Assembly: GCA_963779755.1 (NCBI GenBank)
Contig: CAVZZO010000003.1
Location: 384,001-448,000 of the forward strand
Length of the DNA: 64,000 nt
Reading direction: 5' to 3'
Source: an uncultured Gemmatimonadales bacterium
GTDB taxonomy: Bacteria > Gemmatimonadota > Gemmatimonadetes > Gemmatimonadales > GWC2-71-9
Both the position numbers and the translations under genes were made by a program. This document shows, one piece after another, positions 1 through 64,000 of this stretch (position 1 is its first letter; every line of letters starts with the position of its first letter). The notes under the pieces were generated by a model. That model made no database searches. It was not told the origin of the DNA and saw only the letters and a list, made by a program, of their open reading frames with translations.

Positions 1-102
1 TCCTTCACAATCCTACGCTTCCACAGCGCGACCGCTAGAGGCCTGGGAGATGGGCCAACGGGCGGCGCGACCGGCCCGTCTGCTGGACGCACTTGTTAGA
101 CG

Positions 103-1182
103 GCGCGGATTCATATACTAAGTGCAACAACGGAAGGCGACGAAAGCGGTGATCTGACAGCAAGTAGACTTCTCTGTCCGCCAAGACAAGGAAGCCGACC
201 ATGAACTACCGCCAGATCACCGCCGCTGAACGGTACCCCTCGGCCTGCTTCGCCGACAGGGGCTGACGGCGGCAGCCATCGCGCGCCTCCTCGGTCGCCA
301 CCGCAGCACCATCGGCCGCGAGGTCCGGCGCAACCGCACCCACCACGACGGGGGCTACCGCCCCCAGCTCGCCGACTGGTACGCGCGGGGCCGGCGGAGC
401 CACTCGCGCCGCAACACCCGGTTCACCGCCACGGATTGGGCGGAGGTGGAACGCCTGGTGCGCGAGGACTGGAGCCCCGAACAGATCGCCGGCCGCCTCG
501 CCGCGGACGGACACCTCGCCATCAGTCACGAGACGATCTATCGGTACGTCTGGGCGGACCGCGCGGACGGCGGCACGCTCTACCAGCACCTCCGCGGCGC
601 CCGCAAGCAGCGCCGCAAACGGTACGGGCGCTACGACAGCGGGGCCGCCTGGCCGGGAAGCGGATGATCACGGAGCGGCCTGCGATCATCGAAGGCCGCA
701 GCCAGGTCGGTCACTGGGAAGGCGACACCGTCCTCGGCGCGGGACAGGCCGGCCCCTGCGTGCTGACGCTGGTGGAACGGAAGACCGGCTATCTGATGCT
801 CGGCCAACTCCACCAGCGGACGACCACCGCCGTCACGCGCCGGGCGACGCAGCTGATTCATCGGGAAGCTCGCCCGGTGCGCCCATCACCGTGGACAACG
901 GCACCGAGTTCCATGACTACGCGGCGATCGAACGGGAGACCGCCACGCGCTTCTACTTCGCCACGCCGCACCACAGCTGGGAGCGCGGAACCAACGAGAA
1001 CACCAACGGCCTGCTGCGGCAGTACCTCCGAAAGGCCACTCTATGGCGCACCTCACCCAGGCCGCGTGTGATCGCCTCGCCGCAAACTCAACCGCCGCCC
1101 CGGAAGCGCCTCCTCTACCGCACCCCGGAGGAATGCTATGCACGATGAGGCTCAGTGTTGCACTACAAACTTGATATCAGAC
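103..1182 (+). mobile_element. IS30-family insertion sequence
   Basis: Imperfect terminal IRs sharing AGTGCAACA (121-129 / 1156-1164), an apparent 2-bp CG target duplication, and an IS30-type transposase inside. Confidence 0.85.
201..1148 (+). pseudogene. IS30-family transposase, frameshifted
   Basis: MNYRQITAAERY start; WSPEQIAGRL, ISHETIYRYV, GHWEGDTV, DNGTEF and WERGTNENTNGLLRQY motifs are spread over several frames. Confidence 0.9.
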
Positions 1183-1211
1183 CGCTACTTGGCCGGAACT
1201 GAAGTTGGCCT

Positions 1212-1735
1212 CTACCGTGCCTTGGTTACATAGATGCGCTGGACTGTCTCTCTCGGCAGCCAGTGAATTGACTCGTCTTTGAACCGTATCTGAACCGCTT
1301 TCCGGGTGCTACCGTCCTCAAACACGTGGCTATTCGCGAAACCAGTTACGGTACCAATGAACGACTTGTCGGTCGTCAGGTATAGTTCCGTACCCACCAG
1401 AGGTTTGCAACGAGCTGCTGCCACTGGGGCCCGAGGGGGCGATGACGGGGGCTTCTGGTGTGGCTGGGATGCCGCGGGAGAAGGTCCGCTGGTTTGGACC
1501 AGCTAAGTTGGGCTTCGCAGCCGTCTGGTTGCCGGAGGACCGATGGGGAATTGAGTACGGGTGTTCCGCCACCAGGTAAGGCCCTCAACAGCATGATGAG
1601 CAAGAGTCCGCCTAGGACCACGATGGCGAAAGGTGACAAGGGCTTCTTGTGCGGAGCCTGTTTGCCGCACTGAGGGCAAACCTTTGCATCAGATCTGATT
1701 GAAGCACCGCATTCGCTACAAGGGCGAAGCGCCAT
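1212..1735 (-). CDS. Cassette: zinc-ribbon membrane protein (apparent frameshift)
   Basis: CxxC-x10-CxxC N-terminus followed by a TM helix; the C-terminal part continues in ORF 1212-1424. Confidence 0.6.
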
Positions 1736-1892
1736 CAGGTCCCCCCTGTTGCATGGTCAGCGGCAACGAAGTGCGCGTGTGCTGCAGCGCGATCCCTCAG
1801 GTTTTCACAAACTACGCTTCCACAGCCGCGCCGCTAGGTGGCCCGAGCGTGGGTCTACAGCCCGCGCGACCGGCCTGCAGAACGACGCGCTT

Positions 1893-2199
1893 GTTAGCTG
1901 CCGGCCGAGAGGACGCTACCTCTTCCGGCTGGGGACCCACGCTCGGAGGCACGGCCGCCGGCCGGAAGCCCAGCGGGGCGGAGGAAGATCGGATGCCTCC
2001 GAACCAGCTTGGGGCCTTCCGTGCCCCGAACGCCTCGCGGCCAGGAGTCTTGGGCGGCCCGGCGGAGTGTTCGATGCGACCCGCGCAAGGAGGCCGGTGC
2101 CGCCTCACGACGATCAAGCAGTTGAGGAAGCCCGGCGGCACCATCAGGAGCCCACCAAGAGATGAGCAACGGACAGCTTGGCTGGCTCGTGCAGCTAAC
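1893..2199 (-). other. Gene-less cassette family N1a (other copies 9193-9500, 17334-17637)
   Basis: About 305 bp between attC sites with no credible ORF; three near-identical copies, each with the same attC. Confidence 0.8.
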
Positions 2200-2322
2200 G
2201 AAGTGCGTTTCAGCGGCGGCGCGATGCCCGCTCCCCGACCGACGCTTCCGCAGTGCGACCGCACACGCCCGGGGATGCCCATCGGATAGACTGGCTCGTC
2301 CGCTGGAAACGCGAGTTAGACA

Positions 2323-2813
2323 GCGCAATCCAATGGGGACGAGCAATGACTTGGGCCCCTCGGTGCCGTGTTCTCGTGGTCCTTGCCGGTGCGAAATGAC
2401 TGAAAGTCCCGCAACTCACGCCGCTCATTCTCCTGTAGCTGGACGAGTTCTCTTACTCGCCAGATGGCCGATCTGCGGCCGTATCACCGTTAGCGGAAAC
2501 CTCGCCGTTGATGGAGGTCGATGACCAAGCTTCTCACCCTGTTCTCTCGAGGGGATCCTCAGTCGAGCCGATATATTTGCTCTGCCAAGCAACGACATAG
2601 CCCCATTCGCGATTCTTCATTATGAGAAGCAGAGAGAAGTACAGGTACTCCTGATCTCTTCTTTGCTGATCGACATCAGGAACAGCTCGTACTTTTGTGA
2701 CCGAAGGACACATACCGGGTCAAGGATGCGATTCCTGGCGCGTCCTCAAGGTGGATGCGGTCGGAGCGTGGCAGCGTGCTGTGGCTCTCTTGGCTCGAGA
2801 CGCTTCCCCCGCT
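2323..2813 (-). pseudogene. Degraded or error-rich copy of the cassette gene at 11968-12455
   Basis: Colinear with 11963-12500 but with many small deletions. Confidence 0.75.
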
Positions 2814-2947
2814 GGCTAACGAAGTGCGCGTGTGCTGCAGCGCGATCCCTCAGGTTCTCACAAACCTACGCTTCCACAGCCGCGGCGCCAGGAGGCCCGG
2901 GCGAGGGCCGGCGGTCCGCGCGACCGGCCTGCAGAACGACGCGCTTG

Positions 2948-3352
2948 TTAGGTTGCTGCAGGATGCCCGCTGCGCCGGCGCCATTCAAAGACGACGACCA
3001 GGGCGAGAACGAGCAGAATGGGAGCCGTCAGTACCCCTGGGGTATAGCCTCCTTGCTGCCAGGACCACAACGGATGACCGACGCCGTTGATGACTTCGAT
3101 GGTCACCCAGAACGTGACAATCGCTCCCGTCCCACGCCAGCCGCGCCTCACGGGCCAGATAAAGCACCAAACCCCAAAAGCAACGAGGGCGACATTGAGG
3201 ACCGCAAACCCGACCTGCCGGTTGCTCGACACTAAGCCGGTGAGAATGCGGGCTGGCGGGAAGGAGTCGTAGAGCTTGCCCAGATATTCCTCGACCGAGT
3301 GCGCTGCCTGGCCAAGTACCAGTGCTCCAAACGCCAAGTGAAAGCGAGACAT
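2948..3352 (-). CDS. Cassette: HXXEE-domain membrane protein (copy 1)
   Basis: HSVEE motif after TM1 and about 4 TM helices; the stop lies in the attC R'' box. Confidence 0.85.
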   Translation of the reverse strand: MSRFHLAFGALVLGQAAHSVEEYLGKLYDSFPPARILTGLVSSNRQVGFAVLNVALVAFGVWCFIWPVRRGWRGTGAIVTFWVTIEVINGVGHPLWSWQQGGYTPGVLTAPILLVLALVVVFEWRRRSGHPAAT

Positions 3353-3507
3353 GCTTGGCAGCAACCTAACGAAGTGCGCGTGTGCTGCAGCGCGATCCCT
3401 CAGGTTTGCACAGTCCTACGCTTCCTTAGCCGCGCCGCTAGGAGGCCCGAGCGAGGGCCGGCGACCCGCGCGACCGGCCTGCAGAACGACGCGCGTGTTA
3501 GACAGCG

Positions 3508-3750
3508 CTATCGCTGACCTTTGCGTTGTAGCACCCAAATGGCAATCAGGCACACTGGAGGAATCAAGAGGATTGCGGCGCCGCCAGTGAGGCCGGCCGG
3601 GTCGACACTGACTCCGCTCAGCCCGGGACCACTTGAGGGGAGATTGCTGAGCATGTTGATTGCACCAATGAGAATGGCACCTCCTGAGATCAGTACCCAG
3701 GCAACGCTCAGCCATACAATGCGGGATCTCGGCCAGGCACCGATCTTCAT
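3508..3750 (-). CDS. Cassette: small 2-TM hypothetical protein
   Basis: GGAGG RBS, fills the cassette, two hydrophobic segments. Confidence 0.75.
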   Translation of the reverse strand: MKIGAWPRSRIVWLSVAWVLISGGAILIGAINMLSNLPSSGPGLSGVSVDPAGLTGGAAILLIPPVCLIAIWVLQRKGQR

Positions 3751-3913
3751 GACTTGCCTCCTATTGATGCTCCGCGCTGGCTAACGGTCTGCGTTTCAGC
3801 GGCGGCGCGATGCCCCGCTCCCTCATAATCCTACGCTTCCTTACCGCGACCGCTAGATGTCCGAGCAATGCACCAGCGGCCTGCAGCACCGTGCCCGGCC
3901 GCTGCAAACGCTT

Positions 3914-4240
3914 GTTAGCTGCCGGCCGCAATGACATTCTCGGTTGCGATGACGCTGCCGGCAGGTGCGGAGTCCCCACCCCGGGAGGCCCGGCCGCCCC
4001 CTCGGAGCTCCGGCGGGGCGGAAGATCGCTGGACGCTTGTCCACCGGGAACGACGCTGACCCTGCCCCGACCGCCCCGCGGGGAGGGGCCCCGGGCGGCA
4101 TGGCGGAGCCTGCCAGACGACCCGCGCAAGGAGGCCGGTGCCGCCTCACCTCCGCCAACCAGCTGAGGAACTCCGGCGGCACCACCAGGAGCCCACCAAA
4201 AGATCAGCACTGGGAGGCCCGGCTGGCGCGTGCAGCTAAC
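3914..4240 (-). other. Gene-less cassette family N1b (related copies 4365-4690, 6082-6407, 15848-16170, 17766-18092, 20395-20769)
   Basis: About 325 bp (first cassette about 375 bp), no conserved ORF across copies, conserved GGTGCCGCC...GGCGGCACC stem. Confidence 0.8.
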
Positions 4241-4817
4241 GAAGTGCGTTTGAGCGGCGGCGCAATGCCCCGCGCTCTCACAAACCTACGCTTCCACAGT
4301 GCGGCCGCTAGATGCCGAGAACGGGCCAGCGGGCCGCGCCCCGGCCCGCCCGCTGGAAACGCTAGTTAGCTGCCGGCCGCATTGACATTCTCGGCTGCGA
4401 TGACGCTACCGGCAGGCCGGGGCCCCCACGCCGGGAGGCCCGGCCGCCCTCTCGGAGCTCCGGCGGGGCGGAGGATCGGCGGGCGCTGCCCAACGGGTAC
4501 GACGCTGACCCTGCCCCGACCGCCCCGCAGCAACGAGTTCTGGGCGGCATAGCGGAGCCTTCCAGACGACCCGCGCAAGGAGGCCGGTGCCGCCTCACCT
4601 CGACCAACCAACAGAAGGAGCTCCGGCGGCACCACCAGGAGCCCACCAAGAGATCAGCACTGGGCAGCCCGGCTGGCTCGTGCAGCTAACGAAGTGCGCG
4701 TGTGCTGCAGCGCGATCCCTCAGGTTCTCACAAACCTACGCTTCCACAGCCGCGCCGCTAGGAGGCCCGGGCGAGGGCCGGCGGTCCGCGCGACCGGCCT
4801 GCAGAACGACGCGCTTG

Positions 4818-5221
4818 TTAGGTTGCTGCAGGATGCCCGCTGCGCCGGCGCCATTCAAAGACGACGACCAGGGCGAGAACGAGCAGAATGGGAGCCGTCA
4901 GTACCCCTGGGGTATAGCCTCCTTGCTGCCAGGACCACAACGGATGACCGACGCCGTTGATGACTTCGATGGTCACCCAGAACGTGACAATCGCTCCCGT
5001 CCACGCCAGCCGCGCCTCACGGGCCAGATAAAGCACAAAACCCCAAAAGCAACGAGGGCGACATTGAGGACCGCAAACCCGACCTGCCGGTTGCTCGACA
5101 CTAAGCCGGTGAGAATGCGGGCTGGCGGGAAGGAGTCGTAGAGCTTGCCCAGATATTCCTCGACCGAGTGCGCTGCCTGGCCAAGTACCAGTGCTCCAAA
5201 CGCCAAGTGAAAGCGAGACAT
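4818..5221 (-). pseudogene. Cassette: HXXEE protein copy 2 (1-bp frameshift near 5001)
   Basis: Nearly identical to 2948-3352 but split into two ORFs. Confidence 0.8.
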
Positions 5222-5367
5222 GCTTGGCAGCAACCTAACGAAGTGCGTTTCAGCGGCGGCGCGATGCCCCGCTCCTCCACAATCCTACGCTTCCACAGCG
5301 CGACCGCTAGATCCGGGGGCAATGCACCAACAGGCAGCAGCACCGGCCCGCCCGCTGGAAACGCTAG

Positions 5368-5868
5368 TTAGGGTCGCAGGCGCTCGACACCCAAGTGAAC
5401 CGGTTTCCACGAGTCGAAACCGGTACCGATCAGCGCGCCGAGAGCACCCCACGTCAGGCCAGTACCGATTATGGCTCCGGCTTCCCCCTGACCTGCAGGT
5501 CGCTGCTCCGCTGTGCCGACCACATAGACCAAGGCCAGGCCGGCGCCCACGAGCGCACCGATCACCGCTCCTCGCCGTGCTTGGTTGCCTTGGCGTACTT
5601 CGACGAGGCTCAACCCGGCCGCGGGCCGGCGAATGGTGTCCGCGGCCCCCCTCGCAGTGCACGCGGGACTCGGGTAGCTGCAATACACGATAGTATCCGT
5701 CTGGGCACCGAGTGGCGACAGCAAACGCCCACGCGCTGGAGGAGCGAGGGACCACGTCAGACGCACCACACTCCCAACGGGGAGAACGGCTAGGGAGTCC
5801 CTCTTCTGGGCACCGGCAATCGCTGGCCACAGAAGGAGCAGGGCGACTGCAAAGAAGGCATGCCGCAT
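5368..5868 (-). CDS. Cassette: secreted or membrane hypothetical protein with Gly-rich C-terminal helices
   Basis: Signal peptide MRHAFFAVALLLLWPAIAGA and GAVIGALVGAG glycine-zipper-like segments; the stop lies in R''. Confidence 0.75.
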   Translation of the reverse strand: MRHAFFAVALLLLWPAIAGAQKRDSLAVLPVGSVVRLTWSLAPPARGRLLSPLGAQTDTIVYCSYPSPACTARGAADTIRRPAAGLSLVEVRQGNQARRGAVIGALVGAGLALVYVVGTAEQRPAGQGEAGAIIGTGLTWGALGALIGTGFDSWKPVHLGVERLRP

Positions 5869-6534
5869 GTGCCGGGCCCGTGGAAGGAGACCTTCTGCCA
5901 CTACTTGTTCTCCGTCCTCCAGCCGTGACCTAGTCGACTTGCTGCGCCCTAACGACCTGCGTTTCAGCGGCGGCGCGATGCCCCGCCCTTTCACAATCCT
6001 ACGCTTCCACAGCGCGGCCGCTAGATGTCCGAGCAATGCATCAGCGGGCGGCAGCACCGTGCCCGGCCGCTGCAAACGCTTGTTAGCTGCCGGCCGCAAT
6101 GACATTCTCGGCTGCGATGACGCTGCCGGCAGGTGCGGAGCCCCCGCGCCGGGAGGCCCGGCCGCCCACTCGAAGCCCCGGCGGGGCGGCAGATCGCTGG
6201 ACGCTGTCCACCGGGAATGAAGCTGACCCTGCCCCGACCGCCCCGCGCCGCGGTGCCTTGGGCGGCATGACGGAGCCTACCAGACGACCCGCGCACGGAG
6301 TCAGGTGCCGCCTCGGCTCCGCCAACCAACTGAGGAGCTCCGGCGGCACCACCAGGCGCCTACCAAGAGATCAGCACTGGGCGGCCCGGCTGGCGCGTGC
6401 AGCTAACGAAGTGCGCGTGTGCTGCAGCGCGATCCCTCAGGTTCTCACAAACCTACGCTTCCACAGCCGCGGCGCCAGGAGGCCCGGGCGAGGGCCGGCG
6501 GTCCGCGCGACCGGCCTGCAGAACGACGCGCTTG

Positions 6535-6939
6535 TTAGGTTGCTGCAGGATGCCCGCTGCGCCGGCGCCATTCAAAGACGACGACCAGGGCGAGAACGAG
6601 CAGAATGGGAGCCGTCAGTACCCCTGGGGTATAGCCTCCTTGCTGCCAGGACCACAACGGATGACCGACGCCGTTGATGACTTCGATGGTCACCCAGAAC
6701 GTGACAATCGCTCCCGTCCCACGCCAGCCGCGCCTCACGGGCCAGATAAAGCACCAAACCCCAAAAGCAACGAGGGCGACATTGAGGACCGCAAACCCGA
6801 CCTGCCGGTTGCTCGACACTAAGCCGGTGAGAATGCGGGCTGGCGGGAAGGAGTCGTAGAGCTTGCCCAGATATTCCTCGACCGAGTGCGCTGCCTGGCC
6901 AAGTACCAGTGCTCCAAACGCCAAGTGAAAGCGAGACAT
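6535..6939 (-). CDS. Cassette: HXXEE protein copy 3
   Basis: Same protein as 2948-3352. Confidence 0.85.
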   Translation of the reverse strand: MSRFHLAFGALVLGQAAHSVEEYLGKLYDSFPPARILTGLVSSNRQVGFAVLNVALVAFGVWCFIWPVRRGWRGTGAIVTFWVTIEVINGVGHPLWSWQQGGYTPGVLTAPILLVLALVVVFEWRRRSGHPAAT

Positions 6940-7082
6940 GCTTGGCAGCAACCTAACGAAGTGCGCGTGTGCTGCAGCGCGATCCTTCAGGATTTCACAA
7001 ACCTACGCTTCCTTAGCCGCGCCGCCAGGAGGCCTAGGAAGGGCCGGCGGACCGCGCGACCGGCCTGCAGAACGACGCGCTT

Positions 7083-7376
7083 GTTAGCAACCAGCTGCGC
7101 ACGGCGGCCTAGGCTAGCGCGGAGCCCGCGCGCGAAGCCCTGGCCGCCGCTGGGAACGGTGCGGCGCGGGGACGGCCCGGTGGCGTGGAACTCTGACGGC
7201 ACCTGCCCTGCCCCGACCGCGCCGGGCTCCAGAAGCCCTGGGCGGCGGATTCGTTTGAGCCTTTCTGCACGGAGGCGGGGCCGCCCGCAAGGAGTTGCTC
7301 TCGGGTTCCTGAGCTCCGCGGCCCTGATGGGGCCCACCAAAGAGACCCGCTGCGGTGCCTCGCTTGTGTTGCTAAC
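7083..7376 (-). other. Gene-less cassette family N2 (copies 7503-7799, 9967-10263, 11182-11482, diverged 14306-14612)
   Basis: About 295-305 bp with GTTAGCAAC...GTTGCTAAC ends and no conserved ORF. Confidence 0.8.
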
Positions 7377-7927
7377 GAAGTGCGCGTGTGCTGCAGCGCG
7401 ATCCTTCAGGATGTCACAAACCTACGCTTCCTTAGCCGCGCCGCCAGGAGGCTCGGTCGATGCCAGGCAGCCAGCGCGCCCGGCCTGCAGAACGACGCGC
7501 TTGTTAGCAACCAGCTGCGCACGGCGGCCTAGGCTAGCCCGGAGCCCGCGCCCCGAAGCCCTGGCCGCCCGCTGGGAACGGTGCGGCGCGGGGACGGCCC
7601 GGTGGCGTGGAACTCTCACGGCACCTGCCCTGCCCCGACCGCGCCGGGCTCCAGGAGCCCTGGGCGGCGGATTCGTTTGAGCCTTTTTGCACGGAGGGCG
7701 GGGCCGCCCGCAAGGAGCTGCTCTCGGGTTCCTGAACTCCGCGGCCCTCATGGGGCCCACCAAAGAGACCCGCTGCGGTGCCTCGCTTGTGTTGCTAACG
7801 AAGTGCGTTTCAGCGGCGGCGCGATGCCCCAGCCCTTTCACAATCCTACGCTTCCACAGCGCGACCGCTAGATGCCGGGGCTAGGCACCAAAAGGCAGCA
7901 GCCTCGGCCCGTCCGCTGGAAACGCTA

Positions 7928-8144
7928 GTTACAAGGCAGCGCGCTCTCGCCCGCGAGCGGGACCGAACCAAGATCGCTGGGCCGCCGCAAGGAGCGTTGG
8001 GCGCCGGCACCCGCCCGAACCTTCCCGATGCGCTTTGATGCCGGGCGGCCCGAACAGCGCCCTCACGGAGCTTTGGCGGCCACCACCAGATGCTTCTCAC
8101 AACGGCAAAGAATCAAGAACAGTCCGGCTTGCCTGCCGTGTAAC
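7928..8144 (-). other. Gene-less cassette family N3 (copies 14740-14951, 16991-17207; relatives 10836-11053, 11614-11828)
   Basis: About 215 bp with no credible ORF. Confidence 0.8.
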
Positions 8145-8270
8145 GAAGTGCGCGTGTGCTGCAGCGCGATCCTTCAGGATGTCACAAACCTACGCTTCCT
8201 TAGCCGCGCCGCCAGGAGGCTCGGTCGATGCCAGGCAGCCAGCGCGACCGGCCTGCAGAACGACGCGCTT

Positions 8271-8594
8271 GTTATGTGGCAACCACGCGGGCCGACGCTC
8301 CACACCGCGCGGCGATCTCTTCGGCCGCCTCGCAGAGCCCAGGGCGACTCCCAGGCCCGCATGCCCGGCCGCGTCAGAGCACTGAGGGCGCCGGCGCGAT
8401 GATCACACCCGAAAATGCTTGGGACCTTGCCCTGCCGGCGCCCATACGGGGCCGCGGCGCCACCACTGGATCGGAGCCCGCTGGGAATCCTGGCGGCCAG
8501 CGCCACAGCGGATCACAAAAGGCCACAAGCGAGGAGCCGTTCTGACTGCTGTACAGAAAGACCCAGGAACAGTCCGGCTTCCTTGCCACATAAC
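8271..8594 (-). other. Gene-less cassette family N4 (second copy 10390-10709)
   Basis: About 320 bp with a 12-bp terminal IR GTTATGTGGCAA; indels between copies break any frame. Confidence 0.75.
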
Positions 8595-8755
8595 GAAGTG
8601 CGTTTCAGCGGCGGCGCGATGCCCCGCTCCTACATGATCCTACGCTTCCATAGCGCGACCGCTAGATCCTCCGGAGATGAACCACGAGGCCGCAGCCCCG
8701 GCCCGCCCGCTGGAAACGCTAGTTAGACAGCAGGCAAGTGAGAGGCCGAGAAGCT

Positions 8756-9010
8756 TCATTCCGATTTCAGCTCAGTGCCGCCACGAAATGCCTTGAGCTC
8801 GGCGCCAGGAGTATCGAACGCGGAGATGGTGATCTCGGAACCCTGGAGCTCAATCAGCAGCGGCGTACCGGGAGTTCCGGTGACCTCAACTTCGAGATCA
8901 CCGTGTGAACCGATCGTGTATTCACCTGTCCAAGGCTCAAGGATCACCTTGCGGGCCTCGTCGTCAAGGTTCGCCAGTCGGAGCCGGAAGGTGATCGGTT
9001 TACTGGACAT
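8756..9010 (-). CDS. Cassette: hypothetical 84-aa protein
   Basis: Fills the cassette and has protein-like composition. Confidence 0.75.
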   Translation of the reverse strand: MSSKPITFRLRLANLDDEARKVILEPWTGEYTIGSHGDLEVEVTGTPGTPLLIELQGSEITISAFDTPGAELKAFRGGTELKSE

Positions 9011-9626
9011 AGCGGGCCGTTCCACGTTGGCAATTGGCTACAATGCGAAGGGTCCTGCTGGCTAACGAAGTGCGCGTGTGCTGCAGCGCGATCCCTCAGG
9101 TTTTCACAAACCTACGCTTCCACAGCCGCGCCGCTAGGTGGCCCGAGCGTGGGTCTACAGCCCGCGCGACCGGCCTGCAGAACGACGCGCTTGTTAGCTG
9201 CCGGCCGAGAGGACGCTACCTCTTCCGGCTGGGGACCCACGCTCGGAGGCACGGCCGCCGGCCGGAAGCCCTAGCGGGGCGGAGGAAGATCGGATGCCTC
9301 CGAACCAGCTTGGGGCCTTCCGTGCCCCGAACGCCTCGCGGCCAGGAGTCTTGGGCGGCCCGGCGGAGTGTTCCATGCGACCCGCGCAAGGAGGCCGGTG
9401 CCGCCTCACGACGATCAAGCAGTTCAGGAAGCCCGGCGGCACCATCAGGAGCCCACCAAGAGATCAGCAACGGACAGCTTGGCTGGCTCGTGCAGCTAAC
9501 GAAGTGCGCGTGTGCTGCAGCGCGGTCCTTCAGGATTTCACAAACCTACGCTTCCACAGCCGCGCCGCCAGGAGGCCGGAGTGTGGGCCAGGGGCCTGCG
9601 CGACTGGCCTGCAGCACGACGCGCTT

Positions 9627-9840
9627 GTTATATGGCGAAACGCTCTCGGCCTCAACCGGAACCGGGGCCAAATGCCTGGGCCGCCTCACGGAGACCGGGG
9701 CGCCGGCACCTGTTGGAACTTCTGCCGCGCTTTGATGCATGGCGGCCCGAACAGCGCCCTCAAGGAACTTGGGCGGCCACCACCAGATGCTGTTGTACAT
9801 CAAAAGAGAACGAGCAGTCCAGCCCGTTCGACCATATAAC
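9627..9840 (-). other. Gene-less cassette family N5, related to N3 (copies 19256-19469, 19596-19809)
   Basis: 214 bp, apparently identical copies. Confidence 0.8.
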
Positions 9841-11967
9841 GAAGTGCGCGTGTGCTGCAGCGCGATCCTTCAGGATGTCACAAACCTACTCTTCCTTAGC
9901 CGCGCCGCCAGGAGGCTCGGTCGATGCCAGGCAGCCAGCGCGCCCGGCCTGCAGAACGACGCGCTTGTTAGCAACCAGCTGCGCACGGCGGCCTAGGCTA
10001 GCCCGGAGCCCGCGCCCCGAAGCCCTGGCCGCCCGCTGGGAACGGTGCGGCGCGGGGACGGCCCGGTGGCGTGGAACTCTCACGGCACCTGCCCTGCCCC
10101 GACCGCGCCGGGCTCCAGGAGCCCTGGGCGGCGGATTCGTTTGAGCCTTTTTGCACGGAGGGCGGGGCCGCCCGCAAGGAGCTGCTCTCGGGTTCCTGAA
10201 CTCCGCGGCCCTCATGGGGCCCACCAAAGAGACCCGCTGCGGTGCCTCGCTTGTGTTGCTAACGAAGTGCGCGTGTGCTGCAGCGCGATCCCTCAGGATT
10301 CCACAAACCTACGTTTCCTTAGCCGCGCCGCTTGGAGGCCTCAGGAAGGGCCGGCGGCCCGCGCGACCGGCCTGCAGAACGACGCGCTTGTTATGTGGCA
10401 ACCACGCGGGCCGACGCTCCACACCGCGCGGCGATCTCTTCGGCCGCCTCGCGGAGCCCAGGGCGACTCCCAGGCCCGCATCCCGGCCGCGTCAGAGCAC
10501 GAGGGCGCCGGCGCGATGATCACACCCGAAAGTGCTTGGGACGTAGCCCTGCCGGCGCCCATACGGGGCCGCGGCGGCACCACTGGATCGGAGCCCGCGA
10601 GGAATCCGGGCGGCCAGCGCCGACGATAACAAAGCACGAGGAACCAGGAGCCGGCAGCTTCCTCAACAGAAAAGGAACCAGGAACAGTCCGGCGTCCTTG
10701 CCACATAACGAAGTGCGTTTCAGCGGCGGCGCGATGCCCCACTCCCTCACAATCCTACGCTTCCACAGCGCGACCGCTAGACCGCCGGGAGATCCCCAAG
10801 CGGCGGCAGCACCGGCCCGCTCGCTGGAAACGCTAGTCAGCCGCAACGCGCTCTCCGCCACGTGCGGAGCGGAGCCAAGATCCCTGGGCCGCCTCACGGA
10901 GATCGGGGCGCGGCACCGGTTAGAACTTCTGACGCGCTTTGATGTGCTGCGGCCGGAAAAGAGCCCTCACGGAGCTACGGCGGCCACCGCCAGATGCTTA
11001 TCACGAACGGAAGCGAATCATAGGAACAGTCCTCGGCTTGCTTGCGGTGTAACGAAGTGCGCGTGTGCTGCAGCGCGAACCCTCAGGTTTTCACAAACCT
11101 ACGCTTCCATAGCCGCGCCGCTAGGAGGCTTCGGGTCGATGCCAGGCAGCCCGCGCGACCGGCCTGCAGAACGACGCGCTTGTTCAGAGACCGGCTGCGC
11201 ACGGCGGCCTGAGCTAGATCGGAGCCCGCGCCCCGAAGCATTGGCCGCCCGCTGGGAACGGTGCGGCGCGGGGACGGCCCGGTGGCGTGGAAAACGCCGG
11301 GCACCTGCCCTGCCCCGACCGCGCCGGGCTCCAGGAGCCCTGGGCGGCGGAATCGCTTTGAGCCTTTTTCCACGGGGGGCTGGGCCGCTCGCAAGGAGCT
11401 GCTCTCGGATTCCTGAAATCGGCGGCCCGCCTGGGGCCGCCTCAAAGAAGACCCGCAGCCGTGCCTGGCTTGTGTTGCTAACGAAGTGCGTTTGAGCGGC
11501 GGCGCGATGCCTCAGGCCCTCACAAACCTACGTTTCCACAGCCGCGACCGCTAGGAGGGCCGGGAGATGCCCCAAGCGGCCGGCAGCGGCCGGCCCGCTA
11601 GCTGGAAACGCTAGTTACAGCTGCAACGCGCTCTCCGCCACGTGCGGAGCGGAGCCAAGATCCCTGGGCCGCCTCACGGAGATCGGGGCGCCGGCACCGG
11701 TTAGAACTTCTGATGCGCTTTGATGTGCGGCGGCCGGAAAAGCGCCCTCGCTGGAGCTCCGGCGGCCACCACCAGATGCTTTTCACAACAGAAGAGAAAG
11801 GAACAGTCCGGCTTGCTTGCGGTGTAACGAAGTGCGTTTCAGCGGCGGCGCGATGCCCCGCTCCCTCACAATCCTACGCTTCCGCAGCGCGACCGCTAGA
11901 TGCCCGGGGATGCACGATCAGAGAGCAGCCCCGGGCTCGTCCGCTGGAAACGCTAGTTAGACAGCGG

Positions 11968-12455
11968 CTAAATCCAATGGGGACGAGCAATGACTTCGGG
12001 CCCCCTCGGTGCCGTGTTCTCGTGGTCCTTGCCGGTGCGAAATGACTGAAAGTCCCGCAACTCACGCCGCTCATTCTCCTGTAGCTGGACGAGTTCTCTT
12101 ACTCGCCAGAAGATGGCCCATCCTGCGGCCGTATCACCGTTAGCGGCAAACCTCGCCGTTGATGGAGGTCGATGACCAAGCTTCTCATCCTGTCTCTTCT
12201 CGAGGGCATCCTCAGTCGAGCCCATATATTTGCCCTGCCAAGCAACGACATAGCCCCATTCTGCGAGATCCTCATTATGAGAAGCATAGAGAAGTAACAG
12301 GTACGTCCTGATCTCTTCTTCTGCTCATCGACATCCCGGAACAGCTCGTACTTTTGTGACCCGAAGGACACATACCCGGTCAAGGATGCGATTCCTGGCG
12401 CGTCCTCAAGGTGGATGCGGGGTACCGGAGCCAGGATGGCAAAATCCACTGCCAT
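11968..12455 (-). CDS. Cassette: hypothetical protein (apparent frameshifts)
   Basis: GGAGAGG RBS then MAVDFAILAPVP...; continues in ORF 11968-12225. Confidence 0.6.
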
Positions 12456-12634
12456 GACCTCTCCTTCTTGGCTTCTGAAAGAACGTGATCCCACACCGCT
12501 GGCTAACGAAGTGCGTTTCAGCGGCGGCGCGATGCCCCGCTCCCTCACAATCCTACGCTTCCACAGCGCGGCCGCTAGATGTTTGGAGTTGCGCCAGGCG
12601 GCAGCAGCCCCGGCCCGTCCGCTGGAAACGCTAG

Positions 12635-12867
12635 TTACGCAGCAGCCTGAAGGTCGTTCGGAGTGAGCCCGGTATGCTTCGAGATTCGGGCGAGCATTCT
12701 CTCGTTCGATGCCATTTCCTCTTGGTCAGTGGAAGGCAAAGACGAAGTCAGGCCAGCCTGCCCGACTCAACGTCCGGTGGGAGCCGGATTCGCGCTTGAC
12801 AGACCAGCCGATCCGGAGAAGAGCCGCCAAGACCCGTCGGGCCTTCGGCAGCTCCCCAGCTACTCAT
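12635..12867 (-). CDS. hicA: Cassette: HicA-family toxin (apparent frameshifts)
   Basis: Hand translation gives ..RRVLAALLRIGWSVKRESGSHRTLSRAGWPDFVFAFH..RMLARISKHTGLTPNDL, with the GSH motif. Confidence 0.8.
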
Positions 12868-13068
12868 GCGGCCTGAAAGCTAAGGTTCAGGAGTTCGGGG
12901 ACAGCCTCGCCATGCTCCAAGCGTTCGGCCAAGGAACGCAAGGCCAGGGCTTGGACCTCGCACGGCGTCAGGCCGCGTGACCCCGTAGGCCATCACGCCC
13001 GGGAGGTCCTGGACCTCCGCAAGCCAACGGCCATCAGTCTCCTGTTCGACCTCGATACGGAGAATCAC
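12864..13068 (-). CDS. hicB: Cassette: HicB-family antitoxin (apparent frameshift)
   Basis: IEVEQETDGRWLAEVQDLPGVMAYGVT is the HicB N-terminal signature; ATGA overlap with hicA. Confidence 0.85.
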
Positions 13069-13259
13069 GGCGTTCCTCCAAGGCTAGTTTGCTTGGCCCA
13101 AATCTAACTGGGAAGCGGCCTTGCTGCGTAACGAAGTGCGTTTCAGCGGCGGCGCGATGCCCCGCCCTTTCACAATCCTACGCTTCCTTACCGCGACCGC
13201 TAGATCCCCGGGAAATGCGCCAGCAGGCTGCAGCCCCGGCCCGCCCGCTGGAAACGCTA

Positions 13260-13596
13260 GTTAAATGGCAGCCGTCCACGAGAGGTGATCGATTCCGTTC
13301 CCCGATCTCCCCAACGCACGACTCCCCGGCCTTTTACCCCGCTAGCGGAGGACTGTGGCTCCGAGCGCTTGGATTTTGGATCTGGGCAACCCAGCCTGGG
13401 AGCAGACGTCTCTACGCGCCCCCTGAGCCCGCTACGAGATCCGGGGCCCGCTGAGCGCCCGCCGGAATGCACTAATCCAGGATTCCACCTGCGCTCGTGC
13501 CAAAGGCCTCATTCCTGAGCCGCCCAGTTGGCCGGGCCTTCCTCCGAAAGGAGCACCTCCTGGATCAGCCAAGGACGGCCGGCACGTCCATTTAAC
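13260..13596 (-). other. Gene-less cassette family N7 (second copy 19937-20266)
   Basis: About 330 bp; both copies have the same attC; no conserved ORF. Confidence 0.7.
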
Positions 13597-13742
13597 GAAG
13601 GGCGTTTCAGCAGCGGCGCGATGCCCCGCACCCTCAGCAATCCTACGCTTCCACAGCGCGAGCGCTAGATGCTTGGGAGACGCACCCAGTGGCGGCGGCA
13701 CCGGCCCGGCTGCTGCAAACACTGTTAGACAGCACTGCGCGA

Positions 13743-14164
13743 CTATCCGGTCTCAAAGGATATACCCGAGAAGTCGGGGGTCCGGTTGATCAGCGACTGG
13801 AAGCTCGCATCGCCCTCTACCACCGAAGCCCAGTCCTCATTGGCCGGGAAATCCATCGACGAGTGGTCCACTTCCACTATTCCTGGCGCAGGTCCAAAGC
13901 CCAACTCCACTACGAGGCGACCAATGAGCGCGTCCTGGGCCTGCGGAGCTTCGCTTTCGCGATCAGAGAATTGCCGGACTATAAGCAATGTCGCGTAGCC
14001 CTCATCTTCTTGGATCTGAACCGAAGCGAAGGTAGCAATCTGAGACTTCCCGCCGGAGTGCACCAGAACACGCGCCAGGTCGGCCACGGATCTAAGTGCG
14101 CCGGATTGAGGCCGTGGCGTTCAAGAGCTAACAGGAACTCAGGCCTAGCCCGAAATGCTTCCAT
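13743..14164 (-). CDS. Cassette: hypothetical protein (apparent frameshift)
   Basis: Two overlapping ORFs (13979-14164, 13743-14087) together fill the cassette. Confidence 0.6.
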
Positions 14165-15099
14165 TGGTGCTGGCTAAACGAAGTGCGCGTGCGCTGCAGC
14201 GCGAACCCTCAGGTTTTCACAAACCTACGCTTCCACAGCCGCGCCGCTAGGAGGCTGTCGGGTGGGTCGGCGGCCCGCGCGACCGGCCTGCAGAACGACG
14301 CGCTTGTTAGCAACCGGCTGCGATGACGCCGCCTGAGCCACATCGGAGCCCCGCCCGGAGCATTGGCCGCCCGAGCGGAACCTCGCGGCGCGGCGGCCTA
14401 GCCGGTGGTCGGGACAACGCCCGGGACCTACCCGCCCCGACCGCGCCGATCTCCAGGAGAGCTGGGCGGCGGAACCGCACCTCAGCGATTCCACGGCGCC
14501 TGGGTGCTGGGCCGTCTTGCGGTGCTCCGAAATCTCCTGGAAATCAGGCGGCCCGCCAGGAGCCGCCTCAAAGAAAGCACCCGGACAGCCCTGGCTGGCT
14601 CGTGTTGCTAACGAAGTGCGTTTCAGCGGCGGCGCGATGCCCCAGCCCTTTCACAATCTACGCTTCCACAGCGCGACCGCTAGATGCCGGGGCGAGGCAC
14701 CAAAAGGCAGCAGCCTCGGCCCGTCCGCTGGAAACGCTAGTTACAAGGCAGCGCGCTCGCGAGCGGGACCGAACCAAGATCGCTGGGCCGCCGCAAGGAG
14801 CGTTGGGCGCCGGCACCCGCCCGAACCTTCCCGATGCGCTTTGATGCCGGGCGGCCCTAACAGCGCCCTCACGGAGCTTTGGTTGGCCACCACCAGATGC
14901 TTCTCACAACGGCAAAGAATCAAGAACAGTCCGGCTTGCCTGCCGTGTAGCGAAGTGCGCCTCAGCTGCGGCGAAGAACCTGACTTCCTTCACAAACCTA
15001 CGTTTCCGCAGCGCGGCCGCTAGATCAGCGGGAGATGCGCCAAGCGGTCTCGCACCGGCCCGTCAGATGGAGGCGCTAGTTAGGCCGTGGCTCCGCGCG

Positions 15100-15690
15100 T
15101 TAATAGCCTTTCGGTTGCCATGCCGATGATCGTATCACGATTCGTGCAGGCTTCACACCGTCGCCCGACACCATAACGGTAAGGAAAACCACCCTGCTTT
15201 TCGAAGAGATCGTTATAGCGATACGGCAGTCCTTGTACATGGGGAATGAACGTGACTGTCTAGTCCTGAAGGATATCAAGTAGAGGAAATACCGCACCCC
15301 TCGAGCGAGATCCTGGGGTCGGTAGGCTCAGAACCGCTGACAGAAACCCCGTTAGGATACTTCACTATACTGGGACCTAACGGCATGCCCGGCATCGTCG
15401 AGATCTGAAAGTTGGTAAGGTAGGCCCGGCACGCCTTAGCTAGACGGAAGGACTTAGAGCTCTGACCTTGACTCGGAGATAGATCCCTGCCGCTGGAAGG
15501 CCCGTGGTTCTCCGGGTCAGTGTGATGAGACTTTCACATTCCCGGAATGTCAGGTTGAGCTATGAGCGCAACCACCATAGCCAGCACCTGGCTCGGCACG
15601 CAAAGCAATGAGGAAGCTGCAGAGGACGACAAGAAATGTCGGGAGAAGCTGGGCGAACGAAGCTGCTTGCTTAGGAGCGATCACGGTCTC
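15100..15690 (-). pseudogene. Cassette: lower-GC fragmented hypothetical gene
   Basis: About 640-bp lower-GC cassette with only short ORF pieces. Confidence 0.35.
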
Positions 15691-16338
15691 GGATGATCTT
15701 GGCCTCTCCCACGGCCTAACGGTCTGCGTTTCAGCGGCGGCGCGAGGCCCCGCTCTCTCATAATCCTACGCTTCCTTAGCGCGATCGCTAGATGCCTGGG
15801 CAAGGCACCGGCGGGCTGCAGCACCGTGCCCGCCCGCTGAAACGCTTGTTAGCTGCCGGCCGCAATGCCATTCTCGGCTGCGATGACGCTGCCACAGGTG
15901 CGGAGCCCCCAGCCGGGAGACCCGGCCGCCCGCTCGGAGCTCGGCGGGGCGGCAGACGCTGGACGCTAGTCCACCGGGAACGACGCTGACCTTGCCCCGA
16001 CCGCCCCGCGGGGAGGGGCCTCGGGCGGCATGGCGGAGCCTGCTAGACGACCCGCGCAAGCAGGCCGGTGCCGCCTCACCAGCGCCAACCAGCTGAGGAG
16101 CTCCGGCGGCACCACGAGGAGCCCACCAAGAGATCAGCACTGGGCGGCCCGGCTGGCGCGTGCAGCTAACGAAGTGCGCGTGTGCTGCAGCGCGATCCCT
16201 CAGGTTCTCACAAACCTACGCTTCCATAGCGCGCCGCCAGAAGGCCGCATGGCACCAACTGGCCGCAGCACCGGCCTGCAGAACGACGCGCTCGTTAGGC
16301 CGCAACGCGGGCACGGCCCGGAAACTCGACCTGCGAGT

Positions 16339-16834
16339 CTAGAGCTCCACGAATACCCGCGTGGCGGAATACATCAATGCTGCCGCCTCGCCGCATTGGC
16401 TTGAGAACTGGTCCACCCTACTGCCGAAACCCAGCTTCTCATAGAATTGACGGCTGTTGACCATTTCGGAAAATGCTATGAGGAGATCTCGAAGCTGGCG
16501 GACGCTGGACCATCGAACTGGCTAACCTGAGGGAACCACCCATCTGAGGCATGTCGCAAGCGCGCGCGGCAATGTAGTAGAAGCATCTGTGTGAAGCTGC
16601 ACTTCGAACCTTGCCTCATTCGAGCAGGCGTCGAGCGTCCTAACTCCTACCATTGCACCTCGCCTCTGGAAGTCCAGGCCACGGCTCGTCGAAACAGCGA
16701 ATCAGCTGTTCAGGCGCTCATCGACCTCCTCTCCGAGATCTCGCTGACCCTTCCCGAGAGCCAGAAAAGTCGCATACCTGGACGTGCATGCTCAGCTTGC
16801 GGATCGCAGACCCAAGGTAGTCATAAAGCTCCAT
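16339..16834 (-). pseudogene. Cassette: fragmented GNAT-like acetyltransferase
   Basis: The minus strand at 16427-16450 encodes QFYEKLGF, a GNAT C-terminal motif; the frames are broken. Confidence 0.45.
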
Positions 16835-18231
16835 CTGGTTCCGTGGGTATAGTGGCGCCTAACGAAGTGCGTTTCAGCGGCGGCGCGATGCCCCAGCCCT
16901 TACACAATCCTACGCTTCCACAGCGCGACCGCTAGATCCGGGGCTAGGCACCAAAAGGCAGCAGCCTCGGCCCGTCCGCTGGAAACGCTAGTTACAAGGC
17001 AGCGCGCTCTCGCCCGCGAGCGGGACCGAACAAAGATCGCTGGGCCGCCGCAAGGAGCGTTGGGCGCCGGCACCCGCCCGAACCTTCCCCATGCGCTTTG
17101 ATGCCGGGCGGCCCGAACAGCGCCCTCACGGAGCTTGGGCGGCCACCACCAGATGCTTCTCATAACGGCAAAGAATCAAGAACAGTCCGGCTTGCCTGCG
17201 GTGTAACGAAGTGCGCGTGTGCTGCAGCGCGATCCCTCAGGTTTTCACAAACCTACGCTTCCACAGCCGCGCCGCTAGGTGGCCCGAGCGTGGGTCTACA
17301 GCCCGCGCGACCGGCCTGCAGAACGACGCGCTTGTTAGCTGCCGGCCGAGAGGACGCTACCTCTTCCGGCTGGGGACCCACGCTCGGAGGCACGGCCGCC
17401 GGCCGGAAGCCCTGGCGGGGCGGAGGAAGATCGGATGCCTCCAACCAGCTTGGGGCCTTCCGTGCCCCGAACGCCCCGCGCCAGGAGTCTTGGGCGGCCC
17501 GGCGGAGTGTTCCATGCGACCCGCGCAAGGAGGCGGTGCCGCCTCACGACATCAAGCAGTTCAGGAAGCCCGGCGGCACCATCAGGAGCCCACCAAGAGA
17601 TCAGCAACGGACAGCTTGGCTGGCTCGTGCAGCTAACGGTCTGCGTTTCAGCGGCGGCGCGATGCCCCGCTCCCTCATAATCCTACGCTTCCTTACCGCG
17701 ACCGCTAGATGTCCGAGCAATGCACCAGCGGCCTGCAGCACCGTGCCCGGCCGCTGCAAACGCTTGTTAGCTGCCGGCCGCAATGACATTCTCGGTTGCG
17801 ATGACGCTGCCGGCAGGTGCGGAGTCCCCACCCCGGGAGGCCCGGCCGCCCCCTCGGAGCTCCGGCGGGGCGGAAGATCGCTGGACGCTTGTCCACCGGG
17901 AACGACGCTGACCCTGCCCCGACCGCCCCGCGGGGAGGGGCCCCGGGCGGCATGGCGGAGCCTGCCAGACGACCCGCGCAAGGAGGCCGGTGCCGCCTCA
18001 CCTCCGCCAACCAGCTGAGGAACTCCGGCGGCACCACCAGGAGCCCACCAAAAGATCAGCACTGGGAGGCCCGGCTGGCGCGTGCAGCTAACGAAGTGCG
18101 CGTGTGCTGCAGCGCGATCCCGACTTCCTTCACAAACCTACGTTTCCGCAGCGCGGCCGCTAGATCCCTCGGAGATGCCCCACCCGGCGGCAGCACCGGC
18201 CTGCAGAACGACGCGCTTGTTACACAGCACC

Positions 18232-18501
18232 CTAGAGGTCTTGGATCAGCCGCTCGTACTCGTCGTGGGAGCCAATCCAAAACCAAAGAATGAGCTCGCC
18301 CTCGCGCACGCCAAGAGCGCGATACCCCAGACTGACCCGGGCGGAGTAGATCGGCTGTGTGGCGTGGACTGGCTTGAAATGCAGGCTTGGGTGCTGCGGG
18401 TCGTCACGGAATTGCTGATAGGCCTTGCGGGCTCGCTCCTGCACATGGACCGGTAAGGCCCCGAACGCCTTCCGGAACCGGGCCGTGGTCCTGGAGATCA
18501 A
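18232..18501 (-). CDS. Cassette: RelE/ParE-like toxin
   Basis: TTG start overlapping the antitoxin stop; FRDDPQHPSLHFK..YRALG..WFWIGSHDEYER signature. Confidence 0.85.
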   Translation of the reverse strand: MISRTTARFRKAFGALPVHVQERARKAYQQFRDDPQHPSLHFKPVHATQPIYSARVSLGYRALGVREGELILWFWIGSHDEYERLIQDL

Positions 18502-18716
18502 AGCCGGTCGGGATCTAGAGCCTCTGATCGGCCGGCCCGATGCTCCTCCAGGGCCTCCTGGGCCAGCCTCTGCAGCTGATCTCCAGAGGCACCCAAGAGG
18601 GCTTCCCACCGCGCATCGGCGGCCAATTCTTCCAGGATCGCGGCGGCAAGCTCGTCCTGGTCCTTGGGGGGGAGCCGGGAGGCCACTTCAAAGGCCTTCT
18701 TCAGGTTACGGGTCAT
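18498..18716 (-). CDS. Cassette: cognate antitoxin
   Basis: 72-aa acidic protein directly upstream of the toxin and translationally coupled to it. Confidence 0.8.
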   Translation of the reverse strand: MTRNLKKAFEVASRLPPKDQDELAAAILEELAADARWEALLGASGDQLQRLAQEALEEHRAGRSEALDPDRL

Positions 18717-18721
18717 GCTGG

Positions 18722-18751
18722 ATGATATGGCAAAGGAGAGCGGCGCGCTAG
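18722..18751 (-). promoter_or_regulatory. Putative TA-cassette promoter (leaderless)
   Basis: CTAGCG-N18-TATCAT-N5-ATG on the minus strand. Confidence 0.5.
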
Positions 18752-18901
18752 CCGCGCCTCAGTGCTGTGTAACGAAGTGCGTTTCAGCGGCGGCGCGATG
18801 CCCCGCTCCCTCACAATCCTACGCTTCCACAGCGCGACCGCTAGATGCCGGGGGGATGCACCATCAGGCAGCAGCCCCGGCCCGCTCGCTGGAAACGCTA
18901 G

Positions 18902-19105
18902 TTATACGGAACCGCGACGGACCTCTTCGAGCACATCGCGGGCTCGACCATAATCTTCCTCGGCGACTACCCATACGCTGAACGGGTTCCCGTGAATGCC
19001 GGACAGAGCCTCGCCGCGTACGACGGCCGGAATACCCGCAGCCTCAAGGGCCAGCTTCAGGCTGTATGCATCTGTCGCCACTGATGACCGGAGTAGTTCA
19101 CGCAT
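18902..19105 (-). CDS. Cassette: DUF2007-like putative signal transducing protein
   Basis: AYSLKLALEAAGIPAVVRGE...VWVVAEEDYGRARDVL pattern. Confidence 0.8.
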   Translation of the reverse strand: MRELLRSSVATDAYSLKLALEAAGIPAVVRGEALSGIHGNPFSVWVVAEEDYGRARDVLEEVRRGSV

Positions 19106-20762
19106 CCGTATTGCCTGGGTGCCGTATAACGAAGTGCGCGTGTGCTGCAGCGCGGTCCTTCAGGATTTCACAAACCTACGCTTCCACAGCCGCGCCGCCA
19201 GGAGGCCGGAGTGTGGGCCGGGGCCTGCGCGACTGGCCTGCAGAACGACGCGCTTGTTATATGGCGAAACGCTCTCGGCCTCAACCGGAACCGGGGCCAA
19301 ATGCCTGGGCCGCCTCACGGAGACCGGGGCGCCGGCACCTGTTGGAACTTCTGCCGCGCTTTGATGCATGGCGGCCCGAACAGCGCCCTCAAGGAACTTG
19401 GGCGGCCACCACCAGATGCTGTTGTACATCAAAAGAGAACGAGCAGTCCAGCCCGTTCGACCATATAACGAAGTGCGCGTGTGCTGCAGCGCGGTCCTTC
19501 AGGATTTCACAAACCTACGCTTCCACAGCCGCGCCGCCAGGAGGCCGGAGTGTGGGCCAGGGGCCTGCGCGACTGGCCTGCAGAACGACGCGCTTGTTAT
19601 ATGGCGAAACGCTCTCGGCCTCAACCGGAACCGGGGCCAAATGCCTGGGCCGCCTCACGGAGACCGGGGCGCCGGCACCTGTTGGAACTTCTGCCGCGCT
19701 TTGATGCATGGCGGCCCGAACAGCGCCCTCAAGGAACTTGGGCGGCCACCACCAGATGCTGTTGTACATCAAAAGAGAACGAGCAGTCCAGCCCGTTCGA
19801 CCATATAACGAAGTGCGTTTCAGCGGCGGCGCGATGCCCCGCCCTTTCACAATCCTACGCTTCCTTACCGCGACCGCTAGATCCCCGGGAAATGCGCCAG
19901 CAGGCTGCAGCCCCGGCCCGCCCGCTGGAAACGCTAGTTAAATGGCAGCCGTCCACGAGAGGTGATCGATTCCGTTCCCCGATCTCCCCAACGCACGACT
20001 CCCCTACCCCGCTCGCGGAGGACTGTGGCTCCGAGCGCTTGGACTTCGGATCTGGGCAACCCAGCCTGGGAGCGACGTCTCTACGCGCCCCCTGAGCCCG
20101 CTACGAGATCCGGGGCCCGCTGAGCGCCCGCCGGAATGCACTAATGCAGGGGTTCTACCTGCGCTCGTGCCAAAGGCCGCATTCCTGAGCCGCCCAGTTG
20201 GCCGGGCCTTCCTCCGAAAGGAGCACCTACTGGATCAGCCAAGGACGGCCGGCACGTCCATTTAACGAAGTGCGTTTCAGCGGCGGCGCGATGCCCCGCT
20301 CCCTCACAATCCTACGCTTCCTTACCGCGACCGCTAGATGTCCGAGAAATGCACCAGCGGGCTGCAGCACCGTGCCCGCCCGCTGCAAACGCTTGTTAGC
20401 TGCCGGCCGCAATGACAATTTCGGGTGCGATGACGCTGCCGGTATGTGCGGAGCCCCCGCGCCGGGAGACTACGGGCCGCACGGCGCGCTGCAACCGGCA
20501 GAAGCCGGCGCCGTCGGCGGCCAGCTGACGCGCTAGGAGAAGGCAGCGACGCTCTCCGAACCCGCTCGGACTGCACCTTCCTTGCCATGGAGCCGCCCCG
20601 CGGAGAGAAACCTTGGGCGGCATCGCGGAGCCTTCCAGGCGACCCGCCGCAAGGAGGCCTGGTGCCGCCTCACCGCTACCAACGCAACTGCAGAGTTCCG
20701 GCGGCACCACCAGAGCGCTCTCACCAAGAGATCAGCACTGGAGCGGCCCGGCTGGCGCGTGC

Positions 20763-20830
20763 AGCTAACTATGAATTCGATTGCGCGCATGGGCAGGGGG
20801 TCGGCGCCTGAGATGTCTTTCTAACCAGGC
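20763..20830 (-). other. attI site
   Basis: The first cassette starts at GTTAGCT (20763-20769) with no attC upstream; a second GTTAGA lies about 55 bp further upstream. Confidence 0.7.
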
Positions 20831-20969
20831 AGGCTCTGCCGCAATCAAGCACCCATCGACGTAGCACTTAGGCCCTTGGTTGATCTTTGCTGTCGTTCCG
20901 GAAAAGCGCAAGAGGTGTCGATGTAGGAGGCCCGGAGTCTCTGTTACAGGTAACAGCGCCCTCCTCCTG

Positions 20970-21071
20970 GCGCTGTCCTCTGCACGACCCTCCCAGCGCC
21001 ATCCTCTGCACGACCCTCCCAGCGCTGTCCTCTGCACGACCCTCCCAGCGCCGTCCTCGGCGACCCTCCCA
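20970..21071. repeat. 26-bp tandem repeat x4
   Basis: GCGCTGTCCTCTGCACGACCCTCCCA units, the last one shortened. Confidence 0.9.
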
Positions 21072-21143
21072 ACGCTGTCTTCGCACCGCGGTCCTCTTTT
21101 GCACTGCCCTCCTAGGTGTGCCCCATCCCCCCCCTCCCCGCCG

Positions 21144-22136
21144 CTACGCCCGGTCCATCGGGCTCCGCACCCCCAGCCCACCCCGCTGCAGGACATGGGT
21201 ATAGATCATCGTGGTGCTGACGTCCCGATGGCCCAGCAGCTCCTGCACGGTCCGGATGTCATACCCATCCTCCAGCAGGTGGGTCGCGAAGCTGTGCCGC
21301 AGGGTGTGGCAGCTCGCCCGCTTGGTGAGGCCCGCCGCCTGGACCGCCTTGCGCATGGCGCGCTGCAGCAGACTATGGTGCACGTGGGTCCGCCCCTGCC
21401 CTCCCGTCTCCGGCTCGACCACCATGATCCTCCTCCCGGGGAAGAGATACTGCCAACGCCACTCCCGCGATGCCGCCGGGTACTTGCGCCGCAACGCGAA
21501 CGGCAGCGGCGCCACCCCCAGCCCCTCACTCAGGTCGCGCTGATGCCGCAACCGCAGCTGCGCGAGGTACTGCGTGAGTTCGTCCCGAAGGCTCATGGGC
21601 AGCATGGTACTGCGGTCCTTGGCCCCCTTGCCGCTCCGGACCATGACCTGGCTCATGGTGAAATCCAGGTCCTGCACCCGCAGCCGCAGGCACTCGGTCA
21701 GCCGCAGACCACTCCCATAGAGCAGGCTGGCCATCAGCCGGCACCGCCCCCGCAGCTGCCGCAGCACCAGCCGAACTTCCTCCCGGCTCAGCACCACCGG
21801 CAATCGATGCGGCCGCTTGGCCCACACGATCTGTTCCACCTGCGCCAGCTCCCGCCCCAGGACCTCCCGGTAAAGAAAGACCAGCGCCGAGAGCGCCTGG
21901 TTCTGGGTGCTCGCCGCCACCCGCCCCCGCAGCGCCAGGTCGGTCAGAAAGTCTCCCACCTCCCGCTCGGCCAGATCGGCCGGGTGGCGCTTGCCGTGGA
22001 AGAGGACAAAACGCCGGATCCAGTGCACGTAGGAACGCTCGGTCCGGGGGCTGTAGTGCCGGGCACGAATGGCCTGCCGGACCAGGGGCAGGAGCCGGGG
22101 ACGCGCCCGCACGGGCGGCTGCAGGGCGGAATCCAT
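21144..22136 (-). CDS. intI: Integron integrase
   Basis: [54 protein letters not shown] (IntI-specific insertion), [12 protein letters not shown] and [16 protein letters not shown]. Start placed at ATG 22136. Confidence 0.98.
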
Positions 22137-22317
22137 GCGCCAACCTATAACGAGGCAGGGCAAGCCTCGGCCTGATTGGAGCGCAGCCGGGCACGGAAAA
22201 GCGCGGGGCAGCTCGGGAGGGGGGATTCAGCGGGTCCCTGCGCCGTCTTCCCGCCTTCCCGCCTTCCCGCCTACCTTTGGATCACACCATTGCCAGGTCC
22301 CGCGCCCGGAGGTCGTC

Positions 22318-23235
22318 GTGCTCCGCTTCCACCGATTTGCTGCACTGCTCCTGGCCTCCGCCGGCATGCTGGCCGGGCCGCCTGCCTCGGCGCAAGTCGC
22401 CTCGCCCCGGGCCGCCGACTCGCTCCTGGTCTCCACCCACTGGCTGGCCGACCACCTGCACGATCCCGGTCTCATCGTCCTGGAGGCCGGCCGCAGCCGG
22501 ACCGACTACGATGCCGGGCATCTGCCGGGCGCCCGCTTCGTCCCGGTTTCCGCCTTCGTGGTTACCCGCGACAGCCTGCCCAACGAGATGCCCGCCCCCG
22601 CCGGTCTCGATTCGCTGCTGTCCGCCCTCGGCCTCAGCGCCGATTCGCGGATCGTGATCTACGGCGAGCCGCTCTGGGCCGCCCGGCTGTTTGTAACCCT
22701 GGATTATGCGGGACTCGCCGGACACGCGGCGCTCCTCAATGGCGGCCGCGAAGGGTGGACGCTCGAAGGCCACCGGCTGGAAGGTGACGTCCCGTCCTGG
22801 TCTCCCACAACGCTGCACGCCCAACCGCAGTCCGGCCTGGTGGTCGATGCCGCCTGGGTGCACCAGCACCTGCACGACGGCACCGTCGCCCTGCTCGACG
22901 CGCGCCCCGCCGACGACTACAGCGGCAAGGTGGCCGGCAACGGGGTGAACCGGCCAGGACACATACCGGGAGCCGCCAATATCTTCTGGCAGACGACCCT
23001 GGAAGGTGAGCCCCCGCTGGTCCGACCGCAGGCGACCCTTGATTCGATGTTCCACGCCGCCGGAGTCGCGCCGGGCGACACGGTCGTGACGTATTGCCGG
23101 ACCGGGGTCCAGGCGAGTTTTCTGTATTTTGTCGCCCGGTACCTGGGATACCCTACCCGGCTGTACGACGGGTCGTACATCGACTGGAGCCGGAGAAGCG
23201 ATCTGCCTGTGGAGGGGATGAAGAGTGAGAGGTGA
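22318..23235 (+). CDS. Sulfurtransferase (tandem rhodanese) with signal peptide
   Basis: GHLPGA, GHIPGA, YCRTG and LYDGSYIDW motifs; GGAGG before the GTG start. Confidence 0.92.
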   Translation: MLRFHRFAALLLASAGMLAGPPASAQVASPRAADSLLVSTHWLADHLHDPGLIVLEAGRSRTDYDAGHLPGARFVPVSAFVVTRDSLPNEMPAPAGLDSLLSALGLSADSRIVIYGEPLWAARLFVTLDYAGLAGHAALLNGGREGWTLEGHRLEGDVPSWSPTTLHAQPQSGLVVDAAWVHQHLHDGTVALLDARPADDYSGKVAGNGVNRPGHIPGAANIFWQTTLEGEPPLVRPQATLDSMFHAAGVAPGDTVVTYCRTGVQASFLYFVARYLGYPTRLYDGSYIDWSRRSDLPVEGMKSER

Positions 23236-23340
23236 GGCGTAAGGCGTAAGAGGAAAGAGGTAAGAGGTAAGACGTGCCAAAGGAAACCGCCTTACGCCTC
23301 ACGTCTCACGCCTCACGCCTCACGTCTCACGTCTTACCTC
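23227..23340. repeat. Inverted heptamer tandem arrays between convergent genes
   Basis: (GTAAGAG/GTGAGGC)n followed by (GCCTCAC/GTCTCAC)n. Confidence 0.8.
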
Positions 23341-23344
23341 TGAA

Positions 23345-23833
23345 TCATTGCCCCCCCGACGGCGGCGCCAGGTTGCCGCAGGCGATGACGGTGTTGCGGT
23401 TCTCCGCCGACGCCAGCACCTGGACGGCGAAGTTCCCATAGGACGGAATGTCGCGGGAGAGCATCGTGGTCTGGGTCACCTTGCCCTTGTCGTCCACCTG
23501 CAGGGGCTGGTACGCCGTCGAGTCGCCCAGCATCCCGCTGGTGCTGCCGCAGCGCCCATAGTACACCCCCCAGGGATGCACGCCGCCCGGCGTGGCGTTG
23601 GCCAGGTTGATGGTCACCCTGGTCTGCTGTCTCTGGTCCGGTACGGGCGCCATCCAGGCGTTCCCGTGGATCTGGACCACCCCACTGAGATCCGATGGCG
23701 TTGCCACGTTGGCAGTCCACCGCGCGCTGAGGGGATATTCACTGGTCGTGATCTCTACTGCCTTGTTTCCGGCGCAACCCGCTGCCAGTGGAAGGGTCGC
23801 CAGCAGCAGGACGCCAACCATTCGATTTCGCAT
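23345..23833 (-). CDS. Lipoprotein, possibly Cu/Zn-SOD-like fold without full metal ligands
   Basis: Lipobox LAAGC; HPWGVYYGRCG...VIACGNL. Confidence 0.7.
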   Translation of the reverse strand: MRNRMVGVLLLATLPLAAGCAGNKAVEITTSEYPLSARWTANVATPSDLSGVVQIHGNAWMAPVPDQRQQTRVTINLANATPGGVHPWGVYYGRCGSTSGMLGDSTAYQPLQVDDKGKVTQTTMLSRDIPSYGNFAVQVLASAENRNTVIACGNLAPPSGGQ

Positions 23834-24105
23834 GCCTGGTCTCCTCCGCATGTTGAGAGAGTGTCGGCCTGAAGCCGAACTGGAAAAGTATTGCCTCTAA
23901 ATAAGATAGGAGCCTAGGTTGAGAAATCCCGTGAGGTGGCTCACCCCGCGGTGCGAGGCTGTCCAGGGTTGTCGCGATTGCCTGGAGAATCGCCTGCGCT
24001 CGTAAAACGGCTCCTCCGTGGCCGAGATCTGCACAAGCGTGAAGAGGGTTCGTGGTACGGCGGCCATGGTTGACGGATGAGGACCGGCGTTGCAGGTTGG
24101 ATAGC

Positions 24106-24708
24106 ATGAGTAGACCGATCGGTCTGGCCCGGGAGAGCGCCTCCCGCAAGCGGCTCCTGGAGGCCGGCCTCGAACTGTTCCTGGCGCAAGGGTATAACGA
24201 TACCGGGGTGCAGGACGTACTCCGCGCCACCGACCTCCCCAAGGGCTCGTTCTATCATCACTTCGCCAGTAAGGAGGCGTTCGGGCTTTTGGTGGTGGAC
24301 CGGTACGTGGAGGAGGTGCATGCGGAGCTCGACCGTGTCCTGGGCGATCCGTCCCGTAAGCCGCTAGCCCGGGTGCGGCATTTCTTCGAGCGGACCCGGG
24401 CCACCTACGCCTCGCAGGGCTACCGCGGTTGCCTCTTCGGCGCTCTGGGGCAGGAGCTGTCGGGAGTAAGCGAGGCGTTCCGGCGGAAGGTGGAGAGCTG
24501 CCTGGCGCGGATCGTCGAGCGGCTGGCCGGCTGCCTCGAGTTGGCACGGGAGGCCGGCGATCTTCCGCCCGGCACCGACACCCGGGGGCTCGCCGATCTG
24601 CTGGTGAACTGCTGGGAAGGAGCGGCGCTCCGCTCCCGTCTGCTCCGCAGCCCCGCCCCGCTCGAGGCCATGCTCAATTTCTGTTTCTCGGCCATCGCGA
24701 CCGACTAG
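24106..24708 (+). CDS. TetR-family regulator, NemR-like
   Basis: GYNDTGVQDVL..PKGSFYHHFASKEAFG HTH, GCLFG, WEGAALR. Confidence 0.9.
   Translation: MSRPIGLARESASRKRLLEAGLELFLAQGYNDTGVQDVLRATDLPKGSFYHHFASKEAFGLLVVDRYVEEVHAELDRVLGDPSRKPLARVRHFFERTRATYASQGYRGCLFGALGQELSGVSEAFRRKVESCLARIVERLAGCLELAREAGDLPPGTDTRGLADLLVNCWEGAALRSRLLRSPAPLEAMLNFCFSAIATD
24111..24126. promoter_or_regulatory. NemR-type operator 1
   Basis: TAGACCGATCGGTCTG, matching TAGACC-N4-GGTCTA. Confidence 0.8.
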
Positions 24709-25814
24709 TGGACTGTACCAGTTGAACGTTAAGCGACGTGGATGCGGTGAGCGGGATCATCGTACTTCCACCGAATCGGTCGCGGGTCGCGGTTGTACTG
24801 CCGAATGTACTTCCTGATGCGGCGGGCGAGGTCTTTGGTGGAGGTGAAGACGCCCCGATGAATCAGATCGCGTTCGATTTTGGCGAACCAGAGCTCCACT
24901 TGATTCAACCAAGAGCTGTAGGTCGGAGTGAAGTGCAACTGCACGCGCGGATGCTCGGCCAGGAATTCCGCGACGCGTTGCGTTTTATGCACCGACAAGT
25001 TGTCGCAGATGATGTGCACCTCACGCCGCGCCGGCACGCGCGTCAGGAGATCGGCCAGAAACGCAATGAAGGCCTGGCTCGTGTGGCGCTCGGCAGTCTG
25101 GCCGATCACCAGGCCCGTCCGCGTCTCGAGGGCGGCGAACAGCGACAGCGTGCCGTGGCGGACGTATTCAAACCCATGGCGTTCCGCGCGGCCGGGCGAC
25201 AGCGGCAGCATCGGATCCTTGCGCTCGAGGGCCTGGATCGCCGTCTTCTCATCCACACAGAAAACGGCGGCATGCTGCGGCGGATGCAAGTAGAGCCCGA
25301 TCACATCCGCCGCTTTGGTCTCGAAGTCGGGATCGTTCGACGCCATATAACGCTCCATCCGGTGCGGCTGAATCCCGTGCTTCCTCCAGACCCGTGCGAC
25401 CGTCATGTGCGGCAGCTTGAGGCGCTTCGCCAGTCGCCGGGTGCTCCAATGCGTCGACCCGTCCGGCGGGGCCGTGCGCGTCGCATCGAGAATGCGTGCT
25501 TCCAGCTGGGGAGTCCGGACTCGGACGGGACGCCCCGCGTGCCGCACGTACAGCCCGGCCAGGCGCGCCTCCACAAACCGGCGCTTCCACTTACTGATGA
25601 ACGGTTCCGAGCGCCCCGTGCGTGCGGCGATGTCGCGGTAGGTCAGGCCCGCCGCCAACAGCAGCAACACACGCGCGACCATAGCATCCTGGGCGCGCCC
25701 CGTCCGACTGCGCGTCCGACGCTCCAACTCGGCGCGCTCGGCGGGGGTCAGCACGAGTGGTTGAGTTTCCATGCCCACCAATCTAACACTAAACACTTAT
25801 CTGGTACAGTCCAC
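24708..25814 (-). mobile_element. IS630-family element
   Basis: Perfect 14-bp TIR GTGGACTGTACCAG and a TA duplication within CTAG. Confidence 0.95.
24729..25772 (-). CDS. IS630 transposase
   Basis: THWSTR, CVDEKT, YVRHGT, DNLSVHK and PTYSSWLNQVE motifs. Confidence 0.96.
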   Translation of the reverse strand: METQPLVLTPAERAELERRTRSRTGRAQDAMVARVLLLLAAGLTYRDIAARTGRSEPFISKWKRRFVEARLAGLYVRHAGRPVRVRTPQLEARILDATRTAPPDGSTHWSTRRLAKRLKLPHMTVARVWRKHGIQPHRMERYMASNDPDFETKAADVIGLYLHPPQHAAVFCVDEKTAIQALERKDPMLPLSPGRAERHGFEYVRHGTLSLFAALETRTGLVIGQTAERHTSQAFIAFLADLLTRVPARREVHIICDNLSVHKTQRVAEFLAEHPRVQLHFTPTYSSWLNQVELWFAKIERDLIHRGVFTSTKDLARRIRKYIRQYNRDPRPIRWKYDDPAHRIHVA

Positions 25815-25823
25815 TAGGGCATC

Positions 25824-25856
25824 GGCCGCCCCCCGAGGGGACGGCCCCTTTTTATT
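25824..25856 (+). terminator. Putative intrinsic terminator
   Basis: GC-rich hairpin followed by TTTTTATT. Confidence 0.55.
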
Positions 25857-25865
25857 CACCACGAC

Positions 25866-25881
25866 TAGACCGATCGGTCTG
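25866..25881. promoter_or_regulatory. NemR-type operator 2
   Basis: Identical 16-mer 20 bp upstream of ATG 25902. Confidence 0.8.
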
Positions 25882-25901
25882 GTCCCCACAAGGAGGTCAC
25901 C

Positions 25902-26474
25902 ATGCGGGTCCCCGTATTCGCTTCTCCGGGCAGGTGGGCCGCGGCCCTGGTTTCCCTGCTCACGGCTGTCCCCGTCACGGTGCACGCCCAGGCAGCGCGG
26001 GCCGATACCGCCGCGCTTATCGCCAGCGCCCTCCGCGCGGCCCCGGCCGGACTCGCCCGGCACGCGACAGTAGTGGACCTTCAGCAGAAGGTGCTGCGCC
26101 AGGGCGAGTCGGAGTGGATGTGCCTGCCGGACGACCCGGCCCAGCCCGGCGATGCTCCCATGTGCCTGGACCAGCCGTGGGTCAGCTTCATCGGCGCGTA
26201 TTTGGCCAAGCGGCCGCCGGCAATCTCGCGGGTCGGCTTCGGCTACATGCTCCAGGGCGACCTGCCGGTGAGCAATACCGATCCGTTCGCGACCGGTCCC
26301 ACAGAGGAGAACCAGTGGATCGATAACTCGGGGCCGCACGTCATGATTCTCCTGCCGGACCCCGCGGCACTTGCCGGGCTGCCCACCGACCCGGCGAACG
26401 GGGGCCCCTGGGTGATGTGGAAGGGCACACCCTACGCCCACATCATGGTGCCGGTCCCCCGCCGCGGCGAGTGA
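25902..26474 (+). CDS. Secreted hypothetical protein
   Basis: AGGAGG RBS, signal peptide, WMCLP..PMCLD..GPHVM..HIMVP motifs. Confidence 0.88.
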   Translation: MRVPVFASPGRWAAALVSLLTAVPVTVHAQAARADTAALIASALRAAPAGLARHATVVDLQQKVLRQGESEWMCLPDDPAQPGDAPMCLDQPWVSFIGAYLAKRPPAISRVGFGYMLQGDLPVSNTDPFATGPTEENQWIDNSGPHVMILLPDPAALAGLPTDPANGGPWVMWKGTPYAHIMVPVPRRGE

Positions 26475-26487
26475 AGGCACGAAAGCA

Positions 26488-26655
26488 AGCGAGGGACTCG
26501 GACCCCCAGCGCCGAGTCCCTCGTGAGAAGTGCAGCCGTTACAGCAGGGGGGCTCGAACCGGCAGGTCCGAGCCCCGCAGCAGGAATGAACTGACCATAG
26601 CAGGGGTGGGACTCGAACCGCAGGTCCGAGTCCCCCGTGGGAATCCGAATGACCA
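26488..26655 (-). repeat. tRNA-linked tandem repeats (3 units of about 55-58 bp)
   Basis: Each unit copies the tRNA 3' end (GGTTCGAGTCCCACCCCTGCTA) with increasing decay. Confidence 0.8.
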
Positions 26656-26729
26656 TAGCAGGGGTGGGACTCGAACCCACGACCCCGGCATTATGAGTGC
26701 CGTGCTCTAACCACCTGAGCTACCCTGCC
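26656..26729 (-). tRNA. tRNA-Met(CAT), probably elongator
   Basis: Full cloverleaf: GGCAGGG acceptor, CTCATAA loop, GGTTCGAGTCC T-arm. Ile2 is not excluded. Confidence 0.93.
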
Positions 26730-26816
26730 ACAAACAGGGACCAGGAAACAGGGACCCTTCCCTGTTCCCTTTCCCCGTATTTTCGGCCCAATCCTACCCC
26801 GTTCGCCGAGGAACGG

Positions 26817-28402
<1,586 letters not shown>

Positions 28403-28581
28403 TCAGAGAATCGGATGTAATCCGCAGAGTACGCAGATTACGCAGATGTGTTCGTTCGGCATCCCAACGCACACCCGTTGGCTCCTGCCTGCTGCCTTAG
28501 ACCGTCATCGAGCGTGCCAGAGGCACTCCGTACTTCCGTGCCTTCGTGTCGCGGTTCAGGATTCGGAGAACGGGCACGAAC

Positions 28582-29313
28582 CTAGTCGCCTGCCGGAACC
28601 CCGTCAACGCGCTCGGCGAACGTCTTCAGCACCGCATGACACCGCTCTGCCAGCGCTTCACGGTCGTCGTAGTCCAGGCCGCCGGTTTCGATCGGCGCGC
28701 CGAAGAAGACGTCGATCGGCCGGCGGCGGATCCGCAGCGAGCCCGGCGGCAGGACCTGATAGGTCCCCGCGATGAAGACCGGCACCACGGGTACGCCCGC
28801 CGCGATCGCCAGGACGAACGGCCCCTTCTTGAGCGCATGCAGCTTGCCGTCGCGGCTCCGCGTCCCCTCGCCGAAGACGATCGCCGAGGTGCCGGCCTGC
28901 AGCCGCCCGGCTGCCGCATCGTAGGCTTCGAACGCCTTCTGCAGTTTCTGCCGGTCGATGGGAATGTGGCCCGCCGAGGCCATGGCCCAGCCGAAGACCG
29001 GAACCTTGAGCAGCTCGCGCTTCGCCAGAAACCGGACGTTGACCGGCAGCACCGCGACCAGCACCCAGATATCCACGAACGAGACATGGTTGGACACGAA
29101 GACGCAGGGCCGGCCGGGCACCTGTTCCATCCCGTGAGTGCGCACCCGCAGGCCGTGCGCCGCCAGCAGCTGGCTGCCCCACCAGTGCGCTACCTTGCCG
29201 TAGATGCCGTCGGGCTTCTGCCGGATGCCGAACAGCGAGGCCACGATGGCCCAGCCGCCGTAGAGCACGGTGAGCGCCGCCAGGCTCAGGCTGTACCAGA
29301 GTGCGCCGATCAT
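28582..29313 (-). CDS. plsC: 1-acyl-sn-glycerol-3-phosphate acyltransferase
   Basis: NHVSFVD and EGTRS motifs. Confidence 0.9.
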   Translation of the reverse strand: MIGALWYSLSLAALTVLYGGWAIVASLFGIRQKPDGIYGKVAHWWGSQLLAAHGLRVRTHGMEQVPGRPCVFVSNHVSFVDIWVLVAVLPVNVRFLAKRELLKVPVFGWAMASAGHIPIDRQKLQKAFEAYDAAAGRLQAGTSAIVFGEGTRSRDGKLHALKKGPFVLAIAAGVPVVPVFIAGTYQVLPPGSLRIRRRPIDVFFGAPIETGGLDYDDREALAERCHAVLKTFAERVDGVPAGD

Positions 29314-30302
29314 CGGAAGTGATCGTAGCCGGTGAGCTGCACCGGCGCCCCCTCGCGCAGAAAGAGCGCTCCCGTCCCCGCCTCCACCCGGCCGATCCGG
29401 GTGAGGGCCATGCCGCAGTCGGCGGCGAACCTCGCCGCCTCCGCCTCGTCGAATCCGGCAGGCATCGCCGCCAGCAGCTCATAGTCCTCGCCGCCGCCGG
29501 CGGCGAATTCCTCGGCGGCGATACCCTGCCAGTCCGCCTCACCGGCGCAGGCCGGATCCGCCGGGACCCGCTCCAGGTTGATGACCAGCCGCGCGGCCGA
29601 CGCCGCGGCGAGATGGCCGGCATCGCCCGCCAGGCCGTCGCTCAGGTCGAGCATGGCGTGGGCCCCGTGCCCCGCCAGCCAGCGGCCGGCGGCGATGCGT
29701 GGCACCGGCCGCGCGAACCGCTCCCGCGCGTCCTCGTCCGGATCGCGGCCCGCCAGCCAGGCGGAGAGCGCCGCCCGTGCGCCACCCAGCTGCCCCGTCA
29801 CCCAGATGCCGTCGCCCGGCGCGGCACCGGTGCGGGTCACCGGCCGCTCCGCCCTTCCCAGGACGGTGACATCGATCGCCCAGGCCGGCCCGCGGGAGAG
29901 GTCGCCGCCCCGGATGGTCGTGCCGGCTTCGCGCGCCATCGCGCCCGCGCCCCGCATCAGGGCCACCAGGTCCTGGGCGGCGGCATCCAGCGGCGTTGCC
30001 ACCGCGCACAATACTGCGAGCGGCAGCGCGCCCTCGGCGGCCAGGTCGGAGAGGGCGGATGCCACCGCCCGCCACCCGATCTCCTCCAGGCTCAGCCACT
30101 CGCACCGGAAGTGCACGCCCTCCACGGAAAGATCGCAACTCAGCGCCAGGATCCCCCGCTCCACTTCGATCAGCGCGCAGTCGTCGCCGATCCCGCTATC
30201 TCCCAGCACACCCACGATGTCCCGGATGCGATCGAACTCTATGCCCGGGCCCAGGGCAATCGTCCGGCCGTCCTGCCGTCTTGCCGTCTCCCCGCCCTTC
30301 AC
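29310..30302 (-). CDS. thiL: Thiamine-phosphate kinase
   Basis: GIGDDCA, SDLAAEG, DLSDGL and GGEDYEL motifs. Confidence 0.95.
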   Translation of the reverse strand: MKGGETARRQDGRTIALGPGIEFDRIRDIVGVLGDSGIGDDCALIEVERGILALSCDLSVEGVHFRCEWLSLEEIGWRAVASALSDLAAEGALPLAVLCAVATPLDAAAQDLVALMRGAGAMAREAGTTIRGGDLSRGPAWAIDVTVLGRAERPVTRTGAAPGDGIWVTGQLGGARAALSAWLAGRDPDEDARERFARPVPRIAAGRWLAGHGAHAMLDLSDGLAGDAGHLAAASAARLVINLERVPADPACAGEADWQGIAAEEFAAGGGEDYELLAAMPAGFDEAEAARFAADCGMALTRIGRVEAGTGALFLREGAPVQLTGYDHFR

Positions 30303-31870
30303 GGCTCCACCGCATCCCGCCGGAATCGGGTCAGCCCCTGATCGGTGGCGATCCAGAGGAAATCACCGTCCACCGCCACGTCCTGCACCAGGCCGGGATA
30401 GTCGGTGCCGCCCAGCAGCGGCCGGATGGGCGGCGAGTCGAGGCGCACGAACGCCACTGCCTGCTGCCCCGCCACCCAGAAGCCCCGCGGACCCAGCGTC
30501 ATGCGCTTGAGCGGGCCCAGCACGGTGGAGAGCGGGGGGCCCAGCGTCCATACGCTGTCGCCCGGGGCGCGCCAGAGGAGCTGGTTCTCGGTGAGCGCCA
30601 CCAGGGTGTCCGCGTCCCAGGCGAGGCCGATCACCGGATCGCGCAAGCTGGGCCGCGCGGCACCGGCCGGCAGGCGCAGCTGGTCCTTGCCGGGAAGGCC
30701 GGCATAGACGCCGTGCGGCGTCCCCACCCAGAGCGTATCGAGGCCCGAAGACCAGAGGAGCGCAAACGCGGCATCCACGAAGCTGGTCGCGATCGGGGCC
30801 GCCCGGTTGCTGTCGTCCAGGACAACGATGCCGTGCGCGGTCCCCGCCGCCAGCCTGCCGCGGGAGACCGTCACCGAGAAGACCCGGCTGTCGGGCAGGC
30901 CGCGGCCCTGGTCGTAGAGGGTAACGTCGCCGCTCTGCGATTCGACCCGCGCCAGCCCCGCATTGGTGGCGGCCCAGAGGTCCTGGCCCCGGGTGGCCAT
31001 TTCCCGCACCTGGGTGAACGGCAGGCCGGTCGCCGGGGGGCCCTGGATCCAGTCGAAACGATCGAGTTCGCGGGTCGCCAGCGTAAGCGCGGGATTGTCG
31101 CGCGCCGTCCCGTCGGTCGCGACCCAGATGCCGTCCGGCGCCTCCAGCAGCGCTCCCGCCACCTGGCCCGGCAACCCGAAGGTCAGCCGCTCCGGCACCG
31201 CCGCGCCATCCGGCAGGTAGAGCAGTCCCACGCCGTAGGTACCCAGATACCAACCCAGCCCGGTGAAGCCGCGGGCCGCCGAGGTGTAGCGGGCCATGCG
31301 CAGGCGCTGATCCATGAGGATGCCCGCGCTATTGGCCTGCAGCACCGGATTCGCCTGGATGGCCTGCTGCACCGACGTTGGCGTGAGCGCCCGCCTGGGC
31401 GGGGCGGCCGGCACTGCGATCCCACCGCCGCGTGGCACGGTCATCCAGCCGTCGGCGGTGCGCAGGAAAAGCCCCTGGTAGGGTGCATCCAGGTCGAACG
31501 CGATGCCCTGCACCGCGCTGGAGACCGTGCCCGATTGCCAGAGTTGGATCCCGGGATCGAAGTGCACCCAACCCTCGAGACGGCCCAGCCAGAGGGTGTT
31601 GTCCAGCGGGTCCACCAGGGCGGTGAATACGCGGCCCAGCAGCCCCGGCTGGTCGGGAAGGTAGGGGCCTTCCCACTGCCGGAACTGCGGCTTCCAGATG
31701 AGGAGCTGGCTGGTGGTGGTGGCGTAGACCCGCTCGTTGCCGGCAGCGACCGAGGTGATATGGGTGAAGTCGCCGATCACTACCCGGTCGCGGGGCGACC
31801 AGTCGCGGAGCTGGGCGGTGAGCGGGGCGGCCAGCAGGAGCCCGGCGGCGACGAGGAGGGTGAGGCGCAT
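30299..31870 (-). CDS. Secreted beta-propeller repeat protein
   Basis: Signal peptide and repeated LWxxTxxG blades. Confidence 0.8.
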   Translation of the reverse strand: MRLTLLVAAGLLLAAPLTAQLRDWSPRDRVVIGDFTHITSVAAGNERVYATTTSQLLIWKPQFRQWEGPYLPDQPGLLGRVFTALVDPLDNTLWLGRLEGWVHFDPGIQLWQSGTVSSAVQGIAFDLDAPYQGLFLRTADGWMTVPRGGGIAVPAAPPRRALTPTSVQQAIQANPVLQANSAGILMDQRLRMARYTSAARGFTGLGWYLGTYGVGLLYLPDGAAVPERLTFGLPGQVAGALLEAPDGIWVATDGTARDNPALTLATRELDRFDWIQGPPATGLPFTQVREMATRGQDLWAATNAGLARVESQSGDVTLYDQGRGLPDSRVFSVTVSRGRLAAGTAHGIVVLDDSNRAAPIATSFVDAAFALLWSSGLDTLWVGTPHGVYAGLPGKDQLRLPAGAARPSLRDPVIGLAWDADTLVALTENQLLWRAPGDSVWTLGPPLSTVLGPLKRMTLGPRGFWVAGQQAVAFVRLDSPPIRPLLGGTDYPGLVQDVAVDGDFLWIATDQGLTRFRRDAVEP

Positions 31871-31896
31871 TGCGGAAATATAGGGGCGGGCGGGAA

Positions 31897-31987
31897 GTAA
31901 GGGCGACGCATGCGTCGCCCCCGGCATGCGTCGCCCCCGCATGCGTCGCCCCGGCGTGCGTCGCCCCGGCGTGCGTCGCCCCCTACT
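31897..31987. repeat. REP-like palindrome with tandem expansion
   Basis: GGGCGACGCATGCGTCGCCC followed by about 4 further GC(A/G)TGCGTCGCCCC units, ending CCCTAC. Confidence 0.75.
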
Positions 31988-33530
31988 CCGCCGGCTGCTC
32001 CAGCTCCGCCACCACCATCACGCCCGCCGGGGCCGCCGAGGCCAGCAGATCCCAGCCGCGCCACAGCTGCGGCAACGCGGCGATGACATCCATGGGCCGC
32101 ATGCTGCGGGCGCTCACCCGCCGGGCCGCGAGATCGGCCGCGCGGCCCAGGATCTGGCAGGCCAGCGCCGCGGCCACCGCCGCATCGTCCTCGCGCGCCA
32201 GCGCGGCGCCGGTGAAACCGCTCAGGAGATCGCCGCTGCCGCCGGTCGCGAGCCCCGGGTTGCCGGCCGCGATGGTATAGACCGCGCCGGCTTCCGGGGT
32301 GGCAATGACGCTGGGAACGCCCTTCAGCACCACGACCGCGCCGCAGGCGGCCGCGGCCTCCGCCGCCGCGCCCCAGGGATCGGATTCGCTCCGGCCGGCG
32401 GCTGCGGGAAAGAGGGTGCGGAACTCGCCCGGATGGGGCGTCAGGATGAGGGACCGGCCGGCGGCGATCCCGGCCAGTTCCGGCACGTGGCCCTGGAAGA
32501 CGGTGAGCGCGTCGGCGTCGAGCACTAGGCGCTTCGCATGCGCCGCCACCGCCTGAATAAACTCACGGCGGTCCTGCTCCCGTCCCAGCCCGGGCCCCAC
32601 CACCACGCTGTCGGCCCGCCGCAGCAGGGCGATGAGCGTCTCGTCCAGCGGCGCCGCCAGCGGGTGCGGCAGGGTCTGGAGATCGGGCTCGGCGGTGATG
32701 AGCGCGGCCACCGTCTGCTCCGGCGCCACGGCGTGCACCAGGCCGGCACCCGCGCCGAAGGCGGCGCGGCCCGCCATGCGGACGGCGCCGGTCATCCCCG
32801 TGCTGCCGCCGATGACCACGATCCGCCCGCGAATGCCCTTGTGGTCCGCCGCCCGGAGGCGCGGGAGCCAGGCCGCGGCCTGCTCGTCGGTCACCACCTG
32901 GGGCCACGCGGGGTCCGCCGGGGGATGGCCGATTTCCACCACCACCACGTGGCCGACATCGTCCCGCGCCATCAGGTGGCCACGCCGGAACCCGCCGAAC
33001 GTGACGGTAAGCGCCGCGGGCGCGGGATGGTACGCCGCCCCGGTGGCGAGATCGAGTCCGGTGGGTCCATCCACCGCCGCGATGGGCACCCGCAACTCGG
33101 CCAGCCGCTCCAGCAGCGCAGGCACCGGCGGCCGCGGCGCCCCTCGCGCGCCGGTGCCCAGGATCGCATCCACGGCCAGACCCACGCTGGGCCAGGGCCC
33201 GTCGGCGGCGACGGTCCGCACGCCTTCGCCTCTGGCGATACCCGAAACCTGCCGCTGCAACTCGCTCCCCTTCCCCGGCACCTCCACCACCCACACCGGA
33301 ATGCCGGCGCGATGCATCACCCGTGCGATGACCCACCCGTCGCCGCCGTTATTGCCCGGCCCGGCGGCGATCAGCACCCCTTGCCGGGCGCGGTCGCGGA
33401 AGCGGCGCACGATGACTTCGGCCGCCGCCCGTCCCGCAGCATCCATGAGGGTGGCGAGGGGGATGCCGGCGTGTTCGGCACGGGCATCCCAGGCGGAACT
33501 TTGTTCCGGCGTGAGGACAGGGATTGGCAT
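31983..33530 (-). CDS. nnr: Bifunctional NAD(P)H-hydrate epimerase/dehydratase
   Basis: GNNGGDG, GPGLG, DADAL, TPHPGEF and GGSGDLL motifs. Confidence 0.95.
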   Translation of the reverse strand: MPIPVLTPEQSSAWDARAEHAGIPLATLMDAAGRAAAEVIVRRFRDRARQGVLIAAGPGNNGGDGWVIARVMHRAGIPVWVVEVPGKGSELQRQVSGIARGEGVRTVAADGPWPSVGLAVDAILGTGARGAPRPPVPALLERLAELRVPIAAVDGPTGLDLATGAAYHPAPAALTVTFGGFRRGHLMARDDVGHVVVVEIGHPPADPAWPQVVTDEQAAAWLPRLRAADHKGIRGRIVVIGGSTGMTGAVRMAGRAAFGAGAGLVHAVAPEQTVAALITAEPDLQTLPHPLAAPLDETLIALLRRADSVVVGPGLGREQDRREFIQAVAAHAKRLVLDADALTVFQGHVPELAGIAAGRSLILTPHPGEFRTLFPAAAGRSESDPWGAAAEAAAACGAVVVLKGVPSVIATPEAGAVYTIAAGNPGLATGGSGDLLSGFTGAALAREDDAAVAAALACQILGRAADLAARRVSARSMRPMDVIAALPQLWRGWDLLASAAPAGVMVVAELEQPAE

Positions 33531-33608
33531 ACAGGGATCAGGAACCAGGGACCAGGAATAGAGAATCAGGATGGGGACCGCTGATGCCTGATGCCTGGTC
33601 CCTGGTCC

Positions 33609-33803
33609 CTATTTGTGGCTCGGCCCGATCGCCCGGCCCAGCGAGATCTCGCCGTTATCGATGCGGAGATTGAACCCGCACTCCGCGTTGGTGCAGACCC
33701 AGGCCTTGTAGGTAATGGGCGCGCCGTCGCGGCCGTAGTCGGAAAGCGGGATCAGCACCCCCTGGCTGCACTTGTGACAGCTCGGCCAGTCTCGCCCTTC
33801 CAT
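33609..33803 (-). CDS. Small Zn-ribbon-like hypothetical protein
   Basis: CHKC...CTNAEC; GGAGG RBS. Confidence 0.75.
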   Translation of the reverse strand: MEGRDWPSCHKCSQGVLIPLSDYGRDGAPITYKAWVCTNAECGFNLRIDNGEISLGRAIGPSHK

Positions 33804-33829
33804 GACACCCTCCCGCGCTGAGGCCGCCT

Positions 33830-34216
33830 TCAGCACTCCGAAGCCCGGTCCCACACCCGGTCCGCGCTGAAGGCTTCATCGAACCGATAGATATCGGCAA
33901 AATCCTGGGGGCGGTCGCCGGGCTGAGTGATGAGCAACCCGACATCGACCAGGGCGAAGACGATGCGCCCGAAGTCGTCGGTGCTGGTGACGTTCCAGTG
34001 ACCCAATACGGTGGCGGCAAGCAGCCCGTACTGCTCCAGCGCCAGGTCCCGGCAGGCGCCGGCCAGTTCCTGGCCGGTCACGTGCCGGCGGGCGGGCAGC
34101 CTGGTCTGGAGATATTCGATGGCGGCCAGCACGAAGAGGTAGGCGCGCTCGTGATAGCGCGGCTCCCGCTCCTGCAGGCGGTTCAGAATGTCCGGGGCAA
34201 ACTGCAGTTCGTTCAT
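33830..34216 (-). CDS. Minf_1886-family protein
   Basis: PRYHERAYLFV..RHVTGQEL..DFGRIVFALV pattern. Confidence 0.8.
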   Translation of the reverse strand: MNELQFAPDILNRLQEREPRYHERAYLFVLAAIEYLQTRLPARRHVTGQELAGACRDLALEQYGLLAATVLGHWNVTSTDDFGRIVFALVDVGLLITQPGDRPQDFADIYRFDEAFSADRVWDRASEC

Positions 34217-34235
34217 GAGACTCCCGCGACGGCCG

Positions 34236-35504
34236 TCAGACGGCCGTCCTGGCGCCGGGCGCATACAGCGGAAAGGCGGCGGCCAATTCTTCCACCTCTC
34301 CCCGCACCCGGGCGATGACTTCGTTCCCGCTGTCCGACAGTACTCGATCGATCAATTCGGCCACCTGCTGCATTTCAGCAATCCCCATGCCCCGGGTGGT
34401 CAGCGCCGGCGTGCCGAGGCGGATGCCGCTGGTCACGAAGGGCGACTGCGGATCGTCGGGGATGGTGTTCTTGTTGACGGTGATCCCGGCCTGGTCCAGC
34501 CGCTGCTCGGCATCCTTGCCGGTAATGTTACGGGAGCGCAGATCCACCAGAAAGAGGTGGGTATCCGTCCCCCCGGAGACCACGGCATAGCCCCGCTCCA
34601 TGAGCCCCGCCGCCAGCGCCTTCGCGTTGGCCACCACCTGCGCGGCGTAGCTCCGGAAATCCGGGGTCAGCGCCTCGCCGAATGCCACCGCCTTGGCCGC
34701 GATGACGTGTTCCAGCGGCCCGCCCTGCGCGCCGGGGAAGACCGACTTGTCGATCGCCTTGGCCAACTCCGCGGTGCTGAGGATCATCCCGCCCCGCGGA
34801 CCGCGCAGGGTCTTGTGCGTCGTGGAGGTGACCACGTGCGCATGCGGCACTGGCGAGGGATAGACACCGCCCGCCACCAGCCCGGCGAAATGCGCCATGT
34901 CCACCAGGAAGAAGGCCTCGACCTCGTCGGCGATGGAGCGGAAGGCGGCGAAGTCGATGATGCGGGCATAGGCGCTGCCGCCGGCGATGATGAGTTTCGG
35001 CCGCTCCCGCCGGGCCAGCGCGCGTACCGCGTTGTAGTCGATGCGGCCGCTGGCCGGATCGACCCCGTAATGCACGGCCTTCCAGATGATGCCGCTGTGG
35101 TTGACCTTGGCGCCGTGGGTCAGGTGTCCGCCGTGCGGCAGGCTCATCCCCATGAGCAGCGATCCCGGCGGGATCAGCGCCATGTAGGCCGCCAGGTTTG
35201 CCTGGGCACCGGAGTGCGGCTGCACGTTGGCGTGGTCCGCCCCGAACAGCTGTTTTGCCCGGTCGATGGCCAGCTGCTCGATCTGGTCTACCACCCCGCA
35301 CCCGCCGTAATAGCGCTTGCCGGGGTAGCCCTCGGCGTACTTGTTGGTGAGCGGCGTGCCCATGGCCTCGAGCACCGCCTGGCTGGCGAAGTTCTCGCTG
35401 GCGATGAGCTCGAGCCCATGCTGCTGGCGCCGGACCTCCCGGCCGACCAGTTCGGCGACTTCGGGATCGGCGGCGGAGAGCGGGGCGTCGTGGTCGAGAG
35501 TCAT
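34236..35504 (-). CDS. glyA: Serine hydroxymethyltransferase
   Basis: [16 protein letters not shown] and [12 protein letters not shown] motifs. Confidence 0.99.
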
Positions 35505-35947
35505 GAGATGGGGGCGGGTTCGATCCGGGCGATGCGGCGGGCGTGACGGCCGCCGGCAAAGGGGGTCTTCAACCACAGATGCAGGCACTCCACTGCGGCG
35601 GCCTCATCCAGAAAGCGCGCGGGCAGAACCAGGATATTGGCGTCATTGTGCTCCCGGGCCAGGCCGGCCAGTTCGGCATTCCAGACCACCGCGGCGCGCA
35701 CGCCGGCATGCCGGTTGGCGGCGTAGGACATGCCCAACCCGGTGCCGCAGATCAGCACCCCGCGCGCGGCTTCGCCCCGTTCCACCCGCTCCGCCACCTG
35801 GTGGGCATACTCGGGATAGTCCACCGACTCGCGGGAATGGGTGCCCAGGTCCTCCGGGGCATAGCCCGCCCGCTCCAGCTCGGCGATGAGCCGCTGCTTC
35901 AGCGCGTACCCAGCGTGATCGGCGGCGATAGGGATGGATTCGGACAT
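35501..35947 (-). CDS. rpiB: Ribose-5-phosphate isomerase B
   Basis: ADHAG, CGTGLG, HNDAN and GGRHARR motifs. Confidence 0.96.
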
Positions 35948-35979
35948 GATGGGTAATCTAAGGGAGAACGACTTCCTGA

Positions 35980-36139
35980 CCTAACCCCCTGTCCCCCTTC
36001 CCTGCCGGGAAGGGGGAACCGGAAGGAAGGCCTCGCGGCTGTTTTCGATCGGTGATCTCACCCGGATCGCCGCCGTCTCAAAAGGGAATCCGAGGTTGCG
36101 TCCCCCCTTCCCAATGGGGAAGGGGGACAGGGGGTTAGG
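35980..36139. repeat. Intergenic inverted-repeat element (MITE/REP-like)
   Basis: CCTAACCCCCTGTCCCCCTTCCC ... GGGAAGGGGGACAGGGGGTTAGG. Confidence 0.8.
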
Positions 36140-37198
36140 TCACCCCAGCCAGATCCCCCGCACTCCCTTCACCGCCGCGATCCGCTCCTCGGCCAGCCGG
36201 TCGGCGGCGATGTGGGTCGGGATGCCGTCGCGCTTGGCGATGTTGAACACCTGGAGGATGGTGTTGTAGACCTCCCCCGCCTTGCGCTTGGCCCGCTCCT
36301 GGGGCCAGCCGTTGATCTCGCCATAGACGTTGATGACCCCGCCGCCGTTGATGACGTAGTCGGGCGCGTAGGAGAGCCCTTTCTGCTCCAGCAGGTCGCC
36401 GTGCCGGTCTTCGGCCAGCTGGTTGTTGGCGCCGCCGGCGATCACCTCGACCTTGAGCCGCTTGAGCGTGTCGTCGTTGATCACCGCTCCCAGGGCGTTG
36501 GGCGAGAAGATGTCGGCCTTCTGATCATAGATCGCGTCCGGCTTCACGGCGGTGGCGTTGGTCTCGCTCACCACCTGCTTCACCCGCTCGGGGTCGATGT
36601 CGGTCACGATGAGCTTCGCGCCCTCGTGCTTCAGATGCAGGGCCAGGTAATAGCCCACCTTGCCGCACCCCTGTACCGCGACGGTCTTCCCTTGCAGGCT
36701 GTCGCTGCCCCAGCGGGCCTTTGCCGCCGCCTTCATCCCCATGTAGACGCCGTAGCCGGTCACCGGCGAGGGATCGCCCGAGAGGCCCTGCAGGCCGGCG
36801 ACATGATCGGTCTCGGCGTGCACGTATTCCATGTCGCTGGGGCTGGTGCCCACGTCTTCCGCCGTGATATAGCGGCCGCCCAGCGACTCCACGAAGCGGC
36901 CGTGGGCCCGGAACAGGGCCTCCCGGTCGGTCCGCTTGTTGTCGCCCAGGATGACCGACTTGCCGCCCCCGAGGTTGAGGCCGGCCACCGCGGCCTTGTA
37001 GGTCATGCCCCGCGCCAGGCGGAGACAGTCGGTAATGGCCTCGTCGGTGGTGTTGTATTGCCAGAACCTGGTCCCGCCCAGGGCCGGCCCCAGGGTGGTG
37101 TCGTGGATGCCGATGATGCCGAAATACCCGCAGGACGGCTCGTAGCAGAGGGCAACTTGCTCGTGGCCGAGCTCTTTCATCGCGGCGAAAGCGTCCAT
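36140..37198 (-). CDS. Leucine/valine dehydrogenase
   Basis: GPALGGTR, GGGKSV, TAEDVGT and GGANNQL motifs. Confidence 0.93.
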   Translation of the reverse strand: MDAFAAMKELGHEQVALCYEPSCGYFGIIGIHDTTLGPALGGTRFWQYNTTDEAITDCLRLARGMTYKAAVAGLNLGGGKSVILGDNKRTDREALFRAHGRFVESLGGRYITAEDVGTSPSDMEYVHAETDHVAGLQGLSGDPSPVTGYGVYMGMKAAAKARWGSDSLQGKTVAVQGCGKVGYYLALHLKHEGAKLIVTDIDPERVKQVVSETNATAVKPDAIYDQKADIFSPNALGAVINDDTLKRLKVEVIAGGANNQLAEDRHGDLLEQKGLSYAPDYVINGGGVINVYGEINGWPQERAKRKAGEVYNTILQVFNIAKRDGIPTHIAADRLAEERIAAVKGVRGIWLG

Positions 37199-37294
37199 GG
37201 TCTCCTCAGGAATCAGGAATCAGGAATCAGGAATCAGGAAACTCCGAGGGCAGACGGCATCCAGCCCCGGCTCCTTGTTCCTGATTCCTGATCC

Positions 37295-38137
37295 CTAGTA
37301 GTTATAGAATCCCTTCCCTGACTTCCGCCCCAGTTGTCCCGCCGCCACCATCCGGCGCAGCAGCGGGCAAGGGCGGTACTTGTCGTCTCCCAGCCCCCGG
37401 TGCAGCACCTCCAGGATGGCGAGACAGGTATCCAGCCCGATCAGGTCCGCCAGCGCCAGCGGGCCCATGGGGTGGGCCATCCCCAGTTTCATGACCGTGT
37501 CCACCGCCTCGGGCGTGGCCACGCCTTCCATGACGCAGTAGACCGCCTCGTTGATCATGGGCATGAGCACCCGGTTGGACACGAAACCGGGATAGTCGCT
37601 CACTTCCACCGGCGTCTTGCCCAGCGCGCGGGCGATGGCCATCACCCGGTCGGTGGTGCCCTGGCTGGTGGCCTGCCCCCGGATCACCTCCACCAGCTGC
37701 ATCACCGGCACCGGGTTCATGAAATGCATCCCGATGACCTTCTCGGGACGGCGGGTCTGGGCGGCGATTTCGGTGATGGAGATGGAGCTGGTGTTGCTGG
37801 CGAGGAGGGTCTCGGGTCCGCAGAGCTGGTCGAGCTGGCGGAAGAGCTCGAATTTGAGATCGGGCTTTTCGCTGACCGCCTCGATGACCAGTACGGAGCC
37901 TCCCACCGCCTCCACCATGGTGCTGGTGGTGATCCGCGCGGGAACGTCGGTGGCAGCCTCCGCCGGCAGGGCGCCCTTCTTGACCAGCCGCTCCAGGCTC
38001 TTGCGGATGGTACCCATGCCGCGCTGCAGCATCGGCTCCGAGACATCCACCAGCGCGACTCCCCACCCCTGCTGCGCGAACACCTGGGCGATCCCGTGGC
38101 CCATGGTGCCCGCGCCGATCACGGCTACCTGGTCCAT
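37295..38137 (-). CDS. 3-hydroxybutyryl-CoA dehydrogenase
   Basis: GAGTMG, SNTSS, GMHFMNP and PGFVSNR motifs. Confidence 0.95.
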
Positions 38138-38233
38138 ATCCCCTGCCCCTGTCCCAAGTCGTTAGTCGCTAGTGACTGGGTTACTAGTCATTAGTCACTA
38201 GTCATTAGTCATTAGACATTAGCCGCTGATTCC

Positions 38234-39160
38234 TTATTCCTGATTCCTGATCCCTGATTCCTGATTCCTGATTCCTGGTCCCTGCCTGACCCGATACACC
38301 ATCACTGCCACCAATGTCACCAATGCCAGAGTTCCCAGGATGCCGCCCTCCGGGCCGAAGGCCCCGCCGGAGAGCCAGCGCGGCCCGCCGGGAAAGTAAT
38401 CGATCAACGGCACCCGCAGGTCCAGCCCGCTGACCGGCGCGTCCAGCGCGGCCAGCGACCAGTTCCAGCCCAGGTGCAGCCCGAACGCGGCCCACATTCC
38501 CCCCGGGGAGTACAGCGCCGCTCCCAGCGCCACCCCGGCCAACCCGATGTTCACCAGGCTCAGGCTGGCCACATTGGGATTGTTCCGATGAGCCAGGGCG
38601 AAGAACACCGCCACGATCACCACCGCGGCCGGACGTCCCACCATCCGGGCGAACGCCGCCGTCGGCACCCCGCGGAACATGACCTCCTCCGCCATGGCCG
38701 CAGGAGCCAGGCTCAGCAGCAGGAATCCCACCCGCAGCAGGTAGCCGCCCAGATTGCCCTGGTCACCCAGCCAGCGGGCATGAGCCAGCGGCACGGCCAG
38801 CACCATGGCGAGCGCGGCCGCGGCCAATCCCAGCCCGAAGGCGGTGAGCCCGCCCCGCGCCGGCGGCCCCGCTCGGCGCCAGCGCAGCTCCGCCGGGCCG
38901 TAGCCCAGTCCCCGGGAGACCAGCCAGGTCGCGGCCAGAAACCCGGCCAGCATGGCGAGGCCGCTCAGCAGTGGCAGGCCGCCACTCATGGATTGGGCCC
39001 AGTGCCACGGCGCCGGGCCCAGATAATGAACGATAGAGAAGATGATCCGGCCGGCGAGCCGGAAGCCACCGTAACCCAGGAGCCAGAAGGCGACCAGCGC
39101 CAGGACCGCCTGGAGGATGATCTTCCAGCGCGGAGCCGTGGCCCCCGGGCCGGCGGTCAA
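38234..39160 (-). CDS. CPBP-family intramembrane metalloprotease
   Basis: EEVMFRG, FALAH and HLGWN motifs. Confidence 0.9.
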
Positions 39161-39739
39161 TCAGCCGGCGGCAGGACTGCGCCGGGCAAATCGCGCAAGC
39201 AGCAGTCCGGCCAGCGCCACCTTGACCAGGTCCACCCCCAGGAACGGCAGGGCGCCCAGGCCGATCGCCGCGGTCGCGCTGCCGGTCAGGATCATGAGCT
39301 GCGCGATCCCGCCGAGGTGGATGATGAGCATGCCGAGCAGCGCGGCGAGGGTGCAGTGACCTACAGTCGAGAGCGTCGAGGCTCGGCGCCGGGCCAGAAA
39401 CCCGGTGACCGCTGCCGCTATGGGGAAGGCCAGCAGGTAGCCGCCGGTGGGGCCCAACAGGCGGGCGACGCCCGGCAGCCCTTCCGGCGCGAAGACGGGC
39501 AGCCCGGCCATGCCCGCGGCGAGGTAGAGCACCAGCGCCGCAGCGCCGGCTCCCGGACCCAGCAATCCGCCCACGAGCAGCACCGCGAGTCCCTGCAGCG
39601 TGAAGGGGACGGCCGTCCCCGGAATCGGCACCGCGATCTGCGCCGCGAGCGCCACCGCGGCCGCACCGGCTACGATGGCCACGGCGCGGCCGAGCCTCAC
39701 GGTCTCGACCCTCTCGACCCTCTCGACCCTCTCGACCAT
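39161..39739 (-). CDS. bioY: Biotin transporter
   Basis: [12 protein letters not shown] and GPTGGYL motifs. Confidence 0.93.
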
Positions 39740-40932
39740 CAGATCACCTCCACAGAAAGCGCCACCGCATTCCCACCGCCCAGGCACAAGGTGGCCAGGC
39801 CGGTGCGGGCTCCCCGGTCTTTCATGGCATACACCAGGGTGGTGAGGATCCGGGCCCCGCTGGCACCGATGGGGTGGCCCAGGGCCACCGCGCCGCCGTT
39901 CACGTTCACCCGGTCCCAGTCCCAGCCCAGCTCGCGGCCGTCGGCGATGGCCTGCACCGCGAACGCCTCGTTGGCTTCGATCAGGTCGTAATTGCCGATC
40001 TTCGTGCCCGCCTTCTTCATCAGGTTGCGCACGGCGTGGATCGGCGCGAAGAACAGGTCTTTGGGATCGCCCCCGCCGGTGGCATAGGCGGTGACCTTCG
40101 CCATGGGCGTGAGACCATGCTCCTTCGCGAAGGCGAGGGAAGTGACCACCAGCGCGCTGGCGCCGTCGTTCAGGCCGGGCGCGTTGCCCGCCGTCACGGT
40201 GCCGCCCTTCACGAACGCGGGCTTGAGCCTCGCCAGCGTCTCCGGTGTGGTGTCCTTCCGCGGCGGCTCGTCGGCCGACACGGTGGTGCTGGTGCCGCCC
40301 TTGCCGGGCACCTTGACCGGCAGAATCTCGTCGGTGAACTTGCCGCTCTCGGTGGCGGCCACCGCCTTGCGGTGGCTCTCCGCGGCGAAGGCATCCTGGT
40401 CCTCCCGGCTCACCTTCGCCTTCTCCGCGGTGTACTCGGCGTATTCGCCCATGTGGCAGCAGCCGAAGGAATCCCAGAGGCCGTCGTGGATCATACCGTC
40501 GACCATGGTCTGGTTGCCGGCCTTGATGCCGTTGCGCATGCCGTAGACGTAGTGCGGCGCCGAGGACATCGACTCCTGCCCGCCCGCCACGATGCACTGC
40601 GCGTCGCCCGCCTTGATGGCCTGGGAGGCGAGCATCACCGCTTTGAGGCCGGAGCCGCAGACCTTGTTGATGGTGAGCGCCGGGATGGTGCCCGGCAGCC
40701 CGGCGTTGATCATCGACTGGCGCGCCGGCGCCTGCCCCGAGCCACCCTGCACCACCTGGCCCAGGATGACCTCATCTATGAGATCGGGACTTACGCCGGC
40801 ACGGCGCACGGCCTCGGCCACGACCATGGCCCCGAGCTGCGGCGCGCTGAAGGAACTCAAGCCGCCGAGATAGCGCCCGACGGGGGTGCGCACGGCGGAG
40901 ACGAGAACGGGAGTAGTATGGTCGGAACTCAC
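39739..40932 (-). CDS. Acetyl-CoA C-acetyltransferase (thiolase)
   Basis: [19 protein letters not shown] and LCLGGG motifs; start uncertain. Confidence 0.96.
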
Positions 40933-41029
40933 GATGGTGTCCGGGGTTGAGGTGGAAACCTGGCACTCAAGATAATGGAATGGGCAGAGTGGGCAGAGTG
41001 GGTAAACAGGGCGGAGCCGGAAGAAGCCT

Positions 41030-41110
41030 GTCACCCTGAGCGACAACGAAGGGACCGAAGGGCCGCCTCGGGGTTCGGCCCCTTCGGTCGCTGCGCTCCC
41101 TCAGGGTGAC
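41030..41110. repeat. Palindromic REP-like element
   Basis: GTCACCCTGAG...CTCAGGGTGAC enclosing a GACCGAAGGG hairpin. Confidence 0.7.
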
Positions 41111-41159
41111 CGCCTGTCTTCGCCTCCTCGCCCACCTGCCGTCCTGCCGTCTTGCCGTC

Positions 41160-43100
41160 CTACGGTGCCAGCGCCTTGCTGCTCACCTCGCCGCGCACCT
41201 TCTCCAGGAACGCGTCCACGCTCATCACTTCCTGCTTCTTCCCCGCCCCGCGCACCCGGATCGCCAGGGTGCCGGCGTCGGCCTCCCGCTGGCCGATCAC
41301 CGCCATGTAGGGGATCTTCTCGACCTCGCCCTCGCGGATGCGGTAGCTCAGCGTGTCGTTGCGCTCGTCCACGTGCACCCGGAGCCCGGCGGCGGCAAGC
41401 CGGCCGGCCACCCGGTGGGCCGCCTCGATCTGCTGGTCGGCGATGGGCAGGACGCGGACCTGCTCCGGCGCCAGCCAGACGGGAAAGGCGCCGGCGAAGT
41501 GCTCGATCAGGTTGCCGATGAATCGCTCCAGCGTGCCGTAGATGGCCCGGTGGATCATCACGGGCCGGTGGGGCTTGTTGTCGGCGCCGGTGTATTCCAG
41601 CTGGAACCGCTCCGGCAGGTTGAAATCCAGCTGGATGGTCGGCCCCTGCCATTGCCGCCCGATCGCGTCACGGAACTTGATGTCGATCTTGGGCCCGTAG
41701 AACGCGCCGCCCCCCGCATCCACGTCGAAGGTGATCTCCTTGCGGCGCAGGGCGTTCATGAGCATCTCCTCGGCCCGGTCCCAGGTGGCGTCGTTGCCCA
41801 GGCGCTCCTCCGGCCGGGTGCTCACCTCGAACTCCAGGGCGAACCCGAAGGTCTGCCCCACCAGCCGGTCCACCTGGTCGAGACAGAGGAAGATCTCCTC
41901 CTCGGCCTGGTCCAGGGTGCAGAAGATGTGAGCGTCGTCCATGCTGAGCCCGCGCACCCGCAGGAGCCCGTGCAGCACGCCGGATTTCTCGTTGCGGTAG
42001 ACGTTGGCCACCTCGGAGAGCCGGAGCGGAAGATCCCGGTAGCTGCGCTGCCGGCTCTTGTAGATGAGGCAGTGCATCGGGCAGTTCATCGGCTTCACCC
42101 GGTAGCGCACATCCTCCGACTCCTCCGCCGCCGCGCCCATGGCCGGATACTGATTCTCGGCATAGAGCGGCAGGTGTCCGGAAATCCTGAACAGCTCCTC
42201 GCGCGTGATGTTCGGGGTATAGACCAGCTCGTAGCCCTTCGCGACGTTATCGTCCTCCACCACCCGGGTGAGCAGCCATTTCATCCGAGCGCCCTTGGGG
42301 TGCCAGAAGACCAGGCCGGGCCCCACCTCCTCCTGGATGGAGAAGAGATCGAGCTGCTTGCCCAGGATGCGGTGGTCCCGCCGGCGCGCCTCCTCCAGCC
42401 GGTGGAGATACTGCTCCAGGTCTTCCTTGCTGAACCAGGCGGTGCCGTAGATGCGCTGGAGCATCTGGCGGTTCTCGTCGCCCCGCCAGTAGGCGCCCGC
42501 TGCCGAGAGCAGCTTGAAGTGCTTGAGCCGCCCGGTGCTGGGGATATGCGGGCCGCGGCAGAGATCGGTAAAGGGGCCGTCGGTATAGACCGAAATCACT
42601 TCGTCATCGCCCAGCTCGGTGATCCGCTCCAGCTTCAGGGGATCGTCCTGGAAGCGCCGGTTGGCCTCGCCCCGGTCCACCACTTCGCGCACGAAGGGGA
42701 AGTCGCGCCCCGCCACCTCCCCCATTTTCGCTTCGATCCGCTGCAGATCGTCGGGCGTGAAGGGACGGTCGACTTCGAAGTCGTAGTAGAAGCCGTCGTC
42801 GATGGGCGGCCCGAAGCCGATGCCGGCGCCGGGGAAGAGCTCGCGCACGGCGGTCGCCAGCACGTGCGCCGCCGAGTGGCGCAGCACCGGCAGCGCGTCA
42901 TGATCCTTGTCGGTGAGAATCGCCACCTCGGCGTCCCGGTCCAACGGCCGGTTCAGGTCCCAGACCTGACCGTCGACCCGCGCGGCCACAGCGGCCTTCG
43001 CCAGCCGGGGGCCGATCTGCTCCGCCAGCTCGCGACTGGTGCTGCCCGCCGGCACTTCGCGGGCGCTGCCATCGGGCAGCGTGATCCGTACCACGCTCAT
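41160..43100 (-). CDS. thrS: Threonine--tRNA ligase
   Basis: TGS domain, DLCRGPH, KPMNCP and FYGPKID motifs. Confidence 0.99.
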   Translation of the reverse strand: MSVVRITLPDGSAREVPAGSTSRELAEQIGPRLAKAAVAARVDGQVWDLNRPLDRDAEVAILTDKDHDALPVLRHSAAHVLATAVRELFPGAGIGFGPPIDDGFYYDFEVDRPFTPDDLQRIEAKMGEVAGRDFPFVREVVDRGEANRRFQDDPLKLERITELGDDEVISVYTDGPFTDLCRGPHIPSTGRLKHFKLLSAAGAYWRGDENRQMLQRIYGTAWFSKEDLEQYLHRLEEARRRDHRILGKQLDLFSIQEEVGPGLVFWHPKGARMKWLLTRVVEDDNVAKGYELVYTPNITREELFRISGHLPLYAENQYPAMGAAAEESEDVRYRVKPMNCPMHCLIYKSRQRSYRDLPLRLSEVANVYRNEKSGVLHGLLRVRGLSMDDAHIFCTLDQAEEEIFLCLDQVDRLVGQTFGFALEFEVSTRPEERLGNDATWDRAEEMLMNALRRKEITFDVDAGGGAFYGPKIDIKFRDAIGRQWQGPTIQLDFNLPERFQLEYTGADNKPHRPVMIHRAIYGTLERFIGNLIEHFAGAFPVWLAPEQVRVLPIADQQIEAAHRVAGRLAAAGLRVHVDERNDTLSYRIREGEVEKIPYMAVIGQREADAGTLAIRVRGAGKKQEVMSVDAFLEKVRGEVSSKALAP

Positions 43101-43249
43101 GGGATTGTCTCCACCGTGACCACCGGCGCGATGGGCTGCACCGACCGACCGACCACGAAAAAGGCGACCAGCCCCGCCAGAATCAGCAGCGCGGGCAGGA
43201 TCCACGGAATCAGGTCCCGTGCCACTACGGGGCTGTCGTCATCCCTCAT
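43097..43249 (-). CDS. 50-aa single-TM small protein (not in ORF track)
   Basis: MRDDDSPVVARDLIPWILPALLILAGLVAFFVVGRSVQPIAPVVTVETIP; ATGA overlap with thrS. Confidence 0.65.
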   Translation of the reverse strand: MRDDDSPVVARDLIPWILPALLILAGLVAFFVVGRSVQPIAPVVTVETIP

Positions 43250-43393
43250 GGATAGTCCGTCTCATTCCTCGAAGTCTGCGTAAGCTGCGACCCGGAAACC
43301 CTTCGGCCATGCTCGACCCCGGTACTCTGCGGATTACCTTACGGGAGATTAACTTAAGACCTTCATCTGTGGATTCGTAGAGGAGCCTGCGGA

Positions 43394-43822
43394 GTGCGTA
43401 CACGGACCCCGAGCGGACTGGAAACGGCCGCCTGGATACTGGGCGGGTTGGGGATCGGCCTGGTGGCCGGGCTGTTCGCGGCCGGCTGGGTGGGGACGGT
43501 CTCGCGGGCCCGCCTGCGCCGCGCCATGGACGAGCTGGGGGAACCGGCCGGGCCGCCCCTCACCACCGCGGGCGCTGCCCGGGCGGTCGAGTCGGCGCTG
43601 GAGAGTTCCGATCTCTGGGAGCATCACCTGAGCGTCGTGGCGGTCACGCCGCACCAGGTGGAGCTGCACGGCTGGGTGCCCGATCGCGCGCTCCGGGCCC
43701 GGGCCGCCCGCCTGGTCCGGGAGGTGCCCGGCATCGAGTCCGTGGTCAATCGCCTGCTGGTGCGCGGGGAGGACGACCGGCCCGGCGACGACCGGCTCCG
43801 CCTTTCCGATCAGCCCGCATGA
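43394..43822 (+). CDS. BON-domain membrane protein
   Basis: TM followed by VELHGWV..VPGIESVVNRL. Confidence 0.85.
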   Translation: MRTRTPSGLETAAWILGGLGIGLVAGLFAAGWVGTVSRARLRRAMDELGEPAGPPLTTAGAARAVESALESSDLWEHHLSVVAVTPHQVELHGWVPDRALRARAARLVREVPGIESVVNRLLVRGEDDRPGDDRLRLSDQPA

Positions 43823-46497
43823 GCGAGCCGCTACCGCCGCAATACAATCCCACCGGCGTCGAAGACACCCTCTACAGGTGGTGGGCCGGCCGGGGGATCT
43901 TCCATGTGCCCGCCGAAGGCCGGCGCGACCCGTACGTGATCATGATGCCGCCGCCCAACGTCACGGCGGTGCTGCACATGGGACACGGGCTCAACAACAC
44001 CATTCAGGACGTGCTGATCCGCTTCCGGCGGATGCAGGGCCGGGCCAGCCTCTGGCTGCCCGGCACCGACCACGCCGGGATCGCCACCCAGAACGTGGTG
44101 GAGCGGGAACTGGCGAAGGAGGGGCTCACCCGCTTCGACCTGGGCCGCGATACCTTCGTCCGGCGGGTGTGGGACCACGTGCACCAGACCGGCGCCACCA
44201 TCCTCGACCAGCTCAAGGCCCTGGGCGCCAGCTGCGACTGGGAGCGGACCTATTTCACGCTGGACGACGGACTCTCCCGCGCGGTGCGCGAGGTCTTCGT
44301 CCGGCTGTACGAGAAGGGCCTCATCTATCGGGGCCACTATCTCATCAACTGGTGCCCCCGCTGCCTGACCGCCCTCTCCAACGAGGAGGCGGAAAAGGAG
44401 GAGGTAGACAGCCACCTCTGGCACCTGCGCTATCCGCTGGCGAACGGCGGCAGCATTACCGTCGCCACCACCCGGCCCGAGACCATGCTGGGAGACACGG
44501 CCGTGGCGGTACACCCGGACGACGAGCGCTATCATATGCTCATCGGCCGTGAGATTGATTTGCCGCTCACCGGCCGGCGCATTCCCGTCATCGCCGACGA
44601 CGCGATCGACCCCTCATTCGGGACCGGGGCGGTCAAGGTGACCCCGGCGCACGACCCCACCGATTTCGAGATCGGGCGGCGCCACCAGCTGGAGAGCATC
44701 GACATCTTCACACCCGAGGCGCGCATGGCCATCACCGCGCCCGAGGCCTACCAGGGGATGGACCGGTTCGACGCGCGCAAGGCCGTGGTGCGCGATCTCG
44801 ACGCGGCCGGCCTGCTGGAGAAGACCGAGCCCCACCGCCACGCCGTGGGCCACTGCTACCGCTGCGGGACGGTGGTGGAGCCGCGACTCAGCGACCAGTG
44901 GTTCGTGAAGATGGCCCCGCTCGCGGCGCCCGCGCTCCGGGCCTACCACGATGAGCGGGTGCGTTTCATCCCGGAGCACCGGGGCGAGGAGTACGCCCAG
45001 TGGATGGAAAACATCCGCGACTGGTGCATCTCGCGGCAGCTCTGGTGGGGGCACCGCATTCCGGTCTGGTACTGCCGGGACGACGCCTGCGGCCGCATGA
45101 CCGTGAGCCGCGACTCGGTTTCCGCCTGCCCCGGCTGCGGCGGCGCGGTGCGCCAGGACGACGACGTGCTCGACACCTGGTTCTCCTCCTGGCTGGTGCC
45201 GTTCAGCAGCCTGGGCTGGCCCGAGGCGACGCCGGACCTGGCCCGGTTCTACCCCGGCGACACGCTGGTCACCGCCCCCGAGATCCTCTTCTTCTGGGTG
45301 GCGCGGATGATCATGGCGGGCCTCGAGTTCATGGGCGAGGTGCCGTTCCACACGGTGTATCTCCACGGCACGGTGCGCGACACCCAGCACCGCAAGATGA
45401 GCAAGTCGCTGGGCAACGGCATCGACCCGCTGGAGGTGGTGCGCCGCTATGGGGCCGACGCCCTGCGCTATACCGTGGTCTCCGGCATGGCGGTCGGCAC
45501 CGACCTGATCCTCGATCCGGGCGACCTGGAAACCTCCTTCGGACCGGGCCGCAACTTCGCCAACAAGCTGTGGAACCTGGGCCGGCTCATTCTCTCCAAC
45601 CTGGACGAGCCCACCCGGCCCCTGGCCGGCGACTACCCGGATGTGGTGCGGAAAGACGAGCTGACCCTGGCCGATCGCTGGATCATCGCGCGGTGCGACG
45701 ACACCGTGGCCGCAGTAACCGAAGCCAACGAGCGGTTCCGGCTCAACGACGGCGTCGCCGCCGTCTATCACTTCCTCTGGAGCGATCTGGCCGACTGGTA
45801 CGTGGAACAGGCCAAGCCCAGGCTCTACGGCGACGCGCCCGGCGGCGATGTCGCCCGCGCGGTGCTGGCGGCCACCTTCGACGTGGCCCTGCGTCTCCTC
45901 CACCCGGTGATGCCGTTCATCACCGAGACACTCTGGAAGCGGATGCCCGGCCGTTCCGGCGGTGCCAGCATCAGCCTCACCCCCTGGCCCGCGCCCGACA
46001 AGCGCGCGCACGATCCCGAAGCGCTGGAGCGCTTCGCCCTGGTGCAGGAAGCGGTGAGCGCGATCCGCAGCATCCGGGCGGAATACAACGTGGCGCCCGG
46101 CAAGGCCATTCGCGCCGTGGTCACCTGCGCCGGACCGGCCGCCCGCGGCGCCTGCGGGATGGAACAACGCACCATCGAGCGGTTGGCCAAGCTCTCCCGG
46201 CTCGACCTGGGCGAACCGGCCGAGGCGGCCGGCGCCAGCGCCGTGCTGTCGGACGGCTCGTCGGTCTTCGTGCCGCTGGGCGATGCCATCGACGTGGATC
46301 GTGAATGCACCCGCCTGCGCGCCGAGGCTTCGCGGCTGGATCAGCTGATCCACTCCCAGGAGAAGAAGCTCGCCAATCAGAACTTCACCAGCCGCGCTCC
46401 CGCGGAAGTGGTCGAACGCGAGCGGCAGAAACTGGGCGACTGGGGCGAGCAGCGGAAGGTACTGGAGGAGAAGTTGGGACGGTTGGGGTGCAAGTGA
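43819..46497 (+). CDS. valS: Valine--tRNA ligase
   Basis: PPPNVT, HMGH, WCISRQLWWGH and KMSKS motifs. Confidence 0.99.
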   Translation: MSEPLPPQYNPTGVEDTLYRWWAGRGIFHVPAEGRRDPYVIMMPPPNVTAVLHMGHGLNNTIQDVLIRFRRMQGRASLWLPGTDHAGIATQNVVERELAKEGLTRFDLGRDTFVRRVWDHVHQTGATILDQLKALGASCDWERTYFTLDDGLSRAVREVFVRLYEKGLIYRGHYLINWCPRCLTALSNEEAEKEEVDSHLWHLRYPLANGGSITVATTRPETMLGDTAVAVHPDDERYHMLIGREIDLPLTGRRIPVIADDAIDPSFGTGAVKVTPAHDPTDFEIGRRHQLESIDIFTPEARMAITAPEAYQGMDRFDARKAVVRDLDAAGLLEKTEPHRHAVGHCYRCGTVVEPRLSDQWFVKMAPLAAPALRAYHDERVRFIPEHRGEEYAQWMENIRDWCISRQLWWGHRIPVWYCRDDACGRMTVSRDSVSACPGCGGAVRQDDDVLDTWFSSWLVPFSSLGWPEATPDLARFYPGDTLVTAPEILFFWVARMIMAGLEFMGEVPFHTVYLHGTVRDTQHRKMSKSLGNGIDPLEVVRRYGADALRYTVVSGMAVGTDLILDPGDLETSFGPGRNFANKLWNLGRLILSNLDEPTRPLAGDYPDVVRKDELTLADRWIIARCDDTVAAVTEANERFRLNDGVAAVYHFLWSDLADWYVEQAKPRLYGDAPGGDVARAVLAATFDVALRLLHPVMPFITETLWKRMPGRSGGASISLTPWPAPDKRAHDPEALERFALVQEAVSAIRSIRAEYNVAPGKAIRAVVTCAGPAARGACGMEQRTIERLAKLSRLDLGEPAEAAGASAVLSDGSSVFVPLGDAIDVDRECTRLRAEASRLDQLIHSQEKKLANQNFTSRAPAEVVERERQKLGDWGEQRKVLEEKLGRLGCK

Positions 46498-48005
46498 AGG
46501 ACGGCGGTACGGCGGGACGGCGGTACGGCGGTAGGGTTCCTGTCCACGTGGAGTCCGGTGGCCCTTTTGACCTGATTCCTTGTTTCCCCTCTGACCTGAC
46601 GCCCTGTCCGCGCAAGGCGACTTCAAGGGCCGCTGGAAAGAGCATACCGCCGTACCGCCGTCCCGCCGTACCGCCGTTGATCATCCTGTTCCTTACATTT
46701 TTCGCCTGCGCCAAGATCGAGCCCCCGCCCGGCGGGCCGCCCGACAAGACACCGCCCCACCTGGTCGCCACCGTGCCGGAAAGTACGGCCGTGCTGCCGG
46801 GGTTCCATGGCGACGTGGAGTTCCAGTTCGACGAGGTGGTCTCCGAGGGCTCGCAACCCAGTTTCGGGCTGGGCACCAGCGACCTGGAAAAGCTGATCCT
46901 GGTGAGCCCCACCACCCGGGTGCCGGTCATCAAGTGGAAGCGGAGCCGCATCACGGTGCAGGCCCGCGGCGGCTGGCGTCCCAACCAGGTGTACCGGGTG
47001 GAGCTGCTGCCCGGTATCGTAGACCTGCGGCGCAACCGCTCCGACTCCGGGCGGGTGGTGACCTTCACCACCGGCGCACCCTTACCCACGGATACGCTGC
47101 GTGGCCGGGTGATCGACTGGCAGGCCGGCCGGGTGGCCGCGAAGGCGCTGATTGACGCGGTGATCCCGGGCGACAGTACCGGCTATCGCACCCTGGCCGA
47201 CAGCTCGGGGCGCTTCGCCCTCGGCCCCATCCCCCGCGGCAGCTATGTCGTGTACGGGGTGCTGGACCAGAACGGCGATCACCGGCGCGCCAGCCGGGAG
47301 GCCTTCGATTCGGTAAAGGTCGGCGCCGACAGCACCGCCGTGCCGCTGCTCTGGGCATTCACGCACGATACCGCGGGGCCCCGGTTCAAAGGCTCTTCGC
47401 TGCGCGACAGCGTGACCGCCACCCTGTCGTTCACCCAGCCGCTCGACCCGTACCAGCGCTTCGACACCTCGGCGGTCCGGGTGCTGGCGCTGCCCGACTC
47501 CACTCCCGTGCCGGTGCGCTGGCTGCTCCCGCCGGCGATGGCCGACAGCCTCCGCCAGGCCGAACAGGCGCGTGCCGATTCCATCCGCGCCGCGGCCGAC
47601 ACCTCCGCCCCGCCGGCGCTGGATACCACCCGGGCGGCGCCGCCGGCCCCGGCCCGGGTCCCGGCCCGCCCCGGGGCCGCCGCCGAGGCCGCCGCCCGGG
47701 ATTCGCTCAAGGCGCTGCTGGCACAACGGCCGGCGCTGGGCACCGACCTGGTGCTGCGAATCGCGCAGCCGTTCGTTCCTGATACCAAGTACGTGGTGGA
47801 CATCGCCGGGCTGCGCAACGCCAACGGCGCTGCGGCCGACGTGCGGGGCAATATCTCGGCTCCGAAGCCGGCACCGGCCGACACGAGCGCCGCCGACACG
47901 ACCGGGGCCGGTTCCATCCGGAGCGACAGCACCCGCGCCCGTCCCGCGCCGGCGGCGGACAGCCTCTTCCAGCAACCCGACACCACCCGCCGCTCGCCGC
48001 CATGA
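46494..48005 (+). CDS. Ig-like (Big_5) domain lipoprotein; start uncertain (46494 or 46677)
   Basis: FACAKIEPPPGGPPDKTPP signature. Confidence 0.8.
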   Translation: MKDGGTAGRRYGGRVPVHVESGGPFDLIPCFPSDLTPCPRKATSRAAGKSIPPYRRPAVPPLIILFLTFFACAKIEPPPGGPPDKTPPHLVATVPESTAVLPGFHGDVEFQFDEVVSEGSQPSFGLGTSDLEKLILVSPTTRVPVIKWKRSRITVQARGGWRPNQVYRVELLPGIVDLRRNRSDSGRVVTFTTGAPLPTDTLRGRVIDWQAGRVAAKALIDAVIPGDSTGYRTLADSSGRFALGPIPRGSYVVYGVLDQNGDHRRASREAFDSVKVGADSTAVPLLWAFTHDTAGPRFKGSSLRDSVTATLSFTQPLDPYQRFDTSAVRVLALPDSTPVPVRWLLPPAMADSLRQAEQARADSIRAAADTSAPPALDTTRAAPPAPARVPARPGAAAEAAARDSLKALLAQRPALGTDLVLRIAQPFVPDTKYVVDIAGLRNANGAAADVRGNISAPKPAPADTSAADTTGAGSIRSDSTRARPAPAADSLFQQPDTTRRSPP

Positions 48006-49366
48006 CCGACCCGCGCCGTGCGCTGCCCTCGGTCGACCGGTTGCTGCAACGTCCCGCCCTGCAGGCGCTGCTGGAGCGCGTTCCGCGCGCGGTCGTGCTC
48101 GCGGCCGCGCGCGAGAGCCTCGAGGCCGCCCGGCAGGACGGTGGCGCCGCGCCCGAGGACTGGGATGCGGACGTCGCGACCCGGGTGGAGCGGCTGGTCC
48201 GCCCATCGCTGGAGCCGGCGCTCAACGCCACCGGTGTGGTACTCCACACCAATCTCGGCCGCGCCCCGCTGGCCTCCGCAGCGGTGCAGGCCATGGCCGC
48301 GGTGGCGGCCGGGTACGCCACCCTGGAAATCGATCTGGCCACGGGGAACCGGGGCAGCCGGGCGGCGCACTGCCGCGCCCTGCTGGCCGGCCTGAGTGGG
48401 GCCGAAGATGCGCTGGTAGTGAACAACGCCGCCGGCGCGCTGGTGCTGGCCCTGAACGCCCTGGCCGCCGGGGCCGACGTGCTGCTCTCCCGGGGCGAGA
48501 TGATCGAGATCGGCGGCTCCTTCCGGATTCCCGAAATCATGGAAAGGAGCGGCGCCCGTATGGCCGAGGTCGGCACCACCAACCGCACCCGGCTGGAGGA
48601 CTACCGGCAGGGGCTGGACCGCGGGGCGGCGGCAGTGCTCACCGTGCACCAGTCCAATTTCACCCAGCACGGCTTCGTTGCCGGGGTTGCCCCCCGGGAG
48701 CTGGCAGGGCTCTGCCGCGAGCGCCGGGTGCCCTATCTGCACGATGTCGGCAGCGGGCTCCTGGCCGACCTCGGTTCCTTCGGGCTCACCGGCGAGCCCA
48801 GGGTGCCCGACGCGGTCGCCGACGGAGCTGACCTGGTCATCTTCAGCGGCGACAAGCTGCTGGGGGGGCCACAGGCAGGCTGCATCGCGGGCCGGGGCGA
48901 CCTGGTCGCCCGGTGCCGGAGCAACCCGCTGGCCCGGGCGCTGCGTGCCGACAAGATGACTCTGGCGGCCCTGGAGGCCACACTGCGCCTCTATCAGGAT
49001 CCCGAGACCGCCAGGCGCGAGATCCCGGTGCTCGCCATGCTGACGCTGGCGGCCGACGAACTGCAACACCGGGCGTCCGCCCTGCTCCAGCACTGTCCCG
49101 CGGAACTGGAAGCCGGGCTGGTGGCCGGCGCTTCGGCGGTGGGCGGGGGCGCCTTCCCCGACGCCGTGCTGCCCACCACGCTCGTCGCCCTGCGCCCGCC
49201 CGGGGGCGATGCCGAGAGCCTGGCCCGCCGGCTCCGGACCGGCCGGCCGCCGCTCATCACCCGGATCGAGAACGACCGCGTCCTGCTCGACCCACGCACC
49301 CTGCCGGAGCAGCGCTTCCCGGAGATCGGGCGGTTGCTTCACGGTGCGGTCGTCACCGGGCCATGA
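48002..49366 (+). CDS. selA: L-seryl-tRNA(Sec) selenium transferase
   Basis: NATGVVLHTNLGRA, EIGGSFRIP, EVGTTNRT and FSGDKLLGGPQAG motifs. Confidence 0.97.
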   Translation: MTDPRRALPSVDRLLQRPALQALLERVPRAVVLAAARESLEAARQDGGAAPEDWDADVATRVERLVRPSLEPALNATGVVLHTNLGRAPLASAAVQAMAAVAAGYATLEIDLATGNRGSRAAHCRALLAGLSGAEDALVVNNAAGALVLALNALAAGADVLLSRGEMIEIGGSFRIPEIMERSGARMAEVGTTNRTRLEDYRQGLDRGAAAVLTVHQSNFTQHGFVAGVAPRELAGLCRERRVPYLHDVGSGLLADLGSFGLTGEPRVPDAVADGADLVIFSGDKLLGGPQAGCIAGRGDLVARCRSNPLARALRADKMTLAALEATLRLYQDPETARREIPVLAMLTLAADELQHRASALLQHCPAELEAGLVAGASAVGGGAFPDAVLPTTLVALRPPGGDAESLARRLRTGRPPLITRIENDRVLLDPRTLPEQRFPEIGRLLHGAVVTGP

Positions 49367-49956
49367 GTTCTCCTGCCGTCCTGCCGTCCTCCCGTCCTGC
49401 CGTCTTCCTCGACCGCGACGGCACCATCATCGAGGACACCCACTTCGTCAACGCGCCGGAGAAGGCGGTGCTCATGCCCGGTGCCGCGGCGGGGATCGGC
49501 CGGCTCAACCGGGCGGGCTACGCCGTGGTGGTGGTGACCAACCAGTCGGGCATCGCCCGCGGGATTTTCACCGAGGAGACCTATCAGGCCATTGCGCGGC
49601 GGGTGGAAGAGCTGCTGGCGGTGGAGGGCGCCCGGCTGGACGGGCAGTACCACTGCCCCCACCTGCCCGAGGTGTCCGGCCCCTGCGAGTGCCGCAAGCC
49701 CGGTACCCTGCTCTACCGCCAGGCGGCGGAAGATCTCTCGCTCGACCTGCCGCGCAGCTGGTGGATCGGCGACCGGCTGCGCGATCTGGAGGCCTCCCGG
49801 GCCCTGGGCGGCCGGGGGCTGCTGGTGCTGACCGGCAAGGGACCCCGGGAGCGCGACGCGGCGCTGGAACAGGGATATGACGTGGTGGCCGATCTGGCGG
49901 CGGCGGCCGCGAAGGTGCTGGGTTCCGGTTATGACGGCGGGGTCAGGCATGCCTGA
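49363..49956 (+). CDS. gmhB: D-glycero-manno-heptose bisphosphate phosphatase-like HAD
   Basis: FLDRDGT, VTNQSG and CPH..CECRKP motifs. Confidence 0.88.
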   Translation: MSSPAVLPSSRPAVFLDRDGTIIEDTHFVNAPEKAVLMPGAAAGIGRLNRAGYAVVVVTNQSGIARGIFTEETYQAIARRVEELLAVEGARLDGQYHCPHLPEVSGPCECRKPGTLLYRQAAEDLSLDLPRSWWIGDRLRDLEASRALGGRGLLVLTGKGPRERDAALEQGYDVVADLAAAAAKVLGSGYDGGVRHA

Positions 49957-50085
49957 CCCCTCCGTTCGGGCGCCCCTGATCCCCCCGCAGTCATGCCTGA
50001 CCCCTCCGTTCGGCCCCTGATCCCCCTGCAACCATGCCTGACCCCGCCTCGTCCCCACCGCGCCACCCCATTACCTTATGCCGCC

Positions 50086-50688
50086 ATGATGCGCCTGGCG
50101 GTGGCGATTTCGGGTCGGGGATCGAATCTCGCGGCGCTGCTGGCCGCGCTGGGCCCGGACACCCCTGCCCGCGTGGTGCTGGTGCTGAGCAATCGGCCCG
50201 AGGCCGCCGGCCTGGAGCGGGCCCGGGAACGGGGCGTCGCCACCGCGGTCCTCCGCGATCCCGCCGATGGCGGCGAGTGGCTCACGTTGCTGGAGCGGCA
50301 CGGCGTGGATCTGATCGTGCTGGCGGGCTACCTCAAGCTGGTGCCCTCCCAGGTGGTTTCGCGCTACCGCGGCCGCATTCTCAACATCCACCCCGCCCTG
50401 CTCCCCGATTTCGGCGGCCCCGGCATGTACGGCCGCCGGGTGCACGCCGCGGTGCTGGCCAGCGGCGCGGCGGAAAGCGGCGCGACGGTTCATCTGGTGG
50501 ATGAGGAATACGACCGCGGACCTGTGCTGGCCCAGTGCCGGGTCCCGGTGCTGGCCGACGATACACCCGAGCGCCTTGCCGCCCGGGTCCTGGAGACCGA
50601 ACACCGGCTGCTGCCGGCCGTGGTGCTCGCCGCGGCGCGGGCCGGGCGGCCGGTCCGGCTGACGCCGGACGAACTGGACGCGATCTGA
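50086..50688 (+). CDS. purN: Phosphoribosylglycinamide formyltransferase
   Basis: SGRGSNL and NIHPALLP motifs. Confidence 0.96.
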   Translation: MMRLAVAISGRGSNLAALLAALGPDTPARVVLVLSNRPEAAGLERARERGVATAVLRDPADGGEWLTLLERHGVDLIVLAGYLKLVPSQVVSRYRGRILNIHPALLPDFGGPGMYGRRVHAAVLASGAAESGATVHLVDEEYDRGPVLAQCRVPVLADDTPERLAARVLETEHRLLPAVVLAAARAGRPVRLTPDELDAI

Positions 50689-50698
50689 GGAGTACCCT

Positions 50699-52231
50699 GT
50701 GCCACGAGCGCTCATTTCCGTCAGCGATAAACGCGGGATCGTCACCTTTGCCCGGGGCCTCAGCGAGCTGGGCTGGGATATCATCTCCACCGGCGGCACC
50801 GCCGCCGCGTTGAAGAGTGCCGGGGTGCCGGTGACGCCGGTGGACCAGGTCACCGGCTTTCCCGAGATCCTCGACGGCCGGGTGAAGACGCTGCACCCGG
50901 CCATCCATGGCGGCCTGCTGGCGCGCCGCGACGTCCCGCAGCATCGGGAGGCCCTGGAGCGGCACGGGATCACCCCGATCGACCTGGTGGCGGTGAATCT
51001 CTATCCCTTCCAGGCCACCATCGCCAAACCGGACGTGATCTTCGAGGACGCCATCGAGAACATCGACATCGGCGGCCCCTCGATGCTGCGCAGCGCGGCC
51101 AAGAACCACGAGTCGGTGGTAGTAGTGGTGGACCCGACCGACTACGATGGCGTGCTGGAGGAGCTGCGCCGGGGCGAGCTCTCGGCCCATGCCCGGCGCC
51201 TGCTCGCGGCCAAGGTCTTCGCCCACACGGCGGATTACGATGCCGCCATCGCCGGCTATCTCTCTCCCCGGGAAGACGGTCTGCCCCGCCATCTGAGTCT
51301 GTCGCTGCACCGGGCCCAGGCGCTGCGCTACGGCGAGAACCCGTTTCAGCGCGCCGGCCTGTACGTGACCGAGGAGCCGCGCGGGATCAACGACATGACC
51401 CAGCGGCACGGCAAGGAGCTGTCGTTCAATAACCTGCTCGACCTCGATGCCGCCTCCGCCGCCGTGAGCCTCTTCCGCAACCAACCGGCGTGCGTAATCA
51501 TCAAGCATACGACGCCCTGCGGAGTGGCGGTGGGCCCCACCGCCGAGGTGGCCTTCCGGCGCGCCCACTCGACCGACAGCCAGTCGGCGTTCGGCGGGGT
51601 GGTCGGGTTCAACACGGTGGTCGACCGGCAGACGGCCGAGGCAATGCGCGAGCTGTTCCTGGAGGTCATCGTCGCGCCGTCCTTCCACGAGGAGGCGCTG
51701 GAGATCCTCTCGGGCAAGAAGAACCTGCGCATCGTGGAGCTGCCGGTCGACCAGGGCAACGGGGGCGGACTGGATTTCAAGACGGTGCGCGGCGGGTTTC
51801 TGGTGCAGGACCGCTTCCAGTTCGACCGGCGCGACAACAACTGGACCATCGCCACCAGCCGGCGCCCCACCGACGCCGAGGTCCGCGATCTGCACTTCGC
51901 CTGGTGCGCGGTGGCGCTGGTCAAGTCCAACGCCATCCTGCTGGCGAAGGAGGAGCAGGCGATCGGCATCGGCGCGGGACAGATGAGCCGGGTGGACGCC
52001 GCGTTCCTCGCGGTGCACAAGGCACGGCAGCAGGGGCATGACCCGCAGGGCAGCGTGCTCGCCTCCGACGGCTTCTTCCCCTTCCCCGACAGCGTGGACG
52101 AGGCCGCGGCGGCCGGCATTACGGCGATCATTCAGCCCGGGGGCTCGGTGCGCGACGCCGAGGTGGTCGCCGCCGCCGACCGGCACAAGCTGGCGATGAT
52201 TCTGACGGGGCGGCGGCAATTCCGGCACTGA
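50699..52231 (+). CDS. purH: AICAR transformylase/IMP cyclohydrolase
   Basis: SVSDK, GRVKTLHP, LRYGENP and ASDGFFPF motifs. Confidence 0.99.
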   Translation: MPRALISVSDKRGIVTFARGLSELGWDIISTGGTAAALKSAGVPVTPVDQVTGFPEILDGRVKTLHPAIHGGLLARRDVPQHREALERHGITPIDLVAVNLYPFQATIAKPDVIFEDAIENIDIGGPSMLRSAAKNHESVVVVVDPTDYDGVLEELRRGELSAHARRLLAAKVFAHTADYDAAIAGYLSPREDGLPRHLSLSLHRAQALRYGENPFQRAGLYVTEEPRGINDMTQRHGKELSFNNLLDLDAASAAVSLFRNQPACVIIKHTTPCGVAVGPTAEVAFRRAHSTDSQSAFGGVVGFNTVVDRQTAEAMRELFLEVIVAPSFHEEALEILSGKKNLRIVELPVDQGNGGGLDFKTVRGGFLVQDRFQFDRRDNNWTIATSRRPTDAEVRDLHFAWCAVALVKSNAILLAKEEQAIGIGAGQMSRVDAAFLAVHKARQQGHDPQGSVLASDGFFPFPDSVDEAAAAGITAIIQPGGSVRDAEVVAAADRHKLAMILTGRRQFRH

Positions 52232-52327
52232 CAGGAATCAGGCATCAGGAATCGGGAATCAGGGGCCCTCCCCTCCCCCCATTCCTGATTCCCCGTTCCT
52301 GATTCCTTCATTCCTTCATTCCTGGTC

Positions 52328-54511
52328 ATGACCGACACGCAAAGCGAACGTCCTCCGTACCTCTGGGCCGCGCTCACCTTCGCGGTGATCCTCGCGATCT
52401 ACATCGCGACCCTGGCCCCGACGACCGCGTTCTGGGACACGTCGGAATACATTGCGGCCGCCTATTCGCTGGGCATCCCCCACCCGCCGGGGAATCCGCT
52501 CTTCACCGTGCTGGCGCATACCTGGGGCGCCATCCCCTGGGCCGCGAGCTACGCGGTGCGGATCAATCTCTTCGCCGCCGTGACCAGCGCGCTGGCTGCC
52601 GGCCTCTGGTTTCTGGTCGCGGAGCGCTGGCTGCGGAGCATCGTGACGGTGCGCTGGGCCCGGCTGGCGGCCGCGTTCGCCGGCACCCTGGTGGGCGCCA
52701 CCAGCTGGACGGTGTGGAACCAGTCCACCGTGAACGCCAAGGTCTATACCGTCTCGCTGCTCACCCTGGCCTTCACCCTGTGGCTCACCGTGCGCTGGGC
52801 AGACAACGAGCCCGGACCGCACCGCGACCGGCTGCTCATCCTCATCGCCTATGTCGTCGCGCTCAGTACCACCAATCACATGATGGGCGCGCTGATCGTG
52901 CCGGTGATCGGGATCTACATCCTGATGACCGACTGGCGGGTGCTGCTGCGCCCCGGCCTGCTGGCCGCCGTGGTGGTGGCGGCGGGGCTGGGCTGGTCGC
53001 TCAACTTCATGCTGCTGATCCGCTCCGCCCAGTATCCCCCCATCAACGAGGGCGAGCCGACCACGGTGGCGGCGCTCAAGGCCGTGCTCAACCGCGAGCA
53101 GTACGGCAAGCCGTCGATTTTTCTGCGGCAGGCCGACTTCCCAGCCCAGCTGGGGAACTATCTGCAATACTTCTCCTGGCAGTTCGCGGGGGACTGCTCG
53201 CGCGGATTCAATGCGTCCTGCCTCTGGTTCAACAAAGCCGCCACCGCACTGTTCGCCGTGCTCGGCGTGGGCGGCATCATGGCCCTCTGGGCCCGCCGGC
53301 GCCGGGCGGGCATCGCGCTGGTGGTGCTGCTCTTCACCTTTACCATCGCGCTGGTGTTCTATCTCAACTTCAAGTACGGCTTCTCCTGGCACCCCGAGCG
53401 GAACCTGATCCGCGAGGTGCGCGAACGGGACTATTTCTTCGTCGCCAGCTTCGCCGCCTGGGGCCTGGCCGTGGCCCTGGGGCTCGGGGCCCTGATGCGC
53501 ATCATCGTGGATTTCCTGCGCGACCGCGGGACGCCCACCTCCCGCTGGGCCGCCGCCTCGCCGGTGCTGGCGCTGGCCCTGATTCCCATTTTCGGCAATC
53601 ACATTACCGCCAGCCGCGCGCACGAAACGCTGGCCCGCGACTTCGCCGCCGACATGCTCCAGTCGGTGGAGCCCTACGGCATCCTCATCACCGCCGGCGA
53701 CAACGACACCTTCCCGCTCTGGTATGCCCAGACGGTCGAAGGTATCCGGCCCGACGTGACCCTGGTGAACCTCTCGCTCGCCAATACCGACTGGCACCTG
53801 CGCCAGCTCCGCCGGCGCGAGACGCCGGCGTTCAATCCGGCGGAGGCACCGGACCTCTGGAAGCCGCGCCCCGCGGAGCCGCAGCGGCAGCTGACCGATA
53901 CCGGCGCGGTGGTGGCCCAGGGGGAACAGTGGCCCAAACCCACCAGCCCGGTGTTCTCCCTGACCCAGGATCAGCTGGACCAGATCCCGCCGATCAGCCT
54001 GGCCCCGTCGTCCGGCAAGTCCCAGTTCGGCAACGTGACTATCACCTATGGCAACCGGGAGCTGGAGAAGTCGGACGTGGCTGTGGCCCTGCTCATCAAG
54101 GACAACCTGGGCAAGCGCCCCATCTACTTCGCCTGGAGCGACGGCGGTTACCCCGATCAGACACTGGGGCTGGCGCCGTACCTGGTCACGCAGGGCATGG
54201 TGCGGAAGCTGAACAACGGTCTGGTACAGCCGGTGGACGATTCGATCGTGGTGAGCCGGGGCTTCGGCTACGTGGACCTGCCGACCACCGAGAAGCTGCT
54301 GTGGGATGTGTACCACTGGAAATCAGCCACGCGGGAACGCCCCCGCGGGTGGGTGGACGAACCCTCGTCGCCCATCCTCCGGCTCTACGGCATTGTGTAT
54401 CAACTGATGGGAAATACCCTGCTGGCGCAGGGCGATACGGTGCAGGCCATGCGGGCCGATTCGGTCTCCCGGTCGGTCTACCAGAACCTGGAGTACCGCA
54501 CCGGCCACTAG
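52328..54511 (+). CDS. DUF2723-domain (GT-C-like) membrane protein
   Basis: FWDTSEYI, PHPPGNP and GDNDTFPLWY motifs. Confidence 0.88.
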   Translation: MTDTQSERPPYLWAALTFAVILAIYIATLAPTTAFWDTSEYIAAAYSLGIPHPPGNPLFTVLAHTWGAIPWAASYAVRINLFAAVTSALAAGLWFLVAERWLRSIVTVRWARLAAAFAGTLVGATSWTVWNQSTVNAKVYTVSLLTLAFTLWLTVRWADNEPGPHRDRLLILIAYVVALSTTNHMMGALIVPVIGIYILMTDWRVLLRPGLLAAVVVAAGLGWSLNFMLLIRSAQYPPINEGEPTTVAALKAVLNREQYGKPSIFLRQADFPAQLGNYLQYFSWQFAGDCSRGFNASCLWFNKAATALFAVLGVGGIMALWARRRRAGIALVVLLFTFTIALVFYLNFKYGFSWHPERNLIREVRERDYFFVASFAAWGLAVALGLGALMRIIVDFLRDRGTPTSRWAAASPVLALALIPIFGNHITASRAHETLARDFAADMLQSVEPYGILITAGDNDTFPLWYAQTVEGIRPDVTLVNLSLANTDWHLRQLRRRETPAFNPAEAPDLWKPRPAEPQRQLTDTGAVVAQGEQWPKPTSPVFSLTQDQLDQIPPISLAPSSGKSQFGNVTITYGNRELEKSDVAVALLIKDNLGKRPIYFAWSDGGYPDQTLGLAPYLVTQGMVRKLNNGLVQPVDDSIVVSRGFGYVDLPTTEKLLWDVYHWKSATRERPRGWVDEPSSPILRLYGIVYQLMGNTLLAQGDTVQAMRADSVSRSVYQNLEYRTGH

Positions 54512-55063
54512 CCGGCGGGGCGCCGGGGCCTGCCGGACCCTGCCGCCGCCGGCGGCCCGGCCACCGAGACCATACGGCAGCGTGATCTCCATGCCGGCTG
54601 CCGAATGGCCGGGGTACATCGCCGCTGGTCGGGAGACAGCCGCGATGCCATGGATTGACCGGCGCAGGTCTCGAAGCTGCCGGCGGCACAGTCGACAACG
54701 ATCGGGCGGCGGACGAGCCTGCCCAGGGTGATCCCGGCCAGAAGTTGCATCATGCCGGGAAGGGGCGGGGTTAGTTGTGGCGCCGGAGTAACAGTCTGGT
54801 CGAATTGGATCCGGCCAAGCAGTTACCCCCTCAACTACGCCGCAAGGGCGCTCGCAGGATGACGGACCCTCCGCCCCGTCGCGGGTACCATCCACAGCCG
54901 GCCTGAAACACCCATCCTCTTTTTCCATCGCGGGTTCGCGGCGCGCCGGCGGGACCGGAGCGATTCTTGCTTGTGGCTCTCCCGTCCCGGCACGGTCGCC
55001 GCTGTCCGGGACTCTCCTGTACAAGAACTGTTCGTGTCAGAAAATCAGACGTCCGGAGGACCC

Positions 55064-55282
55064 ATGCCGCGTACTCAGGCCCGCGTCAAACCGATGGATG
55101 CCCACCATTATCCCCGGCTGCAACCGGATATCTGGTACGGAGTCACTCCGATCTTCCCCGGCGTCACCCAGCGGATGGTGAACCTTGCCGGCGAGCGGCT
55201 CGCCCGCCTCGAGACGCCTCCCGATTATACCACCGTGAAGGCTGAACATTTCGAGTTCCGGCAGTGGGAGGACGAGGCCTAA
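55064..55282 (+). CDS. Small hypothetical protein
   Basis: GGAGGA RBS, 72 aa. Confidence 0.7.
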   Translation: MPRTQARVKPMDAHHYPRLQPDIWYGVTPIFPGVTQRMVNLAGERLARLETPPDYTTVKAEHFEFRQWEDEA

Positions 55283-55914
55283 TCCAGCTGCGGCACGGTG
55301 GGAGGATCGTTACAGAGGCTGGTCATGCTGTTGAGATCGGCGTCGGCAACGGTGAGTGTCAGGCTGGTGACACCCGGCAGGACGGGGATCTCCACCATCC
55401 AGGTAAAGTTGTCGACCGGATGCCAGGCCCAGTCGTCTCCCACCGAAGACGCGGTGGGGCCGCCGGCGACTGCCGCCACCGCGTGCGACGCCATCCGGCG
55501 ATCCACCGTCTTCCGCCCCTGCAGATCCACCACGGTCGCCAGCGCGTAGGCCCCCGCCAGCGAACAGTGCAGAATCGCGGGCGCGAAGCGCACCAGCCGC
55601 AGGTTGATCAGATCGGGGCCGGTAAAGCGGCTGGCGACCGAAACGGGCTGGTACCGGACGTCGTCAATCCAGATCGAGCTGGGTTCCTGGTGTACCTGGA
55701 GGCGATAGAAGCCGTCCGGGCCCGTCACGGCAAGGGCGCCGTTAGTCCCCCCGACGACCCGCACGCCCTCCACCGGCGTTCCCAGCAGCGAGTCGAATAC
55801 CGTTCCGCTCACCGCGACCAGTCCCGGCTCGATCGTGTCGGGGGCGGCCGCATCGGGCGGGCCGCCGGTGCAGGCGGCGGCAGCCAGCAGCAGGAAAACC
55901 GGGAAGCGGGGCAT
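55279..55914 (-). CDS. Lipoprotein with carboxypeptidase-regulatory-like domain
   Basis: AAAC lipobox; VSGTVFDS..PVEGVRV..TGPDGFY. Confidence 0.78.
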   Translation of the reverse strand: MPRFPVFLLLAAAACTGGPPDAAAPDTIEPGLVAVSGTVFDSLLGTPVEGVRVVGGTNGALAVTGPDGFYRLQVHQEPSSIWIDDVRYQPVSVASRFTGPDLINLRLVRFAPAILHCSLAGAYALATVVDLQGRKTVDRRMASHAVAAVAGGPTASSVGDDWAWHPVDNFTWMVEIPVLPGVTSLTLTVADADLNSMTSLCNDPPTVPQLD

Positions 55915-56034
55915 GGCGTCCTCCAGCGAGGCCCGGACGTCAGTATACGGCGGGAATCGGGAAGGGGGAATAGGGAACGGGGAACTTGCCCGTTCCCTTT
56001 TCCCCCCTTTCCCCTTTCCCTATCTTCCGGCCCG

Positions 56035-56121
56035 GGCGTGGTGGCAGAGCGGTCGAATGCAGCGGTCTTGAAAACCGCCGAACGGGTAACCGTTCCGTGA
56101 GTTCGAATCTCACCCACGCCG
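56035..56121 (+). tRNA. tRNA-Ser(TGA)
   Basis: GGCGTGG/CCACGCC acceptor, TGA anticodon, long variable arm, G discriminator. Confidence 0.95.
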
Positions 56122-56289
56122 TTTCCCCTCTCCCCCTCCCCACCCTGTCGAGGGGTCGAGCTCCACGGCAGCCGCCCCACTCCCCTGTCGAGGGGGTCGA
56201 GCCGCTCCTCGACCCTCTCGACCCCCTCGACCCCCTCGACCGTCTCGACCCGGTTTCCCAAACGCCTCTACCGGTGTAATCTGCGGATC

Positions 56290-56718
56290 ATGGATGACGA
56301 TATTCTCGCCGAAGTCCGTGACAAACTGACCCAGCTCCTCGCCGCGTATGATGAGGAGGAGGACCCCTACACCTACGGGTTCGTGCTGCACCCGCGCGAT
56401 CACGCCGGCGACATGCGCTTCGGCATCATCACCCTGAGCGGCGAGAGCCTCATGCTCTCCCGCACCCTGCTCGATGCCCTGCTCGACGAAGTCTGCTGGA
56501 TCTACGGCGCCGTGCCCGTACAATTGCGCGCCCCCAGCCCCGGGCCTCCGGGCAGCGACGGCGCCGCCCTCTCCCTCTTCATCCACCACCTCGACGACAC
56601 CGCCCAGGCGCCGGAGCTTTCCGCGCTGCTTCCCGGCGAGGGGCCGGTGACGCCGGAAACCCTGCGGGAACCGCTGCTGGCACTGACCCATGCCCGGCCC
56701 GAAGGGTGGCCGCCCTGA
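56290..56718 (+). CDS. Hypothetical protein
   Basis: Coding-like codon usage. Confidence 0.7.
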   Translation: MDDDILAEVRDKLTQLLAAYDEEEDPYTYGFVLHPRDHAGDMRFGIITLSGESLMLSRTLLDALLDEVCWIYGAVPVQLRAPSPGPPGSDGAALSLFIHHLDDTAQAPELSALLPGEGPVTPETLREPLLALTHARPEGWPP

Positions 56719-57455
56719 CGGCCGAAGGCGCGAAGACGGTCGGCGCTGACGTGGCAGCCTCCCTCACCGACGGCGAGAGTTCCGGCACGGCCGGGACCGC
56801 GCCGCCGCCCTTGCGCCGGCGACGCGCCGCACTGCTGGCGCTGCTGGTGGCAGCGCTGGCCGTTCTCGCCTCCACTGACCGGCTGCACCGGCCCATTCTC
56901 CAGGTGCTGGCCTGGGCCGCGGGCATCATCGCCGCGCATCCCATCGCCGGCGCCCTGCTCTTCCTGCTGCTCTCCGCTCTCTCCGCCATGCTGGCGTTCG
57001 TCTCCACCGCGGTGCTGGTGCCGGCGGCGCTGCTTGCGTGGGGGAAGGCTCCGACCCTGGCCCTCCTGTGGGCCGGCTGGATCCTGGGGGGCGCTACCGC
57101 GTATGGCCTCGCGTGCGGACTGGGCCGACCCCTGGCGGCCCGGCTCGCCTCCGCCTCCACCGTCGAGCGGTACGAGCGGCGCCTGAGCCGGCATAGCAGC
57201 TTCGGTCTGGTGCTGCTCTTCCAACTGGCGCTGCCTTCGGAGATTCCCGGCTATGTGCTGGGGCTGGCGCGCTATCCCTTTGGCCGTTACCTGGCGGCGG
57301 TCGCATTGGGAGAGCTGCCCTATGCGGTGGGAACCGTGTACCTGGGGAGCGAATTGCTGCGCGGCAACGCCCTGCTGCTGGTCGCACTGGGAGCCGCGGG
57401 CCTGCTGCTCAGCCTGGGCGCGTTTCGGCTGCTGCATCAGCGCCTGGCGCGCTGA
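56706..57455 (+). CDS. VTT/TVP38 (DedA-like) membrane protein; start uncertain
   Basis: Multi-TM; YVLGLARYPFGRY pattern. Confidence 0.8.
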   Translation: MAALTAEGAKTVGADVAASLTDGESSGTAGTAPPPLRRRRAALLALLVAALAVLASTDRLHRPILQVLAWAAGIIAAHPIAGALLFLLLSALSAMLAFVSTAVLVPAALLAWGKAPTLALLWAGWILGGATAYGLACGLGRPLAARLASASTVERYERRLSRHSSFGLVLLFQLALPSEIPGYVLGLARYPFGRYLAAVALGELPYAVGTVYLGSELLRGNALLLVALGAAGLLLSLGAFRLLHQRLAR

Positions 57456-57456
57456 G

Positions 57457-58380
57457 CTACCGCCCCGGCCGGCGCAGCGAGCCCAGCGCCGCCCCTGACG
57501 CCCGGAGCGTTCCTTCCCGGAGGAGGAGGCGAACCGAGGCAGAATCCACCACGTCCGGCCCCACACCCGCGTCCGCCAGCAGCCGGTAGAGCAGGTCCTC
57601 CAGAGCCGGGCCGTAGTGATGGTAGATATCCGGATACACCATCAGGCTGTCATGGCCCACCAGCGCCACGTCATAGCGAATCTCGAGCGGCACTCGCTGC
57701 GGCAGGTCGGTCACGCGCACTTCCCCTGACGAGGGCAGCGGAGCCGAAGGGACGGAGTCCGTGCGGTTCCCGCGACGCCAGACCAGGCCGGCCAGCGCCA
57801 GAGCATCGGTGTTCGACAGCCGCACACACCCGTGGCTCGCCGGCTTGCCGAGCGAGGTCGTGTCGGCGGTGCCGTGCAGGTAGTAGTCGGGCCGGCGGAA
57901 CAGCAGCTTGACCCGGCCCATCGGGTTGGCCGGACCCGGGGGGGTGATGGTATCTCCCGCCGCCCAGGGGGCGCGGGGCGGCACCCACCAGGGGTTCCAG
58001 ACGATTCGCTCTACCTGGAACTCTCCCACCGGCGTGGGATACTCGGCCTGCCCCACCGCGACCGGATAGGTGGCGGCCGTCGTTCCCCGGTCCAGCACCT
58101 GGAGCTGGAAGGAGGGCAGGTTTAACCGGAGCGACAGGCCGGCGGGCGGGGCGGCTTCCTCCCGGGCGGGCTCCTCCGCATTCGCCGCCGCCGATTCCGC
58201 CGGGGCCGGAGCCCCGCAGCCGGGATCCGGCTGCGCTGCGGGTGGCTCCGGATGGCCACAGGCCCCAAACAGGAGACAGACAGCGCCCAGCGCGGCGTAG
58301 CCGCCCCAGGGGCGGACGTCCACCCGATTCACTGACCGGCTGCCTGGCCCATCGCCGGAGCGTCTCACTTCACACCTCAT
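57457..58380 (-). CDS. L,D-transpeptidase lipoprotein; start uncertain
   Basis: YPVAVG, TPVGEF, NPWW and LHGT..ASHGCVRL motifs. Confidence 0.92.
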   Translation of the reverse strand: MRCEVRRSGDGPGSRSVNRVDVRPWGGYAALGAVCLLFGACGHPEPPAAQPDPGCGAPAPAESAAANAEEPAREEAAPPAGLSLRLNLPSFQLQVLDRGTTAATYPVAVGQAEYPTPVGEFQVERIVWNPWWVPPRAPWAAGDTITPPGPANPMGRVKLLFRRPDYYLHGTADTTSLGKPASHGCVRLSNTDALALAGLVWRRGNRTDSVPSAPLPSSGEVRVTDLPQRVPLEIRYDVALVGHDSLMVYPDIYHHYGPALEDLLYRLLADAGVGPDVVDSASVRLLLREGTLRASGAALGSLRRPGR

Positions 58381-58491
58381 TCAGAGTGTCTTCAGACGCG
58401 TTCGGGTACTGTTCTCCGGTACTTTGCGGAAATGCTCGCCTTCCTCACCACTCAGGCGCCAGTCATCGCCCCGAGGACTACCGTACCAGTG

Positions 58492-59445
58492 ATGAGCGAT
58501 TTCGAGCTCGACCTCCACGACGATGCCTCCCCCGCCGGCGATCCCCCGCGGCCAACCGAGCCGGAAAACACCCATATCGCCCGCCTGCTGGAAGAAGCAG
58601 CCCGGCTGCTGGAGGAGCAAGGGGCCAACCGGTTCCGGGTACACGCCTACCGCGCGGCCGCCGCAACCCTGCGGCAGCTCGACCGTCCGGTGAGCCTGAT
58701 CCTGGATGCGCAGGGCCTGGAAGGCCTGGAACGGCTTCCGACGATCGGCATAATGCTGGCGCGGGCCATCCGGGACATGTTGCGCACCGGCCGCTACCCC
58801 ATGCTCGAGCGCCTGCGGGGCGAGAGCGACCCCGTCGAGCTGCTGGCCGGTGTTCCCGGAATCGGGGTCACGCTGGCCGATCGGATTCATCACGACCTGG
58901 GGATCGACACGCTGGAGGAGCTGGAGGCCGCCGCGCACGACGGGCGGCTCGCGACGCTGCCGGGGTTCGGGGCCAAGCGGCTGGCCGGCGTGGTGGACTC
59001 GCTCGCCGCCCGCCTGGAGCGGGTTCGTCGCCGCCCCGACGGAACCCGGGAGGACGAGCCTCCCATCGGCGAGGTGCTGGACGTCGACCGGGAGTACCGG
59101 CGCAAGGCGCGAGTCGGGGCACTCCCTCACATCGCGCCGCGCCGCTTCAACCCCGAGAACAAGGCCTGGCTTCCCATTCTGCATACCCAGCGGGGCGACC
59201 GGCACTATACCGCACTCTTCTCCAATACCGCCCGCGCCCATCGCCTGGGCCGCACCGCCGACTGGGTGGTGATCTATCACGACGGCGACGGACCGGCGCA
59301 GCAGTGCACCGTGGTCACCGGCCGCCAGGGGGCGCTCCAGGGTCGCCGGGTGGTTCGTGGTCGCGAGCTCGAGTGTATCGGCTACTATGAAGAACGGGCC
59401 CGCCTGCGCAGTGCCGCGGGCGGAGACGGGCCCAGCGACGACTGA
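58492..59445 (+). CDS. PolX-like helix-hairpin-helix DNA-binding protein
   Basis: NRFRVHAYRAAA and three HhH motifs (LPTIG, VPGIG, LPGFG); no polymerase or PHP domain visible. Confidence 0.82.
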   Translation: MSDFELDLHDDASPAGDPPRPTEPENTHIARLLEEAARLLEEQGANRFRVHAYRAAAATLRQLDRPVSLILDAQGLEGLERLPTIGIMLARAIRDMLRTGRYPMLERLRGESDPVELLAGVPGIGVTLADRIHHDLGIDTLEELEAAAHDGRLATLPGFGAKRLAGVVDSLAARLERVRRRPDGTREDEPPIGEVLDVDREYRRKARVGALPHIAPRRFNPENKAWLPILHTQRGDRHYTALFSNTARAHRLGRTADWVVIYHDGDGPAQQCTVVTGRQGALQGRRVVRGRELECIGYYEERARLRSAAGGDGPSDD

Positions 59446-59466
59446 CCGGCCCGGCAGGAGGTACCC

Positions 59467-61455
59467 ATGCGAGATCAGACCGCCGCACGTCAGCGCATGG
59501 TCGAATCGCAGATCGCCGCGCGGGGCGTCCGCCATGCGCGCGTACTGCAGGCCATGCGAGAGGTCCCTCGCGACGCGTTCGTTCCGGAGGATCTGGCGGA
59601 GTTCGCCTACGAGGACACGGCCCTGCCCATCGAAGCGGGGCAGACTATTTCCCAACCCTATATCGTCGCACAGATGCTGGCCGCGGCCGACCCGAGCCCG
59701 GAAGCGCGCGCGCTGGAGATCGGTGCCGGTTCCGGCTATGCCGCGGCGGTGCTCTCGCGCCTGGTGCGCGAGGTCTACACGGTCGAACGGCATCCGGAGC
59801 TGGCCCGCCTGGCGGGCGAGCGGCTGCGGCGGCTGGGCTACGGCAACGCCACCGTGCGCCAGGGGGACGGCAGCCGCGGCTGGCGCGAACATGCGCCCTA
59901 TGACCTCATCCTGGTCACCGCGGCGGCGCCCGAGGTGCCGGAGTCGCTGCTGGAGCAACTCGCCCCCGGCGGGCGGCTGATCGCGCCGGTCGGCAGCCCC
60001 GAAGAACAGCGCCTGGTCCGGGTGACCCGCAACGAGTCGGGCTCGCTTTCGCGCGAGGTGCTGGAGGCGGTGCGCTTCGTACCCCTGGTAGGAAGCGAGG
60101 GGTGGCGGGAGTCCGGCGGCCGGCTGGTGCCGCCGCCGCGGCCGAGTCCCGGCGACCACGCGCTCACCCGCCTGGTGGCGGAAACCTGCCATCCGCTGGA
60201 CGACATCGACTCGGCCGAGCTGGGCTCGCTGCTGGAGCGAATCGGCGACGCCCGGGTGGTGCTGATCGGCGAGGCCAGCCACGGCACCTCGGAATTCTAC
60301 CGCATGCGGGCGCGGGTCACGCGGGAGCTGGTCGCCGAGCGCGGGTTCAGCATCGTCGCCGCCGAGGCCGACTGGCCCGATGCGGCCGCGTTCGACCGCT
60401 ATGTGCGCCATCACCCTCCAGGGCCCGCAGGCCAGCCGCCGCCCTTCACCCGCTTCCCGGTCTGGATGTGGCGCAACGAGGAGACCGCGAACTTCCTGGA
60501 GTGGTTGCGGACCTGGAACGGCGAGCAACCGGAAGAGCGGCGTGCCGGCTTCTACGGCCTGGACCTCTACAGCCTGTACGGCTCCGTCCATGCGGTGCTG
60601 GACTATCTGGACGACGTCGATCCCGGGGCGGCCCTGGTGGCCCGCACCCGCTATGGATGCCTCACCCCCTGGCAGCACGATCCGGCGGTCTATGGCCAGG
60701 CCGCCCTCTCGCCCGGCTTCCGCACCTGCGAGGCCGGCGTGGTCGCCATGCTGCAGGACCTGCTGCAGAAGCGGCTGGAGTACATGGAACAGGACGGCGA
60801 CCGGTTCTTCGGCGCCGTCCAGAACGCCCGGCTGGTGGCCGACGCTGAGCGCTACTACCGGACCATGTACTACGGCTCGGTAGCCTCCTGGAACCTGCGC
60901 GATTCGCACATGTTCGACACCCTGCGGGAGCTGCTGGCGCACCGGGGGCCGGGCGCGAAAGCGGTGGTCTGGGCCCATAACAGCCACGTCGGCAATGCCG
61001 GCGCCACCGAGATGAGCCTCCGGGGCGAGCACAATATCGGCCAGCTCAGCCGGCGCGAGTTCGGTGCGAATGCGTTCATCATCGGCTTCGGCACCGATCA
61101 CGGCACCGTCGCCGCGGCCACCAACTGGGACGACCCGATGGAGGTCAAGCAGGTGCGGGCCGCCCTGCCCCGGAGCTACGAGCGGCTCTGCCATGAGAGC
61201 GGCGTCCCTGCCTTCCTGCTGCACCTGCGGCATCCGGACCGGGAGGAGCTGCGCGAGGAGCTGCTGCCGCAGCGGCTGGAACGGGCCATCGGGGTGATCT
61301 ACCGTCCCGAGACGGAGCGGCAGAGCCATTACTTCGAGGCCGTGCTTCCCGAGCAGTTCGACGAATACATCTGGTTCGACGAGACTGCCGCGGTGCACCC
61401 GGTCCCCGCGCCGGTCAGCGCGGGCCTGCCGGAGACCTGGCCGTTCGGGGTGTGA
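59467..61455 (+). CDS. Protein-L-isoaspartate O-methyltransferase / erythromycin-esterase-family fusion
   Basis: QTISQP and LEIGAGSGY, then GEASHGT, EADWPD and VWAHNSH. Confidence 0.93.
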   Translation: MRDQTAARQRMVESQIAARGVRHARVLQAMREVPRDAFVPEDLAEFAYEDTALPIEAGQTISQPYIVAQMLAAADPSPEARALEIGAGSGYAAAVLSRLVREVYTVERHPELARLAGERLRRLGYGNATVRQGDGSRGWREHAPYDLILVTAAAPEVPESLLEQLAPGGRLIAPVGSPEEQRLVRVTRNESGSLSREVLEAVRFVPLVGSEGWRESGGRLVPPPRPSPGDHALTRLVAETCHPLDDIDSAELGSLLERIGDARVVLIGEASHGTSEFYRMRARVTRELVAERGFSIVAAEADWPDAAAFDRYVRHHPPGPAGQPPPFTRFPVWMWRNEETANFLEWLRTWNGEQPEERRAGFYGLDLYSLYGSVHAVLDYLDDVDPGAALVARTRYGCLTPWQHDPAVYGQAALSPGFRTCEAGVVAMLQDLLQKRLEYMEQDGDRFFGAVQNARLVADAERYYRTMYYGSVASWNLRDSHMFDTLRELLAHRGPGAKAVVWAHNSHVGNAGATEMSLRGEHNIGQLSRREFGANAFIIGFGTDHGTVAAATNWDDPMEVKQVRAALPRSYERLCHESGVPAFLLHLRHPDREELREELLPQRLERAIGVIYRPETERQSHYFEAVLPEQFDEYIWFDETAAVHPVPAPVSAGLPETWPFGV

Positions 61456-61529
61456 CGGGGAGAAAAGGACTGAGGACTGAGGACTGAGTGTGCCCGGGAC
61501 ACCTGTCCTCAGTCCTCAGTCCTCAGTCC

Positions 61530-62189
61530 TCAGTCCTCAACTGGCAGATAGCGCTCAAACCACTCCGCCGCCACCTGGGCCGCCCGTTCCAGCGTGCCCG
61601 GCTCCTCGAACAGATGGCTGGCGCCCGGGATGATCACCACCTTGTGCGGTGCACGCAGTCGCTCCGCCGCCATCCGATTCAGCCCGATAACCGGCTCGTC
61701 GGCGCCGCCCACGATGAGCAGCACCGGTGCGGTGACGCCCCCCAGGTAGCCGCCCGCCAGGTCGGGCCGGCCGCCGCGGGAAACCACGGCCCGGATACGG
61801 TTGCCCAGTTGCGCGGCGGCCACCAGCGCGGCCGCGGCGCCGGTGCTGGCGCCGAAATAGCCCAGCGGAACCCCTCCCATCCGGGGCTCGTCCGCGATCC
61901 AGTCGGTGGCCGCCACCAGCCGGGAGGCTAACAGGTCGATATCGAACACGTTGGCACGCTCCCGGCTCTCCGCCTCGGTGAGCAGGTCGAACAGCAGGGT
62001 GGCCAGGCCGTGCCGCACCAGTTCGGCAGCCACCATCCGGTTGCGGGGGCTCAACCGGCTACTGCCGCTCCCGTGCGCAAAGAGTACCAGGCCGGCTGGC
62101 TGCTCCGGCGTGCTCAGGTCGCCGATCAGCTCACCGTGCCGCAGAGGGATTCGCACCGTACGCGCCGACTCCGCCGTCAGAACCGTCAT
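61530..62189 (-). CDS. Dienelactone-hydrolase-like alpha/beta hydrolase
   Basis: FAHGSGSSRLSPRN, GASTG and HLFEEPG motifs. Confidence 0.9.
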   Translation of the reverse strand: MTVLTAESARTVRIPLRHGELIGDLSTPEQPAGLVLFAHGSGSSRLSPRNRMVAAELVRHGLATLLFDLLTEAESRERANVFDIDLLASRLVAATDWIADEPRMGGVPLGYFGASTGAAAALVAAAQLGNRIRAVVSRGGRPDLAGGYLGGVTAPVLLIVGGADEPVIGLNRMAAERLRAPHKVVIIPGASHLFEEPGTLERAAQVAAEWFERYLPVED

Positions 62190-62360
62190 TACCTTCTCCT
62201 TTGGGAACCAGGCGACATCATGGAACCGGCGGCGTGAAGGAGGGCTGAAGCGCCGGTGAAGTCCGTGCCTGCGGAGGCTTCAACCCAACTTCACCGTCCT
62301 CTCAGGCATGCGGTGGCAGTCTTGCACACAGGTGGAGGCAACCGACAAGAGGAGAACGCC

Positions 62361-62567
62361 ATGAGCAGCATCATCAAAGTGATCGAGGTCATCGCCGAGT
62401 CCAACGAGGGCTACGATGACGCCGTGCGGAATGCCGTACAGGAGGCCGCCAGGACCGTCCAGGGTATCAAGTCGGTCTGGGTGGACAATCTGAGCGCCAA
62501 GGTCGAAAACAACCGGGTGGTGGAATTCCGGGTCAACGCCAAGATCTCGTTCGTGGTGAACGAGTAG
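62361..62567 (+). CDS. Dodecin-family protein
   Basis: KVIEVIAES..AV.EA..TV..FRVNAKISF. Confidence 0.9.
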   Translation: MSSIIKVIEVIAESNEGYDDAVRNAVQEAARTVQGIKSVWVDNLSAKVENNRVVEFRVNAKISFVVNE

Positions 62568-62589
62568 CCATTGCCGGCAGGAGGCCGGA

Positions 62590-63267
62590 ATGGTCCATTC
62601 TCCTTCGCTGCAGCCCCCGCTGTTCGCGGACCGGCCGGATGCCGCCAGGCAGCTGGGGGAACGGCTGGCCCGGTTTCGCGATTCCAACCCCCTCATCCTG
62701 GGCATCCCCCGTGGGGGCATACCGATCGCGGCGGAGCTGGCCCGGCAGCTGGGCGGCAGGGTGGACGTCCTGGTGGCACGGAAGCTCGGCGCGCCCGGCG
62801 CGCCCGAACTGGCCATCGGGGCGGTCACCGCCGACGGCGGGCGCTTTCTGAACCAGGAGATCCTGGCCCAGCTGGCCCTCCCGCCGGGATGGCTCGAGGA
62901 GGAGACCGGGCGCCAGATGCGCGAGGCGGAGCGGCGCGAACGGGCCTATCGAGGCGATCGCGCACCGCCTCTGATCCGGAACCGGACCGTGATCCTGGTG
63001 GATGATGGCCTGGCGACCGGAGCCACCATGCGGGCCGCGATCCGCAGCGTGCGGCGGCACCAGCCCGCCCGGCTGATCGTGGCGGCCCCGGTCTGCGCCC
63101 CGGACACCGTGCACCTGCTCCGGCCCGAAGCGGACGACGTGATTTGTGTCGCGACGCCGGAGCCGTTCGGGGCGGTGGGCCTGTTCTACCAGGATTTCCA
63201 TCCGGTGGACGACCGGGAGGTCCAGAAGGCGCTCGCGCTCCCAGCCGCAGAAAGGCCTGAGGTCTGA
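62590..63267 (+). CDS. Phosphoribosyltransferase-family protein
   Basis: FADRPDAA, PRGG and VDDGLATGAT motifs. Confidence 0.92.
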   Translation: MVHSPSLQPPLFADRPDAARQLGERLARFRDSNPLILGIPRGGIPIAAELARQLGGRVDVLVARKLGAPGAPELAIGAVTADGGRFLNQEILAQLALPPGWLEEETGRQMREAERRERAYRGDRAPPLIRNRTVILVDDGLATGATMRAAIRSVRRHQPARLIVAAPVCAPDTVHLLRPEADDVICVATPEPFGAVGLFYQDFHPVDDREVQKALALPAAERPEV

Positions 63268-63428
63268 GGCCAGTAGCGGGATAAGCACACCGGTCCGGCT
63301 CACCTGGCCCCGAGCCGCCGCCGCACCGCCAGACGGTCCAGCTTGAGGACTACCCCGTCAATTTCGACCGGCGCCGGATATCCGCCGACGTCCCCCGCCC
63401 AGTCCTCAGTGCTCAGTCCTTTGCTCTC

Positions 63429-64000
63429 TCAGTAATCCAGCGGCAGCGACACCGTCCGGCCGTCCCGGGCGGAGAGATACATGCCGATCAGCAGTTCCAG
63501 CGACCGCAGCCCTTCTCTGCCGTCGGTCTGAGGCTCGGCCTCGCCCCGGAGCGCCTGGATCACGTTTTCGTAGTACAGCGGGTGGCCGAAACCGTAAACC
63601 GATGGGGTCTGATAACTGGCGTCGCGAACCGTCGCGTCTTCCGGGGCACGGTCGGCGAATTCCCAGGTCAGAATCTCATTCACCGCCACGCCCCCGATCC
63701 GCACCGTGCCCTTCTCGCCAATAACCGTAATGGACCCCTCGTAGTTCCGCGGATAGGTCAGCATCGTCACGGCCAGCGACCCCAGGGCTCCCGAGCGCCA
63801 TTTCACGCTGGCCACCGCGGTGTCTTCGACCTGAATATTGCGGGCCAGCGTGGCCGTGAAGGCGCTGATGCTTTCGACCGGCCCGATGAGCCAGTCCAGC
63901 AGGTCCACATAGTGGCTGGCCTGGTTCATCAGGGCGCCGCCGTCGAACTCCCAGGTGCCGCGCCAGCGGGCGCTGTCGTAGTAGGCCTGGGGCCGGGTCC
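63429..64000 (-). CDS. Gfo/Idh/MocA oxidoreductase (WbpB/WlbA-like), 5' end outside window
   Basis: WRGTWEFDGGALMNQASHYVD motif. Confidence 0.88.
   Translation of the reverse strand, partial: TRPQAYYDSARWRGTWEFDGGALMNQASHYVDLLDWLIGPVESISAFTATLARNIQVEDTAVASVKWRSGALGSLAVTMLTYPRNYEGSITVIGEKGTVRIGGVAVNEILTWEFADRAPEDATVRDASYQTPSVYGFGHPLYYENVIQALRGEAEPQTDGREGLRSLELLIGMYLSARDGRTVSLPLDY

Follow-up and report, generated by a model that had tools for sequence, protein, structure and literature searches.

The window analyzed here, a stretch of 64,000 nucleotides from what is probably a Gemmatimonadales bacterium with a GC content of ~69%, opens within the cassette array of a sedentary chromosomal integron (table 1). 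The product of the integrase gene, intI, matches the integron integrase family TIGR02249 with 448 bits (cut-off 265). This gene is co-oriented with the cassettes, and its 3′ end faces the candidate attI. The first cassette junction, G|TTAGC, lies at 20769-20764 on the minus strand, 375 nt past the intI stop codon, and the first F1 cassette copy after the candidate attI aligns from 20762. The start of the array had been placed at 1893 in a preliminary description of this DNA, which is incorrect, as a partial attC is already present at 1-99. Because this site is truncated, the array extends beyond the left end of the window.

Table 1. Integron features and gene-less cassettes in the window
Feature	Position (nt)	Body (nt)	Strand	Basis or remark
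Array of 41 attC sites with cassette bodies	1-20768		Cassettes read on -	nhmmer, covariance model, unit definition
Candidate attI region	20769-21143		-	intI stop codon to first cassette junction; sequence read
intI, integron integrase, 339 aa	21144-22163		-	TIGR02249; Pfam Phage_integrase + SAM_4
F1a	1761-2192	1898-2192 (attC 1761-1897)	-	BLAST family
F1b	3779-4233	3919-4233	-	Body identical to 17771-18085
F1b	4234-4683	4370-4683	-	BLAST family
F1b	5947-6400	6087-6400	-	BLAST family
F1a	9060-9493	9198-9493	-	BLAST family
F1b	15714-16163	15853-16163	-	BLAST family
F1a	17201-17630	17339-17630	-	BLAST family
F1b	17631-18085	17771-18085	-	BLAST family
F1c, first cassette after attI, 36-nt insertion	20260-20768		-	Alignment
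F2	6951-7369	7088-7369	-	BLAST family
F2	7370-7792	7508-7792	-	Body identical to 9972-10256
F2	9834-10256	9972-10256	-	BLAST family
F2	11047-11475	11187-11475	-	BLAST family
F2, most diverged copy	14173-14605	14311-14605	-	BLAST family
F3	7793-8137	7933-8137	-	BLAST family
F3	9494-9833	9632-9833	-	BLAST family
F3	10703-11046	10841-11046	-	BLAST family
F3	11476-11821	11619-11821	-	BLAST family
F3	14606-14944	14745-14944	-	BLAST family
F3	16857-17200	16996-17200	-	BLAST family
F3, tandem with 19463-19802 copy	19124-19462	19261-19462	-	BLAST family
F3	19463-19802	19601-19802	-	BLAST family
F4	8138-8587	8276-8587	-	BLAST family
F4	10257-10702	10395-10702	-	BLAST family
F7	13126-13589	13265-13589	-	BLAST family
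F7	19803-20259	19942-20259	-	BLAST family

Using an nhmmer profile made from the window's own sites, we recovered 41 attC sites, and a covariance model found the identical 41, every one on the plus strand. With this model, 40 full-length sites scored 90-154 bits, the remaining one being cut by the window start, and the next best match reached only 13.9 bits. The sites are ~138 nt long and 64-99% alike; they are imperfect palindromes with RYYYAAC/GTTRRRY boxes, which pair when the site folds and leave an internal loop and bulged bases. In plus-strand coordinates, the attC of a given body is the one to its left. Every cassette, whether coding or not, is flanked by a 10-nt continuation of the R-box stem of attC; the flanks of one cassette complement each other at 6.6 of 10 positions, compared with 3.45 for mismatched cassettes. 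The idea that gene-less bodies are themselves attC-like or degenerate recombination sites was rejected: the best body match to the covariance model had E = 5.5, and nhmmer found no further site beyond the 41 at E<=1.

All-against-all BLAST of the 41 inter-attC bodies revealed recurring gene-less families of 9 (F1), 8 (F3), 5 (F2), 2 (F4) and 2 (F7) members. The remaining bodies are a three-copy HXXEE gene cassette, a two-copy cassette (b03/b24) and ten singletons. The earlier count of 26 among 41 cassettes (63%) that lack a credible ORF and fall into recurring families is thus borne out, both by BLAST and by the coding tests given below; these cassettes account for 52% of the array bases. Their bodies are short (200-370 nt) and GC-rich (64-75%), with a GC of 0.70, versus 0.69 for the chromosome and 0.60 for other cassettes, and this chromosome-like composition fits a long residence of the families in this lineage. 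No family copies were found in the remaining 43 kb of the window, in L001 or L002, or in plasmids. Protein-level traces elsewhere are few and close, namely P0001 (from another assembly, matching 6117-6674 at 99% without gaps), P0003 and P0004 only.

Families F1-F4 share collinear blocks and form a superfamily, in which the F1-F2 link is strong, the F3-F4 link clear and the F1-F3 link weak; F4 is an expanded relative of F3. The homology previously noticed across families therefore holds for these four, F7 excepted, for which no link to F1-F4 was detected. Four motif blocks that had been pointed out are present as exact matches, and within the array they occur only in gene-less families and throughout on the plus strand: CTGCCCCGACCGC has eight matches (four each in F1 and F2), CCGC(GC)AAGGAG 13 (seven in F1, three in F2 and three in F3) besides an extra one outside the array at 41736, GGCGGC(C)ACCACCAG 11 (five in F1, six in F3) and AACAGTCCGGC six (four in F3, two in F4). 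GGAG is enriched in F1 on the plus strand only (41 observed vs 17.6 +/- 3.9 expected). A CsrB/RsmZ-like protein-sponge RNA was considered and discarded, as the predicted unpaired probability of GGAG (0.29-0.35) is not above that of the rest of the bodies (0.34-0.39).

Comparison of duplicates defined the unit that is copied. Body identity follows the identity of the left attC (0.99 with 0.98, 0.71 with 0.67) and not that of the right one. In all ten duplicate pairs examined, identity ends on the left at the TAAC box, and on the right it ends no earlier than the box of the next attC. The crossover box of attC is precisely where duplicated units terminate, which suggests that these units were copied as cassettes by the integrase and agrees with the proposal that IntI amplifies them as cassette units. 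Since duplicated cassettes have different neighbours, single cassettes appear to have moved. Between F1c and F1b, identity is 73-75% for the bodies but 84-94% for the attC sites, and the corresponding values for b28 and the other F2 members are 67-77% and 84-90%. Bodies thus sometimes diverge faster than their own attC, so that constraint on them is probably weak.

The 26 gene-less cassettes are non-coding. We examined the spread of GC among codon phases in 90-nt windows, a local test that tolerates frameshifts, and obtained 0.09-0.16 for F1, F2, F3, F4 and F7, which is no different from shuffled sequence (0.13-0.15) or attC sites (0.16); eight of nine tested cassette ORFs gave 0.17-0.39, and intI, tetR and enolase 0.36-0.51. 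Phase preference of substitutions was absent in 8/8 ungapped alignment blocks, and none of 86 stop-to-stop frames matched Pfam. Searches of protein collections yielded no match in two cases; a third returned P0001 and P0002, the latter being the window's own predicted protein. Nearly every gene-less body, at 64-75% GC, is stop-free in at least one frame. Frames longer than 150 bp, whose absence is among the criteria of Boucher et al. (2006), are therefore uninformative here, because high GC leaves frames stop-free. With regard to the other criteria in that paper, the cassettes have whole-length homologues without a synonymous-site pattern, are paralogous within the array and are found in one lineage.

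One may still suppose that the families are small or degraded protein genes, represented by a 33-codon GTG frame in F1 (plus strand) or by a longer frame broken by sequencing errors. This 33-codon frame is intact in five of nine copies (a sixth, b02, stops after 22 codons), an AAGGAGG block lies 3-4 nt upstream of its GTG start, and P0004, a diverged F1 copy from elsewhere, is collinear in the frame with only one one-residue gap. However, the frame is shifted in three of nine copies and absent from F2 and F3, and its dN/dS is ~1 or higher (1.4-1.6 between F1a and F1b), out-of-frame controls being no different. The local GC phase test is flat for F1 bodies, frameshifts notwithstanding, and in P0003 and P0004 the attC part, which certainly encodes nothing, shows "in-frame" conservation no lower than that of the body part. 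Among 1.84 billion representatives, the F1 peptide matched two proteins only, both at the C-terminal ends of longer predicted proteins, and in P0004 what precedes the peptide derives from translation of attC and body. As to the statement that indels destroy reading frames, most indels are indeed of 1, 2 or 4 nt, but some may be assembly errors, because near-identical copies differ by one-base indels about as often as by substitutions and an IS copy in the window differs from its L002 copy by six one-base deletions and one substitution; such errors in repeats would favour protein genes. On balance, we regard protein genes as highly improbable. Promoter or other cis-regulatory cassettes, which would drive or insulate neighbours deep in a long array as in Vibrio superintegrons, are improbable as well. 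With more than 41 cassettes, the array would require promoters within it, and in F3 and F4 the sense strand opens with a hairpin that precedes a T-rich tract. Yet this hairpin is not kept in all F3 subfamilies, terminator-like sites are not in excess (10 vs 15.5 +/- 4.3 in shuffles), and sigma-70 promoters are hardly to be expected at a body GC of 64-75%. A sigma-70 consensus scan of 1800-21200 found one site, at 16447 outside the gene-less families, although the consensus may not fit the host phylum; moreover, promoters in gene-less cassettes of Vibrio are described as not predictable in silico (PMC11014356), which makes the scan weak both ways.

Another explanation is that the bodies are structured ncRNAs, whose transcription would most simply proceed in cassette sense (minus strand), through read-through from intI or a cassette promoter, and whose conserved modular fold might regulate integron or host genes. 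In the alignment of F1 and F2 (A4), a 7-bp hairpin (columns 56-62 with 99-105) contains one compensatory change from U:A to G:C, and a long-range 6-bp helix (146-151 with 254-259) is invariant in 12/12 sequences. Of 40 predicted pairs in A4, ten change on both sides, versus 6.8 +/- 1.3 in shuffles and 3-6 with partners slid, the structure being derived, as in the other alignments, from the very alignment scored; throughout, covariation comes from three or four independent lineages. Alignment folding (alifold) modestly outperformed column shuffles, with z of -2.2 to -3.2 for F1+F2, F2 and F3 on one or other strand, and the predicted sense-strand structure of F3 includes several conserved G:U pairs. 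On the other hand, F1 alone gave -0.7 and -1.2, the bodies as a whole span -0.7 to -3.2 compared with -4.0 to -5.2 for the attC control, and single-sequence MFE z lies between -1.6 and +1.0 in 17 of 18 folds (the exception being b28, minus strand, with -3.5). The claim that diverged copies keep their inverted repeats holds for two short GC helices, the only ones robust on both strands, while inner helices shift register; in F3, four of the seven pairs that change on both sides belong to the terminal helix, which is simply the extended attC stem. The integron-encoded sRNA-Xcc1 of Xanthomonas would be a precedent for a cassette-borne RNA gene; the array (1-21200) is without any match in Rfam 15 at E<=1, and at gathering score the whole window contains two tRNAs only. 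Of the proposed diversified structured element, RNA or ssDNA, the majority share, homology and amplification are thus supported, whereas conserved pairing is weak (MFE z ~0), and we consider structured RNAs rather unlikely. Very unlikely, in our view, is a role as ssDNA helpers, in which GC hairpins on the recombinogenic (plus, bottom) strand would aid folding or synapsis of the adjacent similar attC and so make the cassette that carries them excise or insert more often. As inverted repeats, the two robust helices are symmetric between strands, as expected of a DNA-level feature, attC sites so similar could mispair across cassettes, and z for F1+F2 on the plus strand is -2.9; however, the attC covariance model sees nothing attC-like in the bodies, and coding cassettes of the same array manage without such hairpins. 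Although F1 and F2 are overall only ~60% alike, certain blocks are invariant between them and two helices are perfectly conserved. Together with the modest alifold signal (z down to -3.2) and the one-strand GGAG enrichment, this suggests a measure of constraint on sequence or structure, which a passenger evolving in pure neutrality could dispense with, and gene conversion among copies could mimic such constraint.

In Vibrio superintegrons, paralogous non-coding cassettes represent 6-49% of cassettes, and one family in V. vulnificus CMCP6 has 45 copies, according to the account of Boucher et al. (2006, PMC1382264), which proposes selfish elements, or promoters or RNAs useful to the integron. 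The novelty suggested in the preliminary description is therefore weaker than claimed. The families described here likewise are gene-less, paralogous within one array, lineage-restricted and conserved over their whole length without codon-like mutation patterns, but they make up a larger share of the array, the bodies are GC-rich in a ~69% GC host, four families share collinear blocks, and intI points towards attI. Treponema-type "atypical" integrons, as presented in PMC3607928, resemble this one in platform layout only and belong to a different phylum. The gene-less Vibrio cassettes of Blanco et al. (2024, PMC11014356) are also short, ORF-less and located in a large chromosomal array; these, shown with reporters and 5′ RACE to act as promoters, are AT-rich, whereas no promoter-like consensus was found in the present families. 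In discussing the DUF1874 motif, Weinberg et al. (2017, PMC5737381) noted that structured non-coding elements repeated from one intergenic region to the next may turn out to be recombination sites acting as ssDNA and not RNAs, attC sites having been read as structured motifs; in contrast, the bodies here are separate from attC and unrecognised by the attC covariance model.

Considering these data, these families most likely owe their persistence to being cheap, self-propagating passengers of the integron, specific to the lineage and either cassette parasites or near-neutral hitch-hikers (probability about 0.5). Each element is a GC-rich body with its own attC, multiplied inside the array as a whole cassette; the integrase would excise the cassette at the conserved crossover box and reinsert a copy, and copy number would thereby grow over time. 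The few GC-rich inverted repeats and motif blocks that are conserved would then be features at the nucleic-acid level, of unproven role. Whereas the integron layout, the lack of coding, the kinship of the families and the duplication boundaries at the crossover box are observed, we infer an integrase-driven, replicative amplification without need for a host function. The array is thus a new example of a known pattern, with a larger share of such cassettes than in Vibrio, and probably in Gemmatimonadales.

BLAST clustering of the 41 cassette bodies assigned 26 of them to recurring gene-less families (F1, n = 9; F2, n = 5; F3, n = 8; F4, n = 2; F7, n = 2), in agreement with the preliminary description. 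These cassettes represent 63% of all cassettes and 52% of the array bases, and three singleton bodies (b03, b30, and b32) likewise lack a convincing ORF. Mean GC content of the gene-less bodies is 0.70, compared with 0.69 for the chromosome and 0.60 for the other cassettes. The four motif blocks described earlier exist and, within the array, are confined to the gene-less families, all on the plus strand. Homology across families, which had also been proposed, was found by profile searches and alignments for F1–F2, F3–F4 and, more weakly, F1–F3, but not for F7. The F1 profile matched F2 over almost the full length (E = 4.6e-8) and the F2 profile matched the subfamily F1a (E about 1e-10), followed by the weaker F1–F3 link (E = 6e-4) and the match of the F3 profile to F4 (E = 0.004). 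Collinear blocks are present in the F1+F2 and in the F3+F4 alignments, whereas profile searches and alignments gave no detectable link between F7 and F1–F4. No short-period internal tandem repeats common to a family were detected in the bodies.

Enrichment of GGAG (CUCC when read in cassette sense) is limited to the plus strand (observed versus expected: F1, 41 vs. 17.6 +/- 3.9; F3, 11 vs. 4.5 +/- 1.9; F2, 14 vs. 8.2 +/- 2.5; other cassettes, 36 vs. 32.5), with z-values that are inflated since the cassette copies are related. In F1, F2, and F3 bodies (window 1898–20768, plus strand), the enrichment of GGAG/AGGAG is two- to six-fold on one strand.

The integron takes up the left third of the window. 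A profile derived from the window's own repeats detected 41 attC sites of about 127–143 nt each. A covariance model built from 33 sites recovered the same 41, all on the plus strand: 40 of them are full-length (90–154 bits), the remaining one is truncated where the window begins, and the next best score was 13.9 bits. The model did not recognize the bodies, and the idea that they are degenerate attC sites was rejected. The sites fold into imperfect hairpins in which the TAAC/GTTA boxes pair, interrupted by bulged bases and an asymmetric internal loop. Among all attC (window 1761–20399), two subtypes were distinguished, whose left and right arms differ complementarily (GCGCGTGTGCTGCAG...CTGCAGAACGACGCGC vs. 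GCGTTTCAGCGG...CCGCTGGAAACGC). The subtype is not linked to the body family, as the subfamilies F1a and F1b differ in it and F3 subfamilies do likewise, indicating that attC arms have been exchanged or converted.

In every family, body identity tracks the left attC (in plus-strand coordinates) and not the right one; for instance, the bodies of the duplicate cassettes b02 and b17 are 0.99 identical, their left attC 0.98, and their right attC 0.63. For all ten pairs of duplicates, identity breaks off on one side at the left attC's TAAC box and on the other extends at least to the TAAC box of the following attC. Thus, a cassette consists of a body plus its left attC, with the crossover at the TAAC box and minus-strand reading. 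In agreement with this, the credible cassette ORFs are all on the minus strand, among them an ORF of 80 aa with an AGGAGG site and the three copies that encode an HXXEE protein. Considering that duplicates end at crossover boxes, have differing neighbors, and occur as tandem identical copies near attI, amplification of single cassettes by the integrase is indicated. The best-supported interpretation is therefore that the 26 bodies are lineage-specific non-coding cassettes, amplified singly by the integrase. Body divergence can exceed attC divergence, as seen between the F1 subfamilies F1c and F1b (bodies 0.73–0.75, attC 0.84–0.94) and between the most diverged F2 copy, b28, and the remaining F2 copies (bodies 0.67–0.77, attC 0.84–0.90).

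The ORF adjoining the attI region is an integron integrase (TIGR02249, 448 bits vs. a cut-off of 265). It lies on the cassette strand with its stop codon facing the array, implying that intI is transcribed towards attI. This atypical arrangement is known from Treponema (PMC3607928); window 20769–22163 has the same layout, in what is probably a Gemmatimonadales genome. The junction of the first cassette (G|TTAGC) maps to 20769–20764, and the array continues past the left end of the window. Tandem repeats of a 26-bp unit lie between the stop codon of intI and the attI crossover and might be accessory sites bound by the integrase or by a regulator. A transposase gene and a tRNA gene are found within 5 kb of intI, from which they are separated by a rhodanese-domain gene and a TetR-family gene (see table).

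A scan of the genome collection with a degenerate 23-nt attC-centre pattern returned two loci. One (L001, Arachnia) was dismissed as a chance match. The other (L002), on a contig of an uncultured Gemmatimonadales MAG, contains two attC sites of the window's type and a 99%-identical IS. Because L002 is the only related DNA found elsewhere, the host of the array is probably a member of Gemmatimonadales. Outside the array, no gene-less bodies were detected in the window, L001, or L002, where only short chance-level matches appeared (best E 0.003 over 27–29 nt), and blastn with 7.9 kb of the array gave no match in the plasmid collection.

Because high GC keeps most frames open in the bodies, absence of ORFs cannot be used as a test of coding capacity. 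Whole-body GC3 and indel lengths were also demoted as anti-coding evidence, since frameshifting assembly errors could blur both, and were replaced by a windowed phase test, which tolerates frameshifts. In 90-nt windows, GC content differed among codon phases by a spread of 0.09–0.16 for F1, F2, F3, F4, and F7, compared with 0.13–0.15 for shuffled sequence and 0.16 for attC sites; eight of nine cassette ORFs gave 0.17–0.39 (the b05 ORF, 0.09), and intI, tetR, and enolase 0.36–0.51. Substitutions had no preferred phase in any of eight ungapped blocks, and none of 86 stop-to-stop frames matched Pfam. One candidate small ORF, a 33-codon GTG frame directly behind the AAGGAGG block on the plus strand of F1, is whole in five of the nine F1 copies, cut to 22 codons in one, and shifted in three, and is absent from F2 and F3. 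Its dN/dS (1.4–1.6, F1a vs. F1b) resembled that of out-of-frame controls. Among 1.84 billion representatives, the 33-aa peptide had two matches, both at C-terminal ends of longer predicted proteins; upstream of the match, one of them (P0004) is translated attC and body. Protein-collection searches gave two matches for the plus frame 6099–6677 and none for the F1 minus-strand frame or the F3 part of the plus frame 10332–11495. Overall, we regard the bodies as non-coding, in line with the earlier description of these cassettes as gene-less. A public collection contains a predicted protein, P0002, that is the plus-strand translation of window 9043–9732 across an attC, an F1 body, an attC, and an F3 body; it represents a false gene prediction in non-coding array sequence.

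Some one-base indels may be assembly errors in repeated DNA, and frame-breaking indels were therefore not relied upon. In near-identical cassette copies such indels are about as numerous as substitutions. In L002, the IS codes for a transposase of 317 aa that has HTH_38 and rve domains. The IS copy in the window differs from it by six one-base deletions and one substitution, which points either to a pseudogene or to misassembly of repeats. On the other hand, a predicted protein from another assembly (P0001) matches window 6117–6674 with 99% identity over 186 residues and no gaps, which argues against a pervasive assembly problem. By tblastn, the window contains no exact encoding of P0001, P0003, or P0004, three of the predicted proteins that match translated array DNA; P0001 and P0003 indicate that other, near-identical arrays exist. 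The middle of the three HXXEE copies has lost one base from a C run. The bodies b03 and b24 are paralogues (88% identical), and b03 looks like a decayed copy because the 131-aa minus-strand ORF of b24 has no counterpart of comparable length in it.

Features of the integron array, its surroundings, and the related locus L002
Feature	Position	Strand	Remark
IS	window ~104–1185; L002 10097–11187		adjoins attC directly
b03	2320–2813
b24	11961–12500
HXXEE-family cassettes (3)	2814–3363; 4684–5232; 6401–6950	minus	138 aa
Hairpin then T-rich tract	9808–9829; 19437–19458; 19777–19798; 10677–10693	minus	sense-strand start; one F3 subfamily and one F4 copy
26-bp tandem repeats	20963–21086		4.9 units, 85% matches
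intI	21144–22163	minus
DDE_3/HTH transposase gene	24729–25796		355 aa
tRNA gene	26656–26729

The conserved pairing proposed previously was sustained only in part: two helices are predicted on both strands, but single-sequence z-values lie near 0 and the terminal helix is an attC extension common to all cassettes. Relative to dinucleotide shuffles (30 each), 18 folds (nine representatives, both strands) gave z = –1.6 to +1.0, except for the minus strand of b28 (–3.5); four coding bodies gave –1.1 to +0.7. Alignment-level folding against column shuffles (40 each) yielded sense/antisense z-values of –0.7/–1.2 for F1, –2.35/–1.4 for F3, –1.6/–3.2 for F2, and –2.2/–2.9 for F1+F2, compared with –5.2/–4.0 for the attC control. 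In F3, seven of 51 predicted pairs have changes on both sides, four of them in the terminal helix, which extends the attC R-box stem. Complementarity of this extension is 6.6 of 10 positions (gene-less 6.3, others 7.2), compared with 3.45 in mismatched cassette pairs. In F1+F2, 40 pairs are 93.7% paired and ten show changes on both sides (shuffles, 6.8 +/- 1.3; partners slid, 3–6), but the structure derives from this very alignment, and no more than three or four independent lineages contribute to the covariation. The only helices predicted on both strands of this alignment are columns 56–62/99–105, where F1 and F2 differ by one U:A to G:C swap, and the invariant pairing of columns 146–151/254–259. 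The register of the inner helices differs from one strand to the other. Rfam, suggested earlier as a source of known families, gave no match at E<=1. Based on these predictions, conserved structure in the bodies is possible, on either strand and as RNA or ssDNA.

We favor the reading that the gene-less families persist as selfish or near-neutral passengers, with a probability of about 0.5. The predicted helices would fit structured RNAs, which we regard as unlikely considering the folding results; a CsrA-sponge or anti-Shine-Dalgarno role was rejected, as the GGAG motif is enriched but its predicted exposure is no greater than that of the rest of the body. Similarly unlikely is the proposal that F1–F4 form a single modular superfamily of structured nucleic acids with a function (sense-strand RNA or recombinogenic-strand ssDNA), shuffled by the integron as its majority cargo. 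To our knowledge, promoter activity is the sole experimentally supported role of non-coding cassettes, and only in Vibrio and Treponema. Judging by composition, the GC-rich bodies seem improbable promoters, and no sigma-70-like promoters were found in any gene-less family. Promoters or other cis elements are considered a rather improbable explanation. An intrinsic terminator at the start of F3/F4 was also rejected: the hairpin and T-rich tract overlap the shared GCCGGACTGTT block in one F3 subfamily and one F4 copy and are not kept across other subfamilies, and terminator-like sites showed no overall over-representation. A role of the bodies as ssDNA folding helpers is considered quite improbable. 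Weinberg et al. (2017, PMC5737381) caution that structured motifs which recur in an integron-like arrangement may be sites acting as ssDNA. Small or degraded genes, to which the 33-codon frame might point, are highly improbable in light of the phase test.

The role of non-coding cassettes has been in question since their cataloguing in Vibrio. In Boucher et al. (2006, PMC1382264), they account for 6–49% of cassettes in Vibrio arrays, with one family of 45 copies, and are lineage-restricted and conserved without codon-like patterns. That paper proposes that they are selfish elements, or promoters or RNAs serving the integron, the same two alternatives as considered for the window's array. Most of 29 Vibrio gene-less cassettes had promoter activity in Blanco et al. 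(2024, PMC11014356). Gemmatimonadota are listed among integron-bearing phyla in a review (PMC8618304), and within a limited literature collection no gene-less cassette families were found for this phylum. Considering the earlier Vibrio reports, the array is a new, more extreme case of a known phenomenon and not a new kind.

It adds a second, phylogenetically distant case that is extreme in its share of gene-less cassettes, GC-rich, probably from Gemmatimonadales, and with intI directed towards attI. Gene callers turn such bodies and attC sites into spurious proteins, as exemplified by P0002. If the superfamily reading of F1–F4 were true, a chromosomal integron would be mainly a library of non-coding elements, not genes, with the conserved GC helices and one-stranded GGAG/CUCC blocks as the functional core. 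Should the bodies prove to be recombination helpers or structured RNAs that are transcribed, integrons would carry non-coding function; if they are selfish, they would be a clear-cut case of elements that parasitize a recombination platform.

Follow-up and report, generated by a model that had tools for sequence, protein, structure and literature searches.

Nearly every attC recombination site in a chromosomal integron of an uncultured Gemmatimonadales bacterium holds at its centre the same promoter-like box, and judged by its sequence the chances are about even that this box acts as a weak, mainly -10-driven housekeeping (sigma70-family) promoter reading into the next cassette. In the textbook integron only the cassettes near one promoter are expressed and the remainder constitute a silent memory, and the attC centre is regarded as acting by its shape, not its sequence. 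The integron lies in the window, i.e. the whole analysed stretch of 64,000 nucleotides (contig CAVZZO010000003.1, positions 384,001 to 448,000), and its main parts are the following.

1..20769, minus strand: cassette array with 40 complete attC and one cut by the window start.
21144..22136, minus strand: integron integrase gene intI (TIGR02249, 448.5 bits with a cut-off of 265).
20763..20769, minus strand: candidate attI crossover site GTTAGCT at the array head, downstream of intI, inferred from the cassette junction pattern.
11822..11962, minus strand: example attC, with R'' GTCTAAC at 11962-11956 and R' GTTACAC at 11828-11822.

Beyond the 40 complete sites of the window, the array across the contig comprises 60 attC in all, and eight more lie on C1, C2 and C4. 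The integron integrase adjoins the array and has the orientation of the cassettes (reverse layout), and the sites show the AAC/GTT cores, complementary arms, bottom-strand folding and occurrence as repeats between cassettes that characterize chromosomal-integron attC; the arms were paired in all ten displayed folds and the outer R boxes in some. The RYYYAAC/GTTRRRY cores, paired arms, long centre and genome-specific families resemble those described for sedentary chromosomal integrons (PMC5027507), and the co-oriented integrase is shared with the inverted-integrase group, for which the reverse layout is known (PMC4889954). Identical cassettes recur at several array positions and in a second integron on C1, an indirect hint that the integrase may recombine these sites. 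By ORF inspection only, 26 of the 40 window cassettes are gene-less, and an Rfam search of positions 1-24000 returned nothing credible (single match, E 0.1). The example attC, one of the 40 complete window sites, spans ~134 bp from TAAC to GTT and contains the elements listed here.

11866..11883, minus strand: central box GGAAGCG-TAGGAT-TGTGA, conserved and, by prediction, largely unpaired when the bottom strand folds.
11871..11876, minus strand: -10-like hexamer facing the next cassette, TAGGAT here and TAGGTT in the second attC type.
11893..11899, minus strand: -35-like block cT(A/G)GCGG, best matched by the host matrix as T(A/G)GCGG at a spacing of 16 bp and also forming the 5' side of a small predicted hairpin.
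11864..11865, minus strand: inferred start site, predicted ~36 nt before the crossover on the 6th-7th base past the hexamer.
11875..11880, plus strand: opposite-strand -10-like TACG(C/T)T, which shares the TA step and would point back into its own cassette.

The preliminary description of this DNA held that the normally variable attC centre is conserved in all attC types and lies about 43 nt before the crossover, and both statements were borne out. In the example the positions are exact on the minus strand (CTAGCG 11899-11894, TAGGAT 11876-11871, crossover G 11828), and the distance from the hexamer end to the crossover G is 41-43 nt in every intact site. Alignment of 61 of the 68 sites (the other seven are without a clear left end by the rule applied) gave two attC types, distinct in their arms and flanks, with a common centre. 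TAGG(A/T)T occurs in 36 of the 40 complete window sites and TAnnnT in 38, while CT(A/G)GCG stands 17 nt upstream of the hexamer in 36 and both motifs are found together in 33; in the 60-site array TAGG(A/T)T is present in 53, TAnnnT in 57 and CT(A/G)GCG in 49. Among 59 unique sites the columns of GGAAGCG-TAGG.T-TGTGA are 85-100% conserved except for the A/T position, those of the CT(A/G)GCGG block 90-97% except for the A/G column, and the flanks mostly 30-80%; the 7th base after the hexamer is a purine in 55/55 unique sites. The full pattern as first written, CT(A/G)GCG-N17-TAGG(A/T)T-T(G/A)TGA, has 30 occurrences, all on the minus strand and within the array, and a shorter pattern occurs 34 times in positions 1-21000 versus a mean of 0.01 in 200 dinucleotide shuffles, which proves repetition only. 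Outside the arrays the box is absent from the host genome. In predicted folds from four genomes the hexamer is mostly unpaired on the recombining bottom strand (pairing 0.0-0.5), thus pairing is no explanation for its conservation.

Repetition of this kind might also arise if the attC were copies of a common template whose centre was inherited and homogenised, the -10 match being due to chance and the box having no function. A long conserved centre is normal in chromosomal integrons, which have long host-specific attC with branched centres (PMC5027507), and Vibrio repeats reportedly offer a parallel (PMC13638679); box scores near background and BLAST matches of the host attC in 0/60 relatives also agree with such an origin. 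We nevertheless hold it improbable, since the two attC types differ in arms and both flanks yet share the centre, the distance from box to crossover is constant across genera while attC length and upstream sequence change, and the enrichment found across unrelated families (below) is specific for both pattern and spacing.

The promoters of the host itself were characterized on a set of ~3600 genes called with a simple hexamer model. TAnnnT stands 5-8 nt before the ATG of 250 genes versus 51-55 at control distances, and the consensus of the host -10 is TAnn(T)T, with T at position 5 in 67%; the -35 is weak, cTTGCCC-like and positioned 17 bp from the -10, and ~39% of native leaderless sites are without it. 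The tRNA leaders follow TTGnnn-N17-TAnnnT, that of tRNA-Asn being TTGCCC-N17-TAGGAT. TAGGTT is used by 7/250 native sites, once as TAGGTTTGT, in the same context as in attC. Reading TAGG(A/T)T as a -10, as originally proposed, is in keeping with the host consensus and with its occurrence in native leaderless and tRNA promoters, and the sites that had been named in support of it, TAGGTT before intI and TAGATT before the IS630 transposase and rpiB, are real, as is CTAGCG-N18-TATCAT before the antitoxin-like ORF of a ParE-like cassette.

22142..22147, minus strand: TAGGTT, leaderless-type -10 located 5 nt before the intI ATG (22147/22136).
25772..25785, minus strand: native -10 of leaderless type, TAGATT, 7 nt ahead of the IS630 transposase ATG.
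35947..35960, minus strand: native -10 of leaderless type, TAGATT, 7 nt ahead of the rpiB ATG.
18716..18751, minus strand: promoter-like leader cTAGCGC-N17-TATCAT-N5-ATG, belonging to the ParE-like toxin-antitoxin cassette itself.

Furthermore, of 63 regions upstream of intI, 18 including the host's have TAnnnT at 5-8 nt ahead of an in-frame start, with middle bases that vary. A scan for the standard TTGACA/TATAAT sigma70 promoter, which is unsuited to this host, gave one site versus 1.9 in shuffled sequence and none in attC. The host encodes four short RpoD-like factors, none above the RpoD cut-off. With its upstream TTG the host motif TAnn(T)T resembles RpoD-like promoters of Bacteroidetes and Chlorobaculum, described as TAnnTTTG (PMC7366714) and, from dRNA-seq, as TA[ATC][ATC][AT]T with an upstream TTG (bioRxiv 10.1101/172254), and one attC type, reading TAGGTTTG, shares in the likeness. 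The Bacteroidetes-type TAnnTTTG itself was discarded: native host tails are mostly TC/CC and the attC of relatives are not enriched for it (0.4 vs 0.4).

Scored with a host matrix that was derived from sequence, not from mapped start sites, and of whose training set about one fifth is expected to be background, TAGGAT-type boxes reach ~5.0 bits, which is close to the median for TAnnnT in coding sequence and short of the 10th percentile among native sites, and TAGGTT-type boxes 7.7 bits, equal to the 25th percentile of native sites; median box scores are above 67% of coding TAnnnT. Native sites tend to avoid G as the fourth hexamer base (13%). The hexamer has the -10 consensus of a sigma70-family promoter with scores in the lowest quarter of native sites, and taken alone the host genome would indicate a weak promoter at most. 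The other half of the proposed promoter, CT(A/G)GCG as a conserved -35, found no support: the motif is private to the host genome, its region is not conserved in homologous attC of 13 other genomes, and in the host the -35 matrix fits best one base further on, where the spacer is 16 bp and the mean score 1.8 bits, as opposed to -0.9 bits for 17 bp. In the leader of the toxin-antitoxin cassette the same shifted register gives the canonical 17 bp, so the register first assigned to the -35 is probably one base off. The block is also predicted to form one arm of a 4-5 bp hairpin, for which we observed only one-sided T-A/T-G and A-T/G-T changes and 7 and 23 G-G mismatches at two pairs, a compensation pattern that neither establishes nor excludes a -35-bearing hairpin. 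CT(A/G)GCG would be a minor, genome-specific helper at most.

A comparable -10 is also present on the opposite strand in 39/40 sites, so such a promoter may face either way. The bottom-strand TACG(C/T)T has a median of 6.7 bits versus 6.4 for the top strand and shares key bases with it, as would be expected of a bidirectional promoter with overlapping -10s (A-N3-TA-N3-T), a layout for which divergent starts, at spacings of 18, 23 and others, are reported in bacteria (bioRxiv 10.1101/2020.01.31.928960). The main output might then run backwards or both ways and yield antisense RNA into the cassette's own body. This is in our opinion distinctly unlikely, as the bottom strand is without a -35 signal (median -0.75 bits vs +0.1 for the top), the A creating the -10 of that strand is not a general feature (A four bases before the hexamer in 8% in other families) and the enrichment in the taxonomic family of the host is restricted to the top strand. 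The original proposal that the promoter is aimed at the next cassette is supported in part: unrelated families of the order again have a -10-like element on the top strand, preceded at 17 bp by a -35. The opposite -10 speaks against it.

Subsequently, we consider the 87 homologous attC of 13 other genomes, chosen by their arms only. Across genera the conserved part is GG(A)A(R)CG-T(A)GGWT-WGTG, with T at -7 in 100%, the following G in 99%, T at -12 in 85%, A at -11 in 65% and the neighbouring G and GTG columns at 85-99%. The hexamer is intact in 49/87 sites, so that its presence in nearly every attC, as the preliminary description put it, holds for the host genome but not for other genera. The box stays 41-43 nt from the crossover, while attC length (~95-135 nt) and everything upstream change. 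With one mismatch allowed, the exact box was found in 22/401 genomes of the phylum, mostly in one genus of the host's family, and several single matches in phylum genomes fall outside attC. Thirteen exact matches in viral contigs were inspected; they lie in no evident attC and are probably fortuitous.

The GGAA, CG, GG and GTG of the box are kept although they are scarce in the 250 native promoters (CG upstream in 11, GG in 8, GGAA in 9, GTG in 5), and a pure -10 would have no need of them. The 17-nt box may instead be a sequence-specific signal for something other than expression. Either a host or integron protein would bind it on single-stranded attC or on attC RNA, or the box would melt readily, perhaps through RNA polymerase, and so aid hairpin extrusion of the long attC; transcription into the next cassette would be incidental. 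We regard this as rather doubtful yet as the leading alternative: across genera these columns are kept as well as or better than the A at -11, the box occurs nowhere outside the host arrays and is predicted to be unpaired, and the attC loop is described as influencing folding and strand choice (PMC5027507). Such a signal leaves unexplained the order-wide, gap-specific TAnnnT excess in families without the box and the -35 peak at 17 bp. Moreover, GWT, reported as an integrase secondary-site pattern (bioRxiv 10.1101/2022.09.11.507474), was rejected as its basis, GWT and GWTMW showing no enrichment in attC centres (15.6 vs 14.0 and 26.1 vs 25.9) and the TAnnnT excess persisting without GWT (21.9 vs 10.9). 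A LexA (SOS) box was likewise dismissed: the box is absent outside arrays, gives no LexA-like match to the lexA and recA upstream regions, and these two genes share a different TTCGG direct repeat. The attC top strand is G-rich (GC skew +0.08), opposite to the skew reported to stabilise the bottom strand in mobile-integron attC (PMC5027507). The highly conserved GTG after the hexamer could alternatively belong to a translation signal in which a Shine-Dalgarno-like GGAAG/AGGA and a GTG start open a short ORF easing ribosomes through the attC hairpin, and short attI/attC ORFs are described as able to couple translation (PMC8876359). We hold this to be very improbable, given that the GTG frame stops after three codons in one attC type and crosses the crossover in the other, and that the hexamer-crossover distance varies over 41-43 nt and no frame is therefore kept.

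As BLAST with the host attC found matches in 0/60 relatives, integrases were located instead (in 182/301 genomes of the order) and their surroundings fetched. An arm-pairing finder applied to 111 loci, some of them overlapping, yielded 282 unique attC from 61 loci, some false calls being likely, which were clustered into 69 families at 62% identity; the integrase strand was defined as the top strand, in agreement with arm asymmetry in 120 versus 25 decided cases. Top-strand TAnnnT is present in 34.3 of the 69 families versus 16.6 ± 3.4 after shuffling, a value reached in 0/300 shuffles, although the families are kin, so the shuffle counts overstate significance and are not probabilities. Among 64 XYnnnZ patterns TAnnnT ranks first (z 5.5, runner-up 2.9). 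The excess is specific for the gap of three (z 0-2.1 when gap or letter order is altered), is retained with clustering at 55% or 70% and remains when all TAGG[ATG]T families are removed (25.5/58 vs 12.6). It is one-directional in the host's taxonomic family, f1 (top 18.2/31 vs 7.4, bottom 7.7 vs 6.4); family f2 shows no more than mild enrichment on either strand, and overall the bottom strand is enriched as well (20.3 vs 13.3, reached in 4/300 shuffles). The -35 matrix, which was trained solely on host leaderless sites, scored above 2 bits at exactly 17 bp in 12/37 families versus a mean of 1.25 and a maximum of 5 at 24 other offsets, and in 0/58 at non-TAnnnT control anchors; about nine of the 12 matches look independent by eye. 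These -35s fall 0 to 47 nt into the core, and one fixed hairpin geometry thus does not account for the 17-bp spacing. Stop-codon bias was discarded as a cause, stop-codon patterns not being enriched in the attC of relatives.

Within families, conservation of the element is uneven. Some exchange only the middle bases (TAGGTT/TATACT; TACAGT/TAAGTT/TATGGT), and the T at -7 is best kept, with a deviation of 0.04, but a comparison of core with middle positions gave no significant difference in favour of the core (Wilcoxon p = 0.09, 15 families), and of 21 sites in G155 43% depart from the pattern at -11. A consensus TAnnnT is absent in 11/26 families of at least four members, and about half of all families are without the element. 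Outgroup controls, underpowered and with false attC calls included, comprised five families in 20 gammaproteobacterial-class loci and 26 families in 158 other loci, the latter at 10.9 vs 7.8 ± 1.9 and not gap-specific.

We favour a weak promoter reading into the next cassette because the box lies in a loop predicted to be unpaired, its hexamer matches the host TAnn(T)T and top-strand TAnnnT with a -35 at 17 bp recurs throughout the order. RNA polymerase would fire at the central box, RNA would start at the purine ~36 nt before the crossover and then run through the right arm into the next cassette; with attC at the 3' end of the cassette after integration, the promoter would serve the downstream neighbour. 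Its strength would be set by the attC variant, TAGGTT exceeding TAGGAT and the TCGGAT-type copies of relatives being silent, and the flanking GGAA/CG and GTG would be kept by some further constraint. In 23/29 gene cassettes the leader is without its own -10, and these genes would rely on the attC promoter or on read-through. The gene-less bodies have 62-74% GC and mostly no -10 near their 3' end; homologues of them were found in none of 342 loci, and descent from decayed attC was rejected (best match E 2.8). General terminators at gene-less cassette starts were rejected also, a clear hairpin with a T-run being restricted to the 19807-type family and 10707. Between the intI stop and attI the host array has no TAnnnT; a missing Pc was discarded as evidence, 99/388 comparable intergenic strands also being without TAnnnT and the second integron on C1 having two.

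Promoters inside cassette arrays are already known, and what would be new here is a lineage-wide promoter within attC. Group IIC-attC introns with outward promoters reportedly deliver a promoter at attC that expresses downstream cassettes (PMC3001079); it would come from an inserted kilobase-size intron, of which there is none here, and not from attC itself. A close likeness is cassette 20/21 of Vibrio sp. DAT722, in which a sigma70-type promoter bridging the attC junction drives the next cassette of a large array (Michael & Labbate 2010, PMC2945992); there the -35 is common to several attC and the -10 unique to one cassette, whereas here it is the -10 that recurs, contained entirely within almost all attC. 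In Vibrionaceae superintegrons gene-less cassettes bear promoters and one start is mapped within attC, in cassette F2 (Blanco et al. 2024, PMC11014356), and oral Treponema reverse integrons, similar also in layout, have promoter-bearing gene-less cassettes (PMC6557892). In both cases cassettes carry promoters for downstream neighbours, but these are described as mostly situated in cassette bodies and cassette-specific, while here the candidate sits in every cassette's recombination site. For sedentary integrons the attC centre is described as variable and as acting by folding and base skew (PMC5027507), and the available portions of that article and of PMC4889954 describe no sequence-conserved promoter-like box common across genera. 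Similarly, the part consulted of a review of cassette expression describes no attC-borne promoter (PMC8876359), and cassette expression is viewed as a gradient from Pc (PMC8946536). Our search of open-access main texts found no lineage-wide promoter within attC, no TSS map for the host lineage and no related attC or integron work on Gemmatimonads.

More broadly, and tentatively, since we consider it possible rather than probable, the recombination site in the reverse integrons of this order may itself have come to act as the cassette promoter: a housekeeping promoter would be present in the loop of roughly half of the attC families, each cassette would be transcribed from the attC of its upstream neighbour whatever its place in the array, shuffling would tune expression through strong, weak and dead -10s, and gene-less cassettes would be movable promoter carriers or templates of structured RNA. 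If this is true, an order-wide attC promoter would replace the distance gradient with neighbour-dependent expression, and distant cassettes would be expressed without a prior move to the array front. Moreover, the variable attC loop would gain a sequence function and there would be a reason to retain many gene-less cassettes, while cassettes bearing the box would activate genes wherever they land.

Within window 1765-20769, 26 of the 40 cassettes are gene-less (GC 62-74%); these group into five related families seen only in the arrays of this genome, and the first cassette of the window integron and the first of the second integron are members of the same gene-less family. One of the gene-less families, and one further cassette, have a terminator-like hairpin with a T-run immediately past the crossover, and such hairpins would shorten any attC-started RNA to about 70-80 nt.

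Window 19777-19798, hairpin and T-run directly past crossover
Window 19437-19458, same
Window 9808-9829, same
Window 10677-10693, same

One common foreign end substitutes the left end in four attC (three on contig C3, one on C1 of the host genome, G000), a replacement consistent with an attC-targeting insertion sequence. The cassette at window 2197-2818 is a decayed copy of that at 11826-12505, and the attC of the degraded cassette has lost the conserved box, reading TCGGTC instead. A second TAGGTT, 10 nt upstream of the ATG, is formed by the HXXEE-domain cassette's own junction.

G000:C3, attC ending at 380795, swapped left end
G000:C3, attC ending at 374318, same
G000:C3, attC ending at 366041, same
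G000:C1, 684076, same
Window 6955, HXXEE-domain cassette junction with additional TAGGTT
Window 5237, same
Window 3368, same

Genome-wide, about 200 genes over background appear leaderless, with the host -10 pattern TAnnnT 5-8 nt upstream of the ATG, and intI is among such genes in the host and in many relatives. In several relatives' intI leaders, TTCG lies about 30 nt upstream of the -10. The host encodes four short RpoD-like sigma factors of 251-361 aa (translated from the first ATG), none of which exceeds the RpoD cut-off. Both the lexA and recA leaders of the host carry TTCGG-N6-TTCGG, a direct repeat at 11-nt spacing and a candidate LexA box of this lineage.

G000:C3:521493, short RpoD-like sigma factor
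G000:C3:966947, same
G000:C1:1700473, same
G000:C3:1244713, same
G000:C1:2156069-2156130 (approximate), TTCGG direct repeat, lexA leader
G000:C1:1925940-1925975 (approximate), TTCGG direct repeat, recA leader

Among related genomes, attC families of loci L061 and L080 (taxonomic family f2) carry TAGGAT on the bottom strand only, within a paired arm, and are a counter-example to the top-strand rule. A single array of the related genome G155 (L250, L354) combines intact TAGGAT with broken TCGGAT, TTGGAT and TTAGAT hexamers in boxes that are otherwise identical. This array represents a natural test set of on and off variants of the putative attC promoter.
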